From the NCBI GenBank assembly GCA_965213705.1, contig OZ243913.1, positions 224,001-288,000 of the forward strand: a stretch of DNA of 64,000 nucleotides, given 5' to 3'. Positions 1-64,000 of the stretch are shown here, one piece after another. Made by a program: the position numbers and the translations under genes. The notes under the pieces were generated by a model. It did not search any database and was not told where the DNA came from. It worked only from the letters and a program-made list of their open reading frames with translations. The number at the start of each line of letters is the position of its first letter. The stretch's first letter is position 1. Source of the stretch: Trueperaceae bacterium. Its GTDB lineage: Bacteria > Deinococcota > Deinococci > Deinococcales > Trueperaceae.

Positions 1-353
1 TAGAGGGCCGCTCTAAACCCCGCTCCGCGTCGCTCATGCGACTTTTGAGCGAGCCGCCGCGAGAGTGCGTGACGCCCGACGGGACCCAACCACCCGCGAA
101 GCGTCGCCTGTGATGCGCCCGCGCCCTGTGGCGCACCTACAAAGCGAACCCGCTCCGAGCGCATCAGGCTCGAGCTGTTTGTGTACCCGCCGACCACCCA
201 TGTGCCGAACCCACCCCACACCGTTTTACCACAGAACTTCCAGTGAGTATCGCCACAATTTTTGAGCCGGACGGGCACCTTTTTTCAACGACCTGAAGAC
301 CGAGGGGAGCGCAGTCGGGTACGTTGAAGCTCTCAGACAACTTCCGGTGCGGC

Positions 354-959
354 TCAGCGAACGGCGTCCAAAAACTCCTGCCGGGTCGCAGGGTCGTCTT
401 TGAACACGCCGCGCAGGGCGCTCGTGCGGGTTGAAGAACCCTGCTTTTCGACGCCGCGCATCATCATGCAGAGGTGGCTGGCTTCGGTGACGACGGCCAC
501 ACCGCGGGGCGCGAGTACGTCTTGAAGCGCGTCGGCGATTTGACCCGTCATGCGTTCTTGCACCTGCATCCGCCGCGCAAACACGTCGACGATGCGGGCG
601 AACTTGCTCAGGCCCAAGACTTTTTTGTCGGGGACATAAGCGACGTGCGCGCGGCCGAAAAAGGGCAACATGTGGTGTTCGCAGAGGCTGTAAAACTCCA
701 CGTTTTTCACCACCACCATCTCGCTGCCCTCGGCGGAAAAGAGCGCGCCGTTGACGACGTCGGCGATAGACACGCCGTAACCGCTTGTCAGAAACCGCAA
801 AGAACGTTCGACCCGGTGGGGCGTTTTGACGAGACCTTCGCGGCTCAGGTTTTCGCCCAAAGCGGCGATGAGGCTGGCAATCAGCGGGCCGAGGGTGGTT
901 TCGCCGACCTCGTCGAACTCGGGGTCGGCGGGATGTAGCAAGTGGGTGGCGTTTCTCAC
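354..959 (-). CDS. folE: GTP cyclohydrolase I
   Basis: Motifs [52 protein letters not shown] at 959 follows a GGAGGA RBS; the ORF track extends to 1019. Confidence 0.95.
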
Positions 960-1156
960 TTTCAAGCTCCTCCCAGCGGTCGGCGCGCGGACCCGCACCC
1001 CCGAGCCCGCCGCGTCCAAACGTTGCCCAAGCGTAAGGCGTTTCGGCGCGGGGCTTTGTATCGGGTCGAAGCTTTGCCCGACCCTGCGGACGACGTGAGG
1101 CGCAACCCCTGGGCCGCCCCCTTGGACACCCGTTCGTCAGACGCTAAACTGCGCAG

Positions 1157-2407
1157 GTGGAAACTTTGCGCCTCGAGCAGCAAGACAGCTACCGAACCCG
1201 GTTCGAAGCCGCCGTAACGAGCGTGCGCCAAGAAGACGGCGCGCTCTGGGTCGCGCTCGACCAGAGTTTGTTTTATCCCGAGTCCGGCGGTCAACCCGCC
1301 GACAGGGGTATGCTCGGCGCTGATAAAGTCACGTACAGGGTCACAGACGTACAAAAACGGAACGGGGCGGTGTGGCACCGGCTCGAGCCCCACACCGCCC
1401 CGCCTAATCCTGTCGAGTTCAACACTGCCGAGCCCGGCCCCGGTCTCGACGTCGGGCAGGGCGTCATGGGCACCCTCGACTGGCAGCGCCGCTACCGCCA
1501 CATGCAGCGCCACAGCGCCCAGCACCTGCTGTCCCAAGCTTTTTTGCGGGTTAACCCGGCTTTCGAAACCCGCTCGGTAGGTTTAGCGAGCGAGGTTTGC
1601 ACCCTCGACTTGGCGGGCGAACCCGCCGCGGCCGACTGCGCCGCGGCCGAGCGGACGGTGAGTGCGGTCTGTTACCAAAACCTGCCTGTACGCGTCTTTG
1701 AAGTGGACGAGCGCAGTTTGGGCGACTACGCGCTGCGCCGCCCGCCCAAGGTGACGGGCCGTGTTCGGCTCGTCGAAATGGGCGACTTCGAGCTTTCAGC
1801 CTGCGGCGGTACCCACCTGCGCAGCACCGCGGAGGCGTTGCCCGTCAAGGTGTTGGGCGCGGAGCGCGTCAAACGTGAACGGGTACGGGTGCGCTTTAGC
1901 GCGGGCGTAGAGGCCCTGGACGACTACCGGCTCAAACACCGCGTCGTCGCAAGTTTGGGCCGCACTTTGAGCGCGCCGTCGGCGGACTTGCCGGGGCGGG
2001 TCGCCGCGCTGCAAGAAGAATTGAGTGAGGCGCGGCGGTCTTTGCAGCAAAACCTCGAGCAGCGGGCCGAACGCGCCGCCGAAGACTTGCTGACGCGCGC
2101 TCGGGTTACGGGGGCCGGGCGCGTGGTGACGGCGCAGCTCGAGCCCGGTTTGCTGCAACCGGTCGCCGCGGCGCTGTGCCGAACACCCGACGTCATCGCC
2201 CTGCTCGGCAGCGCGGAACACGAACGGGCCACGCTGCTGTTCGTGCGAGGTGAGGTTGCGACCGCCGACATGAACTCCGCCTTGCGCGCGGTGCTGCCCC
2301 TCGTGGACGGACGCGGCGGCGGCAAACCCGACCGCGCGCAAGGCGGCGGCGCGGCGGCCGGGTTGACTGCAGCGCTTGAGCGCGCCGCGCACCTGTTGAG
2401 TGGGTGA
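1157..2407 (+). CDS. AlaX-like alanyl-tRNA editing protein with C-terminal DHHA1 domain
   Basis: FYPESGGQPADRG, Zn ligands HSAQH and CGGTH, C-terminal GRGGGKPDRAQGGG. TAAACT box 6 nt before the GTG. Confidence 0.9.
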   Translation: METLRLEQQDSYRTRFEAAVTSVRQEDGALWVALDQSLFYPESGGQPADRGMLGADKVTYRVTDVQKRNGAVWHRLEPHTAPPNPVEFNTAEPGPGLDVGQGVMGTLDWQRRYRHMQRHSAQHLLSQAFLRVNPAFETRSVGLASEVCTLDLAGEPAAADCAAAERTVSAVCYQNLPVRVFEVDERSLGDYALRRPPKVTGRVRLVEMGDFELSACGGTHLRSTAEALPVKVLGAERVKRERVRVRFSAGVEALDDYRLKHRVVASLGRTLSAPSADLPGRVAALQEELSEARRSLQQNLEQRAERAAEDLLTRARVTGAGRVVTAQLEPGLLQPVAAALCRTPDVIALLGSAEHERATLLFVRGEVATADMNSALRAVLPLVDGRGGGKPDRAQGGGAAAGLTAALERAAHLLSG

Positions 2408-2599
2408 AAGCTTGAATGGGTGAGAGCCCAACCCGGCCTTTTTTCTTGACCACCCGTCGCCCCGGCGAGTCCGCCGGTTATACTGCGCTGTTGTGCGCCC
2501 GGCGTTGTGCGCCCGGACACGTTTGACGCGCCGGTCGGCGGGTAGCCGCGGCGACGCAGCCGTTCGGTGGGGACGGACCTGAAAGCGATGTGGAGAAAC

Positions 2600-3643
2600 A
2601 TGTTTAGATTTTGGCAGGAAATCGGCGTCGACTTGGGCACGGCGAGCGTGCTTATCTACGTCAAAGGCAAGGGCATCAAACTTCGCGAGCCCTCGGTTAT
2701 CGCGATGGTGCGCGATACCGGCGAGGTCAAGGCGGTCGGCGAGGAGGCGTACCGGATGCTCGGGCGCACACCCGGCAACATCGTGGCGGTACGGCCCATG
2801 CGTGACGGCGTCATCGCCGACTACGACCTGACCGAAAAGATGCTGAAGGCTTTTGTCGGCAAGGTGTTGGGTCGTACGAGGGGCATGTTCGGCATGTTCC
2901 GCCCCAACATCATGATTTGTGTGCCGTCGGGCGTGACCGAGGTGGAAAAGCGCGCCGTGTTGCAGGCAACGCGTGAGGTCGGGGCGCGCAAAGCCTACCT
3001 TATAGAGGAACCGCTCGCCGCGGCCATCGGTGCGGGCGTGAACATCGGCGAACCCACGGGCTCGATGATTGTCGACATCGGCGGGGGCACGACCGACGTC
3101 GCCATCATCAGTTTGGGCGGCATCGTGGTGAGCGAAAGTCTGCGCGTCGCGGGCAACGAGTTCGACGAGGCCATCATCCGCTTTGTACGCCAAAAAGAAA
3201 ACCTGCTCATCGGCGACCGCACCGCCGAAGAGGTCAAGATAAAAGTCGGCGCGGCCGTTATCAACGAGCCCGACGACGTGCGCGAACTCTCGGTGCGCGG
3301 GCGCGACCTTATCAACGGTTTGCCCAAAACGGTGACGATGACCAGCGAGGACGTGGTCGCGGCGCTTGAAGAGCCGTTGCAGCGCATCGCCGAGTCGGTG
3401 CGGCGGGTGCTCGAGCACGCTCCGCCCGAACTCGTCGCCGACGTTATCGACCGCGGTATTATCATGACCGGCGGCGGCTCGTTGTTAGCGAACTTCGACA
3501 CGCTGCTGCGCAAAACGACCGGCATCCCCGTCGTCGTCGCGGACAACGCCGTCGACAGCGTCGCCCTGGGCACGGGTCAAGCCCTGGAGATGCTCGGCGT
3601 GCTGCGCGAGGCGCTCATCTCGGACAAGTTCTTGCGGCGCTGA
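2600..3643 (+). CDS. mreB: Rod shape-determining actin homologue (MreB/Mbl family)
   Basis: IGVDLGTA, EPSVIA, GRTPGNI, RPMRDGVIAD, EEPLAAAIGAG, DIGGGTTD, TGGGSLL. GGAGA precedes ATG 2600. Confidence 0.93.
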   Translation: MFRFWQEIGVDLGTASVLIYVKGKGIKLREPSVIAMVRDTGEVKAVGEEAYRMLGRTPGNIVAVRPMRDGVIADYDLTEKMLKAFVGKVLGRTRGMFGMFRPNIMICVPSGVTEVEKRAVLQATREVGARKAYLIEEPLAAAIGAGVNIGEPTGSMIVDIGGGTTDVAIISLGGIVVSESLRVAGNEFDEAIIRFVRQKENLLIGDRTAEEVKIKVGAAVINEPDDVRELSVRGRDLINGLPKTVTMTSEDVVAALEEPLQRIAESVRRVLEHAPPELVADVIDRGIIMTGGGSLLANFDTLLRKTTGIPVVVADNAVDSVALGTGQALEMLGVLREALISDKFLRR

Positions 3644-3675
3644 GTTCAATCGCCGACGTGCGGTAGCATGGGCAC

Positions 3676-5406
3676 GTGAAACGTTTTTGGCGCTTTTGTC
3701 TGTTCGGAACCCTGGCGGTCGCCGCGTCGCCCGCTTTTGCAACCACTTTTCCCTTGTCGGACCTGCGACCGGGCTTGACGGGTTACGGGCTCACCGCCGG
3801 TCCCGGCAACGTCGTCGAGCGCTTCGGAATTGAGGTCTTGGGTCTGCAGGCGGACACCGGCCTGGGGTTTCCGGTGGTGCTGGTGCAGGCCTCGGGCGAC
3901 TTTATCACCGCCTCGGGCGGGGTCGCCGCCGGGATGAGCGGCAGCCCGGTGTACTTGTCCTTAAACGGTGAGGACGCGCTGCTGGGCGCTGTCGGCTACG
4001 TGTTCCCGAGCAGCGACCACAGTCTAGCGCTCGTCACACCCATCGCGACGATGCAAGAGGCGACGACCGCGGACTTTGTTCCGTTCGGCCGGGAGCGGTT
4101 CGCCGGACTCGGCGCGGCCGTCCCGGTGCGCACCCCGCTGTTGCTGTCGGGCGTGAGCGAACGGGCGAGCCGGAGGGTCGCGCCCCTGTTTCAGGCCGCC
4201 GGTCTCGAGGTAGTGCCGGTGCAAACGGGCGGTGGCGGTTTCGACGAGGGCGAGTACCGGCTCGAGCCGGGCAGCGCCGTGAGCGTCCAACTCGTCCGTG
4301 GCGACGTCACCGTGGCGGCGGTCGGCACGGTGACGAGCGTCGAACAGGACACGGTATTGGCCTTTGGACATCCGCTCTTGAACGCGGGCGCGGTCTCGTT
4401 CGCGTTCGCGCCCGCGTTTGTCTCCTACATCGTGCCGAGCGACGTCGTGCCGTTCAAGCTCGCCGACAGCGGCAAAACGGTGTTGGGTACGATTTTACAA
4501 GACCGACCCGCCGCCATTGCCGGACGCTTAAACGAAACGCCCGACCTGCTCCCGGTCACCCTCACCCTGGACGGGCCGGGGGGCACGACGGCCAAGGCGT
4601 TTGAAATCACCAGAGACGAACGCTTTTACGCGCCGCTTCTCGCCACCGCGACTTTGCAACTGCTCGACGAAGCGCGCGCGCAAGTCGGCGCGGGCACGGT
4701 CGACCTCGCCTGGGACATCACGCTGCAAGACGGCGTCAAGCTGCGCGTGCTCGAGCAAGTCAGCGACCCCGACGACGTCGCCTCGGCGGCGGCGGGGTTG
4801 GCGGCGACGCCGCTCGCCGTGCTGGCCGGCAACATCTTCGAAGCGCCCGACGTCCAAAGAGTAGCCGTCAGGCTCAGTTTCGAAGACGACCAGCGCACCG
4901 CCGAAATTATCGAGGTCATAGCCGACAGCGAAACGCTTCAACCGGGTCAACCCTTCAACGTCCACGTGCGTTTGCAACCTTACCGGTCCCCGCCCGTGGT
5001 GGAAAACCTGAGCCTTTACTTTCCTAAAGACGCTACCGGCGACCTCACCGTGACCTTTCGCGGCGGCCTCACAGCGCCGGAAAACGAAGAAGAGGTCGAA
5101 AAGGAAGACGGCAACCCCATTCTGTCCTTCGGCGAACTTTTAGTGGTGCTGCACGACCAGGTCCAGTCGAGCGAACTCGTCGTCGAAACCGAGCTGGACG
5201 GGGAGACGGTGCGTTTGGAGCGCCTGACGTTCCCGTACCTCGTCAAGGGTGAAAAAACGCTTTCTGTGACCGTCGGTGAAGAAGACTCGAGCCCCGAAGA
5301 AACCGCCCCCGACGACACCGTCCCGGCCGAACCCGTGCCCGCACCGGACGAGCTTTTGCCCGACCCCAGCCCCGATCCGGTGCCGCCGCTCGAGCCTAGC
5401 CCGTGA
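3676..5406 (+). CDS. Secreted SpoIVB-like peptidase S55 domain protein
   Basis: Signal peptide, [25 protein letters not shown], and an acidic Pro-rich tail. Confidence 0.85.
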
Positions 5407-6404
5407 CCCCGCACGACGCTCAAGCTTTGAGCGATTTTTTGGGCGGTCGTCTTGTCGGCGAAAATCGCTCTGTGGCTACCCTGCGCCCACCTGAGAAACC
5501 CACGCCGGACGCCGTCGTCGTCCTCGGCACTCGAGCCGAGGCGGAAATCTTGAGCGACGCCGAGGTCGCCGTGCTCGTGGTGCCCGGCACGCTGCAGTTC
5601 GACTTTTTACACCCGCTCATCCGCGTGACAGACACCCGGCTCGCGCTGGCGCGACTTTCAACACTCTTCGACGAGCGCCCGAGGGTGGCCGAGGGAATTT
5701 GCTCGAGCGCTACCGTCCATGACACCGCCCTGCTCGCCGAGGACGTCCACCTGGGCGCGGGCGTGGTCGTCGGGGCGGGCGCGCGCCTGGGCCGCGGCAC
5801 GCGCGTCGGGCCGGGCTGCGTGTTAGGCGCAGGCGCGCGCGTGGGCGAAGACTGCACGCTGCACGCAAACGTCACGCTTTACGACGGCGTGACGCTGCAC
5901 AGTCGGGTAACGCTCCACAGCGGCGTGGTGGTCGGCGCGGACGGTTTCGGCTACGCGCGGGGGGAGCGCGGCGCGGTCAAGATTCACCACCTGGGCGGCG
6001 TGGTGTTGGAAGACGACGTGGAAGTCGGCGCGAACACGTGCATCGACCGGGGCACCCTGCAGAACACCCGCGTCGGCGCGCGCAGCAAAATCGACAACCT
6101 CTGCCAAATTGGGCACAACGTAACCATCGGGCCGGACTGTTTGATAGCGGGCACGGTCGGCATCGCCGGGAGCACGGTGTTGGGCGCGCGCGTTACGGTC
6201 GGCGGCTCGGCGGGCATCGGCGACCACCTCAACATCGGCGACGACGCGCGCGTGGCGGGCCGGGCGGGCGTCATCAAAGACATCCCGGCCGGGGAAACCT
6301 GGGCGGGCTTTCCGGCGCGGCCCCACAGGGCGTGGCTGCGGGGGTTGTACTTGCAGGGCAAGCTCGAGACCCTGTGGCAAGCTTTTAGAGAAAATCGTGG
6401 TTAG
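5403..6404 (+). CDS. lpxD: UDP-3-O-acylglucosamine N-acyltransferase
   Basis: Hexapeptide repeats, [33 protein letters not shown]. Confidence 0.93.
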
Positions 6405-7170
6405 CGGCCACGCCCTGCACAGCGGCGTGTTTTGCGAGGTGCGCTTTCACGTCGAAGAAGGGCCGGTGCGTTTTGTCCGCAACGGCACGAACGTCGAAGC
6501 GACCCTGCAAAACGTGACCAGCACAGAACGTTGCACGACTTTGAGTTACGACGGAGAAAGTGTCACGCTGGTCGAACACCTGCTGGCCGCGCTCCACGTG
6601 CGCGGCTGGTGGCGCGGCCTCGTCGTCGAGGCGAGCGCCGCCGAACTGCCGATTTTGGACGGCTCGAGCGCGCCGTGGCTGCCCGAACTCGACGCCCTCG
6701 GCCCGCCGCCCGCACCGCCGCCGCCCTTGGAAATCACTGAGGATTTGGGGCTCGAGCTGAACGGCAGCCGCTTGAGCGTGTCGCCGGGCGAGCCCTCACT
6801 TTACGTTGAGGTAGCCTACGACCACCCGGCGCTGCGGCGGCAAAGCTGGCAGGGAGACGCGGGCCGCTACAGCGAACTTTTAGGGGCGCGGACCTTCGGT
6901 TTTTTAGGCGACTTCGAAAGTTTGCGCCGCGCCGGGCTCGTTGCGCACGCGACGCTGGAAAATGCTATCGTTTACGCAGAGGGGGGACCGCTCACGCCGC
7001 TCAGAAGCGTGGACGAGCCTGTTAAACACAAAGCCTTAGACCTGTTGGGGGATATGTTCTTGCTAGGCCGACCGCTTCACGGCAGCCTTTGCGCTGTCAA
7101 AGGCTCCCACACCAGCCACGTTGCTTTCGCACGGCGGCTCCGGGCTCATCTCCAGCTCGAGACCCCATGA
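6397..7170 (+). CDS. lpxC: UDP-3-O-acyl-N-acetylglucosamine deacetylase
   Basis: [38 protein letters not shown] (HKxLD zinc motif). Confidence 0.92.
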
Positions 7171-7180
7171 AACGAACTTC

Positions 7181-8146
7181 ATGAAACGCCTCAGGGTCGG
7201 CGTCGTCGGTGCAGGCGTGATGGGCAAACATCATGCCAACATCTACGCCGCGCTGCCCCATGTCGACCTCGTCGCCGTCGCCGACCCGGACCCCACACAA
7301 CGCCGTGAAATGAGCGACCGTTACGCCGTCGAAACCTACCCGGACGCCGAAACGCTGCTGAGCCATGCCCGCTTGGACGCGGTGAGCATCGCCGCGCCGA
7401 CGAGCCTGCATTACCGCCTCAGCAAGCGTTTTTTAGAAGCGGGTGTTCACGTTTTGGTCGAAAAGCCGGTCGCCACCGACATGTTCCAGGCCAAAGCCCT
7501 CATAGGCTTGAGCCGCGAGCGCGGGCTCGTGCTGCAAGTCGGGCACATCACCCGGTTTTACAAGGCGGTCGACCTGCTCAAAGAACAGTCACGGCGGCCC
7601 TACCTCATCGAAGCGCGGCGGCTCACCCCTTACGCCCGCATCAAAGACGCGGGCGTCATTTTGGACCTGATGATTCACGACATCGACATCGTGCTGAGTT
7701 TGGTGAGCAGCGAAGTCAAAAGCGTCAGCGTGTCGGGCCACGTCCTGAACGGCAGCCCCTTTGAAGACGTGGCGGCGGCGCAAATCGTCTTTGAAAACGG
7801 CTGTATCGCCCGCTTTTTGGCGAGCCGCGTCGCCCCCGACGCCGAGCGCACCCTCGTCGTCGCCGAGGCCGAGCAGACCCTGCGCTTGGACTTCGCCAAA
7901 GAGCCGCACACCGAGATGGCCGTCTATAAACCGCTCCACGACGAGACCGGCAACGGCCACGTGCAAGTCGACGTGCGCAGCGTGTACGAGGACAACCCGC
8001 TCCGCAAGGAACTCGAGCACTTTTTAGCCCGCATCCGCACCGGCGCGCCGCCGGTGGGCACCCCTGAGGACGACCTGCGCTCGCTCAGTTTGGCGACGCA
8101 GTTGATTGAGAAGTTGGAAGTCACGCGGACGGCGCAGTTGGTGTGA
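7181..8146 (+). CDS. Gfo/Idh/MocA oxidoreductase (GnnA-like by position)
   Basis: VGVVGAGVMG, HVLVEKP, LQVGH, DLMIHDID. Located inside the lpx cluster. Confidence 0.85.
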   Translation: MKRLRVGVVGAGVMGKHHANIYAALPHVDLVAVADPDPTQRREMSDRYAVETYPDAETLLSHARLDAVSIAAPTSLHYRLSKRFLEAGVHVLVEKPVATDMFQAKALIGLSRERGLVLQVGHITRFYKAVDLLKEQSRRPYLIEARRLTPYARIKDAGVILDLMIHDIDIVLSLVSSEVKSVSVSGHVLNGSPFEDVAAAQIVFENGCIARFLASRVAPDAERTLVVAEAEQTLRLDFAKEPHTEMAVYKPLHDETGNGHVQVDVRSVYEDNPLRKELEHFLARIRTGAPPVGTPEDDLRSLSLATQLIEKLEVTRTAQLV

Positions 8147-8188
8147 GGGATATTCATGATTGTAGCTCACTACGATTAAGGATGATAT

Positions 8189-9106
8189 TTGTTAGCTAAA
8201 AAGCGAAAACAGCACTACGTCTGGCGGCATTATCTTAAAGCCTGGTCAGACGAAGATGGGCTTATCTGCTGCTTAAGAGAAGGTAAGATTTTCAGATCAA
8301 ACCCGATGGGGATTGCCCACAGCAGAGACTTCTACAGACTCAGAGAGTTAACCCCTCGCGAAATTGAGCTGGTGAAATTGGCCTTCGTTGATAATTCTCC
8401 TGAACATTTGAAGGATATTAATAGCGATTGGATAAAAATTTTTGGCAGCGTTTTTGAATTTCGAAAGTGTTTAGAAGTACATGAAATGTTGGATGAGGAG
8501 TGGAATGAGTTTTTAGACATTGTAGTGAACAATCTTGAGGAAGAACTTCACGCTGATGTTGAAACGAATTCAGTTAGGTACTTAGCTTCTTTAGTGGAAG
8601 AAGATACTTCTTTCGTTACTAGCCATGAATACATGAATTTTCTTGTTTTCTTGATTTTGCAGTACGTTCGGACAAACAAAGTCAAAACCAATTTTTTGTC
8701 TGCTGTACACGGTGTTATTCCAAACATAAATGTAGAAGCTGTTTGGAGCGTTTCCAAACATATTTTTGCAACGAATTTTGCATGGAACTTATATTCCAAA
8801 CGAGAAAAGATGAAACTATACTTGCTTAGAAACACGACATCCGCTGAGCTTATTACTGGTGACCAACTAGTGGTTAACACTTACGCAACTGACACAGAAA
8901 AATATCAACCTGTAGATGATCTGGAGCTGTATTACCCTATTACGCCAAGGTTGGGAATACTTATAACTGATCAGTTATCCTTGCGGAACGGTGAGATTTT
9001 AGAGCTAAATGAAGACGATGTTGCAGTGTACAATCATCATATTTTTCAGAATGCACACGACCAAATTTATAGCCTTTCACGAGTTTCGTTAGAGAAGTTA
9101 ATGTAA
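8189..9106 (+). CDS. DUF4238-like protein, AT-rich insertion
   Basis: N-terminal KQHYVWRHYLKAW, central QYVRT, LITGDQLVVN and YYPITP are typical of DUF4238. GC drops sharply relative to the flanks. Confidence 0.75.
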   Translation: MLAKKRKQHYVWRHYLKAWSDEDGLICCLREGKIFRSNPMGIAHSRDFYRLRELTPREIELVKLAFVDNSPEHLKDINSDWIKIFGSVFEFRKCLEVHEMLDEEWNEFLDIVVNNLEEELHADVETNSVRYLASLVEEDTSFVTSHEYMNFLVFLILQYVRTNKVKTNFLSAVHGVIPNINVEAVWSVSKHIFATNFAWNLYSKREKMKLYLLRNTTSAELITGDQLVVNTYATDTEKYQPVDDLELYYPITPRLGILITDQLSLRNGEILELNEDDVAVYNHHIFQNAHDQIYSLSRVSLEKLM

Positions 9107-9177
9107 ATCAAAACGCAACTAGGCACTGCAAGAGTTCACCTCCCGACCCGCCCGGCCCGAATGCTAGACTGACCCCC

Positions 9178-9612
9178 ATGACCACCCGACCCCAAACCGT
9201 CGACATCCGCGCGCTGTTGCCGCACCGTTACCCGTTTTTGATGGTGGACGCCTTTGTTTCGCAGCAGGGCGACAGTTTCGAATGTGTCAAAAACGTGAGT
9301 TTCAACGAGCCCTTTTTTCAGGGCCACTTTCCCGAAGAACCGGTGATGCCGGGGGTGCTGATTCTCGAGGCCCTAGCCCAAGCCGCCGCCGTGGGTCTGG
9401 CGGTGCGTGAGGGTGCGTTCGACAAGCGCGTCGGCTACTTCGTCGGCATCGACGCCGCCAAGTTCACGCGGAAAGTCGTGCCGGGCGACCGTTTGCGCTT
9501 AACCGGCGACATTTTGCTCTATCGGCGCAGGCTTTACAAAGTGGCGACTAAGGCTCTTGTGGGTGACGAGCTGGCCGCCGAAGCGCAACTGGCGTTCGTG
9601 TTCGCGGAGTAG
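9178..9612 (+). CDS. fabZ: 3-hydroxyacyl-ACP dehydratase
   Basis: LPHRYPFLMVD, KNVSFNEPFFQGHFP, PGVLILEALAQ. Confidence 0.96.
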   Translation: MTTRPQTVDIRALLPHRYPFLMVDAFVSQQGDSFECVKNVSFNEPFFQGHFPEEPVMPGVLILEALAQAAAVGLAVREGAFDKRVGYFVGIDAAKFTRKVVPGDRLRLTGDILLYRRRLYKVATKALVGDELAAEAQLAFVFAE

Positions 9613-9613
9613 C

Positions 9614-10384
9614 GTGCCGGTGCTGCCCCGCATCCACGCCAGCGCCTCGGTGAGTTCGCAAGCGCGGCTCGCCGACACGGTAACGGTCGGGCCGAACGTG
9701 GTGGTAGAAGATGACGTGGTCGTCGAGGACGGCGTCACGCTGCTGGCGGGCACGGTGCTCCACGCGGGCAGCCGGGTCGGGCCGGGGTGCCGTTTGGGAC
9801 CTTACGCAGTGGTCGGCGGCGAGCCGATGGACACTGCGTTCCGGGGTGAAACGAGTTACGCCGTGCTGGAAGCGAATACCGTGCTGCGCGAGTTCGCCAC
9901 GGTTCACCGCGCGACCGGCGAAGGCGAGGTGACGCGGGTCGGCGCGGACACGCTCGTCATGAGTTACGCGCACGTGTCGCACAACACGCGGGTCGGGCGA
10001 GGTTGTGTGCTGACCACAGGCGTGCAGCTCGGTGGACACAGCGAAATCGGCGACTTCGCGGTGCTCGGCTCAGGCGCGCTGCTGCACCAGTTTTGCCGTG
10101 TCGGAACCCACGCCATGTTCGGCGCGGGGAGCGCGACGAACCAGGACGTGCTGCCCTTCAGCTTGGCGCGCGGCAACCTGGCAGCGCACTACCGGCTCAA
10201 CCGGGTGGGGCTGGAGCGGCGCGGTATTGTTGGCGAGCGTTACAAAAACCTCGAGCACGCCGTCCGCGCCTTCCGAAAACGCGACTGGGCGACCCTCGAA
10301 GCGTTGGCCGAGACGAGCGACGACGTGCGGACGATGCTCGAGTTCAAACAAACCTCCAAACGTGGTTTATGCTCTTTCGTGTGA
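9614..10384 (+). CDS. lpxA: Acyl-ACP--UDP-GlcNAc O-acyltransferase
   Basis: IHASASV, hexapeptide repeats, REFATVHRAT, YAHVSHN, LGGH, HQFCRVG, LNRVGLERRG. GTG at 9614 follows the fabZ stop. Confidence 0.92.
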   Translation: MPVLPRIHASASVSSQARLADTVTVGPNVVVEDDVVVEDGVTLLAGTVLHAGSRVGPGCRLGPYAVVGGEPMDTAFRGETSYAVLEANTVLREFATVHRATGEGEVTRVGADTLVMSYAHVSHNTRVGRGCVLTTGVQLGGHSEIGDFAVLGSGALLHQFCRVGTHAMFGAGSATNQDVLPFSLARGNLAAHYRLNRVGLERRGIVGERYKNLEHAVRAFRKRDWATLEALAETSDDVRTMLEFKQTSKRGLCSFV

Positions 10385-10446
10385 GGTCGAACGCCACGTC
10401 GCACTTTCCCCTCGGTACCCGGTACCCGGTTACTCACCCCTGACCC

Positions 10447-11640
10447 GTGCAGGCCCTCCTAGTCGCCAACGGCCCCGGCGAACTCTACGCCTGGGCGCAG
10501 CCCGTGTTGCGTACCCTCCGGCGGCTCCGGCCCGAGCTTGAAATAGCCGTCGTCATCGCCCCCGACCAGTTCTCGAGCGGGGCCGAGGCCGCCACGGCGC
10601 GCGGTTTCGGCGCGGACGTGGTGGTGCCGCCGAGCGCGTTCGTCAAGTTTTTGGCGACAGGCCGAACGCCCGCAGGTTTGGGGGGCGAACGCGGCTTCGT
10701 GCTGAGCTTGGGCGGCAACTTGAGAATGGCGCTGAGACTCGCTCGGGCCCTGAAGTATTCCGCTTACCGCTACGGCTTCGTCCCAACATGGGACAAGCGT
10801 TTGCAGCGCCTGTTCGTCCACGATGAGGCCGCAGAGCGCAAGGCGCGCCGCCGCGGTGCGCCCCCGGAACGGCTCGAGCGTGTGGGCAACCTGGTGGCGG
10901 ACGCCGTGGCGGGGGCTGAGACGGCGCAGCCCGCCGGACATCCTCACGTCGTCTTGCTCACCGGCACGCGCGACGCGATGTCGGCGCTCCTCATCCCGTT
11001 TATGCTCGGGACGGCCGACCGCTTGGGGGGGGCGTTTCCGGGGGCGAGCTTCGTGTGGCCGGTAAGTCCGCTCCTCAAACCCGAAACCGTGCGCGACGGG
11101 ATTGCCGGCGTTCAAAAAGAGGTTTTGGGCGGCGTCTCGAGCCAGCGCGACGGGAACCGCGTTATCACGCCGAGCGGCGTCAGCGTCTGCCTCGTGCCCG
11201 AACACCTGCGCTACGCACACATGCGCGCGGCCGACTTTGCCCTGACCATTCCCGGCACGAATACTTTAGAGCTGGGCATTGCCGGGGTGCCAAGCCTCGT
11301 CCTGTTGCCGATGAACAAGCCCGAAGTCATTCCCCTGGAGGGCGTCGGGCAGTGGCTCGGCATAATTCCCGTCGTGGGCAAGTACGTTAAGCGCTACTCT
11401 GTCAAGCTGTTCGTGGAGGGTTTGGACGTGCCGGTATCGCTGCCGAACCGCTTCGCAGGCGAGGAGTTGATGGTGGAAATGAAGGGCAAACTCGACCCGG
11501 GGATGGTCGCGGAGCGGGCCACCGCCCTCCTGAACGACCCCCAGGACTTGCCGCGCCGCCGCGAACGGCTCGCCGCCACCATGCCGAAGCCCGGCGCGGC
11601 GGAACGGCTGGTGACAAGTATTCTGGGAGACTTCGCGTGA
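10447..11640 (+). CDS. lpxB: Lipid A disaccharide synthase-like GT-B glycosyltransferase
   Basis: ANGPGEL N-terminus, VGNLVAD, LTIPGTNTLEL, SLPN. Directly follows lpxA but diverges from the proteobacterial type. Confidence 0.7.
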   Translation: MQALLVANGPGELYAWAQPVLRTLRRLRPELEIAVVIAPDQFSSGAEAATARGFGADVVVPPSAFVKFLATGRTPAGLGGERGFVLSLGGNLRMALRLARALKYSAYRYGFVPTWDKRLQRLFVHDEAAERKARRRGAPPERLERVGNLVADAVAGAETAQPAGHPHVVLLTGTRDAMSALLIPFMLGTADRLGGAFPGASFVWPVSPLLKPETVRDGIAGVQKEVLGGVSSQRDGNRVITPSGVSVCLVPEHLRYAHMRAADFALTIPGTNTLELGIAGVPSLVLLPMNKPEVIPLEGVGQWLGIIPVVGKYVKRYSVKLFVEGLDVPVSLPNRFAGEELMVEMKGKLDPGMVAERATALLNDPQDLPRRRERLAATMPKPGAAERLVTSILGDFA

Positions 11641-13277
11641 ACTCCTTGCTGTTTCCGCGCAGCCCAACCGCGCTAGGGGGGATGCTGGCGGCCCTGTTCA
11701 ACGCCGCGCTGCGGGTAGCGCTCGTGCCGCTGTTCGTCACGCCGGTGTTCGACAGGGTGCTCGTAGGGCACGACCTGTCGGCCTGGCCGCGGCTGCTCGC
11801 CACGGGCGCGGGTCTGGCACTCGTTGGCGCGGGGGCGCTGTTCGCGCAAGACGCCCTCCTCGGCAGCGCCGCCGCACAGGTCACGGCAACCTGGCGGGAG
11901 CGGCTGTACACCGCGTTGTTGCAACTGCAACCCGGTAAGTTGCCCGGCACCAGCGGCGGCTTAGCGAGCCGCATCCTCACCGACCTGAAAGACGTCGAAA
12001 CGTACTACCAGTTCGGCCTCGGCACGCTTGTCGCTGAAACGCTGACCCTGGTGGGCATCTTTGCGGTGTTGTTCGTCTACAACCCTGCGGCCACGCTTGT
12101 GCTCTTGGGCCTCGGCATGCCGCTCGTGGCGGTGTTGGCGTGGCTCGGGCAAAGGCTCGAGCGCACCACCACCCATGCCCAGGAGGGCACCGAGGCGGTC
12201 GGCGCACACTTGCAAGAGGGTTTGCGTCACCACGCGGTCGTGCGCGCCTTTGCAGCGCTGCCCTTTATGACCGGGCGCTTTGAAGCGGCCAACCGGGCCA
12301 CGCGCCGGGCGAACGTGCGGCGCAGCGTGCTGGCCTCATTCCAAACGCCGCTGTCGCAGGTTTTGGTGTTCGCGGCCGTCGCGGTGCTGGTAGCGTTTTT
12401 AGCCACCAGCGCCGCGCAGGACCGGATGACGACCGGCGAGGTTGCGGCTTACCTCGTGCTCGTGCTGTTGCTCGCCACCCCGGCGCAACTCTTGCCCAAA
12501 GGCTACGCGCTTCTGGTTCAGGCGAGCGCCGCGCGGCGCAGGTTGTACGAACTCCTCGGCACGCCGCCGACGGTGGCGAAGATATCTCTAACCAAGACGG
12601 CTTCGAGGTGGAACGGGCTCGAGCTTGACCGCGTAACCTTCGCCTATCACGAGGTTCCCGTGTTGCAGGACATCACCTTGAGGCTGCCCCCCCACGGTTT
12701 AGTCGCGCTCGTGGGTGAGTCGGGCAGCGGCAAGACGACGCTGTTGCAAATTCTGCTGGGCTTTTTGGAGCCGGATGCCGGGAGCGTCTACCTAAATGGA
12801 GAGGTCCTCGCCACCCTACCCGAAGCCGAACTGCGCGCGCGCGTCGGCTATGTCCCGCAGACGACCGACCTGCTGCGCGGCAGCGTGCGCGACAACCTCT
12901 TGCTAGGCCGTGACGTTGCGGACGAGGTTTTGTGGTCGGTGCTGGAGGTAACGGGTTTAGCTGCAATGGTGCGCGGCCTCGTCGGCGAGTTGGACTATGT
13001 TTTGAAAGAAGACGGCGTCGGCCTGTCGGGCGGGCAAAAACAGCGCCTGGCGGTGGCTCGAGCGCTCCTCAGCGAACCGGACTTGTTGCTGCTGGACGAG
13101 CCGAGCGCCAACCTGGACACGGACAGCGAGCGCGCACTCGTCGCCACCTTGCAGCGCGAGGCCGAGCGGCGGCTGGTGCTGGTCGTGGCTCACCGCCCGG
13201 CCCTGGTCGCGGCGGCGAGTCGGGTGCTCGAGCTGCGCGGCGGCCGTCTGTTTGAACGCACCGGAGTCACCCTTTGA
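11637..13277 (+). CDS. MsbA-like ABC exporter (transmembrane + ATPase domains)
   Basis: Hydrophobic N-terminal domain, GESGSGKTT, LSGGQKQR, LLLDEP, AHR. GTGA overlap with the lpxB-like gene. Confidence 0.85.
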   Translation: MNSLLFPRSPTALGGMLAALFNAALRVALVPLFVTPVFDRVLVGHDLSAWPRLLATGAGLALVGAGALFAQDALLGSAAAQVTATWRERLYTALLQLQPGKLPGTSGGLASRILTDLKDVETYYQFGLGTLVAETLTLVGIFAVLFVYNPAATLVLLGLGMPLVAVLAWLGQRLERTTTHAQEGTEAVGAHLQEGLRHHAVVRAFAALPFMTGRFEAANRATRRANVRRSVLASFQTPLSQVLVFAAVAVLVAFLATSAAQDRMTTGEVAAYLVLVLLLATPAQLLPKGYALLVQASAARRRLYELLGTPPTVAKISLTKTASRWNGLELDRVTFAYHEVPVLQDITLRLPPHGLVALVGESGSGKTTLLQILLGFLEPDAGSVYLNGEVLATLPEAELRARVGYVPQTTDLLRGSVRDNLLLGRDVADEVLWSVLEVTGLAAMVRGLVGELDYVLKEDGVGLSGGQKQRLAVARALLSEPDLLLLDEPSANLDTDSERALVATLQREAERRLVLVVAHRPALVAAASRVLELRGGRLFERTGVTL

Positions 13278-14032
13278 CTTACAATCTTTCTGTTTACGAC
13301 CACCCCGACCTCTACGACGCCCAGTACGCCCACTACCGCGAGGACCTGCCGTTTTACACGCGCACGGCTGAGGACTACGGCGGTCCGGTCTTGGAACTCG
13401 GGGCCGGCACCGGGCGCGTCACCGCGGCGCTGGTGCGCGCCGGTCACGAAGTTGTCGCCGTGGACTCTTCCAGCGCGATGCTCGAGCGGGCCGCGACGCG
13501 GTTGAGAGAGGCGGACTTGCTCGAGCGTGTGACCCTCGTTCAGGCCGACATGCGGAGTTTAAAACTCGGGCAGCACTTTCCCCTCGTCCTCGCGCCGTTC
13601 AACACCCTCATGCACCTGTACACCGTGCCCGACCAAGACGCGGCGCTCTCAGCGGTGCGGCGGCACCTGGCCCCGGGTGGCGCGTTCGCCCTCGACCTTT
13701 ACAACGTTTTCGAGCCGAACCTGGGCGTTATGGGTGTCGTGCGACAGGAAGCCGAATGGCGCGGGGTCGGCGGCGCGAACGCCGAGCTGTTTTTGGTGCA
13801 GCACCACGACCGGGACGAGCAAGTTTTGGAGTCTCGCTATTACCTTGATACGGTGGGCGAGGACGGCGGCTTGACGCGGCGGACGGCCCTGTTGAAGCAG
13901 CGTTATTACACGCGCTTCGAACTCGAGCACGCCCTCTCGCGGGCCGGGTTTACACAGCTACAGGTTTACGGAGGTTTCGACAAACGCCGCTACAGCCACG
14001 ACGCGTCGCATCTCGTCGTGGTTGCAAGGTAA
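13274..14032 (+). CDS. Class I SAM-dependent methyltransferase
   Basis: VLELGAGTGR, VDSS, QADMR. TTGA overlap with the ABC gene. Confidence 0.88.
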   Translation: MTYNLSVYDHPDLYDAQYAHYREDLPFYTRTAEDYGGPVLELGAGTGRVTAALVRAGHEVVAVDSSSAMLERAATRLREADLLERVTLVQADMRSLKLGQHFPLVLAPFNTLMHLYTVPDQDAALSAVRRHLAPGGAFALDLYNVFEPNLGVMGVVRQEAEWRGVGGANAELFLVQHHDRDEQVLESRYYLDTVGEDGGLTRRTALLKQRYYTRFELEHALSRAGFTQLQVYGGFDKRRYSHDASHLVVVAR

Positions 14033-14310
14033 CTCGCTCAGGCTTTGGCTCTACGCTTGTCTTGACGGATGTCTTGGCGGCGCGCAACGCGTTCGTCCTC
14101 GAGCGCACGCGCCTCGTGCTTGGTTATGCCGTGATTTTTTGCGTCGTAGTTGACGTAAGCCGCGTCGTCGGCGAAGTAACTGCAGCGACACACAAACTCG
14201 TCCTCGAGCAAGCGCAAAGAATTTGGTTTCAGGGCCATGTAAAAGTATACAAACATTTGTGGCCGCTGTGGTGAGAGGGTCCGAAAACGAACGGCGGCTC
14301 ACCTGCGTTC

Positions 14311-14396
14311 GTCATTCCGAGCGCTAGCGAAAGAATCTCCCGGCAGTATGGTAAAAGCGAGATTCTTTCACTTCGCTTTGCTACGTTCAGAATGAC
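14311..14396. repeat. REP/RPE-like intergenic palindromic element
   Basis: GTCATTC...AAAGAATCTC...GAGATTCTTT...GAATGAC nested inverted repeats. Confidence 0.7.
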
Positions 14397-14530
14397 AGAA
14401 GGATGTTCAGCGCCATCTTCTCTTCAGTATCACTTCAAAAGGGGCCGGAGCACAATAGCTCGAGTCCGAAACTTGCTTTATCCGTTGCGGCGCATATATT
14501 ATCAGGCTTTGCCGCCGCGAAAGGGTAAAC

Positions 14531-15478
14531 ATGGACTTGACCGTTGTCGAAAGCCTCAAAGGAAGAGATTTTCTGTCGCTCGCCGACCTTACGCCTGACG
14601 AGTTCGGCGGGTTGTTAGAAAGCGCGCTCCAACTCAAACGAGCTTGGAAAGAAGGGGAACGGCCCGCGCCGCTGCGCCACAAAACCCTCGCCATGATTTT
14701 CGAAAAGCAGTCGTTGCGCACCCGCTCGACCTTCGACATCGCCATGTACCAGCTCGGCGGGCACTCGGTGTTGCTCAGTCAGAACTACATCGGTTGGGGC
14801 GTGCGCGAGACGATTAAAGACGTGGCGCACAATTTGGAGCGCTGGGTCGAGGGCATCATGGCGCGCACCTATGGGCACAAAACGCTGCTAGAACTCGCAG
14901 AGCACGCCGACGTGCCCGTCATCAACGGGCTGTCCGACCTGCTCCACCCGTGCCAACTCACGGCGGACTACTTAACCATGAAAGAGACGTTTGGCGAGCT
15001 GGCAGGTCTCAAGATTGTATTCGTCGGCGACGGCAACAACGTCGCCAACTCGCACGTCAACGCGGCTGCCCTGAGCGGCGCGCACCTCACCGTTGCTTGC
15101 CCGGAAGACTTCGACCCGGACGCGGGCGTGCTGGCGGCGGCTCGAGCCGCAGGCGCGCACGTCGACATCGACCGCGACCCGCGCGCGGCCGCCGCGGGCG
15201 CGGACGTTCTCTACACCGACGTGTGGATTTCGATGGGCCAGGAAGAGGACACCGAGCGCCGCCGCGAGGCGTTTGCGGGTTATACCGTCACGCCCGAGTG
15301 GTTCGAAGATTTATCCCCCCGCGGTGTCTTCATGCACGACCTGCCCGCCCACTACGGCGAGGAATGTACCGAAGCGGCCGTCTACCACGAACGCTCCCGC
15401 GTCTTCGACCAGGCCGAGAACCGGCTCCACGCGCACAAGGGCATTCTGTTTCAACTTTTGGGCGACGGGGTACATTAG
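14531..15478 (+). CDS. argF: Ornithine carbamoyltransferase
   Basis: FEKQSLRTR, NGLSDLLHPCQ, GDGNNV, YTDVWISMG, HDLP, FDQAENR. Sits in an arg operon. Confidence 0.95.
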   Translation: MDLTVVESLKGRDFLSLADLTPDEFGGLLESALQLKRAWKEGERPAPLRHKTLAMIFEKQSLRTRSTFDIAMYQLGGHSVLLSQNYIGWGVRETIKDVAHNLERWVEGIMARTYGHKTLLELAEHADVPVINGLSDLLHPCQLTADYLTMKETFGELAGLKIVFVGDGNNVANSHVNAAALSGAHLTVACPEDFDPDAGVLAAARAAGAHVDIDRDPRAAAAGADVLYTDVWISMGQEEDTERRREAFAGYTVTPEWFEDLSPRGVFMHDLPAHYGEECTEAAVYHERSRVFDQAENRLHAHKGILFQLLGDGVH

Positions 15479-15482
15479 AGGC

Positions 15483-16547
15483 ATGGCGCTTCTCCGTGTC
15501 GGCATTTTGGGCGCAAGCGGCTACGGCGGGGCCGAACTCGTCCGCCGGTTGCTGAACCATCCGCAAGTGGAGGTGACGGCGCTGGGCTCGAGACAGTACC
15601 TCGGCCAGTGCGTCGAGAGCGCCTGGCCGCAACTTGTCGGGCGTTTGGAACACCTCACGTTTCAGGACAATGACGAGGTTATTGAGAACTGTGACGTGGT
15701 GTTTTGCGCTACCCCGCACGGCGCGACCGCGCCACTCGTAAAACAGGCGCTCGACGCAGGCAAAGAGGTCATCGACCTGTCGGCGGATTTTCGTTTGCCT
15801 ATGGCCGTGTACGAGGAATGGTACGGCCCGCACCCGCACCCGGAGCTGTACGAACTGGCCCGGTACGGACTCGTCGAACTGCACCGGGACGAGCTTGCAG
15901 ACGCAGCACTCGTGGCGGTGCCGGGCTGCAACTCGAGCGCCGCCATCTTAGCTCTAGCGCCTCTCGCCGCTGCCGGGCTGCTCGGGCCGGACGTCGTCGC
16001 CAACGTCATCACGGGCGTGTCGGGGGCGGGGCGCGCCCCCGCACTCGGTTTTCACTTTGCCGAAGCGAACGAAAACACCAAACCCTACAAGGTGGCAGGC
16101 ACGCACCGGCACACCGCCGAAATCGAACTTACGCTGGGGCGTTTGCAACAGCGGGGCAAACGCCTTACAACCCACCGCGAAGCTCAAACTCACACGGTCA
16201 GTTTCAACCCGCACCTCGTCCCGATGACGCGCGGTATTTTGGCGACGTGTTATACCAAACCCCAGCACGCGCCGAGCGAGGAGGCGTTGCTCGAGCTGTA
16301 CCACAGTTTCTACGAGGAGGAACCGCTAGTGAGTTTTCAAGAGGACCTGCCGCAAACCAAAGCCGTCTACGGCAGTGACCGCACCGTGGTGAGCGCGCGC
16401 GTCGACAAGCGGAGCGGACACGTCGTCGCCTTCGCGGCGCTCGACAACTTGGGCAAGGGCGCGGCGGGGGGCGCGGTTCAGGGGTTCAACGTCGTTCACG
16501 GTTTTGAAGAAACGCAAGGCCTCGTCCTGAACGGAACATGGCCGTGA
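15483..16547 (+). CDS. argC: N-acetyl-gamma-glutamyl-phosphate reductase
   Basis: GASGYGG, ATPHG, IDLSADFR, VPGC, GVSGAGR, HRHTAEI, DNLGKGAAG. Confidence 0.96.
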   Translation: MALLRVGILGASGYGGAELVRRLLNHPQVEVTALGSRQYLGQCVESAWPQLVGRLEHLTFQDNDEVIENCDVVFCATPHGATAPLVKQALDAGKEVIDLSADFRLPMAVYEEWYGPHPHPELYELARYGLVELHRDELADAALVAVPGCNSSAAILALAPLAAAGLLGPDVVANVITGVSGAGRAPALGFHFAEANENTKPYKVAGTHRHTAEIELTLGRLQQRGKRLTTHREAQTHTVSFNPHLVPMTRGILATCYTKPQHAPSEEALLELYHSFYEEEPLVSFQEDLPQTKAVYGSDRTVVSARVDKRSGHVVAFAALDNLGKGAAGGAVQGFNVVHGFEETQGLVLNGTWP

Positions 16548-17692
16548 AGCTGCCGCAAGGCTTTCAAGCTGCGGGCGTCACGGCGGGCCTGAAAGCTTCG
16601 GGCAAGCCCGATTTGGGCGTGATTGTCTCCCAAACGCCGCTCGTGTGGGCGTTCACGTCTACCGAGAACCGGCTCAGGGCGGCGTGCGTCTCGCGCAACC
16701 GGGCGCGCTACAGCAGCGACCGGCTCGTTCACGGCGTCGTCGTCAACAGCGGCAACGCCAACTGCGCCACGGGCGAAGCGGGCATTTGGGACAACGAGGA
16801 CTTTGCCGCCATGAGCGCCGGCAGCCTCTCTCTCGGCCGGGCGCAAGACCTGCTCACGGCCAGCACCGGGGTGGTGGGTCAGCGCTTGCCGGTGGACATC
16901 CTCAAAAAAGCCCTGCCGAGCCTACGCTCGGCACTCACCGACACCTCGGACGGTTTTGCGCAGGCGATTTTGACGACCGACTTGGTGACCAAACAGGTCG
17001 AGGTCGAACTGCCCCGCGGGGGCCGCATCGTCGGCGTCGCCAAGGGGTCGGGCATGATTCACCCGAACATGGCGACGATGCTCGGGTTCGTGATGACCGA
17101 CGCGGTCGTTTCACAAGCCGACTTGCGTGCGTTTTGGCCGGACATCGTGCGGCGCAGTTTCAACCAAACTACGGTAGACGGCGACACCTCGCCCAACGAC
17201 ATGGCAGTCGTTTTTTCCAGCCGCCAAGTGACGGTGCCGCCCGAGGCGTTGTTCGAAGGCCTGGGTCAAACCGCTACCCAACTGGCCAAGATGATTGCCC
17301 GCGACGGCGAAGGCGCGACCAAACTTTTGAACGTCCGCGTTACGGGGGCGCGCAACGACGAAGAAGCCAGAAAAGCCGCTCGAGCCGTCGCGAGAAGCCC
17401 GCTGGTGAAGTCGGCCGTCCACGGCAACGACCCTAACTGGGGCCGCGTCTTGACCGCCATCGGTTATTCGGGGGCCATCATGAACGCGGCCGGGGTCCAG
17501 ATTTGCCTGCAAGGCTTCAGCGTTTACCGGGGCGAGCCTTTGGCGTTCGACAAGTGGACCATGTCGGAAGCGATGAAGTCCGAAGAGGTGTTGATAGAGG
17601 CCGACCTTGCCGCCGGCGAGGGCAGCGGCGAGGCTTACGGCTGCGACCTGTCGGCGGAGTACGTGCGCATCAACGCGGACTACACGACGTAG
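16538..17692 (+). CDS. argJ: Bifunctional ornithine acetyltransferase/N-acetylglutamate synthase
   Basis: NSGNANCATG, KGSGMIHPNMATML, DGDTSPND, RDGEGATK, DPNWGR, YVRINADY. Confidence 0.96.
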   Translation: MAVKLPQGFQAAGVTAGLKASGKPDLGVIVSQTPLVWAFTSTENRLRAACVSRNRARYSSDRLVHGVVVNSGNANCATGEAGIWDNEDFAAMSAGSLSLGRAQDLLTASTGVVGQRLPVDILKKALPSLRSALTDTSDGFAQAILTTDLVTKQVEVELPRGGRIVGVAKGSGMIHPNMATMLGFVMTDAVVSQADLRAFWPDIVRRSFNQTTVDGDTSPNDMAVVFSSRQVTVPPEALFEGLGQTATQLAKMIARDGEGATKLLNVRVTGARNDEEARKAARAVARSPLVKSAVHGNDPNWGRVLTAIGYSGAIMNAAGVQICLQGFSVYRGEPLAFDKWTMSEAMKSEEVLIEADLAAGEGSGEAYGCDLSAEYVRINADYTT

Positions 17693-17756
17693 AAAAAACG
17701 GAGGCAAGAAACATCAGCCAAAACAGAAACACCGGTTCAGGCGGCGGTAGGCCATT

Positions 17757-18101
17757 TTAGGAAAGTTGTAAAGCTGCTCGGATGCCCGCCTCCACTACCG
17801 CCAACGCGTGAGGCGACAAGGCTCCCAGGTGCTCGGTCAGCTTGGCACGGTCAAGCGTTGTGATTTGATGGCACGCGACGCTCGCTTGGGCGAGACCGGC
17901 TTCTCCTGCGGGGACGGGCACGGCGGTGGGTCCGCGCTGTCTTTGCGCTGCGGAGGTGGATAGTGGCACCACGATGACGGAACGCCAGGTCGGTGTCTCG
18001 TTGAAGGCGTCGTGAGAGAGAACGATGACGGGACGCCGCCCACGCTGCTCCGAACCGGAACGGGGCTGCAAATCAGCCCAGTAAACGTCGCCGCGCTTCA
18101 A
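17757..18101 (-). CDS. PemK/MazF-family toxin
   Basis: KRGDVYWADL, GSEQRGRRPVIVLS, IVVPLST, CHQITTLD. Confidence 0.9.
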   Translation of the reverse strand: MKRGDVYWADLQPRSGSEQRGRRPVIVLSHDAFNETPTWRSVIVVPLSTSAAQRQRGPTAVPVPAGEAGLAQASVACHQITTLDRAKLTEHLGALSPHALAVVEAGIRAALQLS

Positions 18102-18337
18102 ACGGCGTCGTCCAGTACCTCGAGCGCGGCTGCTTCCAAGTCTTTGTCGAGGTCCAGGCTCGTTCCGGCAGTGGTCGCGGCATAGGTCATAATTTGGCGG
18201 TGCAGTTCGACCTCGCGCTCGAGCGCCGGATAGGACGCGGCGCGGCGCTCGAGCAAAAAGCTGGCAAAGTCGTACACCTGCGCTTGCAGTTCAGGTGGTA
18301 AGCGGTCGATCAGCGCGTGAAGCCCAGACGTAGTCAT
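18098..18337 (-). CDS. Antitoxin with DUF2281-like N-domain, coupled to MazF
   Basis: LPPELQAQVYDFASFLL. TTGA overlap with the toxin. TACAAT box 6 nt before the ATG. Confidence 0.75.
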   Translation of the reverse strand: MTTSGLHALIDRLPPELQAQVYDFASFLLERRAASYPALEREVELHRQIMTYAATTAGTSLDLDKDLEAAALEVLDDAV

Positions 18338-18411
18338 ACGTCTATTGTAGAGCACGCAGCAAACAAACCCAATGCGTGCTGCGCACTTTATGTCTTTCCT
18401 CTTTTCCCTTT

Positions 18412-19803
18412 TTACTTCCGCCTGTTCGCAATATGTATCGCCATCCCGTGCGCCGCCTCGGCCGCTTCCATAAAACTCTCGGCGATGGTCGGGTGGGCGT
18501 GCTGGGTCAGCGAGATGTCCTCCAGCGTCGCGCCCATCTCAATCGCGAGGGCGGCCTCGGCGACCATGTCCCCGGCGCTCGGGCCGACCATGTGGAAGCC
18601 CAAAAGCAGGTCGGTCTCCTCGTCGCCGATGACCTTGACGAGTCCTTCGTTCGTGCCGAGGGTCGTCGCACGGCCCGAGGCGCTCAGCGGGAACTTGCCG
18701 ACGCGGATTTTGTGGCCCGCTTCCTTAGCTTCTTCCTCGGTCATGCCGACCGAGGCGAGTTCGGGACTTGTATAAATCACGCTCGGGACGATGGTGTCAT
18801 AGGCCGAGGGCTTGCCCGCCGCGTGTTCGGCGGCGACGAGGCCTTCTTTCATCGCCTTGTGCGCCAGCAGCGGCGGACGCGCCACGTCGCCGATGGTGTA
18901 GATGTGGTCCAGGTTCGTCTGCATGTGGTCGTTGGCAGGCGGGACGTAACCGCGGCCGTCGACCTCGACACCGATGTCTTCTAGGCCCAAACCCTTGCCC
19001 CTCGGGCGGCGACCGACCGCGACGAGAAGTTTGTCCACGGTGACCGTTTCTTGCTTGCCGTCTTTGTCCTCCAAGACGACCTCGATGCCCTTTTTAGTTT
19101 TCTTCTGGCTCACGGCCTTGGTGCCCGTTTTGATGGTGATGCCGCGTTTTTCAAACGACTTGTGCAGCTCTCTGGCCGCGTCCGGGTCGCTGGCCGGGAC
19201 GATGCGGTCCAGCAACTCGACCACGGTCGTCTCACTGCCGAGCGCGTTGTAGATGTCGCAGAACTCCAAACCGATGGCGCTGCCGCCGATTGCCATAAAG
19301 CGCTTCGGCACCTCGCTCATGACGAGCGCGCCCGTGCTGCTGACGATTGCCTCGCCGTCGGTCTCGAAACCGGGAATTTCAATCGGCTCCGAGCCGACCG
19401 CGACGATGAACTTTTCCGCGGTGTAACTTTTGTCGCCCACCTTGATGGTGTTTTTGTCGGTGAAAACAGCTTCGCCCTCGAGCAGGTCCACCTTGTTGCC
19501 CTTGAAAAGCATCTTCACGCCGCCCGTCATCTTGGCGACGACGCCGCTTTTCCATTTTTCGACCTGTTTGATGTCCACCTTGGGCTCGCCAAAGTCAATT
19601 CCGTACTCCTTGGCGTGTTTCGCCCCGCGCAGGTCTTCGGCGACGTGGAGCAGGGCCTTGGTGGGGATGCAACCGACGTTCAGGCACACCCCGCCGACAT
19701 ACTCTCGTTCGACACAGGCCGTTTTCAACCCGAGCTGGGCGGCGCGGATGGCCGCGTGGTAGCCGCCCGGCCCCGAGCCCACGACAATCAAGTCATAGTC
19801 CAT
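18412..19803 (-). CDS. lpdA: Dihydrolipoyl dehydrogenase
   Basis: GSGPGGY, GGVCLNVGCIP, LAHKA, HAHPTIAE. GGAGG RBS before ATG 19803. Confidence 0.96.
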   Translation of the reverse strand: MDYDLIVVGSGPGGYHAAIRAAQLGLKTACVEREYVGGVCLNVGCIPTKALLHVAEDLRGAKHAKEYGIDFGEPKVDIKQVEKWKSGVVAKMTGGVKMLFKGNKVDLLEGEAVFTDKNTIKVGDKSYTAEKFIVAVGSEPIEIPGFETDGEAIVSSTGALVMSEVPKRFMAIGGSAIGLEFCDIYNALGSETTVVELLDRIVPASDPDAARELHKSFEKRGITIKTGTKAVSQKKTKKGIEVVLEDKDGKQETVTVDKLLVAVGRRPRGKGLGLEDIGVEVDGRGYVPPANDHMQTNLDHIYTIGDVARPPLLAHKAMKEGLVAAEHAAGKPSAYDTIVPSVIYTSPELASVGMTEEEAKEAGHKIRVGKFPLSASGRATTLGTNEGLVKVIGDEETDLLLGFHMVGPSAGDMVAEAALAIEMGATLEDISLTQHAHPTIAESFMEAAEAAHGMAIHIANRRK

Positions 19804-19911
19804 GACGTTCCTCCATACCCCCAGTTTAACCCGCAGGGTCTGCGGCCGAGGAGCGCGCAACACGCAATGCCGCGGCTACCGCGAAGACGCTCAAGTCACG
19901 AAAATGGGTTC

Positions 19912-20038
19912 GTCTTTGCGAGCGCAGCGCGGCAATCCCAAGCGCCGAGACTCGTCTGGCAGCGCTTTGCGTGAGGCTGCCTCAGTGCTAGGTTTCAGTG
20001 CAAGGTTGCCTCAATGCTTTCCACTCCCTCGCAATGAC
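19912..20038. repeat. Degenerate RPE-like palindromic element
   Basis: GTCTTTGCGAG...GGCAATC...GGTTGCC...CTCGCAATGAC nested inverted repeats. Confidence 0.6.
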
Positions 20039-20217
20039 TGTACAAACTGACTTTGTGGCTGAGCGGCGCACAACACACGGACCGCGCGCCTAGTTGCTCA
20101 CACTTTTTACAAAACTGTGAAAACCCTTATCCCCCAACCGGGGGATTACATGGTCTTTTGGTTTCAAGTAGGGTGACGGGTGAGTAGGTGGCGAGTCTAC
20201 CGGTTTGGGGCCGAACG

Positions 20218-20754
20218 TTGAAAAACTCAGGGGTTACGCTGCTGGAACTGCTTATCGTCTTGGCGATGCTCGGCATTTTTTTTGCCATCGGCGCGGTCAC
20301 CCTGCCGCGGGACAAGTTCGCCGTGTCCCAGGCGGCGAAGGGGTTGGCTCGAGACTTTCAGGCCGCCCGCTTCGAAGCCATCAGCCGCAACTGGTTCGTC
20401 GGGCTGCACTTAGACCCTGCGACCAACAGCTACCTCATCTACTGCGACAATCCCGTCAATGGCACAATCGGCAACATTATCACTGACTGTCGAGACCCGG
20501 ACTTCGACCCTTTCGACAAAGCTTCCAACAAACAGTACGACGCGGGCAGCGATGTCGTTTTAAAAACCGTGACCCTGTCGAACGACTACGGCAGCCTCGT
20601 CAAGCTCGTGCCCGCCAACTATTCGGCCACGGTTTTCGACCCGCGGGGCAACGTCTACAACGCCGCCAACAAGACGATACAGCTCAGCAACGCGCGGGGC
20701 GGCTACGTCCAAAAAGTCATCCTGAGCCAACAAGGAAGGGCGCGCATCGAATGA
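20218..20754 (+). CDS. Type IV minor pilin (FimT/GspH-like)
   Basis: Class III signal MKNSG|VTLLELLIVL. Start is TTG 20218 or GTG 20188. Confidence 0.85.
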   Translation: MKNSGVTLLELLIVLAMLGIFFAIGAVTLPRDKFAVSQAAKGLARDFQAARFEAISRNWFVGLHLDPATNSYLIYCDNPVNGTIGNIITDCRDPDFDPFDKASNKQYDAGSDVVLKTVTLSNDYGSLVKLVPANYSATVFDPRGNVYNAANKTIQLSNARGGYVQKVILSQQGRARIE

Positions 20755-21251
20755 GGCGAGACGGTCTCACGCTCACTGAGGTCTTGGTCGCGCTGGTCGT
20801 CATCGCGGTTGCGTTTATGGCGCTGGCGAGCGTGCAACTCTCGAACCTGAGTGTGACCAGAGAATCGACGCAAGTCTCGACAGCCACACAGTACGCAAAC
20901 GATTTCTTAGAGGAGAAGACGCGCGAAGTTTTCAAAAAAACAGGCGCAGGATACGCGATTTCAGACTTTTACGCGTGTCCTGACACCACGGCCGTCACCT
21001 GCAGCTTTTCGGAGACGAAGGACCCTTACACGCTTACCGTGAACTTCACAGGCTTGTACCGAGAACCCACCGGCGCAGAAACGCGGACGGTGGACGAGTA
21101 CCTGAACGAAGGCCTTGTCAGGGCGGACGTGGTCGTCACCGGGCCTGCCGAGGTGAGTTTCAGTTCTTACATCAGTTGTTACGACGTGGCTCAAACGACG
21201 CAGCTCGAGCCCATCACCGGCGACCCTTGCCAGAAACCTTACGAACCCTGA
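20751..21251 (+). CDS. Type IV minor pilin (PilV-like)
   Basis: MRRDG|LTLTEVLVALVVI. ATGA overlap with the previous gene. Confidence 0.85.
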   Translation: MRRDGLTLTEVLVALVVIAVAFMALASVQLSNLSVTRESTQVSTATQYANDFLEEKTREVFKKTGAGYAISDFYACPDTTAVTCSFSETKDPYTLTVNFTGLYREPTGAETRTVDEYLNEGLVRADVVVTGPAEVSFSSYISCYDVAQTTQLEPITGDPCQKPYEP

Positions 21252-21892
21252 TGCGTGGCGTACCTACCAAAAACGGTTTCACCATCGTCGAGCTGTTGGT
21301 CACGGCGTCCATCGTCGGGATTCTTTTAAGCATCGTGAGCGTCTTTTTTTCTCAACAAGCCAACGTCACCCGGCAAACACAGGCCAGCCAAGAAGCGGCC
21401 ATTAAAGCCCGCATGGTCGCCGAATTGCTGATTCAGGACCTGCAGGTGGCGGGCTCGAGCGTGGTTGTCGACGATAGCAAATCCAAAACGGTTCAGATAG
21501 GCTGTTCCGCCGGTGGCGTAAAGAAATGTATCGGCGCACCGGGTGGGGGTGCAGGAACAAAAGACAAAGTTTCGATGACTTATGCCACTTCGCTACGTGA
21601 CGAGCCGTGCCGAAACGTGAGTTACGACTTCAACGGCAGCACCTGGCGACGCGGCGAAGCTGTTTGTGGCAGCAACATAAACCATCAGCCTTTAGCAAGC
21701 AACATCCACAAGCTGAATATCGAGTACACCTGCGCCGACGATGACCCCGCTGTCGACGACCCGGCTATTTGCTACGCCAGAGATAGTTTTCCCCGACAAG
21801 CCAAAGTGACGGTGAGAGCGCGCGCAGACGACCTCGACACCGTCGAAGCAGAAGTAGAACTCACAACTACCATGCCCAACCTGAGGTACTGA
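21251..21892 (+). CDS. Type IV minor pilin (PilW-like)
   Basis: KNG|FTIVELLV. TGATG overlap with the previous gene. Confidence 0.85.
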   Translation: MRGVPTKNGFTIVELLVTASIVGILLSIVSVFFSQQANVTRQTQASQEAAIKARMVAELLIQDLQVAGSSVVVDDSKSKTVQIGCSAGGVKKCIGAPGGGAGTKDKVSMTYATSLRDEPCRNVSYDFNGSTWRRGEAVCGSNINHQPLASNIHKLNIEYTCADDDPAVDDPAICYARDSFPRQAKVTVRARADDLDTVEAEVELTTTMPNLRY

Positions 21893-21901
21893 GGAGCCGT
21901 T

Positions 21902-23626
21902 ATGAGAAACCGTCAGGGTTTTATACTCATCACCGTTTTACTCGTTATGGTCGTGGTGGCGCTGCTGGTTGTCGGCACGGCGTTTACAACCCTTGTCAAC
22001 CGGGGCATCACCGCCAACCAGCAAGGTTCGACCGACGCTTACTACATCGCCAAAGCCGGAGCGGAAAAATATAAGACGGTAGTGTTCCAAACGTACCGGT
22101 ACTACCTAGGGCACCTTGACAAGTACAGAAGCAACAACGATTTGAAAGACAACTCCGCCTGCGGCAATTTTCTCAGAATCGGTTTGGACCTCAACCGAGA
22201 TGGGGACCTCGACGACTCAGTAGACCTTAGCGCTGAGGACCTTAGAAAAAAAGACGGTAGAACTCTGGGGCCTTTCAATGAGGGTAACGGCAGCTACACT
22301 ATAAAGTTTGAACTCGAGGATTCCGGGCGCTACGTTGTTCTGACTTCGGTAGGCCGTGTCGGCCGCTCGCGCTCCACCGTTCGGCTTGTTTTAGAGGCCA
22401 GAAACATCAGCCCAATGAGTAACGCACTGTTCGTCGGTGCTGGACAACCTGGCAACATTATTACAGGCGGAGTCAATATTTATGGCAGCGCGTACCTTAC
22501 AGGTAACGAAACCAACTTTAAAGACAGCAATCCGAATAATGACTATATATTTGACGAGAATAGCAGTTTCGCCGTTCACAACTTTTACGAGAAACCAACA
22601 CTGACTAACCTGTTCAAAGACAACACCAACGCCAAGGTTGAGGATTTTTTGAAAACCAATTTTCACGTCCAAAGAAACCTTTGTTCTACGCTGAGGGTAA
22701 AAAACGCCCGTGTAAAAGTGGGGAACAAAGTGAACCTCGGCGACGCTGACGTTCCTGGTTATACAGCCACACTTTCCGGCGTCCATGTGGGAACGGATTA
22801 TTCTGCTGACGTAAAGTTAACGGGCAGCGTCAACGTCTTCGCGGATTTGAAAACGAAGCTTGATGTTGATGAAATTAACTATCCCACTTTAGACAAGCCG
22901 TGTGAGCGTGACTCCAGTGAAACATGGCGTATTTGTCTAAACAAAGATGCTCAGAACCAGAACCCAAACGCCGACGAACCTGGTAGGCGTGGCATAGTTG
23001 TAAGTAATTCCACACCATCTGGTAGCTGGGGAAGCTGTGATTTGACTTCTATCCTCCCGCCCCCAGGTGACACTGTTTATTTTGGGACTATCAACCAAAC
23101 ATGTAAAGGTGCAGATTTATTGGGTAGACCTGTGGGGTTTGAATACAACTCAGGAGAACTCAAAGTGTTTGGACTGGTTCATTTTCAAGGACTGAACGTG
23201 GAATTTACGGAAAACACAAAGCTTAGGTTTGATGGTGGAGCAGGCTTTTTTGTTGAGAAGAAACCACCAGAGACCGGTGTCGGTGGCGACGTCACGATAT
23301 CTGGTGATTTTCTGCCTCGCAGTTCCTTTCCTTATCAAGAAGATGTATTAGGTGTTATTGCGGAAGGAAAGCTCGAGCTGACCGGCCCCACAAGTCAGGT
23401 GGTAGCAGGCGTTTTCTACGCTGGCGAAGAAGCCGACATCGCTGCCGGCGCGACCGTTTTTGGCTCGGTCATAACGAAAAAGCTCTGCGTAGCGGGCTGC
23501 ACTGCTAACGAAGAAGCGAACTTCGTCAAAATTCCCGACCTCGAGTACAACCTCCCACCGGGGTTCAGCCAACTTGCCGACACGACCGTCCCCACCTTCC
23601 GCGTCGCTTCGTTCGAGCGGCGTTAG
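21902..23626 (+). CDS. Large PilX/ComZ-like pilin
   Basis: MRNRQG|FILITVLL lacks Glu5, followed by AYYIAKAG and a large beta-rich C-terminal region. Fourth gene of the pilin operon. Confidence 0.75.
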   Translation: MRNRQGFILITVLLVMVVVALLVVGTAFTTLVNRGITANQQGSTDAYYIAKAGAEKYKTVVFQTYRYYLGHLDKYRSNNDLKDNSACGNFLRIGLDLNRDGDLDDSVDLSAEDLRKKDGRTLGPFNEGNGSYTIKFELEDSGRYVVLTSVGRVGRSRSTVRLVLEARNISPMSNALFVGAGQPGNIITGGVNIYGSAYLTGNETNFKDSNPNNDYIFDENSSFAVHNFYEKPTLTNLFKDNTNAKVEDFLKTNFHVQRNLCSTLRVKNARVKVGNKVNLGDADVPGYTATLSGVHVGTDYSADVKLTGSVNVFADLKTKLDVDEINYPTLDKPCERDSSETWRICLNKDAQNQNPNADEPGRRGIVVSNSTPSGSWGSCDLTSILPPPGDTVYFGTINQTCKGADLLGRPVGFEYNSGELKVFGLVHFQGLNVEFTENTKLRFDGGAGFFVEKKPPETGVGGDVTISGDFLPRSSFPYQEDVLGVIAEGKLELTGPTSQVVAGVFYAGEEADIAAGATVFGSVITKKLCVAGCTANEEANFVKIPDLEYNLPPGFSQLADTTVPTFRVASFERR

Positions 23627-23643
23627 CCAAAAAGCTTGAACCG

Positions 23644-25074
23644 TCAGCTAGTAGGCCGTCTACCAATCCGCCCCGCCGCTACCACGCTCAACAAAACCAG
23701 CCCCACACTGAAACACAGCGCGAACAGTATCCCGTAAACCTCGGTCAACCCCGAACCCAACGCGAGCGCGAACAGCGCCCCGCCGACGCCCGTGCTGATG
23801 GCGGCGGTAAACTGGTCGGCGAGCTGCAAGGACGCCGAGACCGCGCCCTCCTCCCCCGCCGGGGCCAGCGCAAAGGCGAGCACGGAACTGGACGAGTGCG
23901 CCAGACCGATGCCCAACCCCGCCAACATCCAGCCGCCTACGGTGATAAAAAGTGGATAGAAAGCCGTGAACAGGGCGAAAAGTTGCACGCCCAGTCCGAG
24001 CGACACGACAAGTGCGCCCGTAAGAATGCGCGTCGGGCGCTGTTCGCCCCCAAAGTGGGTGTCCAGTCGGTCTTGTGTCCAGGAGCCGAGCGTCCAGCTT
24101 ATCGCGCCGCTGGCAATCGCCAGCCCGGTCGTTGCCGAGGAAAAGCCGTGGACCGAAGTGAGTACGAGGGCTAAAAATGCCTCGACCCCGATAAAGCCTG
24201 CGTAGAACAGCCCCCGCGCCGCTACCACCGCGGGCAGCCCGCGGCGCAGCCGCAACGTGCCCGTGGGCAAGAGAAAGCGGAGGCTCAAAAACGCCAGCGC
24301 GGCCCCGGCGGCAACGGCGAACAGCGCGAGCGGCAAAGACTTCAAACCCAAACCGGCGAGCAGGGTGCCCGTTCCCAGTACCAAGCCAAAAGCCGGGCGC
24401 AATCGGTCCTTTTTGGTGGGTACACTGTCGGGCGCGCCGAGCCGCCGAAACACCGGGGTCGCCAGCAACGCGACCACACCCAGCAACGGCACCATCCCCC
24501 AAAACACCGCGCGCCAGCTCAGCGCCTGGGCGAGCAACCCGGCCAGCGCCGGGCCGACGAGGGCGGGCACCACCCAGGCGCTCGACATCAACGCGACGAG
24601 CCGGGGGCGCAACGTGTCCGGGTAAGCGACGTTGACGGCGGCGTAGAGCGCGGTCAGAATCGCGCCGCCCCCCAAACCCTGCACTACGCGGCCTGCGATG
24701 AGCAACGTCATGTTGGGTGCAAACCCGCTCAGCAGCAGACCCGCCGCGAACAGCGTCAAACCGCCCAAAAACGGGCGGCCGGGGCCGTGGCGGTCGGCCT
24801 GCACGCCGCCGACGACGGTGCCGAGCAGCGAACTCAGCAAAAAGCCGCTGAACAGCCAGCCGTAGAGGGCCCGCCCGGAAAGCGCCGCGGCTATCCGGGG
24901 CGCAACGGTCACGACCGCCAAACTTTCGAACGCAAAGAGGGTGACGCCCAAAACGATGCCGAGCGTCAAGGCCCAGTGTTGCGCGTCGAGCACGCCCTGC
25001 GGCTCGTCGGTGGGTAAGCTTTCGGGTAGGGTCGGCAAGGGGGCGGGCATCGGTTCAGCGTTCAACCGTAGCAC
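23644..25074 (-). CDS. MFS transporter
   Basis: Many transmembrane segments, GVQADRHG, GRVVQGLGGG. Confidence 0.88.
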   Translation of the reverse strand: MLRLNAEPMPAPLPTLPESLPTDEPQGVLDAQHWALTLGIVLGVTLFAFESLAVVTVAPRIAAALSGRALYGWLFSGFLLSSLLGTVVGGVQADRHGPGRPFLGGLTLFAAGLLLSGFAPNMTLLIAGRVVQGLGGGAILTALYAAVNVAYPDTLRPRLVALMSSAWVVPALVGPALAGLLAQALSWRAVFWGMVPLLGVVALLATPVFRRLGAPDSVPTKKDRLRPAFGLVLGTGTLLAGLGLKSLPLALFAVAAGAALAFLSLRFLLPTGTLRLRRGLPAVVAARGLFYAGFIGVEAFLALVLTSVHGFSSATTGLAIASGAISWTLGSWTQDRLDTHFGGEQRPTRILTGALVVSLGLGVQLFALFTAFYPLFITVGGWMLAGLGIGLAHSSSSVLAFALAPAGEEGAVSASLQLADQFTAAISTGVGGALFALALGSGLTEVYGILFALCFSVGLVLLSVVAAGRIGRRPTS

Positions 25075-25156
25075 GCCCCGACACGTTCAATTGGAGGCGG
25101 AAGCTCGAGCCGCTACACCTCAGGTGGAACCAAAGGTTTAACTCCACCCCAAGAAA

Positions 25157-25873
25157 TTACTGAAGCGTGCGCTTAAAAAAGTCCACCATCTCGCTGAAGG
25201 CGTCGTCGGCAATAGCGTCGGTGCGCAGTTGACCGTCTTGAAGCATGAACCCGTGCGGCTCGCCCTGATACACTTTCAGTTCGAAGCGTTTACCCGCCGC
25301 GTCGAGTTCGCCCGCGTACTTGTAAATGTCGCCGATGGCGCTCGGCCGGTCGGCGGTGCCGTGCAAGATGAGGAGCGGCGCGTTTAAGTCGTTGACCAAA
25401 TTGGCCGGCTGCGTTTCGCCCGCATAAGGAAACCCGTACCAGGCGACGCCCGCTTTGAACATGTCCAACTGCGGCAACAGCAGCATGGTGTAGCGCCCGC
25501 CCGCGCAAAAACCAGTCAGGCCGATGTTCTCAGCAGCGACGTCGTCCCGCTCACGCAAAAAGGCGACGCCGTCCTGGACGAGTTGCGACACCGTCCCGTC
25601 GGTAGGCTCTTTTTCAAACGTTTGCCAACCCACCGTCAGGACGACGAAGCCCTCTTCGGCAAAGCGGTCGGTTAAGGTGCGGTAGCCCTCCTCGAGCCCG
25701 TTGAACGAGTGAACCAGGACGACGCCCGGATACGTTCCCGCCTCGCTCGGCGCGGCGAGGTAAGACGCGTAAGCCTGCCCCCCGCTCATAATGTCGACGT
25801 CTTGCCCCTGGGCCAGTCCCGTACTCACTATCCCCAACAAAAGCGTTAACAGTCCTGCAAACCAAAGTTTCAC
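25157..25873 (-). CDS. Secreted dienelactone hydrolase family protein
   Basis: Signal peptide, GFCAGG, HGTAD, HGF. AAAGGAG RBS before GTG 25873. Confidence 0.88.
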   Translation of the reverse strand: MKLWFAGLLTLLLGIVSTGLAQGQDVDIMSGGQAYASYLAAPSEAGTYPGVVLVHSFNGLEEGYRTLTDRFAEEGFVVLTVGWQTFEKEPTDGTVSQLVQDGVAFLRERDDVAAENIGLTGFCAGGRYTMLLLPQLDMFKAGVAWYGFPYAGETQPANLVNDLNAPLLILHGTADRPSAIGDIYKYAGELDAAGKRFELKVYQGEPHGFMLQDGQLRTDAIADDAFSEMVDFFKRTLQ

Positions 25874-26108
25874 AAAGTTCTCCTTTCTGTGACGTCTCAG
25901 TTTAAGGGTTGAAGGCCGGGAAAACTGTAACTGTCCTCGAGGCCTGCCGTTCCGAAAAGAACGAAACGTAACGAAGAACCTCGTTTGTCTCACCGCTTGA
26001 GATTTTTTCGCCATCGCTCAGGACGACGGTCAGAGTGGCGCCGGAAAGCTGGGGGGCATCTCCCTCAACGGATTTTTTCACACGTCGCCGGTACGGTATT
26101 CTCACATC

Positions 26109-27389
26109 ATGGATGTTTCCAGTACCCCTCAACTCGCCGAGCTACAGCAGCAGTACGAGGCCTTCAAGGCGTTGGGTTTAAACCTCACCATGCAGCGCGG
26201 TCAGCCGAGCGACGCGGACTTAGACTTGTCGAACCCTCTCCTCAACGCGGTCGGGCCGGACGACACGGTGACGCCCTCGGGCTTGGACGTGCGCAACTAC
26301 GGCGGCGGCGTGGCGGGTTTGCCGGAGGCGCGTGAGTTGTTCGCCGAAGTGTTGGAAGTACAGCCGAGCGAGGTCATGGTCGGCAACAACGCCTCGCTCG
26401 AGCTGCAAGGCCACGTCCTGAGCTGGGCGCTGCTGCGCGGCCTGACTCACAGCTCCGCGCCTTGGGTCGGGCAAAAGCCCAAGATGATAGTCACCGTGCC
26501 CGGCTACGACCGGCACTTTTTGCTGCTCGAGGCGCTGGGCTTTGAACTCGTTACCGTGAGCATGACGCCGGACGGCCCCGATATGGACGCGGTCGAACGG
26601 CTGGCAGCGAGCGACCCGTCGGTCAAGGGCCTCTTGTTCGTGCCGACCTACAGCAACCCGACCGGCGACACGCTGAGCGAGGCGAACGCACACCGTTTAG
26701 CTCAAATGGCTACCGTCGCGCCCGACTTCACGATTTTCGCCGACGATGCTTACCGGATTCACCATCTTGTTGAAAACCAACCCGCGCCGCCCAACCTGCT
26801 GCAAATTTGCAAGGAGGCCGGGCATGGGGACCGGGTTTACGTCTTCGCCTCAACCTCCAAGGTCACTTTCGGCGGGGCCGGACTCGGTTTTTTGGCGACG
26901 AGCGAGGCGAATGTGGCGTACCTCAGCAGGCTGCTCGGCACGCAGACCATCGGGCCGAACAAGCTCGAGCAGTACCGCCACGTCAAGTTTTTGCGGAGCT
27001 ATCCCGGCGGCATCGCCGGACTGATGCGCGACCACGCCACCCTCATCGCGCCTAAGTTCGCAGCGGTGCAAGAGGTTCTGGAACGCGACCTCGGCGGAAG
27101 CGGCTTGGCGACTTGGACGCAGCCCAGGGGCGGGTACTTCGTCACCCTCGAGACAGCCCGACCCGTCGCCGCTCGAGTTGTCGAACTCGCCGCGGCGGCG
27201 GGTGTCTCGCTCACTCCGGCGGGGGCAACCCATCCCGGTGGGCACGACCCCAAAAACAGCACCCTCCGCCTGGCACCGACCCGCCCGCCGGCTGAGGAAG
27301 TCCGGCGGGCGATGGAGGTTATAGCGGTGTGCGTCAGGCTGGCGTCGGCGGAGTACGAAGCGGAGCAAAGAGAACCAGAGGGAAGTTGA
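26109..27389 (+). CDS. PLP-dependent aminotransferase class I/II (actinobacterial AspAT-like)
   Basis: LNLTMQRGQP, DVRNYG, VPGYDRHF, VPTYSNPTG, FASTSK, LRLAPT. Confidence 0.85.
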   Translation: MDVSSTPQLAELQQQYEAFKALGLNLTMQRGQPSDADLDLSNPLLNAVGPDDTVTPSGLDVRNYGGGVAGLPEARELFAEVLEVQPSEVMVGNNASLELQGHVLSWALLRGLTHSSAPWVGQKPKMIVTVPGYDRHFLLLEALGFELVTVSMTPDGPDMDAVERLAASDPSVKGLLFVPTYSNPTGDTLSEANAHRLAQMATVAPDFTIFADDAYRIHHLVENQPAPPNLLQICKEAGHGDRVYVFASTSKVTFGGAGLGFLATSEANVAYLSRLLGTQTIGPNKLEQYRHVKFLRSYPGGIAGLMRDHATLIAPKFAAVQEVLERDLGGSGLATWTQPRGGYFVTLETARPVAARVVELAAAAGVSLTPAGATHPGGHDPKNSTLRLAPTRPPAEEVRRAMEVIAVCVRLASAEYEAEQREPEGS

Positions 27390-27477
27390 AAGTTGTTTCT
27401 TCTCTTTGCTCCTTACTTTCCAGTCGTTCTAAACGAAAGCTGGCCTGCGAGGTAACCCTTTAAACAAGCTGTTTTAT

Positions 27478-27576
27478 TCCCCTCTTGTCAGGAGGGGCCA
27501 GGGGAGGTTCGCTTCTGAGACTGCTTCAGCAAGTTGTTGGAAGCAAATCCCCCCAACCCCCCCTTGTTAAGGGGAT
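27478..27576. repeat. Inverted pair of C/G-run REP-like hairpins between convergent genes
   Basis: TCCCCTCTTGTCAGGAGGGGCCAGGGGAGG ... CCCCCCAACCCCCCCTTGTTAAGGGGA. Confidence 0.55.
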
Positions 27577-27584
27577 AACCTTTT

Positions 27585-28928
27585 TTACTCTCCTTTGTAG
27601 AACTCGAGCCCCACCGCCGTGCGCGGCTTGAAGCCCTCCCAGTAGGTGTAGTCCTCGGTGGGCGCGCCGCTGTCGTCGACTGCGTACACGCCGTCGTTGG
27701 ACAGCGGCACGAGGTCCAAGTACGCGCCGTAGTCCTCATTTTTAAGTTTTTCGCCCAAAAACGCGGTGACGAAGTGCTGGTTGATGTTGTTGATGCGCGT
27801 CTCGTCCCAGGCGAACTCGGCGTAGCGGGAATACTCGGTCAGGTTGACCTGCGCCGCGGCGGGCGGCGGGTTTGGGGCGACGTTGTGGCGGGCGTTTTCG
27901 TAGACGAGCATGTAGCGCTCGGCGTTGACGGCGTTTTCGAACAGGTACTTGACGCCGCCCTCGTAACCGGCCACGTCGTCCTCTGAGCCGACGATGAACA
28001 GCGTCGGCACCGTGAGCCCGGCCAAACCTTCCGGGTCCCAGAACGAAGCGCCCGGCTGGCCTATGGCTTCCAGCGCGGCCGGACCGCCCCAGGGCGCGAA
28101 GGCGACGACGGCTTTCACACGGGGGTCGGCCTCAATGTTGCCCGCCTGCCGCACCGACAGCGCGCCGCCCGGTACGAAGCCCGAAGCGACCATCCCCTCG
28201 GTGTAGCCCGCCCCGGCCACGTTGAGCGCGCCGTAGCCGCCCATCGAGTAGCCGATGATGGCGGTGTTGTTCGGGTCAACCAGGCCGGACAAGAAATCAT
28301 CGCCCGCGTTCAGGCGCTCCATTTCGTCAATGGTGAAAATCTGGTCGAGCGAGCGGTTGAGCAGCGTGCTGGCGAAACCCTGCACGTTCTCAAACGTCGA
28401 TTCGGTGTGGCCGACGGCGGCGACGACGTAGCCCTTCGAGGCGAGGTTTTCGGCCAAATAGGTCATCATCAGGCGTGAGCCCGGATAACCGTGGGACAGC
28501 ACGACGAGCGGGTACGGCGCGCCGGAAGCGTCCGGCTCGGCGTCGCGGGTGGCGCGGCCCCGGAATTCAAAGGGGATATTCGGACGCTCGGCGTTGTCGG
28601 GACCGTAGCCGAGGACGTCCTGGTAAACTGTCCCCTCCTCTTCCGAGTGGGACATGGCGGTGGGATAAAAAACCTCGAGGGTCAGCGGGCGGTCATAGCG
28701 CGGGTCGGGGGTCTCCTCGGTGAGTGCCAACACGTCGAGTTGGTCGGGGTTGACGGCTTCGATAGTACGCACGCCGATGTTGTAACTTCCCGGCGCGGCG
28801 AGTTCGGGCGCGTCCGGGCGGGGGTCGCCGAAGACGAAGTCGCCCGAGCCGGGCATCTGGGCGAAGGCAGCGGACAAAGTAGCGAGCGTTATCACAAGTA
28901 GAAAAGGCAGCGGGCGGAAACGGTTCAT
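27585..28928 (-). CDS. Secreted alpha/beta hydrolase
   Basis: Signal peptide, LSHGYPG, GYSMGG nucleophile elbow, GSEDD, ARHN. Confidence 0.85.
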
Positions 28929-29009
28929 AAAACTCCCTTTGAGATGTGGTCTCAGATGTCACTATAGCCCTTTAGGAGGTGCGGGGTTAAAGGGTATCCT
29001 GGTGGAACT

Positions 29010-30404
29010 ATGGACCAGACAAGCGTCAAACCCAGAGAGTTCGACGTCGTCGTCGTCGGCACCGGCCCCGGCGGCGAGGGCGCGGCGATGCAGGCGGTCA
29101 AGGGCGGCAAAAGCGTCGCCGTGATGGAGCGCTACCAGGCCATCGGCGGCGGTTGTACGCACTGGGGCACCATTCCCAGCAAGACGATTCGCTACGGCAT
29201 CCACCAACTCTCCGAAGCCAAACAGCAACTGCGCGACCAGGATTTGCAAGTGGACTATTCGTTTCCCGACTTGCGCGCCCAGGCCGACACAGTGATAAAC
29301 GAACAGGTCGACATGCGCCGCGGCTTTTACGACCGCAACGACGTGCCCGTCATCAAGGGCAACGCCCACTTCTTAGACGAGCACACCCTGCAGTCCGACG
29401 ACGGGCTGCACTACTGCGCCGAGACCTTTGTGATTGCTACCGGCTCACGGCCCTACCACCCTAAAGACGTGGACTTCGGCCACCCGCGCATTTTCGACAG
29501 CGACACCGTCCTGGACTTGGCGTTTACGCCGCACTCCATCACCATCTACGGCGCGGGCGTCATCGGCTGCGAGTACGCCAGCATGTTCCGCAACTTAGGG
29601 ATGAAGGTCAACCTCATCAACACTCGAGACAAGCTGCTGAGTTTTTTAGACGACGAGATTATCGACGCGCTGTCTTACCACCTGCGCGACCAGGGCTGCC
29701 TCCTCCGTCACAACGAAGAATACGAGGCCATCGAGGGCGCGCGCGACGGCGTGGTGCTGTACTTGAAAAGCGGCAAGCAGGTCAAAAGCGACATTTTGTT
29801 GTGGGCCAACGGGCGCACCGGCAACACCGACACGTTGGGCCTCGAGTGCGCGGGCTTAAGCGCCAACTCGCGCGGCCAGTTGGAAGTGAACGAAAACTTT
29901 CAAACCGCCAAACCCCACATCTACGCCGTCGGCGACGTGATTGGCCCGCCCGCGTTGGCGAGCGCCGCTTATACCCAGGGCCGCGCCGCGGTGATGCACC
30001 TGCTCGGTTTGGACGAGCACGTCAACCGGCCTCACGACATCCCCACCGGCATCTACACGAGTCCCGAAATCAGCTCCATCGGCAAGACCGAACGCGAACT
30101 CACCGAGGAGCGCGTCCCCTACGAGGTCGGCCACGCGCATTTTAAGAACATCGCTCGAGCCCAAATCCTGGGTCGCCCCGTGGGCCAGCTCAAACTCCTC
30201 TTTCACCGCGAAACTTTGGCGCTGCTGGGCATTCACTGTTTCGGCGTGAACGCCGCCGAAATCATCCACATCGGGCAGGCCATTATGTCGCAGCAGGGCG
30301 AGGCCAACAGCCTGCTCTACTTCCTCGACACGACCTTCAACTATCCGACGATGGCCGAGGCGTACCGGGTGGCGGCGCTGAACGGGTACAACAGGCTGTT
30401 CTGA
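29010..30404 (+). CDS. sthA: Soluble pyridine nucleotide transhydrogenase
   Basis: [13 protein letters not shown] (single Cys), [36 protein letters not shown]. Confidence 0.93.
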
Positions 30405-30417
30405 ATATAATCGACCC

Positions 30418-30624
30418 ATGAGCATCAGCGAGCTAACTACAGTTGTCGCAAAACTGCCCGACAACTTGCAGCAGGAGGTTTATGATTTCGCCAGCTTTCT
30501 GCTCGCAACCAAAGTGGAAAAAGCGCCCCTTACCCGTGTAGCTGGACTTCATAAAGGGAATATCGAGATGAGTGACGATTTCGACGAGCCGCTCGAGGAT
30601 TCTTTTTGGCTGGGCGAGGATTGA
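30418..30624 (+). CDS. DUF2281-family antitoxin
   Basis: LPDNLQQEVYDFASFLL plus GLHKGNIEMSDDFDEPL. TATAAT 6 nt before the ATG. Confidence 0.85.
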   Translation: MSISELTTVVAKLPDNLQQEVYDFASFLLATKVEKAPLTRVAGLHKGNIEMSDDFDEPLEDSFWLGED

Positions 30625-31007
30625 AGCTTTTACTTGATACGCACACGTTTCTTTGGTGGGACGCCTCACCAGAAAAGCTGTCTCAGGTAGCTCACGACGT
30701 CCTAGCAGATTCCAAAAACGCGCTTAATTTAAGTGTTGTGAGTGTGTGGGAAATGCAAATCAAATCTCAGCTTGGCGAGCTCACCCTGCGCACCCAGCTT
30801 GATACCGTCGTGCGGGAGCAGCGGAAACGAAACGGCGTCACCCTTTTACCTTTGCGCCTAAACCATATCTACGCCCTCAAAAACTTGCCGCAACACCACA
30901 AAGACCCCTTTGACCGCTTGCTTATCGCCCAAGCAGAAACCGAGAACATGACACTTATGAGCAAAGACGCAGCGCTCCGCGCCTACGGTGTCGAGACAAT
31001 TTGGTGA
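30621..31007 (+). CDS. PIN-domain (VapC) toxin
   Basis: LLLDTHTFLW, SVVSVWEMQIK, HKDPFDRLLIAQA. TTGA overlap with the antitoxin. Confidence 0.92.
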   Translation: MKLLLDTHTFLWWDASPEKLSQVAHDVLADSKNALNLSVVSVWEMQIKSQLGELTLRTQLDTVVREQRKRNGVTLLPLRLNHIYALKNLPQHHKDPFDRLLIAQAETENMTLMSKDAALRAYGVETIW

Positions 31008-31027
31008 TAAGGATTTAGGAGAAAAAC

Positions 31028-31270
31028 TTAGTGCCGCTGTTCGCGGATATAGGCTACAGCGTCGTTCCGCGTCGCCTCTTGCAACTCGCTAAAGTCGAAC
31101 TCCGCAAGGACGCCGTCTAAAACTGCATCAATCGGCGGGCGCACCCTCGAGACTTGCAACGTTCCGTCCACGACTTCGTAAGCCACCACGTCGCCCGGCT
31201 TGACGCCCAGCGCTTTACGCACCTCGGCGGGTAGCGTGAGCTGATACTTGCTGCTGACTTTACCCTGCAT
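31028..31270 (-). CDS. AbrB/MazE/SpoVT-family antitoxin, no adjacent downstream toxin
   Basis: KVSSKYQLTLPAEVRKALGVKPGD. Confidence 0.85.
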   Translation of the reverse strand: MQGKVSSKYQLTLPAEVRKALGVKPGDVVAYEVVDGTLQVSRVRPPIDAVLDGVLAEFDFSELQEATRNDAVAYIREQRH

Positions 31271-31272
31271 GA

Positions 31273-31302
31273 CTTACCTCTTTCGCTTACCATTATAGTA
31301 AG
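31273..31302 (-). promoter_or_regulatory. Probable autoregulatory operator over the -10 box of the AbrB gene
   Basis: CTTAC-N7-GTAAG inverted repeat around the minus-strand TATAAT, plus an extra CTTAC copy at 31273. Confidence 0.45.
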
Positions 31303-31438
31303 CTCCTATCGACTTGAACTCTGTAGCTTGTTCAGGCTTGGCACGCCACGCCCAAATAACAAAGTGGGTGTTGACGCCTTCACGTCCCGCGTCTTTGGCA
31401 ACCTGTTAAACTCGCCTCACCCACGTGAGAGGCAGGGC

Positions 31439-31480
31439 ATGTCGCTACAGCTCATCAACCAGTATTACAGCAAGCTCAGG
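31439..31480 (+). pseudogene. 13-codon stub of a type ISP-like RM gene N-terminus
   Basis: ATG...AAG CTC encodes MSLQLINQYYSKL, the same peptide as 32223-32261, with synonymous differences. Confidence 0.65.
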
Positions 31481-31496
31481 CCTGCTAAACTAGCTT

Positions 31497-31739
31497 ATGC
31501 AAAGCAGCCAGGTAGAAGTCAGCATTGTCGAAACCAACCTTGATGAACTTTTGACCCGCGTCGAGCAGGGCGAAGAAATCGTCATCACGCGGCGCGGGAA
31601 ACCTGTCGCCACACTCTCGCAAGCAAAGCGAGTGTTCAAGCCCTTCACGTCCCACACCAAGCTTCTCGCCTCTCAACCTGAGGCGAAAACAAGCAGCGTT
31701 GACACCCTCACAGCCTTGCGCGACGAGGCACGCTACTGA
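31497..31739 (+). CDS. Phd/YefM-family antitoxin
   Basis: LDELLTRVEQGEEIVITRRGKPVATL ... LRDEARY. Confidence 0.88.
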   Translation: MQSSQVEVSIVETNLDELLTRVEQGEEIVITRRGKPVATLSQAKRVFKPFTSHTKLLASQPEAKTSSVDTLTALRDEARY

Positions 31740-32173
31740 TTTACCTAGACACGAGTTTTCTCGTTCCTTTTTATCTGAAAGAGGCGACGAGTGAGCGCGT
31801 CATGTCTGTATTCAGCGCCGCGGCACCGGGTGAGTTTGCTATCAGTCAGTGGGTACAGGTGGAGTTTTCGAGTTTGCTTGCCCGCAGGAGGTGGATGGGA
31901 GAACTCGCACAGAATACTCTCGAGACCGTTTTTGAAACGTTTGAAAAAGAGGTAGCAGAATCCTTCTTAGTGTTTTTTCCAACAGAATCGGATTACGACC
32001 TTGCCTCGAGCTTCGTTTTGCGTGAAGGCTCGAGCCTCCGAGGTCCTGATGCACTTCACCTAGCTATAGCTTTTAACAACGGTGTGAACGTTATCTACTC
32101 GCTAGACGTAGGTCTCATAAAAGAGGCCAAAGCTTTGGAGTTACCTGCAAGCGACGCTGGCATCGGCGTTTGA
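31736..32173 (+). CDS. PIN-domain (VapC) toxin with non-canonical start
   Basis: The frame reads (L)IYLDTSFLVPFYLKE upstream of the track's ATG 31802, and also contains LRGPDALHLAIA and YSLD. Confidence 0.82.
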   Translation: MIYLDTSFLVPFYLKEATSERVMSVFSAAAPGEFAISQWVQVEFSSLLARRRWMGELAQNTLETVFETFEKEVAESFLVFFPTESDYDLASSFVLREGSSLRGPDALHLAIAFNNGVNVIYSLDVGLIKEAKALELPASDAGIGV

Positions 32174-32222
32174 AGCGCAAAAAGTAGCACCCCTCACGGC
32201 TTTCGGCGCGGTATGCTGACCC

Positions 32223-32530
32223 GTGTCGCTTCAACTTATCAACCAGTATTACAGCAAGCTCGAGCGCCTCATCCAGTACGGCGGCTCGAGGCGTGGGATT
32301 ACAAGCTGGGCAACCGCTCGGCCATAGAGTGGGTGCTCGACCGCTACAAGGAGAAAAAGCCCAAAGACCCGACCATCCGCGCGAAGTTCAACACGTACAG
32401 GTTCGCGGACTATAAAGAAGAGGTCGTTACGCTGTTGCAGCGGGTGTGTACGGTGAGCGTGGAAACGGTGAAAATCGTCCGTATGATGAGTGCCGAACGG
32501 GAGGTGAAACATGACGACGGTGCCGCTTAA
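32223..32530 (+). pseudogene. Internally deleted type ISP-like restriction-modification gene
   Basis: MSLQLINQYYSKLERLIQYGGSR from GTG 32223 is joined out of frame, at CTCGAG 32285, to LEAWDYKLGNRSAIEWVLDRYKEKKPKDPTI...VSVET, a type ISP C-terminus. Confidence 0.8.
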
Positions 32531-32537
32531 AGAGGCG

Positions 32538-33316
32538 GGTAGTGGCCCACCATCAACTGACAGCAGCACGCTCAAGATTGTAGCGGACCAAGAACAGATG
32601 CAAGCAAATGAGGTGCATGTGTTCGGACTTGGAGAAGGATAAGGTCTTTCTGACAAAGCGCGCTAGGCGTTGGCGGATAGTATTGTTAAAGCGCTCGACG
32701 TGTGCTGTAAGCCCTGAGTCTTTACCAACAGCTTGATGCTGTTCATCGGGAACGACGGCCTGATAAGCTTCCCAGAAGTCACTAAACACCGTGCCTTGTT
32801 TATAAGCATCTGGGATGTTACGCCAAAGTTTTTGACAAGTAGCAATGCCACGTCCACCTACAACACAAGCGACCACCTGGCGTGTCTGCTTACAAAGCGC
32901 TATCCAGGCCCACCGTTTGTTACGTCTACATCGAACAAATGACCACATCTCGTCGAGTTCGAGTTGCACCGCTTTAGGGTTCTCGGGCGTAACCAGTGTG
33001 GCGCTAAGCGGCGGTGTCGTCGCGGCTTTTTTTGAGCCATTTCGCTATTGTGGTGCGGGACACGCCGAATGTTCTGGTCAGCCCACGCATACTAGAGCGC
33101 TCCTGATACGACTTCAGTATCTCATCTTTCTTCGCTTCGCTGTACCCTTTAGTGCTCGCGTTCTCGCGACTGGACTTGCCGCACGCTCGACACAGGTACT
33201 TTTGCTTGCCGTTTGGTGCATGACCGTTCTTGACAAGCTCTTCGCTCTCGCAGTGGCAGCAACGTACAACTTTGGTGACCATTCCTTAGCTTATCAGTCT
33301 TTGCTAAACCACTACC
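32538..33316 (-). mobile_element. IS1-family insertion sequence, 779 bp
   Basis: Terminal IRs GGTAGTGG/CCACTACC. 8-bp target duplication AAGAGGCG at 32530-32537 and 33317-33324. Confidence 0.93.
32553..33282 (-). CDS. IS1-family transposase (InsA-InsB fusion via probable programmed -1 frameshift)
   Basis: InsA Zn ribbon (CCHC...CRAC) and HTH at 33004-33282. A7G slippery site at 33026-33033. The -1 frame is open into LELDEMWSFV, FSDFW, HVERFNNTIRQR. Confidence 0.9.
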
Positions 33317-33532
33317 AAGAGGCGAAGGAACGGCTCGAGACACTCCTCGCTCAGGTTGCCGACGGCGAAGAGGTCATCATCACGCAAGAAGACGGCAGCG
33401 CCTATAAAATCGTACCCGCATTCCAACCACGCGCACGCAAGCGGGGTCTCGTCGGCAGCGCGAAGGGTGAAATCTGGATGTCCGAGGATTTTGACGAACC
33501 GCTCGAGGACTTCAAAGACTACATGTGACGGT

Positions 33533-33919
33533 GTGAGGCTTCTTCTCGACACTCACACGCTTCTTTGGGCTGTAAACGACGATGCCAGACTGAGCGAACA
33601 AGCTCGAGCTCTGCTTGAGGACACTGAAAACAGTCTCTTCTTAAGTGTAGTTAGCCTGTGGGAAATAGCTATCAAAGTTACCATCGGAAAACTCAACCTC
33701 AACTCGTCGTTCGATAACTTTGTCGCTCGCGGAGTTGTGGCTAAAGGCGTCGTGCTGCTACCTATAACAGAAGCGCACCTCAGCGCACTCGTCACGCTGC
33801 CCCTCCATTACCGCGACCCTTTCGATAGGCTCATCGTTGCTCAGGCGCTCACAGAAGACCTGACGCTTTTAAGTCGTGACGGCAACTTGACAGATTACGG
33901 CGTAAAGCTGCTTTGGTAA
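33533..33919 (+). CDS. PIN-domain (VapC) toxin
   Basis: GTG start, RLLLDTHTLLW, SLWEIAIK, HYRDPFDRLIVAQA. Confidence 0.9.
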   Translation: MRLLLDTHTLLWAVNDDARLSEQARALLEDTENSLFLSVVSLWEIAIKVTIGKLNLNSSFDNFVARGVVAKGVVLLPITEAHLSALVTLPLHYRDPFDRLIVAQALTEDLTLLSRDGNLTDYGVKLLW

Positions 33920-33933
33920 GCTTGGCAGCATAG

Positions 33934-34521
33934 ATGGCAGAAAATCCTCCCAGCATCGTCGTCATCGCCGGGCCGAACGGCGCGGGTAAATCGACGGCTG
34001 CACTCGTCCTTCTAAAAGAGACGTTCGCCACGCCCGAATTTGTGAACGCCGACGTCATCGCTCAGGGTTTGTCCGGCTTTGCGCCTGAAAATTCCGCTCT
34101 CGAGGCGGGACGGATTATGCTGCGGCGCTTAAAACAGCTTGCCCGTGAGAGACAGACTTTTGCTTTTGAAACCACGTTAGCAAGCCGCAGCTTCGCGCCC
34201 TGGATTAAGCGCGAGAAACAGCGAGGCTACCGGTTCATTCTCACTTTCTTGTGGCTGTCGTCAGCCGATTTGGCTGTCCAACGTGTCAAGGAGCGCGTTC
34301 GGTTGGGTGGACACAATGTTCCCGAGGACGTTATTAGCCGGCGTTACGCAGCCGGCCTAAAGAATTTTTTTGAGCTTTACGAACCTTTGGCGGATGGGTT
34401 CATGATTTATGATAACAGTGCTTACGCGCGTCCGAAACTCGTAGCTGAACGTGCTGTCGGCGCGGGTGTAAAAGTTTACGAGGGAGACTTATGGCAGACG
34501 CTTCAAAAACACCATCCGTAA
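33934..34521 (+). CDS. Zeta-toxin-like P-loop NTPase
   Basis: IAGPNGAGKST, FVNADVIA, FAFETTL, RVRLGGHNVP, YDNS. Confidence 0.85.
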   Translation: MAENPPSIVVIAGPNGAGKSTAALVLLKETFATPEFVNADVIAQGLSGFAPENSALEAGRIMLRRLKQLARERQTFAFETTLASRSFAPWIKREKQRGYRFILTFLWLSSADLAVQRVKERVRLGGHNVPEDVISRRYAAGLKNFFELYEPLADGFMIYDNSAYARPKLVAERAVGAGVKVYEGDLWQTLQKHHP

Positions 34522-34703
34522 GTTCCTCTGAAAAAATCGTAGAGGCGCTGCGCAACCCGGAAATCGTGACCGAAGCGATAACCAGGGCCGTCAAGATTGC
34601 CTTACGTCAGCACAAGCTCGCGGGCAATTCCGTCGCGGTCGAGCGCGACGGGAAGGTCGTGCTGATTCCCGCCTCTGAAATCCCGGATGACGTGTTGGAG
34701 TAA
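34491..34703 (+). CDS. Small hypothetical partner of the zeta-like NTPase
   Basis: 70 aa ORF overlapping the NTPase end, containing AVKIALRQHKLAGNSVAVERDGKVVLIP. Confidence 0.65.
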   Translation: MADASKTPSVSSSEKIVEALRNPEIVTEAITRAVKIALRQHKLAGNSVAVERDGKVVLIPASEIPDDVLE

Positions 34704-34708
34704 CGGGG

Positions 34709-34869
34709 CTCGAGAGCTGTCGCAACCGCTGAGGTCTTGGCGCGTTCCGGCAAAACCGCCCTGTAACCGCTTGTTTCTGAAACTCTCCCAACCGCCGGTG
34801 AACGTTTCCAACTTGGATAGCTTTGTATGCATAATGCTCTGGTTATACAGACTTTTGTCCGGTCAACAG
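34709..34869 (-). mobile_element. Truncated left end of a related IS4-family element
   Basis: About 75 bp nearly identical to 36166-36240. MHTKLSKLETF...RLQGGFAGTRQ aligns to the full transposase N-terminus, and similarity ends at about CTCGAG 34709. Confidence 0.78.
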
Positions 34870-34875
34870 TGCAAG

Positions 34876-36235
34876 CTGAGATCCGGACGAAATTCATCTT
34901 TGTGGAAAAAGACGATGTGCAAGGGATAATAAGGCATCGTCACCGCCGACGAGAGGTGCGTACTGAGTGACTACAAGAAAAGAAGCGAGGTGCTCAAGCG
35001 CGGTTGAGAAGGTTCGGGGTCCGGGTCTACCCTTGGTATGGGTTTGACCCAACCGGGTAAGAAAGTCGAGCGCTTCATCCTCCTCGGCTACACCCAGGTC
35101 GTGCAAGAACGCCGCGGCTATCCAGGCGAAAGCTACAAGCGTCTTCAAAGCTTCAAACGACATGAGTTGCACAGTTTCCCAACCAAGACTCGACTTCGAC
35201 CAGGCGAACAGGTCTTCTATCGCCCAGCGCTGCCGGTAGGTTTTCAAGAGACGTTCGAGCAGTTGCTGCTCTTCACCCTCGCGCAGCGTGAGGTTGGTGA
35301 TGAGCACCCAACCTTTAGTTTTAAGCTTGGAGCGGACTTGCGCCACACATACCTCAAGCCCGAGCGCGTCTGCAAGCTCAACTTGAACCGCCGCTATAGC
35401 AACCGGCACAGGCTCGTGTTTGTGGCGTTTAGCGCTCGGGTCGAGCAAGCGTTTTTCGAGACTGGCGTTCGCCAGTAAAGGTGCAGACCCTAGCACCTTT
35501 GTAAGGTTGCTGGGGCGGTTGTTGAGCAGACACTTACGTTTCATGTGCTGCACGCGGGTCACGAAGCAGTCCCCCTTTTGGTGAATGTGCCGCATCAGCT
35601 TGAGGTTGTCGCCGGCCCTGTCGACAACCCACAGCAACCTACCTACCCCTTGAGCACGGAGCGCAGCCGTAACAGCGTCGATGGCTTGGCAATACGCTAC
35701 GTTTGCGCTTTTGAAGCCCGGTTCCAGGGTAGAAAAGCTGTGGTGATAGACAATCGCCCTGACGCCACTCTCGCCGATAGCCAGCACGTTCAAGGTGTGA
35801 AAGCCTGAGACGGGTTCGCCTTCCAAACTTCTGACCGTGTCCAGGTGTTCCAAACAGCTTGCAAACGGTTTACGCAGGTCGCTTTCGTCCATAATCAGTA
35901 GCACCTCGTGTTCACCCTGCAGGCGTTTAGCACCTTCTTTTGTCAACTGAGTCGTAAGACGGTCTGCACTCAGGTCAGCCCGGTCATTCTGGTTATGCAC
36001 CAGGCGACGGACGCGCCTTTCGGCGTGCAAGCTCGTTCCCAAGCTGCTACTGCTTTTGGCAATTCGGCTAACCCTCAAATCCCCGCTGCCGATAATGCCC
36101 TGCAACGTACCCACAAAACCATCGAATAACCTTCTGTCCTTGAACAAGTCTTTGTAACCAGCAGCGAACGTTTCCAGTTTGGATAGCTTTGTTTGCATAA
36201 TGCTCTGGTTATACAGACTTTTGTCCGGTCAACAG
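34876..36235 (-). mobile_element. IS4-family insertion sequence
   Basis: Imperfect terminal IRs CTGAGATCCGGACGAAAT / CTGTTGACCGGACAAAAG. Flanks are TGCAAG and TGCAAC. Confidence 0.78.
34894..36198 (-). CDS. IS4-family DDE transposase
   Basis: IMDESD, VVDRAGD, YRQRWAIEDLFAWSK (Y-2-R-3-E-6-K signature). Confidence 0.88.
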   Translation of the reverse strand: MQTKLSKLETFAAGYKDLFKDRRLFDGFVGTLQGIIGSGDLRVSRIAKSSSSLGTSLHAERRVRRLVHNQNDRADLSADRLTTQLTKEGAKRLQGEHEVLLIMDESDLRKPFASCLEHLDTVRSLEGEPVSGFHTLNVLAIGESGVRAIVYHHSFSTLEPGFKSANVAYCQAIDAVTAALRAQGVGRLLWVVDRAGDNLKLMRHIHQKGDCFVTRVQHMKRKCLLNNRPSNLTKVLGSAPLLANASLEKRLLDPSAKRHKHEPVPVAIAAVQVELADALGLEVCVAQVRSKLKTKGWVLITNLTLREGEEQQLLERLLKTYRQRWAIEDLFAWSKSSLGWETVQLMSFEALKTLVAFAWIAAAFLHDLGVAEEDEALDFLTRLGQTHTKGRPGPRTFSTALEHLASFLVVTQYAPLVGGDDALLSLAHRLFPQR

Positions 36236-36338
36236 TGCAACCTCTTGACGAATGCTGCATACCGGGCTACACTATCTTTTATCAGCGCTCACGAGGCGCT
36301 TCTTTTTTTGTCTTAAACTTTTTTTCCAAAGAAACAAC

Positions 36339-36375
36339 AAAAAGGGCGCGGGTTCTTATGAGCCTGCGTCCTTTT
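36339..36375 (-). terminator. Intrinsic terminator, possibly bidirectional
   Basis: AAAAAGGGCGCGGGTTC-TTAT-GAGCCTGCGTCCTTTT hairpin downstream of the 36416 stop. Confidence 0.65.
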
Positions 36376-36415
36376 CGCTTGCGCTATTTGTCTGTCTGGT
36401 CGTCTGTCTGCGCCG

Positions 36416-37552
36416 TTACTGCACGGTAACCGGTGCGGGTACTGTGCCGCCCAGAAGGGTGTTCAGCCAGTCGGTCAACTTGACGCCCTCTTGTTCAGCG
36501 GTGTAAAAATCATCGTAAATGATGACGCAGTGCTGGGTTCCGTTTGAGGGGTCGCTGTCCCTGTCGAGGTCGTCTGTGAACGAGGTGAAGTTCGTTGCAC
36601 CTGCGCGGACGGCGGCGAGCGAGGTCTGCATTTTCTGGGACCACTCGAGCGCTAGTGTGTCGGGGGCTTGGCCTTTCATGAGGGCGTAGAAGCCTATCTG
36701 GGTACTGTCAAGCACGGTGTTGTATTGCGAGAAAACGCTGTCCGGGTAGAACTGGGCGATTTTTTGGTACAGCCTCGGGGTGAAGTCCACGCCGAACACG
36801 TCGTCGGTTTGGGGGTCTAAACCGGGCACGAAGTCGGGTAGGGCCGCGTTGACGTTCCAGTTGGCGACGGACTCCTGGGCGAACTCGGGCGTGATGACAC
36901 CCGCCCCGCAGTCGCCGAGCTGGTGAATTTCGGCCTCTGGATACTGCCGCTCCAAGTAAGGCGTCCACAAAATCGAGCCGTAAGCGCCCGCGCTGCAGCC
37001 GGTGACAAAAATGCTTTCGGGGGCCTCGAACGACTCGAACACCCAGTCCAGTACGGCTCTGGCGTTGACCGCGCCCTTGTGCCGCACCGTCACGTCCGGC
37101 CCTTGTCCGGCGGGGTCAGCGTAAGTTTTGAGGTTGTCCCCGTAGTGGATGTCGCCGGTGCAGTAAGGCACGTGGACGTGGTACCAGTCGTTGAACGGGT
37201 TTTCCGGGTTGTCGTGGTCGTAGATGCCGCGGTTCACGCCGTCCAAACCGTTTGGCGGGCCGAAGACCTGGTTGAAGTAGTAACCGCCTGAGCGGTCCGG
37301 GCGCGAAGGTTGCGAGCAAGTGAAATAGTTCCAACACGCTCCGCCCCCGCGAAAGTCGATGAGGAGTTTGTTCGTCTGCCCCGCGTAGGCAAAAAACTCG
37401 TATTCAGAACCGTCGGCGCAGGCCGTGTCGCCGCCGGTCGCGACCGCGTTCCACACGGCCGGTTCCAAAGTCGGCGTCGCGGGCGCAGTGGGCGAGGTAC
37501 CGCAACCCACAAGCAAGACTCCAAACAGCCAAACAACCAAAACCTTTTTCAT
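36416..37552 (-). CDS. Pectin acetylesterase (Notum)-family lipoprotein
   Basis: Lipobox LVGC, CADGS, GGGACW, VPYCTGDIH, TGCSAGAYG, QHC. Confidence 0.85.
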   Translation of the reverse strand: MKKVLVVWLFGVLLVGCGTSPTAPATPTLEPAVWNAVATGGDTACADGSEYEFFAYAGQTNKLLIDFRGGGACWNYFTCSQPSRPDRSGGYYFNQVFGPPNGLDGVNRGIYDHDNPENPFNDWYHVHVPYCTGDIHYGDNLKTYADPAGQGPDVTVRHKGAVNARAVLDWVFESFEAPESIFVTGCSAGAYGSILWTPYLERQYPEAEIHQLGDCGAGVITPEFAQESVANWNVNAALPDFVPGLDPQTDDVFGVDFTPRLYQKIAQFYPDSVFSQYNTVLDSTQIGFYALMKGQAPDTLALEWSQKMQTSLAAVRAGATNFTSFTDDLDRDSDPSNGTQHCVIIYDDFYTAEQEGVKLTDWLNTLLGGTVPAPVTVQ

Positions 37553-37643
37553 TCCCAACCCCTTTCTTTCTGAATATACGTTATACGTCGCCGGGCGCAA
37601 GATAAATGGGTGCAGGACAAATGGAGGCAAGACAAATGGGTGC

Positions 37644-37674
37644 AAAAAAAGAGGCCCGCGGCGGGGCCTCTTTT
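37644..37674 (-). terminator. Intrinsic terminator
   Basis: AAAAAAAGAGGCCC...GGGCCTCTTTT; the A7 run gives a U-tail on the minus strand after the 37698 stop. Confidence 0.75.
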
Positions 37675-37697
37675 GTGAATTCGTGGGTTGCCGGTCG

Positions 37698-38513
37698 TTA
37701 CTGGCTGACGGTTTGCTGCAAGCGCTCGAGCAGGGCTTGGACTTGCTGCAAGCCCTCGGCGGCGTTGTCCTGCAGGGTCGCCTCGGCTTCTTCGAATTGG
37801 GGCTGCAACTCCGCCCACTCGGCCTGCCCCGCCTCGTCGGCGCCCGCGTAGGCGGTGGCGAGGTTTTCACGCGCGGTCGTGAGTGTGTTCTGTACCGTTA
37901 AGACGTTCGTTTCGTCTTCGTTGGTAAGGTCTAAACCTTCCATGTCGCTGACGACTTGCGAACGAACCCCGTCAAGCTCCGCGCCGACGGCGGCAGCGGC
38001 GTCCGTCGCCGTGTCCGCGGTGGCGTCGGCCGCGTCGCCGATAGGTTCGGTCGTTATCGCCGCGGCCTCGTCGGCCGTTTCTTCGGTCGCGTCTGCAGCG
38101 TCGCTGATGGTGTCCGTGGTGGCTTCGTTGACGCTCTCAACAGCCTCATCCGTGGTCTCGGCCGTCTCTTGCGCCGCGTCTACCGTGGCGTCCGTGGCAG
38201 CGTCGGCCGCGTCCCCTACCGTGTCGGTCGCTCCGTCGAGCGAGTCACTTACCGTGTCCGTGGTCGCGTCCGCCGCGTCACCCACCGCGTCTGTCGTGGC
38301 GTCTGCTGCGTCCCCGACGGTGTCCGCCGTGGCGTCCACCGCGTCGCCTACCGTATCGGTCGCCGCGTCGGCTGCACCTTCGGCGGTGGTGGTGACGGCA
38401 CCGGCGGGGGTGGTGGCTTCTTCAGCGGTGTTGTCGTTACAAGCGGCGAGGCCGAACGCAAAAACGAACACCAATAGAAAAGCTAACAGTCTGTTCTTAG
38501 TGTGCCATTTCAT
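37698..38513 (-). CDS. Acidic lipoprotein with 11-residue Ala/Asp/Thr repeats
   Basis: Lipobox LAAC, tandem AADATTDTVGD-type units, GGGAG RBS before ATG 38513. Confidence 0.8.
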   Translation of the reverse strand: MKWHTKNRLLAFLLVFVFAFGLAACNDNTAEEATTPAGAVTTTAEGAADAATDTVGDAVDATADTVGDAADATTDAVGDAADATTDTVSDSLDGATDTVGDAADAATDATVDAAQETAETTDEAVESVNEATTDTISDAADATEETADEAAAITTEPIGDAADATADTATDAAAAVGAELDGVRSQVVSDMEGLDLTNEDETNVLTVQNTLTTARENLATAYAGADEAGQAEWAELQPQFEEAEATLQDNAAEGLQQVQALLERLQQTVSQ

Positions 38514-38787
38514 AAAATTTCTCCCTTCAGCTCGCCCCCTCCCTGGAAACGAGCCGTCGAATGAAGCATAGGCGCAATATCGCTTACAAAGGTGTAGCCC
38601 GCCTTGCAAACTTCGTGAGTATAGCCTGAGTTTTGGGTGGCGGTTTGGCAGCTCGAAAACGTGTCTGGGAAGGGTCAAGACGCCCCTCAGCCACGGCTGC
38701 TCGAGGCTGCCGCCTTTTACGGCGGGACGGTGCGCTCAAGCTCCGCGGTAGGATGAAAGAAATGCAGCCCTCGGAAAGGACGACCCC

Positions 38788-40434
38788 ATGAACGTAGCCG
38801 ACCTTAAAGCCTGGAAAGCCCTGGAAAACCGTTACCAAACTTTGCGCTCCGTCCACATGCGCGACCTGTTTGCCGCTGACCCGGAGCGCTTTGAAAAGTT
38901 TTCGCTAAGCTGCGAAGCGGTGGTGTTCGACTACTCAAAAAACCGCCTCGACGAGGAAACGCTCTCTCTGCTGCTCGAGCTGGCGCGGCAAGTCGGGCTT
39001 GACGACGCGCGCGAAATGATGTTCACGGGCCAAAAAATCAACCCGACCGAAGACCGCGCCGTCCTGCACGTCGCGTTGCGCAACCGCAGCAACCGGCCCG
39101 TTCTGGTCGACGGCCAAGACGTGATGCCGGAGGTCAACGCGGTGCTCGCCAGGATGCGCACCTTCAGCGAGGCCGTGCGCGGCGGCGACTGGACCGGTTA
39201 CTCAGGCCAAGTCATTAGCGACGTGGTCAACATCGGCATCGGCGGCTCGGACCTGGGGCCAAAGATGGTGACGACCGCGCTGACGCCTTATGCCGGACGC
39301 CTCAAGGTCCATTTCGTGAGCAACGTCGACCCCACCGACGTCGTCGAGACCTTGAAAAAGCTCACGCCCGCCACCACCTTGTTTCTCGTCGCCAGCAAAA
39401 CCTTTACCACGCAAGAAACGATGACGAACGCGAACACGGCTCGAGACTGGCTACTCGCCGCGGCCGGGGATGACGGTCAAGACGAAGGCGTGGTCGCCAA
39501 GCACTTCGCAGCGCTGTCGACGAACGAAGAGGCGGTTACCGAGTTCGGCATCAATCCCGACAACATGTTCGGGTTTTGGGACTGGGTCGGCGGGCGCTAC
39601 AGCTTGTGGAGCGCTATTGGGCTGAGCATCGCCCTGTACGTCGGCATGGACCACTTCGAAGCGCTGCTGGGGGGCGCGCACAAGGCGGACGAGCATTTTA
39701 GAACCGCGCCCTTTGAGCGCAACGTTCCCGTCGTCATGGCGCTGCTCGGGGTGTGGTACAACAACTTCTTCGGCGCGGAGACCCAGGCGATTTTGCCCTA
39801 CGACCAGTACCTGGAGTATTTTCCGAGCTATTTCCAGCAAGGGGACATGGAGTCCAACGGCAAGAGCGTCACCCAAGACGGCGAGCGCGTCGCGGTGGCG
39901 ACCGGACCCGTTATCTGGGGCCAACCCGGCACGAACGGGCAGCACGCCTTTTACCAGCTTATCCACCAGGGCACCAAGCTCATCCCGTGCGACTTTCTGG
40001 CCGCGGCGAACAGCCACAATCCCGTGGGCGAGCACCATAAAATTTTGCTCAGCAACTTTTTCGCCCAGACCGAAGCGCTGATGAAGGGCCGTACCTCCGA
40101 AGAAGCGCGCGAAGAACTCCGGGATCAAGGCTACGAAGGTGAAGAACTCGAGCTGCTCACCGCCGCCAAGACGTTCGCGGGCAACAAGCCGACCAACTCG
40201 TTTTTGTACCCGCTGCTCACGCCCGAAACGTTGGGCACGCTCATCGCGCTTTACGAACACAAAATTTTTACGCAAGGCGTGATTTGGAACATCAACTCCT
40301 TCGACCAGATGGGCGTCGAACTCGGCAAGCAACTCGCCAAGGCAATTCTGCCCCAGCTTGACGGCGACGAGCCGGTGACGAACCACGACAGCAGCACCGA
40401 CGGGCTCGTCAACGCTTACAAGGCGATGCGCTGA
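38788..40434 (+). CDS. pgi: Glucose-6-phosphate isomerase
   Basis: [47 protein letters not shown]. Confidence 0.97.
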
Positions 40435-40952
40435 GGCTTTTCTGAGGGTGGCCGCTCTCCGCGGACTGTGCGGTAAGCGGCCCCGGAGGGCGCTGAGGAA
40501 AACTGAGTTGCTCGTGGTGGTTGCGATGGCGAGTGCGAAAGGTGTGGATGCAAAAGCGGCGGTCTCTACACGCGCTTTCGGTAGATGAGTCTTCCCTTGT
40601 GGGTTGCGTTACGGTTGGGCCGGGAGGGATAAAGGTAGCCTGAACCTACATTTGCTGCTGGGAACTACAAAGAAAGGGGGAAAGCAAGTGTGTTCGTCAG
40701 GTTGTGACTCGAGAATTGTCGTTCGATTCGAAGTTTTGTAAACCAAACTCATTAGTAATCTCATACGGTCAACCGTTCGCAAACGTTCTTCAACCGCCGA
40801 CGGGAACTTCGAGAATGTGTCGTGTTCCGTGGTGGTATCCGGGGTAACAAGTGTGCTGAGGTACAGCCGCACTCTTTGAAACCGCGTGACGCGGAGACTC
40901 TCAGGCAAACCAACCCATCGCTAATCTCAACCTCATTTAGGAGGCAAAACCT

Positions 40953-43316
40953 GTGCAACACTCCAACGTATACAAGCTGTTTCTGCTGAGCGTCCTAGCT
41001 TGGCTGTTCAGCGGGGCGCTGGCTCAAACCACAGCCCAGAACGCCACCCAAGACGGAGCTTTCGAGTCGGCGGGCGTCACGGCTATTTACGCGGACGCCG
41101 ACGGCAACCTAAACGAAATCGCCGACGGCGACCTGACGGCGGGCCGCTTTGTGTTTTACGCGTGGCTCGAGGACTTGGACGGCGGCTTCAGCCTCGCCAA
41201 CCCGGCGACCGCACCCAGCGACGACGAGAAAACCGAGTTCGCGCCCAGCCGCACCCAGAACTTAGTCGCCGCGTTTGTCGGCTACCGGGACGACGACGGC
41301 AACATCCTACCCGTCGCGGGCGCGCAGGTGCGCTGGGAAATCGACGAGCAGTGGGACGACGCCATCGGCAGCACCTTTTTCGGCGCGGCCGACGCGGTCG
41401 GCCAGGCGGGCGTGGCGGGGGGCTTGGGCATCACCGCAAACCAGGCCGTGACCCTCACCAACAACGCCAACCTCTTCAACCGCGCCCGCTTCCCGGTCGC
41501 TGAAGATTTTCCGCTTTACAACGCGACGGGTCTGACCTCGCCGGACGTGGGCGGCGTCACCTGGGTGACGCTGTTCTCGCCGGACAACCGGGCTAGGGCG
41601 CGCGTGCTGGCCGTCGCCAGCGTCAACGGCGTGGAAATCGGCAAAGAACTCGTCGTCAAAAACTTTGCGCCGCGGCCCGAGTTGCGAGTTGAAAAGTCCG
41701 TCACGCCCAAAAGCATCAACTTAGTAGGCGACGAGCAGGGCACCGTGACTTTCAACGTGACCGTGACCAACACCGGCTCCGGCGACGCGACCGGCGTGAC
41801 GCTTGACGACAGCCTCACCTCCGGCAACGCCGACGCTTACGCGCTTGTTGACCGTGAGGGCGACGGTTTCACCGAGACTTTCGACCTGCCCGCGGGTGAG
41901 TCGCGCGACTTCTCCTTTCAGGCCCAAGCCGGCGCGACCGACACCTACTGCAACACGGCCGCGGTGACCGAGTTTGCCGACGAGTTCGGGCAGACGCGCA
42001 ACCCCGACTTAACCGCGCAAGCGTGTTTTGAGGTTATCAGCCCCGAACTCAACATCATCAAGGACTTTGTGGACGCCAACGGCGAGAGCCTGGGCGACAG
42101 CGTCACGGTGGACGCCGGCCAAACGGCCATTTTGCGCGTCCGCGTGCTCAACCAGGGCGACGGCCCGGCCGAAAACCTGGTCGTTACCGACGACCTGACG
42201 AGCGGCGACGCCGCGAGCTACCGCCTGGTTCAACTGCCTGAAGGCGTGACGCCGACGGGCGAAGGCGACGACGCTTTCTCAGGCGACTTAGGCACCTTGG
42301 ACGCCCAGACCGCCGTCACCCTGACCTACACCGTCACGGCCGACGCGGACGGCGAATACTGCGACACCGCGTCTTACACCGTCGGCGGCGAGCCCGGCAA
42401 CCAGGACCAAGCCTGCCTCACCGTGGCGACGCCCGAACTCGCCATCCAAAAAGTCAACGACCAAGATACCGTGTTGCCCGGCAACACCTACACCTCGACC
42501 ATCACCGTGACCAACACCGGCAACGCCGTGGCTAGGGACGTGGTCGTGTCCGACGTTGTCGGCACCAACACCGCGGGCGACGCGACGCTCGTCTACGTGA
42601 GTTCCCAGGTAGAAAACGAAGCGGGCGTGTTCGACCAAGCCCAAGGCACCGTCAACGCCCCGGCCGCTATCGACCTGCAACCCGAACAGAGCGTGGTGCT
42701 CACCGTGACCACGCGCGTTCCCGAGCGCGTCGCCGCCGACCAGTTCTGCGACGTCGGCCGTTACACGAGCGCCAACGCGGGCGAGGGCGAAGTCCAGGTC
42801 TGCGTCGACGTTCCGGCGTTTGCCGCCCTGCAAACCAAGATGGTGGACGACCCCGACCCGGTCTTAGCGGGCGGCAACGTCCAGTACACCTCGACGATTT
42901 ACGTCGAAGACCGCTCGAACGAAGCCGTCACGAACAACCAAGTGACCTTTACCTTCGGCAGCCAAGAGGGCGGTCAAGCGGGCAGCTTCGAAATCACGGA
43001 CGCCCAGGTGTTCGTCGCCAGCAACCCGCAGCGCAACGCCGAGACCGGCCTGGTGGTCGCGACGCCGAGCAGCGGCCAAGCCCTGACCGCGGACCAGTTC
43101 AGCGTCAGCGGTGACACCGCCGGTCAGCAGACCATCACCTTAAACATCGACTTGGAGCCCAACACGGCCGTGTTCTTCGTCCACACCGTGACCGTGCCCG
43201 CGGGTACCGCCGCCGGCAGCTACGGCTCGAGCTACGACTGGAGCGCAACGGGCGCGGACAGCGGCACCCAGTACAACCCGCAAAACTCCGAACCCACGAC
43301 CGTCATCAGCCAGTAG
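40953..43316 (+). CDS. Large secreted acidic protein with tandem DUF11-like repeats
   Basis: Signal peptide, repeated L-x-[IV]-x-K...VTNTG...D units, AGGAGG RBS. Confidence 0.8.
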   Translation: MQHSNVYKLFLLSVLAWLFSGALAQTTAQNATQDGAFESAGVTAIYADADGNLNEIADGDLTAGRFVFYAWLEDLDGGFSLANPATAPSDDEKTEFAPSRTQNLVAAFVGYRDDDGNILPVAGAQVRWEIDEQWDDAIGSTFFGAADAVGQAGVAGGLGITANQAVTLTNNANLFNRARFPVAEDFPLYNATGLTSPDVGGVTWVTLFSPDNRARARVLAVASVNGVEIGKELVVKNFAPRPELRVEKSVTPKSINLVGDEQGTVTFNVTVTNTGSGDATGVTLDDSLTSGNADAYALVDREGDGFTETFDLPAGESRDFSFQAQAGATDTYCNTAAVTEFADEFGQTRNPDLTAQACFEVISPELNIIKDFVDANGESLGDSVTVDAGQTAILRVRVLNQGDGPAENLVVTDDLTSGDAASYRLVQLPEGVTPTGEGDDAFSGDLGTLDAQTAVTLTYTVTADADGEYCDTASYTVGGEPGNQDQACLTVATPELAIQKVNDQDTVLPGNTYTSTITVTNTGNAVARDVVVSDVVGTNTAGDATLVYVSSQVENEAGVFDQAQGTVNAPAAIDLQPEQSVVLTVTTRVPERVAADQFCDVGRYTSANAGEGEVQVCVDVPAFAALQTKMVDDPDPVLAGGNVQYTSTIYVEDRSNEAVTNNQVTFTFGSQEGGQAGSFEITDAQVFVASNPQRNAETGLVVATPSSGQALTADQFSVSGDTAGQQTITLNIDLEPNTAVFFVHTVTVPAGTAAGSYGSSYDWSATGADSGTQYNPQNSEPTTVISQ

Positions 43317-43330
43317 TTTCGTCTCGAGAC

Positions 43331-43365
43331 CTAAAAAGCCCCGCACACTGTGCGGGGCTTTTTAG
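43331..43365 (+). terminator. Intrinsic terminator
   Basis: Perfect hairpin CTAAAAAGCCCCGCACA-C-TGTGCGGGGCTTTTTAG. Confidence 0.85.
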
Positions 43366-43400
43366 GTGGGTGTTGCCAAGCATAGGGTAAGCTCTTCAGC

Positions 43401-44132
43401 ATGGCTTCCTTACCTGACAACGTGGTCGTTTTGAAAGACGCCGAGGCCCTGGCTAGAGAAGCCGCGCGGCGGTTTGTGGCGCTGGCTGAAGCGGCTATCC
43501 AAGCCAGGGGCCGCTTCACCGTCGCGCTTTCGGGTGGCAGTACGCCGCGGCGGATGTACGAACTCTTGGCCGAAAAACCCTACAAAGACGAGGTGAACTG
43601 GTCCGAGGTTTATGTTTTTTTTGGCGACGAGCGCATGGTCGCGCCCGACACGCCCGAGAGCAACTATTTTCTAGCGGTCGACAAGCTGTTGGCGCACGTG
43701 CCCGTCCCCGACGAGAACGTCTTCCCCTACGTCACCCTGGGCGTGAGCGCCGAGGACGCGGCCGAGCTGTACGCGCAGGAACTGACGGCGTTTTTCGGTA
43801 GCCCGCCCGTCTTCGACCTCGTTTTTTTGGGCATGGGCGAGGACGGCCACACCGCTTCGCTGTTTCCGGGTCATGACGAGGTGACGAATCCGTCCGGCAA
43901 ACTCGTCGCGGCGGTTCACGACGCGCCCAAACCGCCGCCGACGCGCCTCACCCTGACTTACCAAACCATCGACGCGGCGAAAAACGTCCTCTTTCTGGTC
44001 GGGGGCAAGGGCAAAGCGGAGGTTCTGAAGCGCATTAAAAACAAAGAAACTCTGCCCGCGAGCCAGGTTCAACCGACGGACGGACAGCTTTTGTGGCTCT
44101 TGGACGAGGCGGCGGCGCGGGGGCTCGAGTAA
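43401..44132 (+). CDS. pgl: 6-phosphogluconolactonase
   Basis: ALSGGSTP, FGDERMV, SNY, LGMGEDGHTASLFP, RLTLT. Confidence 0.95.
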   Translation: MASLPDNVVVLKDAEALAREAARRFVALAEAAIQARGRFTVALSGGSTPRRMYELLAEKPYKDEVNWSEVYVFFGDERMVAPDTPESNYFLAVDKLLAHVPVPDENVFPYVTLGVSAEDAAELYAQELTAFFGSPPVFDLVFLGMGEDGHTASLFPGHDEVTNPSGKLVAAVHDAPKPPPTRLTLTYQTIDAAKNVLFLVGGKGKAEVLKRIKNKETLPASQVQPTDGQLLWLLDEAAARGLE

Positions 44133-44288
44133 CCCTCACCAAGAGGTATAACCGTCGTCAACCGCCAGGTTCGCCCCCGTCGCGAACCTGGCGGTGTCCG
44201 GGGCCGAGTAGAGAACCGCGCGCCACGTCGTGCCGACGACTGAAAGATGACCCACTCCGACCTTAGGGTGGGGCAGGAGTTGATAAGT

Positions 44289-45221
44289 ATGACGAACAAA
44301 CAACCTTTTTCGCGTCGTTCTTTGCTCAAAGGTTTAGGGGTCAGTGCGCTCGGGGCCGGCATCGGCGTGAGCGTGCCGGGCATGGCGCGCGCGCAGGCGG
44401 CAGCGTCGGCGTCCGAGCTGCCCCTGGCCTTGGAACGCTTAAAGCTGGGCGACATGGGCGTCACCCTGTTCAAAGAAGCGAGCCTGCAACTGCAACCCGC
44501 CATGTTCGGCGGCGGCGCGCCGGAAGGTGCGGTGAGCGAACTGCTGGGCGAGTACAACCTGCCTACCGACGTCGTCAACGCGAGCGCCAACCTGGTGTTG
44601 CTCGACATGGCGGGCGACCTCACGCTGGTGGACACGGGCACGGGCAGCAACCTGCTCGGCACGCTCGAGGCATTGGGCGTCGCGCCGGGGGACGTCAAAA
44701 ACGTCGTCCTGACCCACTGGCACGGCGACCACGTGGGCGGGGTATCGGTGGACGGCGCGCTGCAAATGCCGAACGCAACGCACTACTTTCCGCAACTCGA
44801 CTGGGACTTTTTGCAGTCCGCCGACAACGAGAACGCCCAAGGCTCGCTCGCCAAAGTGCAACCCGCCCAAGACGCGGGCGTGCTCGAGCTGTACGACGAC
44901 GAGGAGCTGTTCGCCGGCGTCCAGGCCATCGCCGCACCCGGCCACACGCCCGGCCACCACGTCGTGATGCTCGGCGGCGACACCCCGGTGATGCACATGG
45001 CGGACACGGCCAACCACTTTCTGGTCGCGCTGATGCACCCGGAATGGTCGTTCGCCTTCGACGCCGACCCCGCGCAAGCGACGGCGACGCGCGTAGAGAT
45101 GTACGGCCGCGCCGCCGACGAGGGTTTGAACATCTTGGCCTACCACTTTCCCTTTCCCGGCACCGGCGTCGTGGTGCGCGAGGGCGAGGGGTTTCGCTTT
45201 TTGCCTTCGCTGCCCAGTTAG
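44289..45221 (+). CDS. Tat-exported metallo-beta-lactamase-fold hydrolase
   Basis: SRRSLLK Tat motif, THWHGDHVGG, PGHTPGH, YHFPFPG. Confidence 0.88.
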   Translation: MTNKQPFSRRSLLKGLGVSALGAGIGVSVPGMARAQAAASASELPLALERLKLGDMGVTLFKEASLQLQPAMFGGGAPEGAVSELLGEYNLPTDVVNASANLVLLDMAGDLTLVDTGTGSNLLGTLEALGVAPGDVKNVVLTHWHGDHVGGVSVDGALQMPNATHYFPQLDWDFLQSADNENAQGSLAKVQPAQDAGVLELYDDEELFAGVQAIAAPGHTPGHHVVMLGGDTPVMHMADTANHFLVALMHPEWSFAFDADPAQATATRVEMYGRAADEGLNILAYHFPFPGTGVVVREGEGFRFLPSLPS

Positions 45222-45242
45222 GTTTTATAAAAGAGTGACGAC

Positions 45243-45279
45243 GAGGGGCTCGAGTTTCGCGACTCGAGCCCTCCTTTTT
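45243..45279 (+). terminator. Intrinsic terminator whose stem arms each contain CTCGAG
   Basis: GGGCTCGAGT-ttcgcg-ACTCGAGCCC followed by TCCTTTTT. Confidence 0.7.
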
Positions 45280-45477
45280 CCGACGCCGAAAACCGAACTT
45301 CGCAGTCTCACGTTCAAGTCGAAAGCGCACTGACGGTCAAGGGTTCATACGGATTCCGATACTACAGCTCTCCTTGGAAGAGTTGTTCGCTTCCTTAGCG
45401 CTAGTTCATATCTTTTTTTCTCGCTTTGCTCGCATTTGATTCTGAGGGAATGAAACGGAAAGGGTATAAGATAGACC

Positions 45478-47268
45478 ATGAACCGCTTTTCCGTTCCTCC
45501 ACTTTATGAAATGACCCGCGACCTCGCCGGGGTCGCCGCGGGTCGGCGTGCGCCCGACGCGGTCGTCACCGGCGCGCGCGTGCTGTCCGTTTACACCGAG
45601 CGCGTCCTGCAGGACAAAGAGGTTTGGATTTACAAAGGGCGCATCGCCGCCGTAAAACCGGCAGGCAGTTACCGGGGCTCGGAGGCGCGCGTTTATGACG
45701 CTGGGGGCGGAATACTCGCGCCCGGCCTCGTCGACCCGCACGTCCACATCGAGTCGAGCATGATGACGGCCTGCGCCTACGCCGAAGCCGCGCTGCTCAA
45801 CGGCACCACCACGATTTTTTGCGACTCGCACGAAATCGGCAACGTGTGCGACGTTGCGGGCATAGAGTGGATGCTCCAGGACGCCCGCGCCTCACCCCTC
45901 AACATCTTTTTAACCGTGCCGAGTACGGTTCCCGCGACCTCTCCTGAGTTTGAAACGGCGGGCGGCGACCTGACGCCCGCGAAAATTGGGGCCCTGTTCG
46001 ACGCTTGGCCCGAGGCCGTGGCGTTGGGCGAAAAGATGGACTTTGTTCAGGTCGCTCAGGGCGACGAACGCTCACACGCGATTTTGGCCGAAGCCTTAAA
46101 GCGCGGGCTGCCGGTGTGCGGCCACGTTTACGGGCGCGAGTTCGTCGCGGCCTTCGCGGCGAGCGGCGTGACCGACACGCACGAGGCCATTGACCGCGAC
46201 ATTGCCGACGACCTGTTGGAAGCCGGACTCTACATCTTCCTGCGCGGCGGCCCGCCGAGTACGCCCTGGCACAGCCTGCCCGAGGCCATCAAGGCCGTGA
46301 CCGACTTCGGCGCGTCGCCGAAGCGCGTCTGCCTCTGCACCGACGACCGCGACGCCGACGACCTGTTCTTGTTCGGGCTGGACTGGGTCGCGCGCGAGGC
46401 GGTAGCTGCGGGCGTGAGCGAGGTGCAAGCCTGGAGCATGGGTTCCTTGCACGGCGCGACACGCTACGGGCTGGACAGCGAGTTGGGCGGTCTGGGCCAC
46501 GCGCGCCGCGCCGACATGGTGCTCTTAAACGACGCGTTGGAGGTGCAAAACACCTGGTACGGCGGCGAGCTGGTCGTCGAGGACAAGAAAATAACCCCGG
46601 TTTTAGAAGAGCAGCTCGAGGCGAAACGTTACCGCTACCCAGAAGCCGCCTACCGAACCGTGAACATGGCCGAAACCTTGCAACTCACGCCGGACTTGCC
46701 CCTCACACCCTGCACTGCCAACGTCATCCGTACCGAGCTACCCGGCATCGTGTTGGTGCACAAGCGGGTGGGGCTCGAGGTCGCGGAAAGCTGGCAAGAC
46801 CACTTCGAGGCGCACAGTCTCTGCTTCGTGACAGTTGTGGAGCGGCACGGCCACTCGGGCGCGGTGGCGCACGGGCTGCTGCAAAACTTTGGGCTCAAAA
46901 CGGGCGCGGTGGCGAGCAGCGTCGGGCACGACGCGCACAACCTCATCGTGGCGGGCGTTGCCGAGGCGGACATGAGACTTGCCGTCGAAACTTTGCGGGC
47001 GTGTAGCGGCGGCGTGGTCGTGGTCGAAGACGGCGCGGTCAAAGCGCTCGTCGAATTGCCCGTCGCCGGGCTGCTGTCCGACAAACGCGCCCCGCAAGTC
47101 GCCGCCGAGACCGAAGCGCTCAAAGCGGCCTGGGCGCGGCTCGGCTGCACGCTGCCCTACATGGGCTTCAACCTCATCCCGCTGTCGGTCATCCCCGAAA
47201 TCCGCATCACCGACCGGGGCCTCGTGACGGTGCCGGGGATGGCGAAGTTGGCGCTGCTCGAGCGCTGA
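45478..47268 (+). CDS. ade: Adenine deaminase
   Basis: [56 protein letters not shown]. Confidence 0.9.
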
Positions 47269-47366
47269 AGTCGGCCCGCCCTCACGGCACTCACGTTTGT
47301 GAAGCGGCCGGCGACGTGATATTTATTTCCTGTGCCCACGCGCTCCCTGCGGTATAGTTCGCGCTT

Positions 47367-48944
47367 ATGAAGCAGAGGATTCTGGTAACCGACACGATTC
47401 AACTCGGCGACGCGTCCTACGACGACGTGACCGTGGACTACCGCGAAGGCGTAAGTCGCGACGAGGTGCTGAACCTGGTCAAAGACTACGACGCCCTCAT
47501 CACCCGCAGCCGTACTCAAGTAGACGCGGCCCTCGTGGCAGCCGCGACCAACCTCAAGGTCATCGGGCGGGGCGGCGTCGGGGTGGACAACATCGACCTG
47601 GAGGCGGCGAGCCGCCGCGGGATTTTGGTCCTCAACGCGCCTGAAGCCAACAACGTCTCGGCGGCCGAACTCGCCGTGGCGCTGCTGCTGAACGCGGCGC
47701 GGGGCGTCGCGCGCAGCGACAAGCTCGTCCGCCGCGGCGAGTGGGACCGCAAGTTTTTGGGGCGCGAGGTCAAGGGGGCGCGGCTGGGAATCGTGGGCCT
47801 GGGGCGCATCGGCTCGCTGGTGGCGCGGCGGGCGCAGGGTTTGGGCATGACCGTGGTGGCCTACGACCCTTACTTGTCCAAGGCTCGAGCCGCCGACCTC
47901 AAAGTCGAACTGTTCGATGACCTGCGCGCGATGCTGCGAACCGTCCAGTTTGTGACCGTCCACACGCCCCTCACCGACGAGACCTTCGGCATGATAGGCA
48001 CTGAAGAACTCGCCGCCCTGCCCGACGGGGCCGTGGTAGTGAACGCGGCGCGGGGCGGCATCGTTCAAGAAGAGGCGCTTTATGAGGCGCTGAAAAGCGG
48101 CAAGCTGTTCGCGGCCGGACTGGACGTGTTCGTGCTCGAGCCGCCGAGTTTGGACCACCCGCTCCTGACCCTCGACAACGTCGTCTTGACCGCGCACTTA
48201 GGCGCCAACACCGCCGAAGCGCAGGCGCGGGTCGGGGGTGAGATTTTGGAGCGCGTCGTGCTCGCGCTGCGCGGCGACTACTCGCGCGGCGCGGTCAACG
48301 CGCCCGCCCTGGCCCCCGAAGTCATGGCGGCGCTGGGAGCGTACCTCAAACTCGGCGAAGCCCTGGGCAAAATGGTCGCGCAACTCGCCAAGGGCCGGGT
48401 GCGCGAGGTGCAGGTCGAGTTCGGCGGCACCTTTCCCGCCGACCCCGACCCGGTGGCGGTGGCGGTGACAAAGGGCTTTTTGGAGCCTATTTTAGACGAG
48501 CCGCCCAACTACATCAACGCGCCCGCCATCGCCAAAGAACGCGACATCCGCGTGTCCAAGGTCGTCGCGCCGCGCGGCCGGGGCTACACCAACCACCTGT
48601 TAGTGAGCGCCGTGAGCGACACTGGCAAGGTCAGCGTCGGCGGCACGGTGTTGGGCGACTCGCCGCGCATTGTCAGCGTGGACGAGTTCCCCATCGAAAT
48701 CCGGCCCGAGGGCACGATGCTGATTTGCACCAACTACGACCGCCCCGGCGCGGTCGGCAAGGTCGGCACGGTGTTGGGCGACGCCGGGGTGAACATCTCC
48801 GGGATGCAGCTCTCGCGTTTGGGCGCGGACAACTTAGCGATGTTCGTCCTCACCCTCGACGAAGCGCCGCCCGAGAACGCCCTGGGCGTGCTCGCCAACC
48901 TGAGCGACGTCATCCACAGCCTGAGGGTGGTGCGGCTGTCATGA
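47367..48944 (+). CDS. serA: D-3-phosphoglycerate dehydrogenase
   Basis: GRGGVGVDNID, GLGRIG, VNAARGGIV, HLGANTAEAQ, C-terminal ACT domain (DRPGAVG). Confidence 0.95.
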   Translation: MKQRILVTDTIQLGDASYDDVTVDYREGVSRDEVLNLVKDYDALITRSRTQVDAALVAAATNLKVIGRGGVGVDNIDLEAASRRGILVLNAPEANNVSAAELAVALLLNAARGVARSDKLVRRGEWDRKFLGREVKGARLGIVGLGRIGSLVARRAQGLGMTVVAYDPYLSKARAADLKVELFDDLRAMLRTVQFVTVHTPLTDETFGMIGTEELAALPDGAVVVNAARGGIVQEEALYEALKSGKLFAAGLDVFVLEPPSLDHPLLTLDNVVLTAHLGANTAEAQARVGGEILERVVLALRGDYSRGAVNAPALAPEVMAALGAYLKLGEALGKMVAQLAKGRVREVQVEFGGTFPADPDPVAVAVTKGFLEPILDEPPNYINAPAIAKERDIRVSKVVAPRGRGYTNHLLVSAVSDTGKVSVGGTVLGDSPRIVSVDEFPIEIRPEGTMLICTNYDRPGAVGKVGTVLGDAGVNISGMQLSRLGADNLAMFVLTLDEAPPENALGVLANLSDVIHSLRVVRLS

Positions 48945-50119
48945 ACGAGGGTGCCGTGAGTAAGAGTGTCGTGAGCGAGACGTTCAAACCCCGGCTCTAC
49001 GCGCCCGGCCCGGTCGAGGTGCCGCCACAGGTTTTAGAGGCCGTCTCGCGCCCGGTGCTGCACCACCGCACCGAGGCGTTCAGGCGGTTGTTTTTGAAAG
49101 CTCGAGCCCAGCTTGCCGAGCTGGCTTGCGTCCCCGGCGACGACGTGCTGATTCTCGCGGGCAGCGGCACCGCCGCGTTCGAAGCAGGTTTACTGGCTTG
49201 TGTTCCGGCGGGTGCCAAGGTTTTGGGCGTCAACGCGGGCAAGTTCGGCGAGCGCTGGTTGAAGCTCGCGCAGCGTTACGGCTTGGAAACCGTCGAACTC
49301 AAACTGCCCTGGGGCCAAGTTGCCGACCCCGAAGACGTGCGCGCGCTGCTCAGCGAGCACACAGACGTCGCCGCCGTCATGACCACCCACTCCGAAACCT
49401 CGACCGGCGCGCTTCACGACGTGCAGGCCATTTCTAAAGTCGTTCATGAAACGGCCCCCGACGCCCTCGTCCTGGTCGACTGCGTCACGAGCCTCAGCGC
49501 GGCCGAGTTGCGACCCCGTGACTGGGGTCTGGACGGGGTGTTCTCGGGTTCGCAAAAAGGACTGATGCTGCCGCCCGGCCTCGCTTTCGCCTGGTTATCG
49601 GAACGCGCTTGGGGGCGTAGCGAAAACTTGCTGCCGAGCTTTTACCTCGACCTGCGCAAAGAGCGCAAAGCCCAGCAGGGGGGCCAAACCGCCTACACGC
49701 CCGCCGTGAACCTCGTGTTCGGCCTTGACGTCGCGCTGGACATGCTGCTCGCCGAGGGCGTCGAAAACGTGTGGGCGCGGCGGGAACGGCTGAACAACGC
49801 CGTGCTCGCGGGGGCTAATGCCCTCGGTTGCCGCCCTTACGCCGCGCGCCCGAGCCCCGCAGTGGCGGCGCTGGTCGCCCCGGACGGGACAAGCGCCCCC
49901 GCCATCGTCAAGGGTTTCGCTGCTCGAGGCGTTCGCGTCGCCGGCGGCCAGGACGACGCCAAACCGGTCATGTTCCGCCCTTCGCTCCTCGGTTACGCCG
50001 ATCGCTACGACGCGGTCACGCTCACTGCCGCGCTGGAAGACGTGCTGCGGGATTTGGGCCGAGACGTGCCTTACGGTCTCGGCGTGGCTGCGGCGCTCAG
50101 GGTCCTGAACGGGGTTTGA
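48941..50119 (+). CDS. Class V PLP aminotransferase
   Basis: PGPVEV, GSGTAAFE, HSETSTG, DCVTS, SGSQKGLMLPPG. ATGA overlap with serA. Confidence 0.9.
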   Translation: MNEGAVSKSVVSETFKPRLYAPGPVEVPPQVLEAVSRPVLHHRTEAFRRLFLKARAQLAELACVPGDDVLILAGSGTAAFEAGLLACVPAGAKVLGVNAGKFGERWLKLAQRYGLETVELKLPWGQVADPEDVRALLSEHTDVAAVMTTHSETSTGALHDVQAISKVVHETAPDALVLVDCVTSLSAAELRPRDWGLDGVFSGSQKGLMLPPGLAFAWLSERAWGRSENLLPSFYLDLRKERKAQQGGQTAYTPAVNLVFGLDVALDMLLAEGVENVWARRERLNNAVLAGANALGCRPYAARPSPAVAALVAPDGTSAPAIVKGFAARGVRVAGGQDDAKPVMFRPSLLGYADRYDAVTLTAALEDVLRDLGRDVPYGLGVAAALRVLNGV

Positions 50120-50234
50120 CAACGCTTCCGGTTTCAAAGTTAGTTACCACAACAAAGGCATATGCTTTGAGTTCGCCAGGCAGCCGTTACACTCGACTTG
50201 ACACCGAAGTGTATCTGGGTTGGGGGAAAACACT

Positions 50235-50430
50235 TTACAAAGGGTGGTCCCCAGTAGCATACCGGCCTCGCTCAACCACATAGCAGCTAACCTCGGTACC
50301 GTCGGGTTCGCACTCCCGCTTCTCGAACTTCATGCTTAGCTTGTCAGCTACCTTCATAGAGGGTGCATTTTCCTGGTGGATAATTGCGTAGATTTTAGCC
50401 AGCGTGGATTTCTTAAAACCGATGACAAAA
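50235..50430 (-). pseudogene. C-terminal remnant of a RimJ/RimL-type GNAT acetyltransferase
   Basis: GFKKSTLAKIYAIIHQENAPSMKVADKLSMKFE; no recognisable N-terminal half. Confidence 0.55.
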
Positions 50431-50780
50431 ACCAGGGTGTGGACACGTTTTTTGAAGGGCTCGAGAGAATCCGGTTTCACCGCCAACAGATAGCACAAAA
50501 CACCCACCCGGTACGTGATAAACCGCATTCACAGCGTCGGCCAATCCAGAAGGCGGCCGGCGAAAGCTCGTCACGAATCCCCCGTTTTCGGCTTGCTACA
50601 GGGCGGGGCTGTTGGCGTGTTGTGGGCTCGGGGCCTTACGCCACAACCTAAGACTCGAGCCCGCGCCCTGCCGGACATACGTCACACGTCCGGCCCGCCC
50701 AAAAGCTTTTATACTCGGGGTGTGAAACTTCAGCTCGAGCCCCTCCGGTCTGGCACAACGGTTCTGCAGGGCCGTACAGC

Positions 50781-52370
50781 ATGACCGACCAGGCTATGAC
50801 CGACCAAACCATGACCGACCTTGTCAATTCGGAACGTGACGCGCGCGCAACGCGGCCGAGGACCGCACTTTTTTGGCTGCGCGCGTTTACCTGCTTGCTG
50901 TTCGGCTCGCTGTTGAGCGCCGCTTTTCCCCCTGTCGGCGTGTGGGCGACCGTGTTCGGCCTGGCGGTGCTGTTCGCACTGGTGGCGCGGAGCGGCAGCT
51001 TTAGGGAGGCTTTTTCGCTCGGGTTCTGGTTCGGGGTGGGCTTTTTCGCCACTCACCTGTTCTGGTTGCCCAACAGCCTCTCCACCCCCGACTTGTTCGG
51101 ACCCGTCGCCTGGATAATGTACCCGCCCATCGTGCTCATCGAGGGGGTTTTTTGGGGCGTCGTCACGGGGGCCAGCCGCCTCGTCGGGCGGCGCGGCGCA
51201 GGCACGCTCCTGTTGCTTCCGGCTTTGTGGCTGCTCATGGAGTGGGCCAGGACGCAAGGCCCATTCGCTTTTCCGTGGGGCAGTTTGGGCTATGTTTGGC
51301 TGGGCACGCCGCTGGCCCAATTTGCAGACGTTTCGGGCAGTTACGGGCTCAGTTTGACGACCCTGGTGGTGATGGCGCTTTTGGCCGTTCCTTTTTCAAA
51401 AAGGGGCAGCACGGTTTTTACGTTCCTCGCCTCCGTTTTGGCGGCGGCGCTCGTCGTGGTGGCTGTGCTGAGTTACGGGCTCGAGCGTTTGGCCGACACC
51501 CCGCCCGCGCCGGACAAGCGAGCGCTGCTGGTGCAGGGCAACACCAACCCGCTGTCGGGTGCTCAAGGAGAGGTCTCCGGCCTGGACGTCTACGCGCCCC
51601 TCACGTCGAGCGCGCTGCAGAACTTAGAGACCCGACCCGACCTCGTCGTCTGGCCCGAGGGTGCGGTGCTCGGCGCGAACGTCGAGGGCATGAGCGGTGA
51701 GGAAACCCGATTGCGGATTCGGGACAGCGCCGCCGACGCCGCGGTGATTGCCGGGGCGGGCGTTGGTCCCTACAACAGCGTGTACGGTTTCGACAACGGG
51801 GTAGTAACCGGCCGCTACGACAAGGTCTACTTGGTTCCCTTTGGCGAAGGCATTCCGTTCAACGAAGCTCTGTTGCCCGTTTACAGGGTCGTTTACGGCT
51901 GGTTCAATCTCGCGCCCGTCGGGCGCTTGCCCGGCGACACCTTCGACCCCGTTGTTACGAACGTCGTGACGGCGGCAGCGTACATCTGCTACGAGTCCGT
52001 GTTTCCGCAGGTCGCGCGGCGCATGGTCGCGCAGGGCGCGGACGTGTTGGTCAACATCTCCAACGACGCCTGGTTCGGGCGCGGCCACGGGGCCGAACAG
52101 CACTTTGCGATGGGCACGATGCGCGCCATCGAAACCCGGCGCTACCTGCTCCGCGTCGGCAACGACGGCGTGACCGCGGTGGTGGACCCGCAAGGGCGCA
52201 CCCTGCAGCGCTTGGAGCGCTTTGTACCCGCCGCCCTCTTGGCCGACTACGCGACGAGCGACGTGGTGACCTTGTACGTGCGTTACGGCGACTGGCTCGT
52301 CATTGTGGTCGCCCTGTACGCGCTCGTGTTCACAGCCGTGCAACTCGCGCGGCGCAGACGCGCAGCCTAA
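50781..52370 (+). CDS. lnt: Apolipoprotein N-acyltransferase
   Basis: FPWGSLGY, VQGN, VWPE, YDKVYLVPFGE, ICYES, NDAWFG, MRAIETRR. Confidence 0.95.
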   Translation: MTDQAMTDQTMTDLVNSERDARATRPRTALFWLRAFTCLLFGSLLSAAFPPVGVWATVFGLAVLFALVARSGSFREAFSLGFWFGVGFFATHLFWLPNSLSTPDLFGPVAWIMYPPIVLIEGVFWGVVTGASRLVGRRGAGTLLLLPALWLLMEWARTQGPFAFPWGSLGYVWLGTPLAQFADVSGSYGLSLTTLVVMALLAVPFSKRGSTVFTFLASVLAAALVVVAVLSYGLERLADTPPAPDKRALLVQGNTNPLSGAQGEVSGLDVYAPLTSSALQNLETRPDLVVWPEGAVLGANVEGMSGEETRLRIRDSAADAAVIAGAGVGPYNSVYGFDNGVVTGRYDKVYLVPFGEGIPFNEALLPVYRVVYGWFNLAPVGRLPGDTFDPVVTNVVTAAAYICYESVFPQVARRMVAQGADVLVNISNDAWFGRGHGAEQHFAMGTMRAIETRRYLLRVGNDGVTAVVDPQGRTLQRLERFVPAALLADYATSDVVTLYVRYGDWLVIVVALYALVFTAVQLARRRRAA

Positions 52371-52392
52371 ACATACAGCCTAGACGTACCGT

Positions 52393-53420
52393 CTATCCCG
52401 AGACTTCTCGCTCATAATCCGGTTCGGGATACGCTTCGTCCCACAGCTCGAGAAAGTGTCGGCTCGCGAAGTCGGTAAAGCCCTTACCCATAGCGGGTGT
52501 CGGCGTAAATTCTCCGAAAACGCTGCCTTTGTCGGTCGCGTAAAAGTCCACGCGGACGTAAATTCCGTAGGCTTTGCTCAAGCGCTTGGCGTCCGCGACG
52601 ATGTCGGGCAGGCAGCGCGGCGGTTCAGAGAGGTCGTCGGGGGGTCCTGCGCGGTGGGTACGTTGATAGGCTCGCTGAGCGGCTCCCAGGTTTCCGTGTA
52701 GCTGCGCTTTTTGGTGGTGTGACGGCTGAGCCGTCGCATGGCCCCGACACTGCCGACCTTACCGCCGAACATTTGCAGCTTGTAGTCGGTCGGTAGCCGG
52801 TACCGGCCGTCCTCGCTTCTGACAAACTCCTCGACCAGGATACTAATTCCGGGGTCTTGGGCGATGATTTTGGCTAGTTGCTTTTTCAGTTCCTGTTCGC
52901 GGTAAACGCGCCCGTTCATCAAGTTTACCCCCTCCGCCATCACAAAAACGTCCTTGCTCGAGTGGCCGAGGGTCGGGCGCAGCACGTAATGGGGCGGCAG
53001 CGAGGCGAAGTCGAGGGTGCTTAGGTCCCGGCCGTGCCAATAGAGGTCCGGCACCCGACAGCCAAACTTGCTCGCGAACTCGCGCGCGTTCTACTTGTTG
53101 CTGAGCTTGCGCTGCCACAGTGGGCAGCAGTGCCAGGCGGAAAGCGGGTGGTCTCGGGTCAACAGCTCGTTGCGACACGTCTCGGCGTCGTGCATGTCGG
53201 GATGACGGTCTTGCCAGAAGACGCGGTGCCTTTCTTGAACGCGCTTTCCGAAAGGTGTCAGTTCGACCGGCGCTTCAGGTTTTTTCGGCAGGAGTCGCTT
53301 GACGGCTTTCAACACGTCTTTCAGACTACCGCCGCGGCCAAAAGGCCCGCAAGGCGCAAAGTCACGCCCAGTCACGCCGGTTCCGGTTGCGTCGGGTTTC
53401 AGCGCTCCTGGCGGACCCAC
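52393..53420 (-). pseudogene. TupA-like ATP-grasp gene broken by an in-frame stop and a frameshift
   Basis: KLSNK*NAREF (TAG at 53091-53093), LPPHYVLRP, ILVEEF, PTDYK. A frame change near the G6 run at 52639-52644 leads into YVRVDFY...FGEFTPTP. Confidence 0.78.
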
Positions 53421-53595
53421 CGGGCGCTCGGGTTATGCTTAGGCCGTCGGCTGAACGCCGGCGGACGTCACAGCGACCCGTCTTCATACAGATGGGCGCT
53501 TCCCAACCGAGTAAAAGTCACGATGGCGGCGCTCGAACGAACGAGAAGATTGTCTTGACACCCTTCTCAAACACAACACTTTCGAAGGGCACGCC

Positions 53596-54332
53596 ATGAA
53601 GCTATCCATCGAACTCGTTCCGCGAAACCTTGCCAAGCTCGAGCAAGAACTGCAAGCCGTCAACGACCATTTTCCCCACATCGACACCGTCAACATCCCC
53701 GATTTACTGAAGTTCGAGACCCGCAGTTGGCACGCCTGCGCCTGCGCCAAGCGCTTTATGGCGCGCGCCATTCCCCACCTGCGCGCCATCGACATCGATT
53801 TAGCCAAACCCCTCGCCATCGCGCTGTTTTTGCGAGCGAACGGTCTGAGTGAGGTTTTGGTCGTCGCGGGCGACGCCCCGGCGGACATGTCGCGCACGGT
53901 TTACGACACGAGCAGCGTACAGGTCATCCGCAAACTGCGCCGTGAATTGCCCGAAGTCACGGTCTACGCCGCGCTCGACCCGTACCGGCAAAGTTTCGCC
54001 GCCGAGCTAGCCTACGCCGAACAAAAGCTCGAGGCCGGTGCTGCAGGCTTTTTCACCCAACCTTTTTTCGACCTGCGGCTGCTGGAAATGTACGCCGAGT
54101 TTTTCCGCGGCGTGCCCGTGTACTGGGGCGTCACCACGGTGACGAGCGAGAGTTCGCTGAGCTACTGGCGCAACCGCAACAAGGCGGTGTTTCCCGAGAG
54201 TTTCGAACCCAACCTGGGCTGGTGCCGAGGCTTTGCCAAAGACGCACTCTGCTTCGCCGAGAAACGCGATTTGAGCTTGTACTTCATGCCGATTCGTGCT
54301 TCGGCGGTAAGCTTTTTGAAGGGCGTTTTAGT

Positions 54333-54336
<4 letters not shown>
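53596..54336 (+). CDS. metF: Methylenetetrahydrofolate reductase (short form)
   Basis: [41 protein letters not shown]. Overlaps the metH start. Confidence 0.8.
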
Positions 54337-58046
<3,710 letters not shown>

Positions 58047-58062
58047 ACCTCTATACTGAGGT

Positions 58063-58701
58063 ATGGCTGGCCCTACACTAAACCGAACGACGGGAGACAG
58101 CTCGAGGCTCAAATCTGTCTCGACGGCAGAAGCCTTGCTGTCTTCGCTCCAAGCCGAGGCCAAACCCTTCCGCACCACAGTGGACGCCTATTACAAAATG
58201 GCCGAGACAGGTTTACTGGACACTGAAAAACGGTACGAACTGATTCACGGCGTCGTTTTGGAGATGCACCCCATCAGCCCTCAACACGGCCACAGGGTGA
58301 AGCGCTTGGGCGACCAGTTGAACGCTTGCCTCGAGGGCAAGGCCGAAGTCTTCACCCAGCACCCTATCCACATCGGCAACGACAGCGAGCCCGAGCCCGA
58401 TGTTTTAGTTCTGAAACCACCCCTCGATCAGTACGCGAAACGTCTCCCCCGCCCCGAGGACATCCTGCTCATCATCGAAGTCGCCAACACGACCTTGCAA
58501 ACCGACCGCACGCTTAAACTCCGGCTTTACGCGGGCGCGGGCATCCCCGAATACTGGCTGCTGAACTTGCAAAAAAACCAGCTCGAGCTGTACCGCCGCC
58601 CCGACCCGGACGAGGCGCGCTATTTGGAGCTGCACACCCTGAGCGAAGGCGAGGCGGCGACGTTTGGGGATGCGGCGTGCGGGCTCGAGTGGTGGAGGTA
58701 A
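58063..58701 (+). CDS. Uma2-family endonuclease-fold protein
   Basis: YELIHG, EPEPDV, IIEVA, DRTLKLRLYAGAGIPEYW. Confidence 0.88.
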   Translation: MAGPTLNRTTGDSSRLKSVSTAEALLSSLQAEAKPFRTTVDAYYKMAETGLLDTEKRYELIHGVVLEMHPISPQHGHRVKRLGDQLNACLEGKAEVFTQHPIHIGNDSEPEPDVLVLKPPLDQYAKRLPRPEDILLIIEVANTTLQTDRTLKLRLYAGAGIPEYWLLNLQKNQLELYRRPDPDEARYLELHTLSEGEAATFGDAACGLEWWR

Positions 58702-58702
58702 T

Positions 58703-60142
58703 CTAAAGTTCTACTGTCGCTTCACCTAAAATCATCGCCTCGACCTCACGCTTAGCCTGCTCTAAACCCTCGCTGGCTTCTTGTTGTAACTGTTTGGCTT
58801 TTTGTCGAACCAAAGCGATATGGTTAGCAATCTCGTCCTGTTTTCCAAGTGGAGGTAAAGGTATTTTGATTTGACCAATATCTCTGGGATAAATGTGCGA
58901 TGTTTGACCTCTCTTTTCTCGATTCAAGAGGTTCTTGTATAACTCTGTGCTGAGTAGTGAAAAAACAAAGAGGGTATTGCATACAGAACTGCTTGGTCTC
59001 ACACAAATAAGCTCACCGACATAAGAGGTAGGTATCTCAGGAGCTTCATCTAGGTATTTTATGAATCGTCCAACATAACTTGACTGGTGGGCGGCAGACA
59101 ATATAAATGTATCCCCCTTTTTGACAGTCAGAGCCTGATTTTCCAGTGTGTAGCTGACTTTTGACAAGTCAATTTCTTGACCAGAATAGGTGCTAACTTT
59201 GACGATGGGGAAATCAGTTTTCTCTTCGGAGTATGACAAGCTGGATGGCGTTTTACCGCTAAGCAAAGCGGCGCAAACATCTTTTAACTTTTTCAAGGGA
59301 TGTTTGCTTTTTGAAATTGCCGTGTTCATATATTCGTATGACTGGCGGAAGTATTCAGGGTCAAACCGCGCTTCAGAAACCTTACTAAGCTGCTGGTAAA
59401 AAATTCTGTTTTGCAGGGTGTTGGCTTGCTCTTCCGGTTTGTCAATGCCCAACTCAGCCAGCAAGTAATTATCTACGCTGTCCAAAAGCTGCTGTGCTTG
59501 TGCTTCTTTTCGCTTCTTGACGGTGTAAGCAGCGTCCATTTTTCTGACAAGTCGGTTTTGGATTTCCAAAGCGGGCATCGGAATCATCAAACGGTCAAAT
59601 TGTTCAGTATTGACGCTTTGAACAGTTGCACCGTGTTTGGTTACCAGGGGCAAAAGTTGTTCTTGAAAAATGTCGAGATAGTGTGCGGCAAAAGCCGGAA
59701 CCATTCTTTTATCAAACATCAAAGCTTTCAAATCTTGGTTTATAGCTGTTGGTGTGGTCGTCACGGTTACAGGCAAAGAGTGTTTTAGAATTCCGCTGCG
59801 CACTACGACCAACACCGAATTTGCAGGGACCAAGGTTGTTGCAGAGTCGAGTACAGCTTGTTCGGTTATTTTGTCCTCTGTGTCATAAAGATAGATGCCG
59901 TTCATATCTTTGGGAGACGCCCAAGGAATTGACCCTGACCAATATTCAGTATTGGCTTTGCTTGGTGTGCCCCCGCTTGACGAAACGCAAAGTTTGCTCA
60001 GCGCCTTGGCAGGAAAAGCAAAGTCGAGGTTTGAGCGAATGCTTGCAAGGTTAAAAACTGGGTCGAGTCTTCCCTGTAGTTCACTCCGGTAAACCAAAAA
60101 AATCTTGTTTCTGTCAATTTCCGGCGAAAGCTCAAAACTCAT
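58703..60142 (-). CDS. Restriction-modification specificity (S) subunit
   Basis: Two TRD repeats (SGGTP...IPMPALEIQ; SGKTP...IPLPPLGKQ). ATGA overlap with the RM gene. Confidence 0.88.
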   Translation of the reverse strand: MSFELSPEIDRNKIFLVYRSELQGRLDPVFNLASIRSNLDFAFPAKALSKLCVSSSGGTPSKANTEYWSGSIPWASPKDMNGIYLYDTEDKITEQAVLDSATTLVPANSVLVVVRSGILKHSLPVTVTTTPTAINQDLKALMFDKRMVPAFAAHYLDIFQEQLLPLVTKHGATVQSVNTEQFDRLMIPMPALEIQNRLVRKMDAAYTVKKRKEAQAQQLLDSVDNYLLAELGIDKPEEQANTLQNRIFYQQLSKVSEARFDPEYFRQSYEYMNTAISKSKHPLKKLKDVCAALLSGKTPSSLSYSEEKTDFPIVKVSTYSGQEIDLSKVSYTLENQALTVKKGDTFILSAAHQSSYVGRFIKYLDEAPEIPTSYVGELICVRPSSSVCNTLFVFSLLSTELYKNLLNREKRGQTSHIYPRDIGQIKIPLPPLGKQDEIANHIALVRQKAKQLQQEASEGLEQAKREVEAMILGEATVEL

Positions 60143-62259
60143 GCTTTACCCTGCTCAACCGCCTCGATAAACCGGCTCAACTCTGCACTTATGTTGTCCA
60201 AATCGTTTATTCCCGTGTTCTTGCCCGTAGCGTCGTAGCCTATGTCTTCGGCGATTACCATAAATATCGGGTAGTCCTCGAGCGTCCTTTGTTTTTGCTC
60301 GGTGTAAACTTCTTCCAAGGTCTCTTTCAACTCGTCTACCTTTTCTTTATAAAGCGCGTTGACACTGTTCCGCCAATCTTTGTAAGCTGGCGAGTTCTTC
60401 AGGGCTTTGCCGCTCAACCTGTCTGGATTTTCAAAGCCGCGCAGTTCGGCTAGGTGCTTCTTTTTCTCGGCGTCAATGTCTCTTAACTTTTTCAGGTAGA
60501 CGTACTCTTCTTTGATAGCGTCCTGCAACGCCACTTTTTGCTGTTGGATGCGCTCCGTAGTGGCTTTGGTGTGCTTTTTCAGGAAGAGGACGGAGCTTTT
60601 GACGCCTGCGCCGGTGGCGGAAAAAGCGGTTTGCGGCATACTGACCACGGCGATGATTCGGTAGCTCTCTTCTATGCCGTCACGCACGTATTGCAGGCTC
60701 GAGTTGGTCAGTATGCCGTCCGGCACGACCATTGCCAAGTAGCCGCCTTCTTTTAAGAAGTTGTGGCACTGCTCGATAAAGAGAATTTCGGTGTTCTGGT
60801 TGTCACGCTCGCTTTGTTTGCTTTTGGGGTTGAGCCAGCCGACATCTTTCTGCGCGAAACCGTAGTTTTTCATGTAGGCTTGCTCAGTCTGCTTCACGAC
60901 GGAGCCAAAAGGTGGATTGGTAATAACAAAATCGAACGTGCCGTACTTGAAGCCGTGATTGTTGGTTTTGTTGATGATGTCTTCGCTTGGTACAAGCCCG
61001 TCGGACGCGATGACGTTTGTGTGGCCGTCGTCGTGAATAATCATGTTCATCTTGGCGACGCGGGCAATCTGTTCGTTTATTTCAATGCCGAAAAGATTCT
61101 TTTCGGCAAAGTCGTGCCAGTATTTATAGTGCTCTATGGTGCCCTCGTTGTAATAGTTGTTGGCTTGATGCCTGATTTTGTCGAGTGCGTGGAGCAGAAA
61201 GCCGCCACTGCCGCAGGAGGTGTCCAATACTTTCGATTCATTGGTGATAGGTAAAACATCGACGATAAATTTAACAATAGGACGAGGTGTAAAGTATTGC
61301 CCGAAGTCACCCCTGAAAAACGAACCCATGAAGGTCTCGAAGGCGCGGCCCTTGCTGTCCAAGTCGGTCTTGCCTAAGTCAACGCCCTCTAAATAACCGA
61401 CGACGGTACGAAGCTTTTCCGCGCTCAAACGTATGTCTTCTTTAAAAACTTCGGGGTCTTTAGTGCGGCCCTCCTCATAAAGAGCTTTGACACGTTTGAG
61501 AAGTTCTTGGTTGGTTTTCTCTTCGCTGTCTTCCTGAAAAATCTGAAAGTCGTAAGCTGCCCCCGGTTTACGCGGTTTTCGCTCGTCCCAAATTTTACAG
61601 AAGATAAGTTTGTCCAGTTCGTCAAAGGCGGATGACGGGTTGAGTTCACCGCCGCCCCAGAGCGCTTGGTGAGCTTGCTTAAAGCGCCGAGTCAACTCTT
61701 CCTGTTCTACCGTTTCCAGCGCAAACAGCTTTTGCCCGTCGGGGCTGGTGCCGCCGTTCTTCGCATACTTGTATTTAGCAATGTTGGCAACACCGTACTG
61801 AGGTATATCTGGGATGGTAATGCGGCCTTTGGGCTTCTCTTTGGGGACTTCGTAGTATTCATCTTTGATACCCGAAGTCGTCCAAACATACTTCGCGCCT
61901 TCGGCAACGGCGTAGCTGAAAGCTTGTTCGGTCGCCTGCTTGAACTCGAGTTCTGATACTTCTTCTTTCTTACATTCCGCAATAATGTAAGGTGACAAGC
62001 GTTCGTCATCGTTGTAGACGATAATGTCCGCTTCACGTTTGCTCGCGCCCATCGTCACGTTCACGAATTGGCGTATGCGTTCGGGAGAGTAGCCGTAGGT
62101 CAGGATGAGTTTCAAAAAGGTTTCAGCTTGAACCTCTTCTTCCGGGTTTTTGAAGTTTCTACGTTTGTTTTCGTTGTGGTAAGTGATGTACTTCTGGTCG
62201 TTGTCCTGCGTGACAACCGAAATAAATCCTTTGTTGATGCCTTCAGCTAGTAAACTCAT
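60139..62259 (-). CDS. Fused endonuclease (HsdR-N-like PD-(D/E)xK) and N6-adenine DNA methyltransferase
   Basis: NPEEEVQ, ADIIVY...AECKK, GQYFTPR, DTSCGSGGFL, ITNPPFG. Confidence 0.88.
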   Translation of the reverse strand: MSLLAEGINKGFISVVTQDNDQKYITYHNENKRRNFKNPEEEVQAETFLKLILTYGYSPERIRQFVNVTMGASKREADIIVYNDDERLSPYIIAECKKEEVSELEFKQATEQAFSYAVAEGAKYVWTTSGIKDEYYEVPKEKPKGRITIPDIPQYGVANIAKYKYAKNGGTSPDGQKLFALETVEQEELTRRFKQAHQALWGGGELNPSSAFDELDKLIFCKIWDERKPRKPGAAYDFQIFQEDSEEKTNQELLKRVKALYEEGRTKDPEVFKEDIRLSAEKLRTVVGYLEGVDLGKTDLDSKGRAFETFMGSFFRGDFGQYFTPRPIVKFIVDVLPITNESKVLDTSCGSGGFLLHALDKIRHQANNYYNEGTIEHYKYWHDFAEKNLFGIEINEQIARVAKMNMIIHDDGHTNVIASDGLVPSEDIINKTNNHGFKYGTFDFVITNPPFGSVVKQTEQAYMKNYGFAQKDVGWLNPKSKQSERDNQNTEILFIEQCHNFLKEGGYLAMVVPDGILTNSSLQYVRDGIEESYRIIAVVSMPQTAFSATGAGVKSSVLFLKKHTKATTERIQQQKVALQDAIKEEYVYLKKLRDIDAEKKKHLAELRGFENPDRLSGKALKNSPAYKDWRNSVNALYKEKVDELKETLEEVYTEQKQRTLEDYPIFMVIAEDIGYDATGKNTGINDLDNISAELSRFIEAVEQGKA

Positions 62260-62319
62260 TGCCCTCGAGTTTAACCCTTTGTTCGTTGGGATTCAAAACT
62301 CGTTTTGTTGGTTTTTAGC

Positions 62320-62574
62320 TTAATGTAAGCTCGAGCCTGTTTCGGGATGACGAGTGTTACTGCCTCGAGTGAGCGCCATAATCTCGTCCGTGCTCAGCTT
62401 GACGGTAGCAACGCCGCGCAACCGTTCGAAAGGACTGTCTTCGTTACTTTCTTTTTTGACCAACAAAACTTTGTTCTCCTCGACCACAAAATCGACTTCG
62501 CTGTAGGGAGTAAGCCCCAGTTTTTCGCGAATCGCTTGCGGAATGGTCACTTGCCCTTTGCTGGTGACACGCAC
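62320..62574 (-). CDS. AbrB/MazE/SpoVT-family antitoxin
   Basis: MRVTSKGQVTIPQAIREKLGL...STDEIMALTRG. AAGGAG RBS. Confidence 0.88.
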   Translation of the reverse strand: MRVTSKGQVTIPQAIREKLGLTPYSEVDFVVEENKVLLVKKESNEDSPFERLRGVATVKLSTDEIMALTRGSNTRHPETGSSLH

Positions 62575-62645
62575 TTGAAAACTCCTTAATCATACCTGGT
62601 AAGAGTATTACTTTAGCATCCTCTCGCTCATCTTTGAATCCAAAA

Positions 62646-63455
62646 TTACCCCTCGCCCCGTTGCTGCAACGCTTCGCGCAACCCGGCCAGCTCGAGCCGC
62701 AGCGCTCTAATATCTTCACTCCCAGCTACTTCCGCCTCGCCGTTCGCCGCGTCGCGGCCGATAAAGAAGCTCGCCAGCGTCGCGGTCAGGTAGCCGAACA
62801 CGGCGAAACCGTAAACCGCCAGCAGCAGGCACAAGATGCGCCCCTCGGCCGTTCGCGGCCAGTATTCCGAGCCGAGCGAGGTGAGCAGCATGGCCGTCCA
62901 CCACAACGCTTCGCCGTAGTTGGCAAAGCCTGCGTCGTCCGGTAAACCGCTTTCGAACGCATACATGCCGGCACCCCCGGCCAAAATCACGAGGATGGTG
63001 AGCGCCAGCACGTAGCCGAAACCGCGGCGGCTCATGGTCGCGGCGAGTGCGTTCATGCCGCGGTTGATAGAGGCGACCACCCGCACGAGTCGCAAGCCCC
63101 GCGTCGCCCTGGACAAGCGCAACAGGCGCACCACCCGGAACGCGCGGAAAACCCGCAGCGCCGGAATCAGGAGCGACACGGCCGTGAGCAAGTTGCGGCG
63201 CAGGTAGCGGCCCTTGCGCGGCGCGAGCGCAAAACGCACGATGAAGTCCACGATGAAAATCGCCCAGATGGCGAGCCCCAGCGTCTCGAACAGCGGGCTC
63301 GAGCCCCAGATGAACTCTACCAACAGCAACGCCAACCACACAAAGCCGAGTACGATGAGCGGCGTGTCGAGCCATTCGTCGAGCTGCTGCAAGACCTCTA
63401 AGCGTTCGTTCTCGTGCTCGGGCGTGTTCGCCGCGCCGGAAGGTTGTCCGTCCAT
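62646..63455 (-). CDS. Voltage-gated-type ion channel protein
   Basis: Transmembrane helices, Arg-periodic S4 (RVFRAFRVVRLLRLSR), pore helix ALWW...TSLGSEYWP. Confidence 0.85.
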   Translation of the reverse strand: MDGQPSGAANTPEHENERLEVLQQLDEWLDTPLIVLGFVWLALLLVEFIWGSSPLFETLGLAIWAIFIVDFIVRFALAPRKGRYLRRNLLTAVSLLIPALRVFRAFRVVRLLRLSRATRGLRLVRVVASINRGMNALAATMSRRGFGYVLALTILVILAGGAGMYAFESGLPDDAGFANYGEALWWTAMLLTSLGSEYWPRTAEGRILCLLLAVYGFAVFGYLTATLASFFIGRDAANGEAEVAGSEDIRALRLELAGLREALQQRGEG

Positions 63456-63600
63456 GATTCTCTCCCGGAACAGTTTAACCGGCTCGGGCACACTTCTCGA
63501 GCAGAGGAGCAGAGGAGAAAAAGCTTTTGACTTTACTTTCCCCTTTCTCCTCTTCCCTTTTCCCTCTTCACTTTCTACTTTCCACTCGGTCCTCGGTACT

Positions 63601-63999
63601 TTAGATCTCCGTCACCTGCGTCCCGCCCGTCTCAAACTTCAGCATCATCTCCCGCAACTCGGGCAGCGCCCTGCGCACGGCGTCTTGTTGGCCGTCGGGG
63701 CAGCAGACCATCACAAAGGCGCTGATTTTGCCGCCGGGAAGCTGCGCGTAAGCGCCCGTGGCGCGCACGCGAGCGACCACGTCCAGCACGTAGTCGTCCA
63801 CGAAGTGACCGGGCAACCGTTGTTTGAGACTTTGCATCTCGCCGACGAGTGCGGCGACGCGGGCCAGTTCGCTAGCCTCGAGCGCGCCTTCTAGGTCGTA
63901 GCCGCTGCGGCGGATGGCGTGGAGCGTTTCGACGGCCTCGCCCATGTGGCTGTTCAGGAGTGCCAGCGAGGGCTTGCTTTTGTGGTGGCGGCCGCCGTA
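63601..63999 (-). CDS. C-terminal part of a possible GHMP-kinase-like protein, running off the window edge
   Basis: The frame is open to the window end. Helical pattern and terminal LKFETGGTQV resemble sugar-kinase C-domains. Confidence 0.45.
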   Translation of the reverse strand, partial: YGGRHHKSKPSLALLNSHMGEAVETLHAIRRSGYDLEGALEASELARVAALVGEMQSLKQRLPGHFVDDYVLDVVARVRATGAYAQLPGGKISAFVMVCCPDGQQDAVRRALPELREMMLKFETGGTQVTEI

Positions 64000-64000
64000 A

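Follow-up and report, generated by a model that had tools for sequence, protein, structure and literature searches.

The palindrome CTCGAG, most firmly as GCTCGAGC, appears to be a genome-wide word held in place site by site in the Trueperaceae genome examined here (G000): it is in excess in all three reading frames and between genes, its specificity is sharp, G...C flanks are preferred in a graded manner, and its sites are lost 4–12-fold less often and gained 1–2-fold more often than the same codons elsewhere. The original prediction, made from a window of 64,000 nucleotides (the whole stretch of DNA that was analysed), was of a highly iterated, HIP1-like palindrome, and it was borne out in that the enrichment does not depend on reading frame, extends between genes and through the lineage, and is conserved more strongly than codon conservation explains, the properties by which HIP1 is recognised. 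No description of CTCGAG enrichment was found in a literature search. The relevant features of the window were as follows.

169..63882, no strand: dispersed CTCGAG, 127 copies (first at 169, last at 63877), 49 of them as GCTCGAGC
15141..15146, plus strand: frame-1 site GCT-CGA-GCC with the rare Arg codon CGA, in the ORF 14531-15478
47884..47889, plus strand: frame-1 site GCT-CGA-GCC, in the ORF 47367-48944
57061..57066, plus strand: frame-1 site GCT-CGA-GCC, in the ORF 54333-58046
45245..45277, plus strand: terminator-like hairpin with CTCGAG in each arm (45249, 45263), then a T run
20188..23626, plus strand: pilin-like accessory cluster of low GC (53%), 6 sites against 0.9 expected
30600..34700, no strand: 53%-GC stretch of small ORFs, which we take to be toxin-antitoxin-like, 10 sites against 1.1 expected
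34894..36198, minus strand: DDE transposase (IS), 0 sites against 0.4 expected, uninformative alone

The earlier count by eye of about 50 copies in the first 25 kb, against about 8 expected, was accurate (49 counted; 8.1 from base composition), while the accompanying GC estimate of 63% was too high for a window of 60.4% GC. Genome-wide, 8,868 copies were recorded (2.1/kb, or ~1 per 480 bases), and the resultant densities over 4.25 Mb (hexamer, 2088 per Mb; octamer GCTCGAGC, 678 per Mb) are of the order typical of HIP-class words (~1000–2000 copies/Mb). CTCGAG ranked first by z among all hexamers at order 4, the maximal Markov order, and at order 2 the highest observed/expected (O/E) ratios were those of CTCGAG among hexamers and of GCTCGAGC among octamers with at least 200 copies. 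The O/E values for G000 (hexamer 6.4 at order 0 and 3.7 at order 2; octamer 22 and 8.4) and for the family f5 (25–29 and 15–17) were computed by another expectation method than that of PMC5861425, the accessible text of which sets a cut-off of >16 for HIP1-rich genomes, and are not directly comparable with that figure.

Sites in the window were distributed between frame 0 (70), frame 1 (17), frame 2 (14), and intergenic DNA or uncalled genes (26). For 41 window genes, the observed counts in frames 0, 1 and 2 (63, 16 and 12) were set against 1000 within-gene synonymous shuffles (means 23.9, 0.6 and 3.8; maxima 38, 5 and 12): the frame-2 count was matched by at least one shuffle, the frame-0 and frame-1 counts by none. 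Across 3412 genes of G000, with the proteins held fixed, the corresponding counts of 4909, 868 and 1065 against 1897, 45 and 291 (10 shuffles) represented 2.7, 25 and 3.7 times expectation. The claim that the word is not only a Leu-Glu codon pair, and recruits the otherwise rare CGA, was likewise upheld, the sites at 15141, 47884 and 57061 each reading GCT-CGA-G in frame 1. Between genes, where occurrence had also been correctly noted, the 1202 genomic sites amounted to ~7.5 times the expectation of an order-2 model that had been trained on motif-masked sequence, a model by which one-off variants of CTCGAG stood at 0.66–1.17; by length class and null, the intergenic excess spanned 4.3–9.7-fold. 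Enrichment in all three frames plus non-coding DNA is a feature of the HIP class.

These data refute, for G000, the reading of the word as a side effect of codon usage and of Leu-Glu dipeptides, to which we assign next to no probability. In-frame Leu-Glu does account for 72% of coding sites (4909/6842), and several high-GC relatives exhibit a small, almost wholly in-frame excess (ratios 1.0–1.5), such that raw counts in some of them may be explicable in this way. Against it stand the 868 frame-1 sites, for which only 34–45 were expected, and the opposed fates of CTC-GAG (2.7 of expectation) and CTC-GAA (0.21); the enrichment persisted under codon- and protein-preserving shuffles and was not confined to in-frame Leu-Glu. 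A second deflationary reading holds that the enrichment is only apparent, restriction avoidance having purged other palindromes and left their codons to CTCGAG. Many 6-bp palindromes are indeed strongly depleted (GAGCTC, 73 copies; CGATCG, TGGCCA and CCATGG, 0.03 of expectation), as is GATC (0.10). However, CTCGAG also exceeds one-off words that are not palindromes, its excess extends to intergenic DNA and to frame 1, in which each site requires the choice of two rare codons, and avoidance of other words does not explain the lower loss of CTCGAG; the frame, intergenic and loss data have already largely refuted this very improbable reading.

Two sites were confirmed in the terminator-like stem 45245–45272 (MFE −21.7 kcal/mol, z −3.5), where a terminator location had been proposed; an Rfam scan of the window returned 0 matches. 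Occurrence in AT-rich accessory genes, also proposed, held for the pilin-like cluster and for a restriction locus in the window (47% GC; 3 sites against 0.8 expected), but the IS transposase contributed no site.

Rates of loss and gain were derived from one genome pair, G000 and its congener G001, using 723 orthologue pairs. After CTC, loss of GAG to GAA was 0.084 of control (95% bootstrap 0.044–0.139) with gain at 2.2 times control (1.3–3.9); before GAG, loss of CTC to CTG was 0.23 of control (0.14–0.32) with gain at 1.4 (0.92–2.0). Loss in this pair at 0.08–0.23 of control constitutes the conservation beyond codons seen in HIP-class words, and CGA was kept in 109 of 117 NCT-CGA-G contexts as against 47 of 133 others. 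At the −1 flank, G was lost 2.3–2.5 times less often, C being retained as in controls, and site retention was firmest within GCTCGAGC (0.96 in the G..C context, 0.76 without either flank). The core is nevertheless the hexamer, because the flank preference, real and graded in G000, is absent from f5, the densest family. An analogous HIP-like process in this lineage, as originally envisaged, is supported, with one correction to its description as motif-generating: the evidence favours retention of sites (loss 4–12 times lower) over their generation (gain 1–2-fold).

An alternative in which the sites are functionless, and methylation or a bound enzyme lowers mutation out of them until copies pile up, would agree with an asymmetry that resides mostly in loss, gain being near control at the Leu position and the −1 flank. 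We regard it as unlikely: at the Glu position, gain is above control even at its lower bound (1.3), Leu-Glu pairs are at 1.25 times expectation while Leu-Asp, Val-Glu and Ile-Glu are at 0.90–0.92, and 12-fold protection at multiple positions plus a G-specific flank effect would be hard to obtain from one methyl group.

The explanation that we prefer, with somewhat less than even confidence in it as a whole, is that the adenine of CTCGAG is likely methylated by a conserved methyltransferase that has no partner nuclease, and that in transformation or recombinational repair the DNA copy bearing the site would be preferred, through a putative reader that recognises the methylated form. The consequent drive would be selection-like at each site and would require no benefit to the host gene. 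The loss and gain data fit drive and ordinary selection alike and cannot separate them; a pure model of either kind predicts a Leu-position gain of 2.2, and the interval seen (0.92–2.0) is lower. Motif patterns revealed comEA-, comEC-, dprA- and two recA-like genes in G000, labels that presumably rest in part on likeness. No reader protein for methylated CTCGAG was found.

A search for a CTCGAG or TCGA methyltransferase had been suggested, and a conserved, nuclease-less candidate was located, with a putative specificity for which the support is circumstantial.

G000:C1:1135936-1137615, minus strand, outside the window: candidate CTCGAG adenine methyltransferase, 559 aa, beside dnaG

Its SAM-binding and NPPF motifs look intact, and no nuclease gene adjoins it. 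Of the 24 family genomes, 14 have an orthologue, and in 8 of these the gene again lies beside dnaG and/or the V-ATPase I gene. In the Meiothermus-like genus g30 (n = 26), 19 genomes carry this family, 6 an XhoI-linked methyltransferase family, none both, and one (81% complete) neither; as related genomes do not count independently, the split of 6 and 19 possibly represents between one and three events. Conservation and mutual exclusion suggest the 559-aa enzyme as the candidate writer, with adenine methylation as the likely mark. Against strict exclusion, G024 carries both families. The enzyme is not sufficient, because five carriers (G007, G009, G011, G014 and G018) have out-of-frame ratios of only 0.6–1.9, and not necessary, because G013 (92% complete) has a ratio of 7.7 without it. 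In 23 family genomes (14–120 kb read from each; G005, 67% complete with 6.7 kb read, was dropped), its presence did not predict sites/kb (p 0.14), the order-0 ratio (p 0.24) or the in-frame ratio (p 0.43); the median out-of-frame ratio was 2.17 with the enzyme and 0.97 without (p 0.013; four tests, uncorrected for kinship).

A structure database search with the candidate yielded only a weak type I match. Its distant relatives in restriction-modification loci were not accompanied by CTCGAG avoidance (plasmid 59 against 63 expected; chromosomal 157 against 159), the word was not singled out across 17 loci with distant homologues, and Pfam nuclease families were absent among neighbours of plasmid homologues (0/4 and 0/1). 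XhoI/PaeR7I restriction-modification was rejected: G000 gave no PF04555 match (3 of 41 genomes had one), and CTCGAG is enriched, not avoided. Neither a TaqI-like nor an XhoI-linked methyltransferase orthologue was detected in G000. Four searched genomes each of f5 and g36 (2.5–3.4 sites/kb) gave no match to any of the three adenine methyltransferase families; the four from f5 have no single adenine methyltransferase in common, and do share a C5 enzyme.

Dense lineages of this kind, with no shared adenine methyltransferase, are accommodated by a reading based on purifying selection per site, in which an abundant (G)CTCGAG(C)-binding protein sits at sites all along the chromosome, organising or segregating it, and methylation is secondary or modulates binding. 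The sharp, symmetric and graded specificity would suit such a protein, as would even coverage (gap CV 0.94 against 1.02–1.32 for 13 control words, with a short-range deficit), and Glu-position loss and gain fit S ~3.3; Xu et al. 2018 interpret HIP1 likewise in the accessible part of their paper (PMC5861425). This reading is nonetheless rather doubtful, given a ~30-fold density range among lineages with an excess or close to it, 67 of 67 Deinococcus-like genomes at ≤0.27/kb, and site retention that is independent of distance to the next site (0.85–0.89). Pairs closer than 50 bp were ~30% short, in part necessarily as copies cannot overlap, and a smaller deficit extended to ~400 bp; pair counts were flat from 0.5 to 2 kb, with no periodicity evident up to 2 kb.

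Spacing slightly more even than random would also agree with Elhai's HIP model, in which hemimethylated sites tell MutS/MutL mismatch repair which strand is parental, and accumulate to a working density; mutS- and mutL-like genes lie two genes apart in G000, and the core with G...C flanks resembles the architecture of HIP1. We consider this decidedly unlikely. Identity at four-fold degenerate positions does not rise close to CTCGAG (0.713 at 2–5 codons, 0.73–0.74 further away), a comparison qualified by the fact that hardly any G000 DNA lies beyond the reach of a copy; crowding does not speed the loss of sites, and f5 has six times the density at which saturation was proposed. Moreover, the model requires a methylated first C, according to section 3.4 of PMC4390886 in its accessible text, and G000 is without a PF00145 enzyme.

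To our knowledge, the HIP1 of cyanobacteria is itself still unexplained. CTCGAG works like HIP1 but is not HIP1: GCGATCGC occurs only 4 times in the 4.25 Mb, at 0.02 of expectation. As far as the accessible texts of PMC4390886 and PMC5861425 go, HIP1 (GCGATCGC) and the alternate HIPs share with it a palindromic 6-bp core, G...C flanks, ~2000 copies/Mb, occurrence in all three frames and non-coding DNA, conservation beyond codons, and nuclease-less methyltransferases. By way of contrast, CTCGAG is another word in another phylum, with a lower fold excess in G000 (octamer 22 times expectation at order 0, 8.4 at order 2), a candidate mark of m6A rather than m5C, flanks that are dispensable in f5, and at least three unrelated methyltransferase families that appear to serve it. 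CTCGAG is likely a methylation-linked counterpart of HIP1 in another phylum. The available text of a preprint (bioRxiv 10.1101/2024.09.10.611283) states that methylated HIP1 raised transformation >100-fold in Synechococcus PCC 7002.

Among relatives, where a wider comparison had been suggested, each of the five Deinococcales families sampled has branches in which CTCGAG is dense, but the word is not dense in 67 Deinococcus-like and 32 Thermus-like genomes (whole-genome counts with GAGCTC as sole control), the gradient running from absence, through 2–3/kb (G000 and Meiothermus-like genera), to 4–9/kb. It is possible, though doubtful, that the Deinococcales had an ancestral, order-wide HIP system independent of that of cyanobacteria. 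On this view the word was kept, at least three unrelated enzyme families (Eco57I-C type, XhoI-linked and TaqI-like) replaced one another as its methylase, and Deinococcus and Thermus lost the system. What a conserved reader required would then be the methylated word, not any one enzyme, and cultured Meiothermus beside Thermus would afford the first direct genetic test of the function of a highly iterated palindrome. A second such word in another phylum provides an independent comparison with HIP1, genes that follow the word in each phylum would lead to the reader, and CTCGAG is usable as a lineage signature and may bear on transforming these bacteria.

Cultured relatives with mapped methylation already exist. 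Table S3 of Blow et al. 2016 (PMC4752239), in its accessible part, lists CTCGAG methyltransferases of the m6A type, none with a cognate nuclease, for Marinithermus hydrothermalis, Meiothermus ruber and M. chliarophilus, with 94–99.5% of sites methylated, and no CTCGAG enzyme for Meiothermus silvanus. These orphans (M.Mhy14884I, M.Mru1279II and M.Mch9957IV) concern the same word in the same order; the accessible text reports their methylation, not a genome-wide excess or conservation of the word. They probably belong to the TaqI-like and XhoI-linked families, of which G000 has no orthologue.

Other known systems were considered. DNA uptake sequences of Neisseria and Pasteurellaceae, and Chi, are short genome-wide words built up via uptake or recombination that can sit in terminator stems; they are longer and non-palindromic, Chi being strand-polarised, whereas CTCGAG is a 6–8 bp palindrome for which no receptor was identified and competence-like genes were recognised by motif only. 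In Dcm/Vsr very-short-patch repair, a repair bias tied to a methyltransferase enriches the site on which it acts; this system was rejected, since G000 (98% complete) gave no PF00145 match and C-to-T neighbours were not singled out for depletion, and a scan for Vsr using a short motif gave 0 matches. In Nocardia, the accessible text on Fig. 6 of PMC4752239 describes the same word with an orphan methyltransferase, but clustered between dnaA and dnaN and marked on C, whereas the excess in G000 is genome-wide. An origin-clustered motif of the Dam or Nocardia type was rejected here: the 436-bp dnaA-dnaN gap (G000:443141-443577) contains a single CTCGAG among 9 DnaA-box-like words.

The window was found to contain 127 copies of the palindrome CTCGAG at a GC content of 60.4%, rather than the 63% first estimated, and a count over its initial 25 kb returned 49 copies against 8.1 expected, in agreement with the original by-eye count of about 50 against about 8. 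Throughout the 4.25-Mb single-contig source genome, of which the window forms G000:C1:224001-288000, 8,868 copies were recorded (2.09 per kb; 75–151 in each of 85 bins of 50 kb), with observed/expected values of 6.35 at Markov order 0, 3.69 at order 2 and 1.47 at order 4, CTCGAG ranking first by z among hexamers at order 4. The octamer GCTCGAGC, which extends the site by flanking G and C, was present in 2,879 copies (22 times expectation at order 0, 8.4 times at order 2 and 0.97 at order 6).

Gene prediction with a purpose-built dicodon model yielded 3898 genes, and the 3412 scoring at least 30 were used. Against an expectation that leaves the proteins unchanged and samples codons at their genome-wide frequencies, CTCGAG occurred 4909 times in frame 0 (1825 expected), 868 times in frame 1 as NCT-CGA-GNN (34 expected) and 1065 times in frame 2 (287 expected); within-gene synonymous shuffles gave expectations of 1897, 45 and 291, so that the enrichment noted in all three frames survives codon-preserving shuffles. 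The excess is thus no codon artefact. Some 20% of all CGA codons fall within CTCGAG, Leu-Glu pairs are 1.25 times as frequent in the proteins as expected, and site density was 1.9–2.4 per kb throughout a range of gene GC from 48 to 68%. The intergenic occurrence noted at first was likewise confirmed by 1202 sites in 468 kb, 7.5 times the number given by an order-2 model from which CTCGAG was masked; in the same DNA, words differing from it by one base lay at 0.66–1.17 of expectation; G preceded 54% of these intergenic sites against a background of 27%. The 42 tRNA genes (3.3 kb) contained no site, and no cluster was found at the replication origin. Genome-wide, CTCGAG density rose 1.4–1.7-fold within 50 bases on either side of stop codons, and 1.1–1.35-fold over the 200 bases upstream of start codons. 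By dicodon score, a measure that may be confounded, the most typical genes carried 1.1 sites per kb against 2.1–2.6 in average genes, and encoded 31% of Leu-Glu pairs as CTCGAG against 48–54%.

The palindrome excess is real, lineage-wide and conserved. Whole-genome counts across Deinococcales had GAGCTC as the sole control, and their raw values exaggerate enrichment where GC is high. Densities per kb were 0.3–2.6 in the source genome's own family f1 (24 genomes), 1.7–2.9 in f3 (4 genomes) and 4.3–6.8 in all 19 genomes of f5, where GC was about 47% and three sampled genomes exhibited no flank preference. Within family f4, values were 1.4–3.5 in genus g30 (26 genomes), 2.5–3.4 in g36 and g37 (7 genomes) and 0.6–1.6, close to the control word, in g27 (32 genomes); g30 is Meiothermus-like by the source names of its proteins, and g27 Thermus-like by its TaqI genes. 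In family f2, all 67 genomes of g25 were at or below 0.27, while three of the 14 others reached 3.6, 7.0 and 8.6; the family layout suggests that g25 is Deinococcus and f1 Trueperaceae. Out-of-frame ratios, computed on 14–120 kb per genome, were 5.7–14.6 in G001 (the only congener), G002, G004, G008, G013, G017 and G023, 12 in G030 (5 sites) and 12–16 in f5; the other 16 f1 genomes examined in this way, as well as G026, did not exceed 2.6. One f2 genus, g42, included both G127 (7.0) and G130 (8.6) and, by way of contrast, G122 (0.3), a close comparison for tracing genes that follow CTCGAG.

Comparison with the congener covered 1.2 Mb of its 4.3-Mb main contig. It used 723 orthologue pairs, all sharing at least 70% identity and averaging 88%; in the first 267 of them, 73% of four-fold sites agreed, where chance would give 40%. 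By two-state estimates from this one genome pair, which assume equilibrium and uniform sites, the loss rate of GAG after a shared CTC codon was 0.084 of that in controls (bootstrap 0.044–0.139) and its gain rate 2.2 times (1.3–3.9), while before a shared GAG, CTC-to-CTG loss was 0.23 of control (0.14–0.32) and CTC gain 1.4 times (0.92–2.0). G at position −1 was lost at 0.074 against 0.17–0.18, with gain unchanged, and site retention was 0.96 with both flanks, 0.91 with the 5' flank, 0.89 with the 3' flank and 0.76 with neither. Neither distance to the next site affected retention, nor was four-fold identity raised near sites, in these pairs. The rates show a site-specific force acting mostly against loss, and they point more to retention of sites than to the motif-generating process originally proposed. 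Selection, biased conversion and lowered mutation are not separable by such rates. The main rival explanation, of lesser but appreciable weight, is that CTCGAG is selected directly as a chromosome-binding site; lowered mutation devoid of function, third in rank, appears unlikely.

The search for a CTCGAG or TCGA methyltransferase produced a candidate, a 559-aa adenine methyltransferase (N6_Mtase, Eco57I and M_Eco57I_C domains) whose gene is solitary, with dnaG on one side and a tsaB-like gene on the other. No C5 methyltransferase or XhoI-family nuclease was found in the source genome, and its remaining DNA methyltransferases sit in restriction-like loci. Orthologues were present in 14 of 24 f1 genomes, where presence correlates weakly with enrichment, and in 19 of 26 g30 genomes; in a tree, 19 Deinococcales-type rows (one labelled Planctomycetes at source) formed a clade (98/90) separate from plasmid restriction-system homologues. 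A second methyltransferase family took its place in six g30 genomes and all three of g37, and the homologue of this second family in G024 (51–53% identical) lies directly upstream of a broken XhoI-family nuclease. No g30 genome carried both families, and one incomplete genome carried neither (p ~3e-5 by hand for mutual exclusion, assuming an independence that these genomes do not have). G030 possessed a lone TaqI-like enzyme. Besides the weak correlation within f1, it tells against the 559-aa enzyme that its distant homologues gave no CTCGAG avoidance signal and that the four f5 and four g36 genomes searched matched neither its family nor the other two adenine methyltransferase families; that it is specific for CTCGAG is about as likely as not. 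The candidate and its counterpart after dnaG in the congener were 43% identical, against an orthologue average of 88%, and were not sisters in the tree, reflecting either in-place replacement or fast evolution. The nuclease gene of G024 (L083) is interrupted by stops and follows a methyltransferase gene that looks intact; CTCGAG density in this genome is 2 per kb.

Deinococcus and Thermus are polyploid and competent. CTCGAG would be methylated, and a sequence-specific reader would favour the methylated word in transformation or recombinational repair. This reading, with its putative reader and exchange step, is tentatively preferred because of the sharp graded specificity, drive-like rates, apparent methyltransferase replacement and the methylation-dependent effect of HIP1, the highly iterated palindrome of cyanobacteria, on transformation (bioRxiv 10.1101/2024.09.10.611283). 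A role for CTCGAG as a mismatch-repair strand signal, fourth in rank, is improbable. Blow et al. 2016 (PMC4752239) assign m6A CTCGAG enzymes lacking a cognate nuclease to Marinithermus hydrothermalis, Meiothermus ruber and M. chliarophilus; for M. silvanus their tables name no such enzyme; supplements to bioRxiv 10.1101/2024.04.29.591623 may list M. ruber motifs. Judged against the comparison literature (PMC4390886, PMC5861425, PMC13756078, PMC8112702), CTCGAG works like HIP1 but is not HIP1, and behaved as a HIP in most class tests. Full-text searching, judged mostly by listing and covering few subscription journals and not REBASE, returned no description of CTCGAG over-representation in Deinococcota.

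Other loci recorded in the source genome (G000) and window were as follows:
G000:C1:4058495-4061818, Dam-family methyltransferase, MutH/Sau3AI-like nuclease and N6_N4 methyltransferase, together (L002, L003, L018)
window 58703-62259, minus strand, low-GC restriction locus: 706-aa HSDR_N + N6_Mtase fusion, then a 479-aa two-domain specificity subunit
window 20188-23626, plus strand, low-GC cluster with pilin-like genes (N-methyl/GspH, PilX_N)
G000:C1:102982 and 3349163, two recA-like genes (motif match)

GATC stood at 0.10 of expectation genome-wide, a depletion which, with the Dam-family cluster, fits a GATC restriction system. GAGCTC, CGATCG, TGGCCA, CCATGG and GCATGC were at 0.03–0.04 of order-2 expectation, and depleted palindromic words far outnumber what resident enzymes could cover. 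A TaqI-like methyltransferase was present in all 32 g27 genomes and both g39 genomes, adjoined at locus L092 by a TaqI nuclease; at L093, no neighbouring TaqI nuclease ORF of at least 200 aa was found. A C5 methyltransferase (L136–L139) was detected in all four f5 genomes searched (74–86% identity), and since GGCC is nearly absent from three sampled f5 genomes (0.01–0.02 of expectation), this enzyme may target GGCC rather than CTCGAG.
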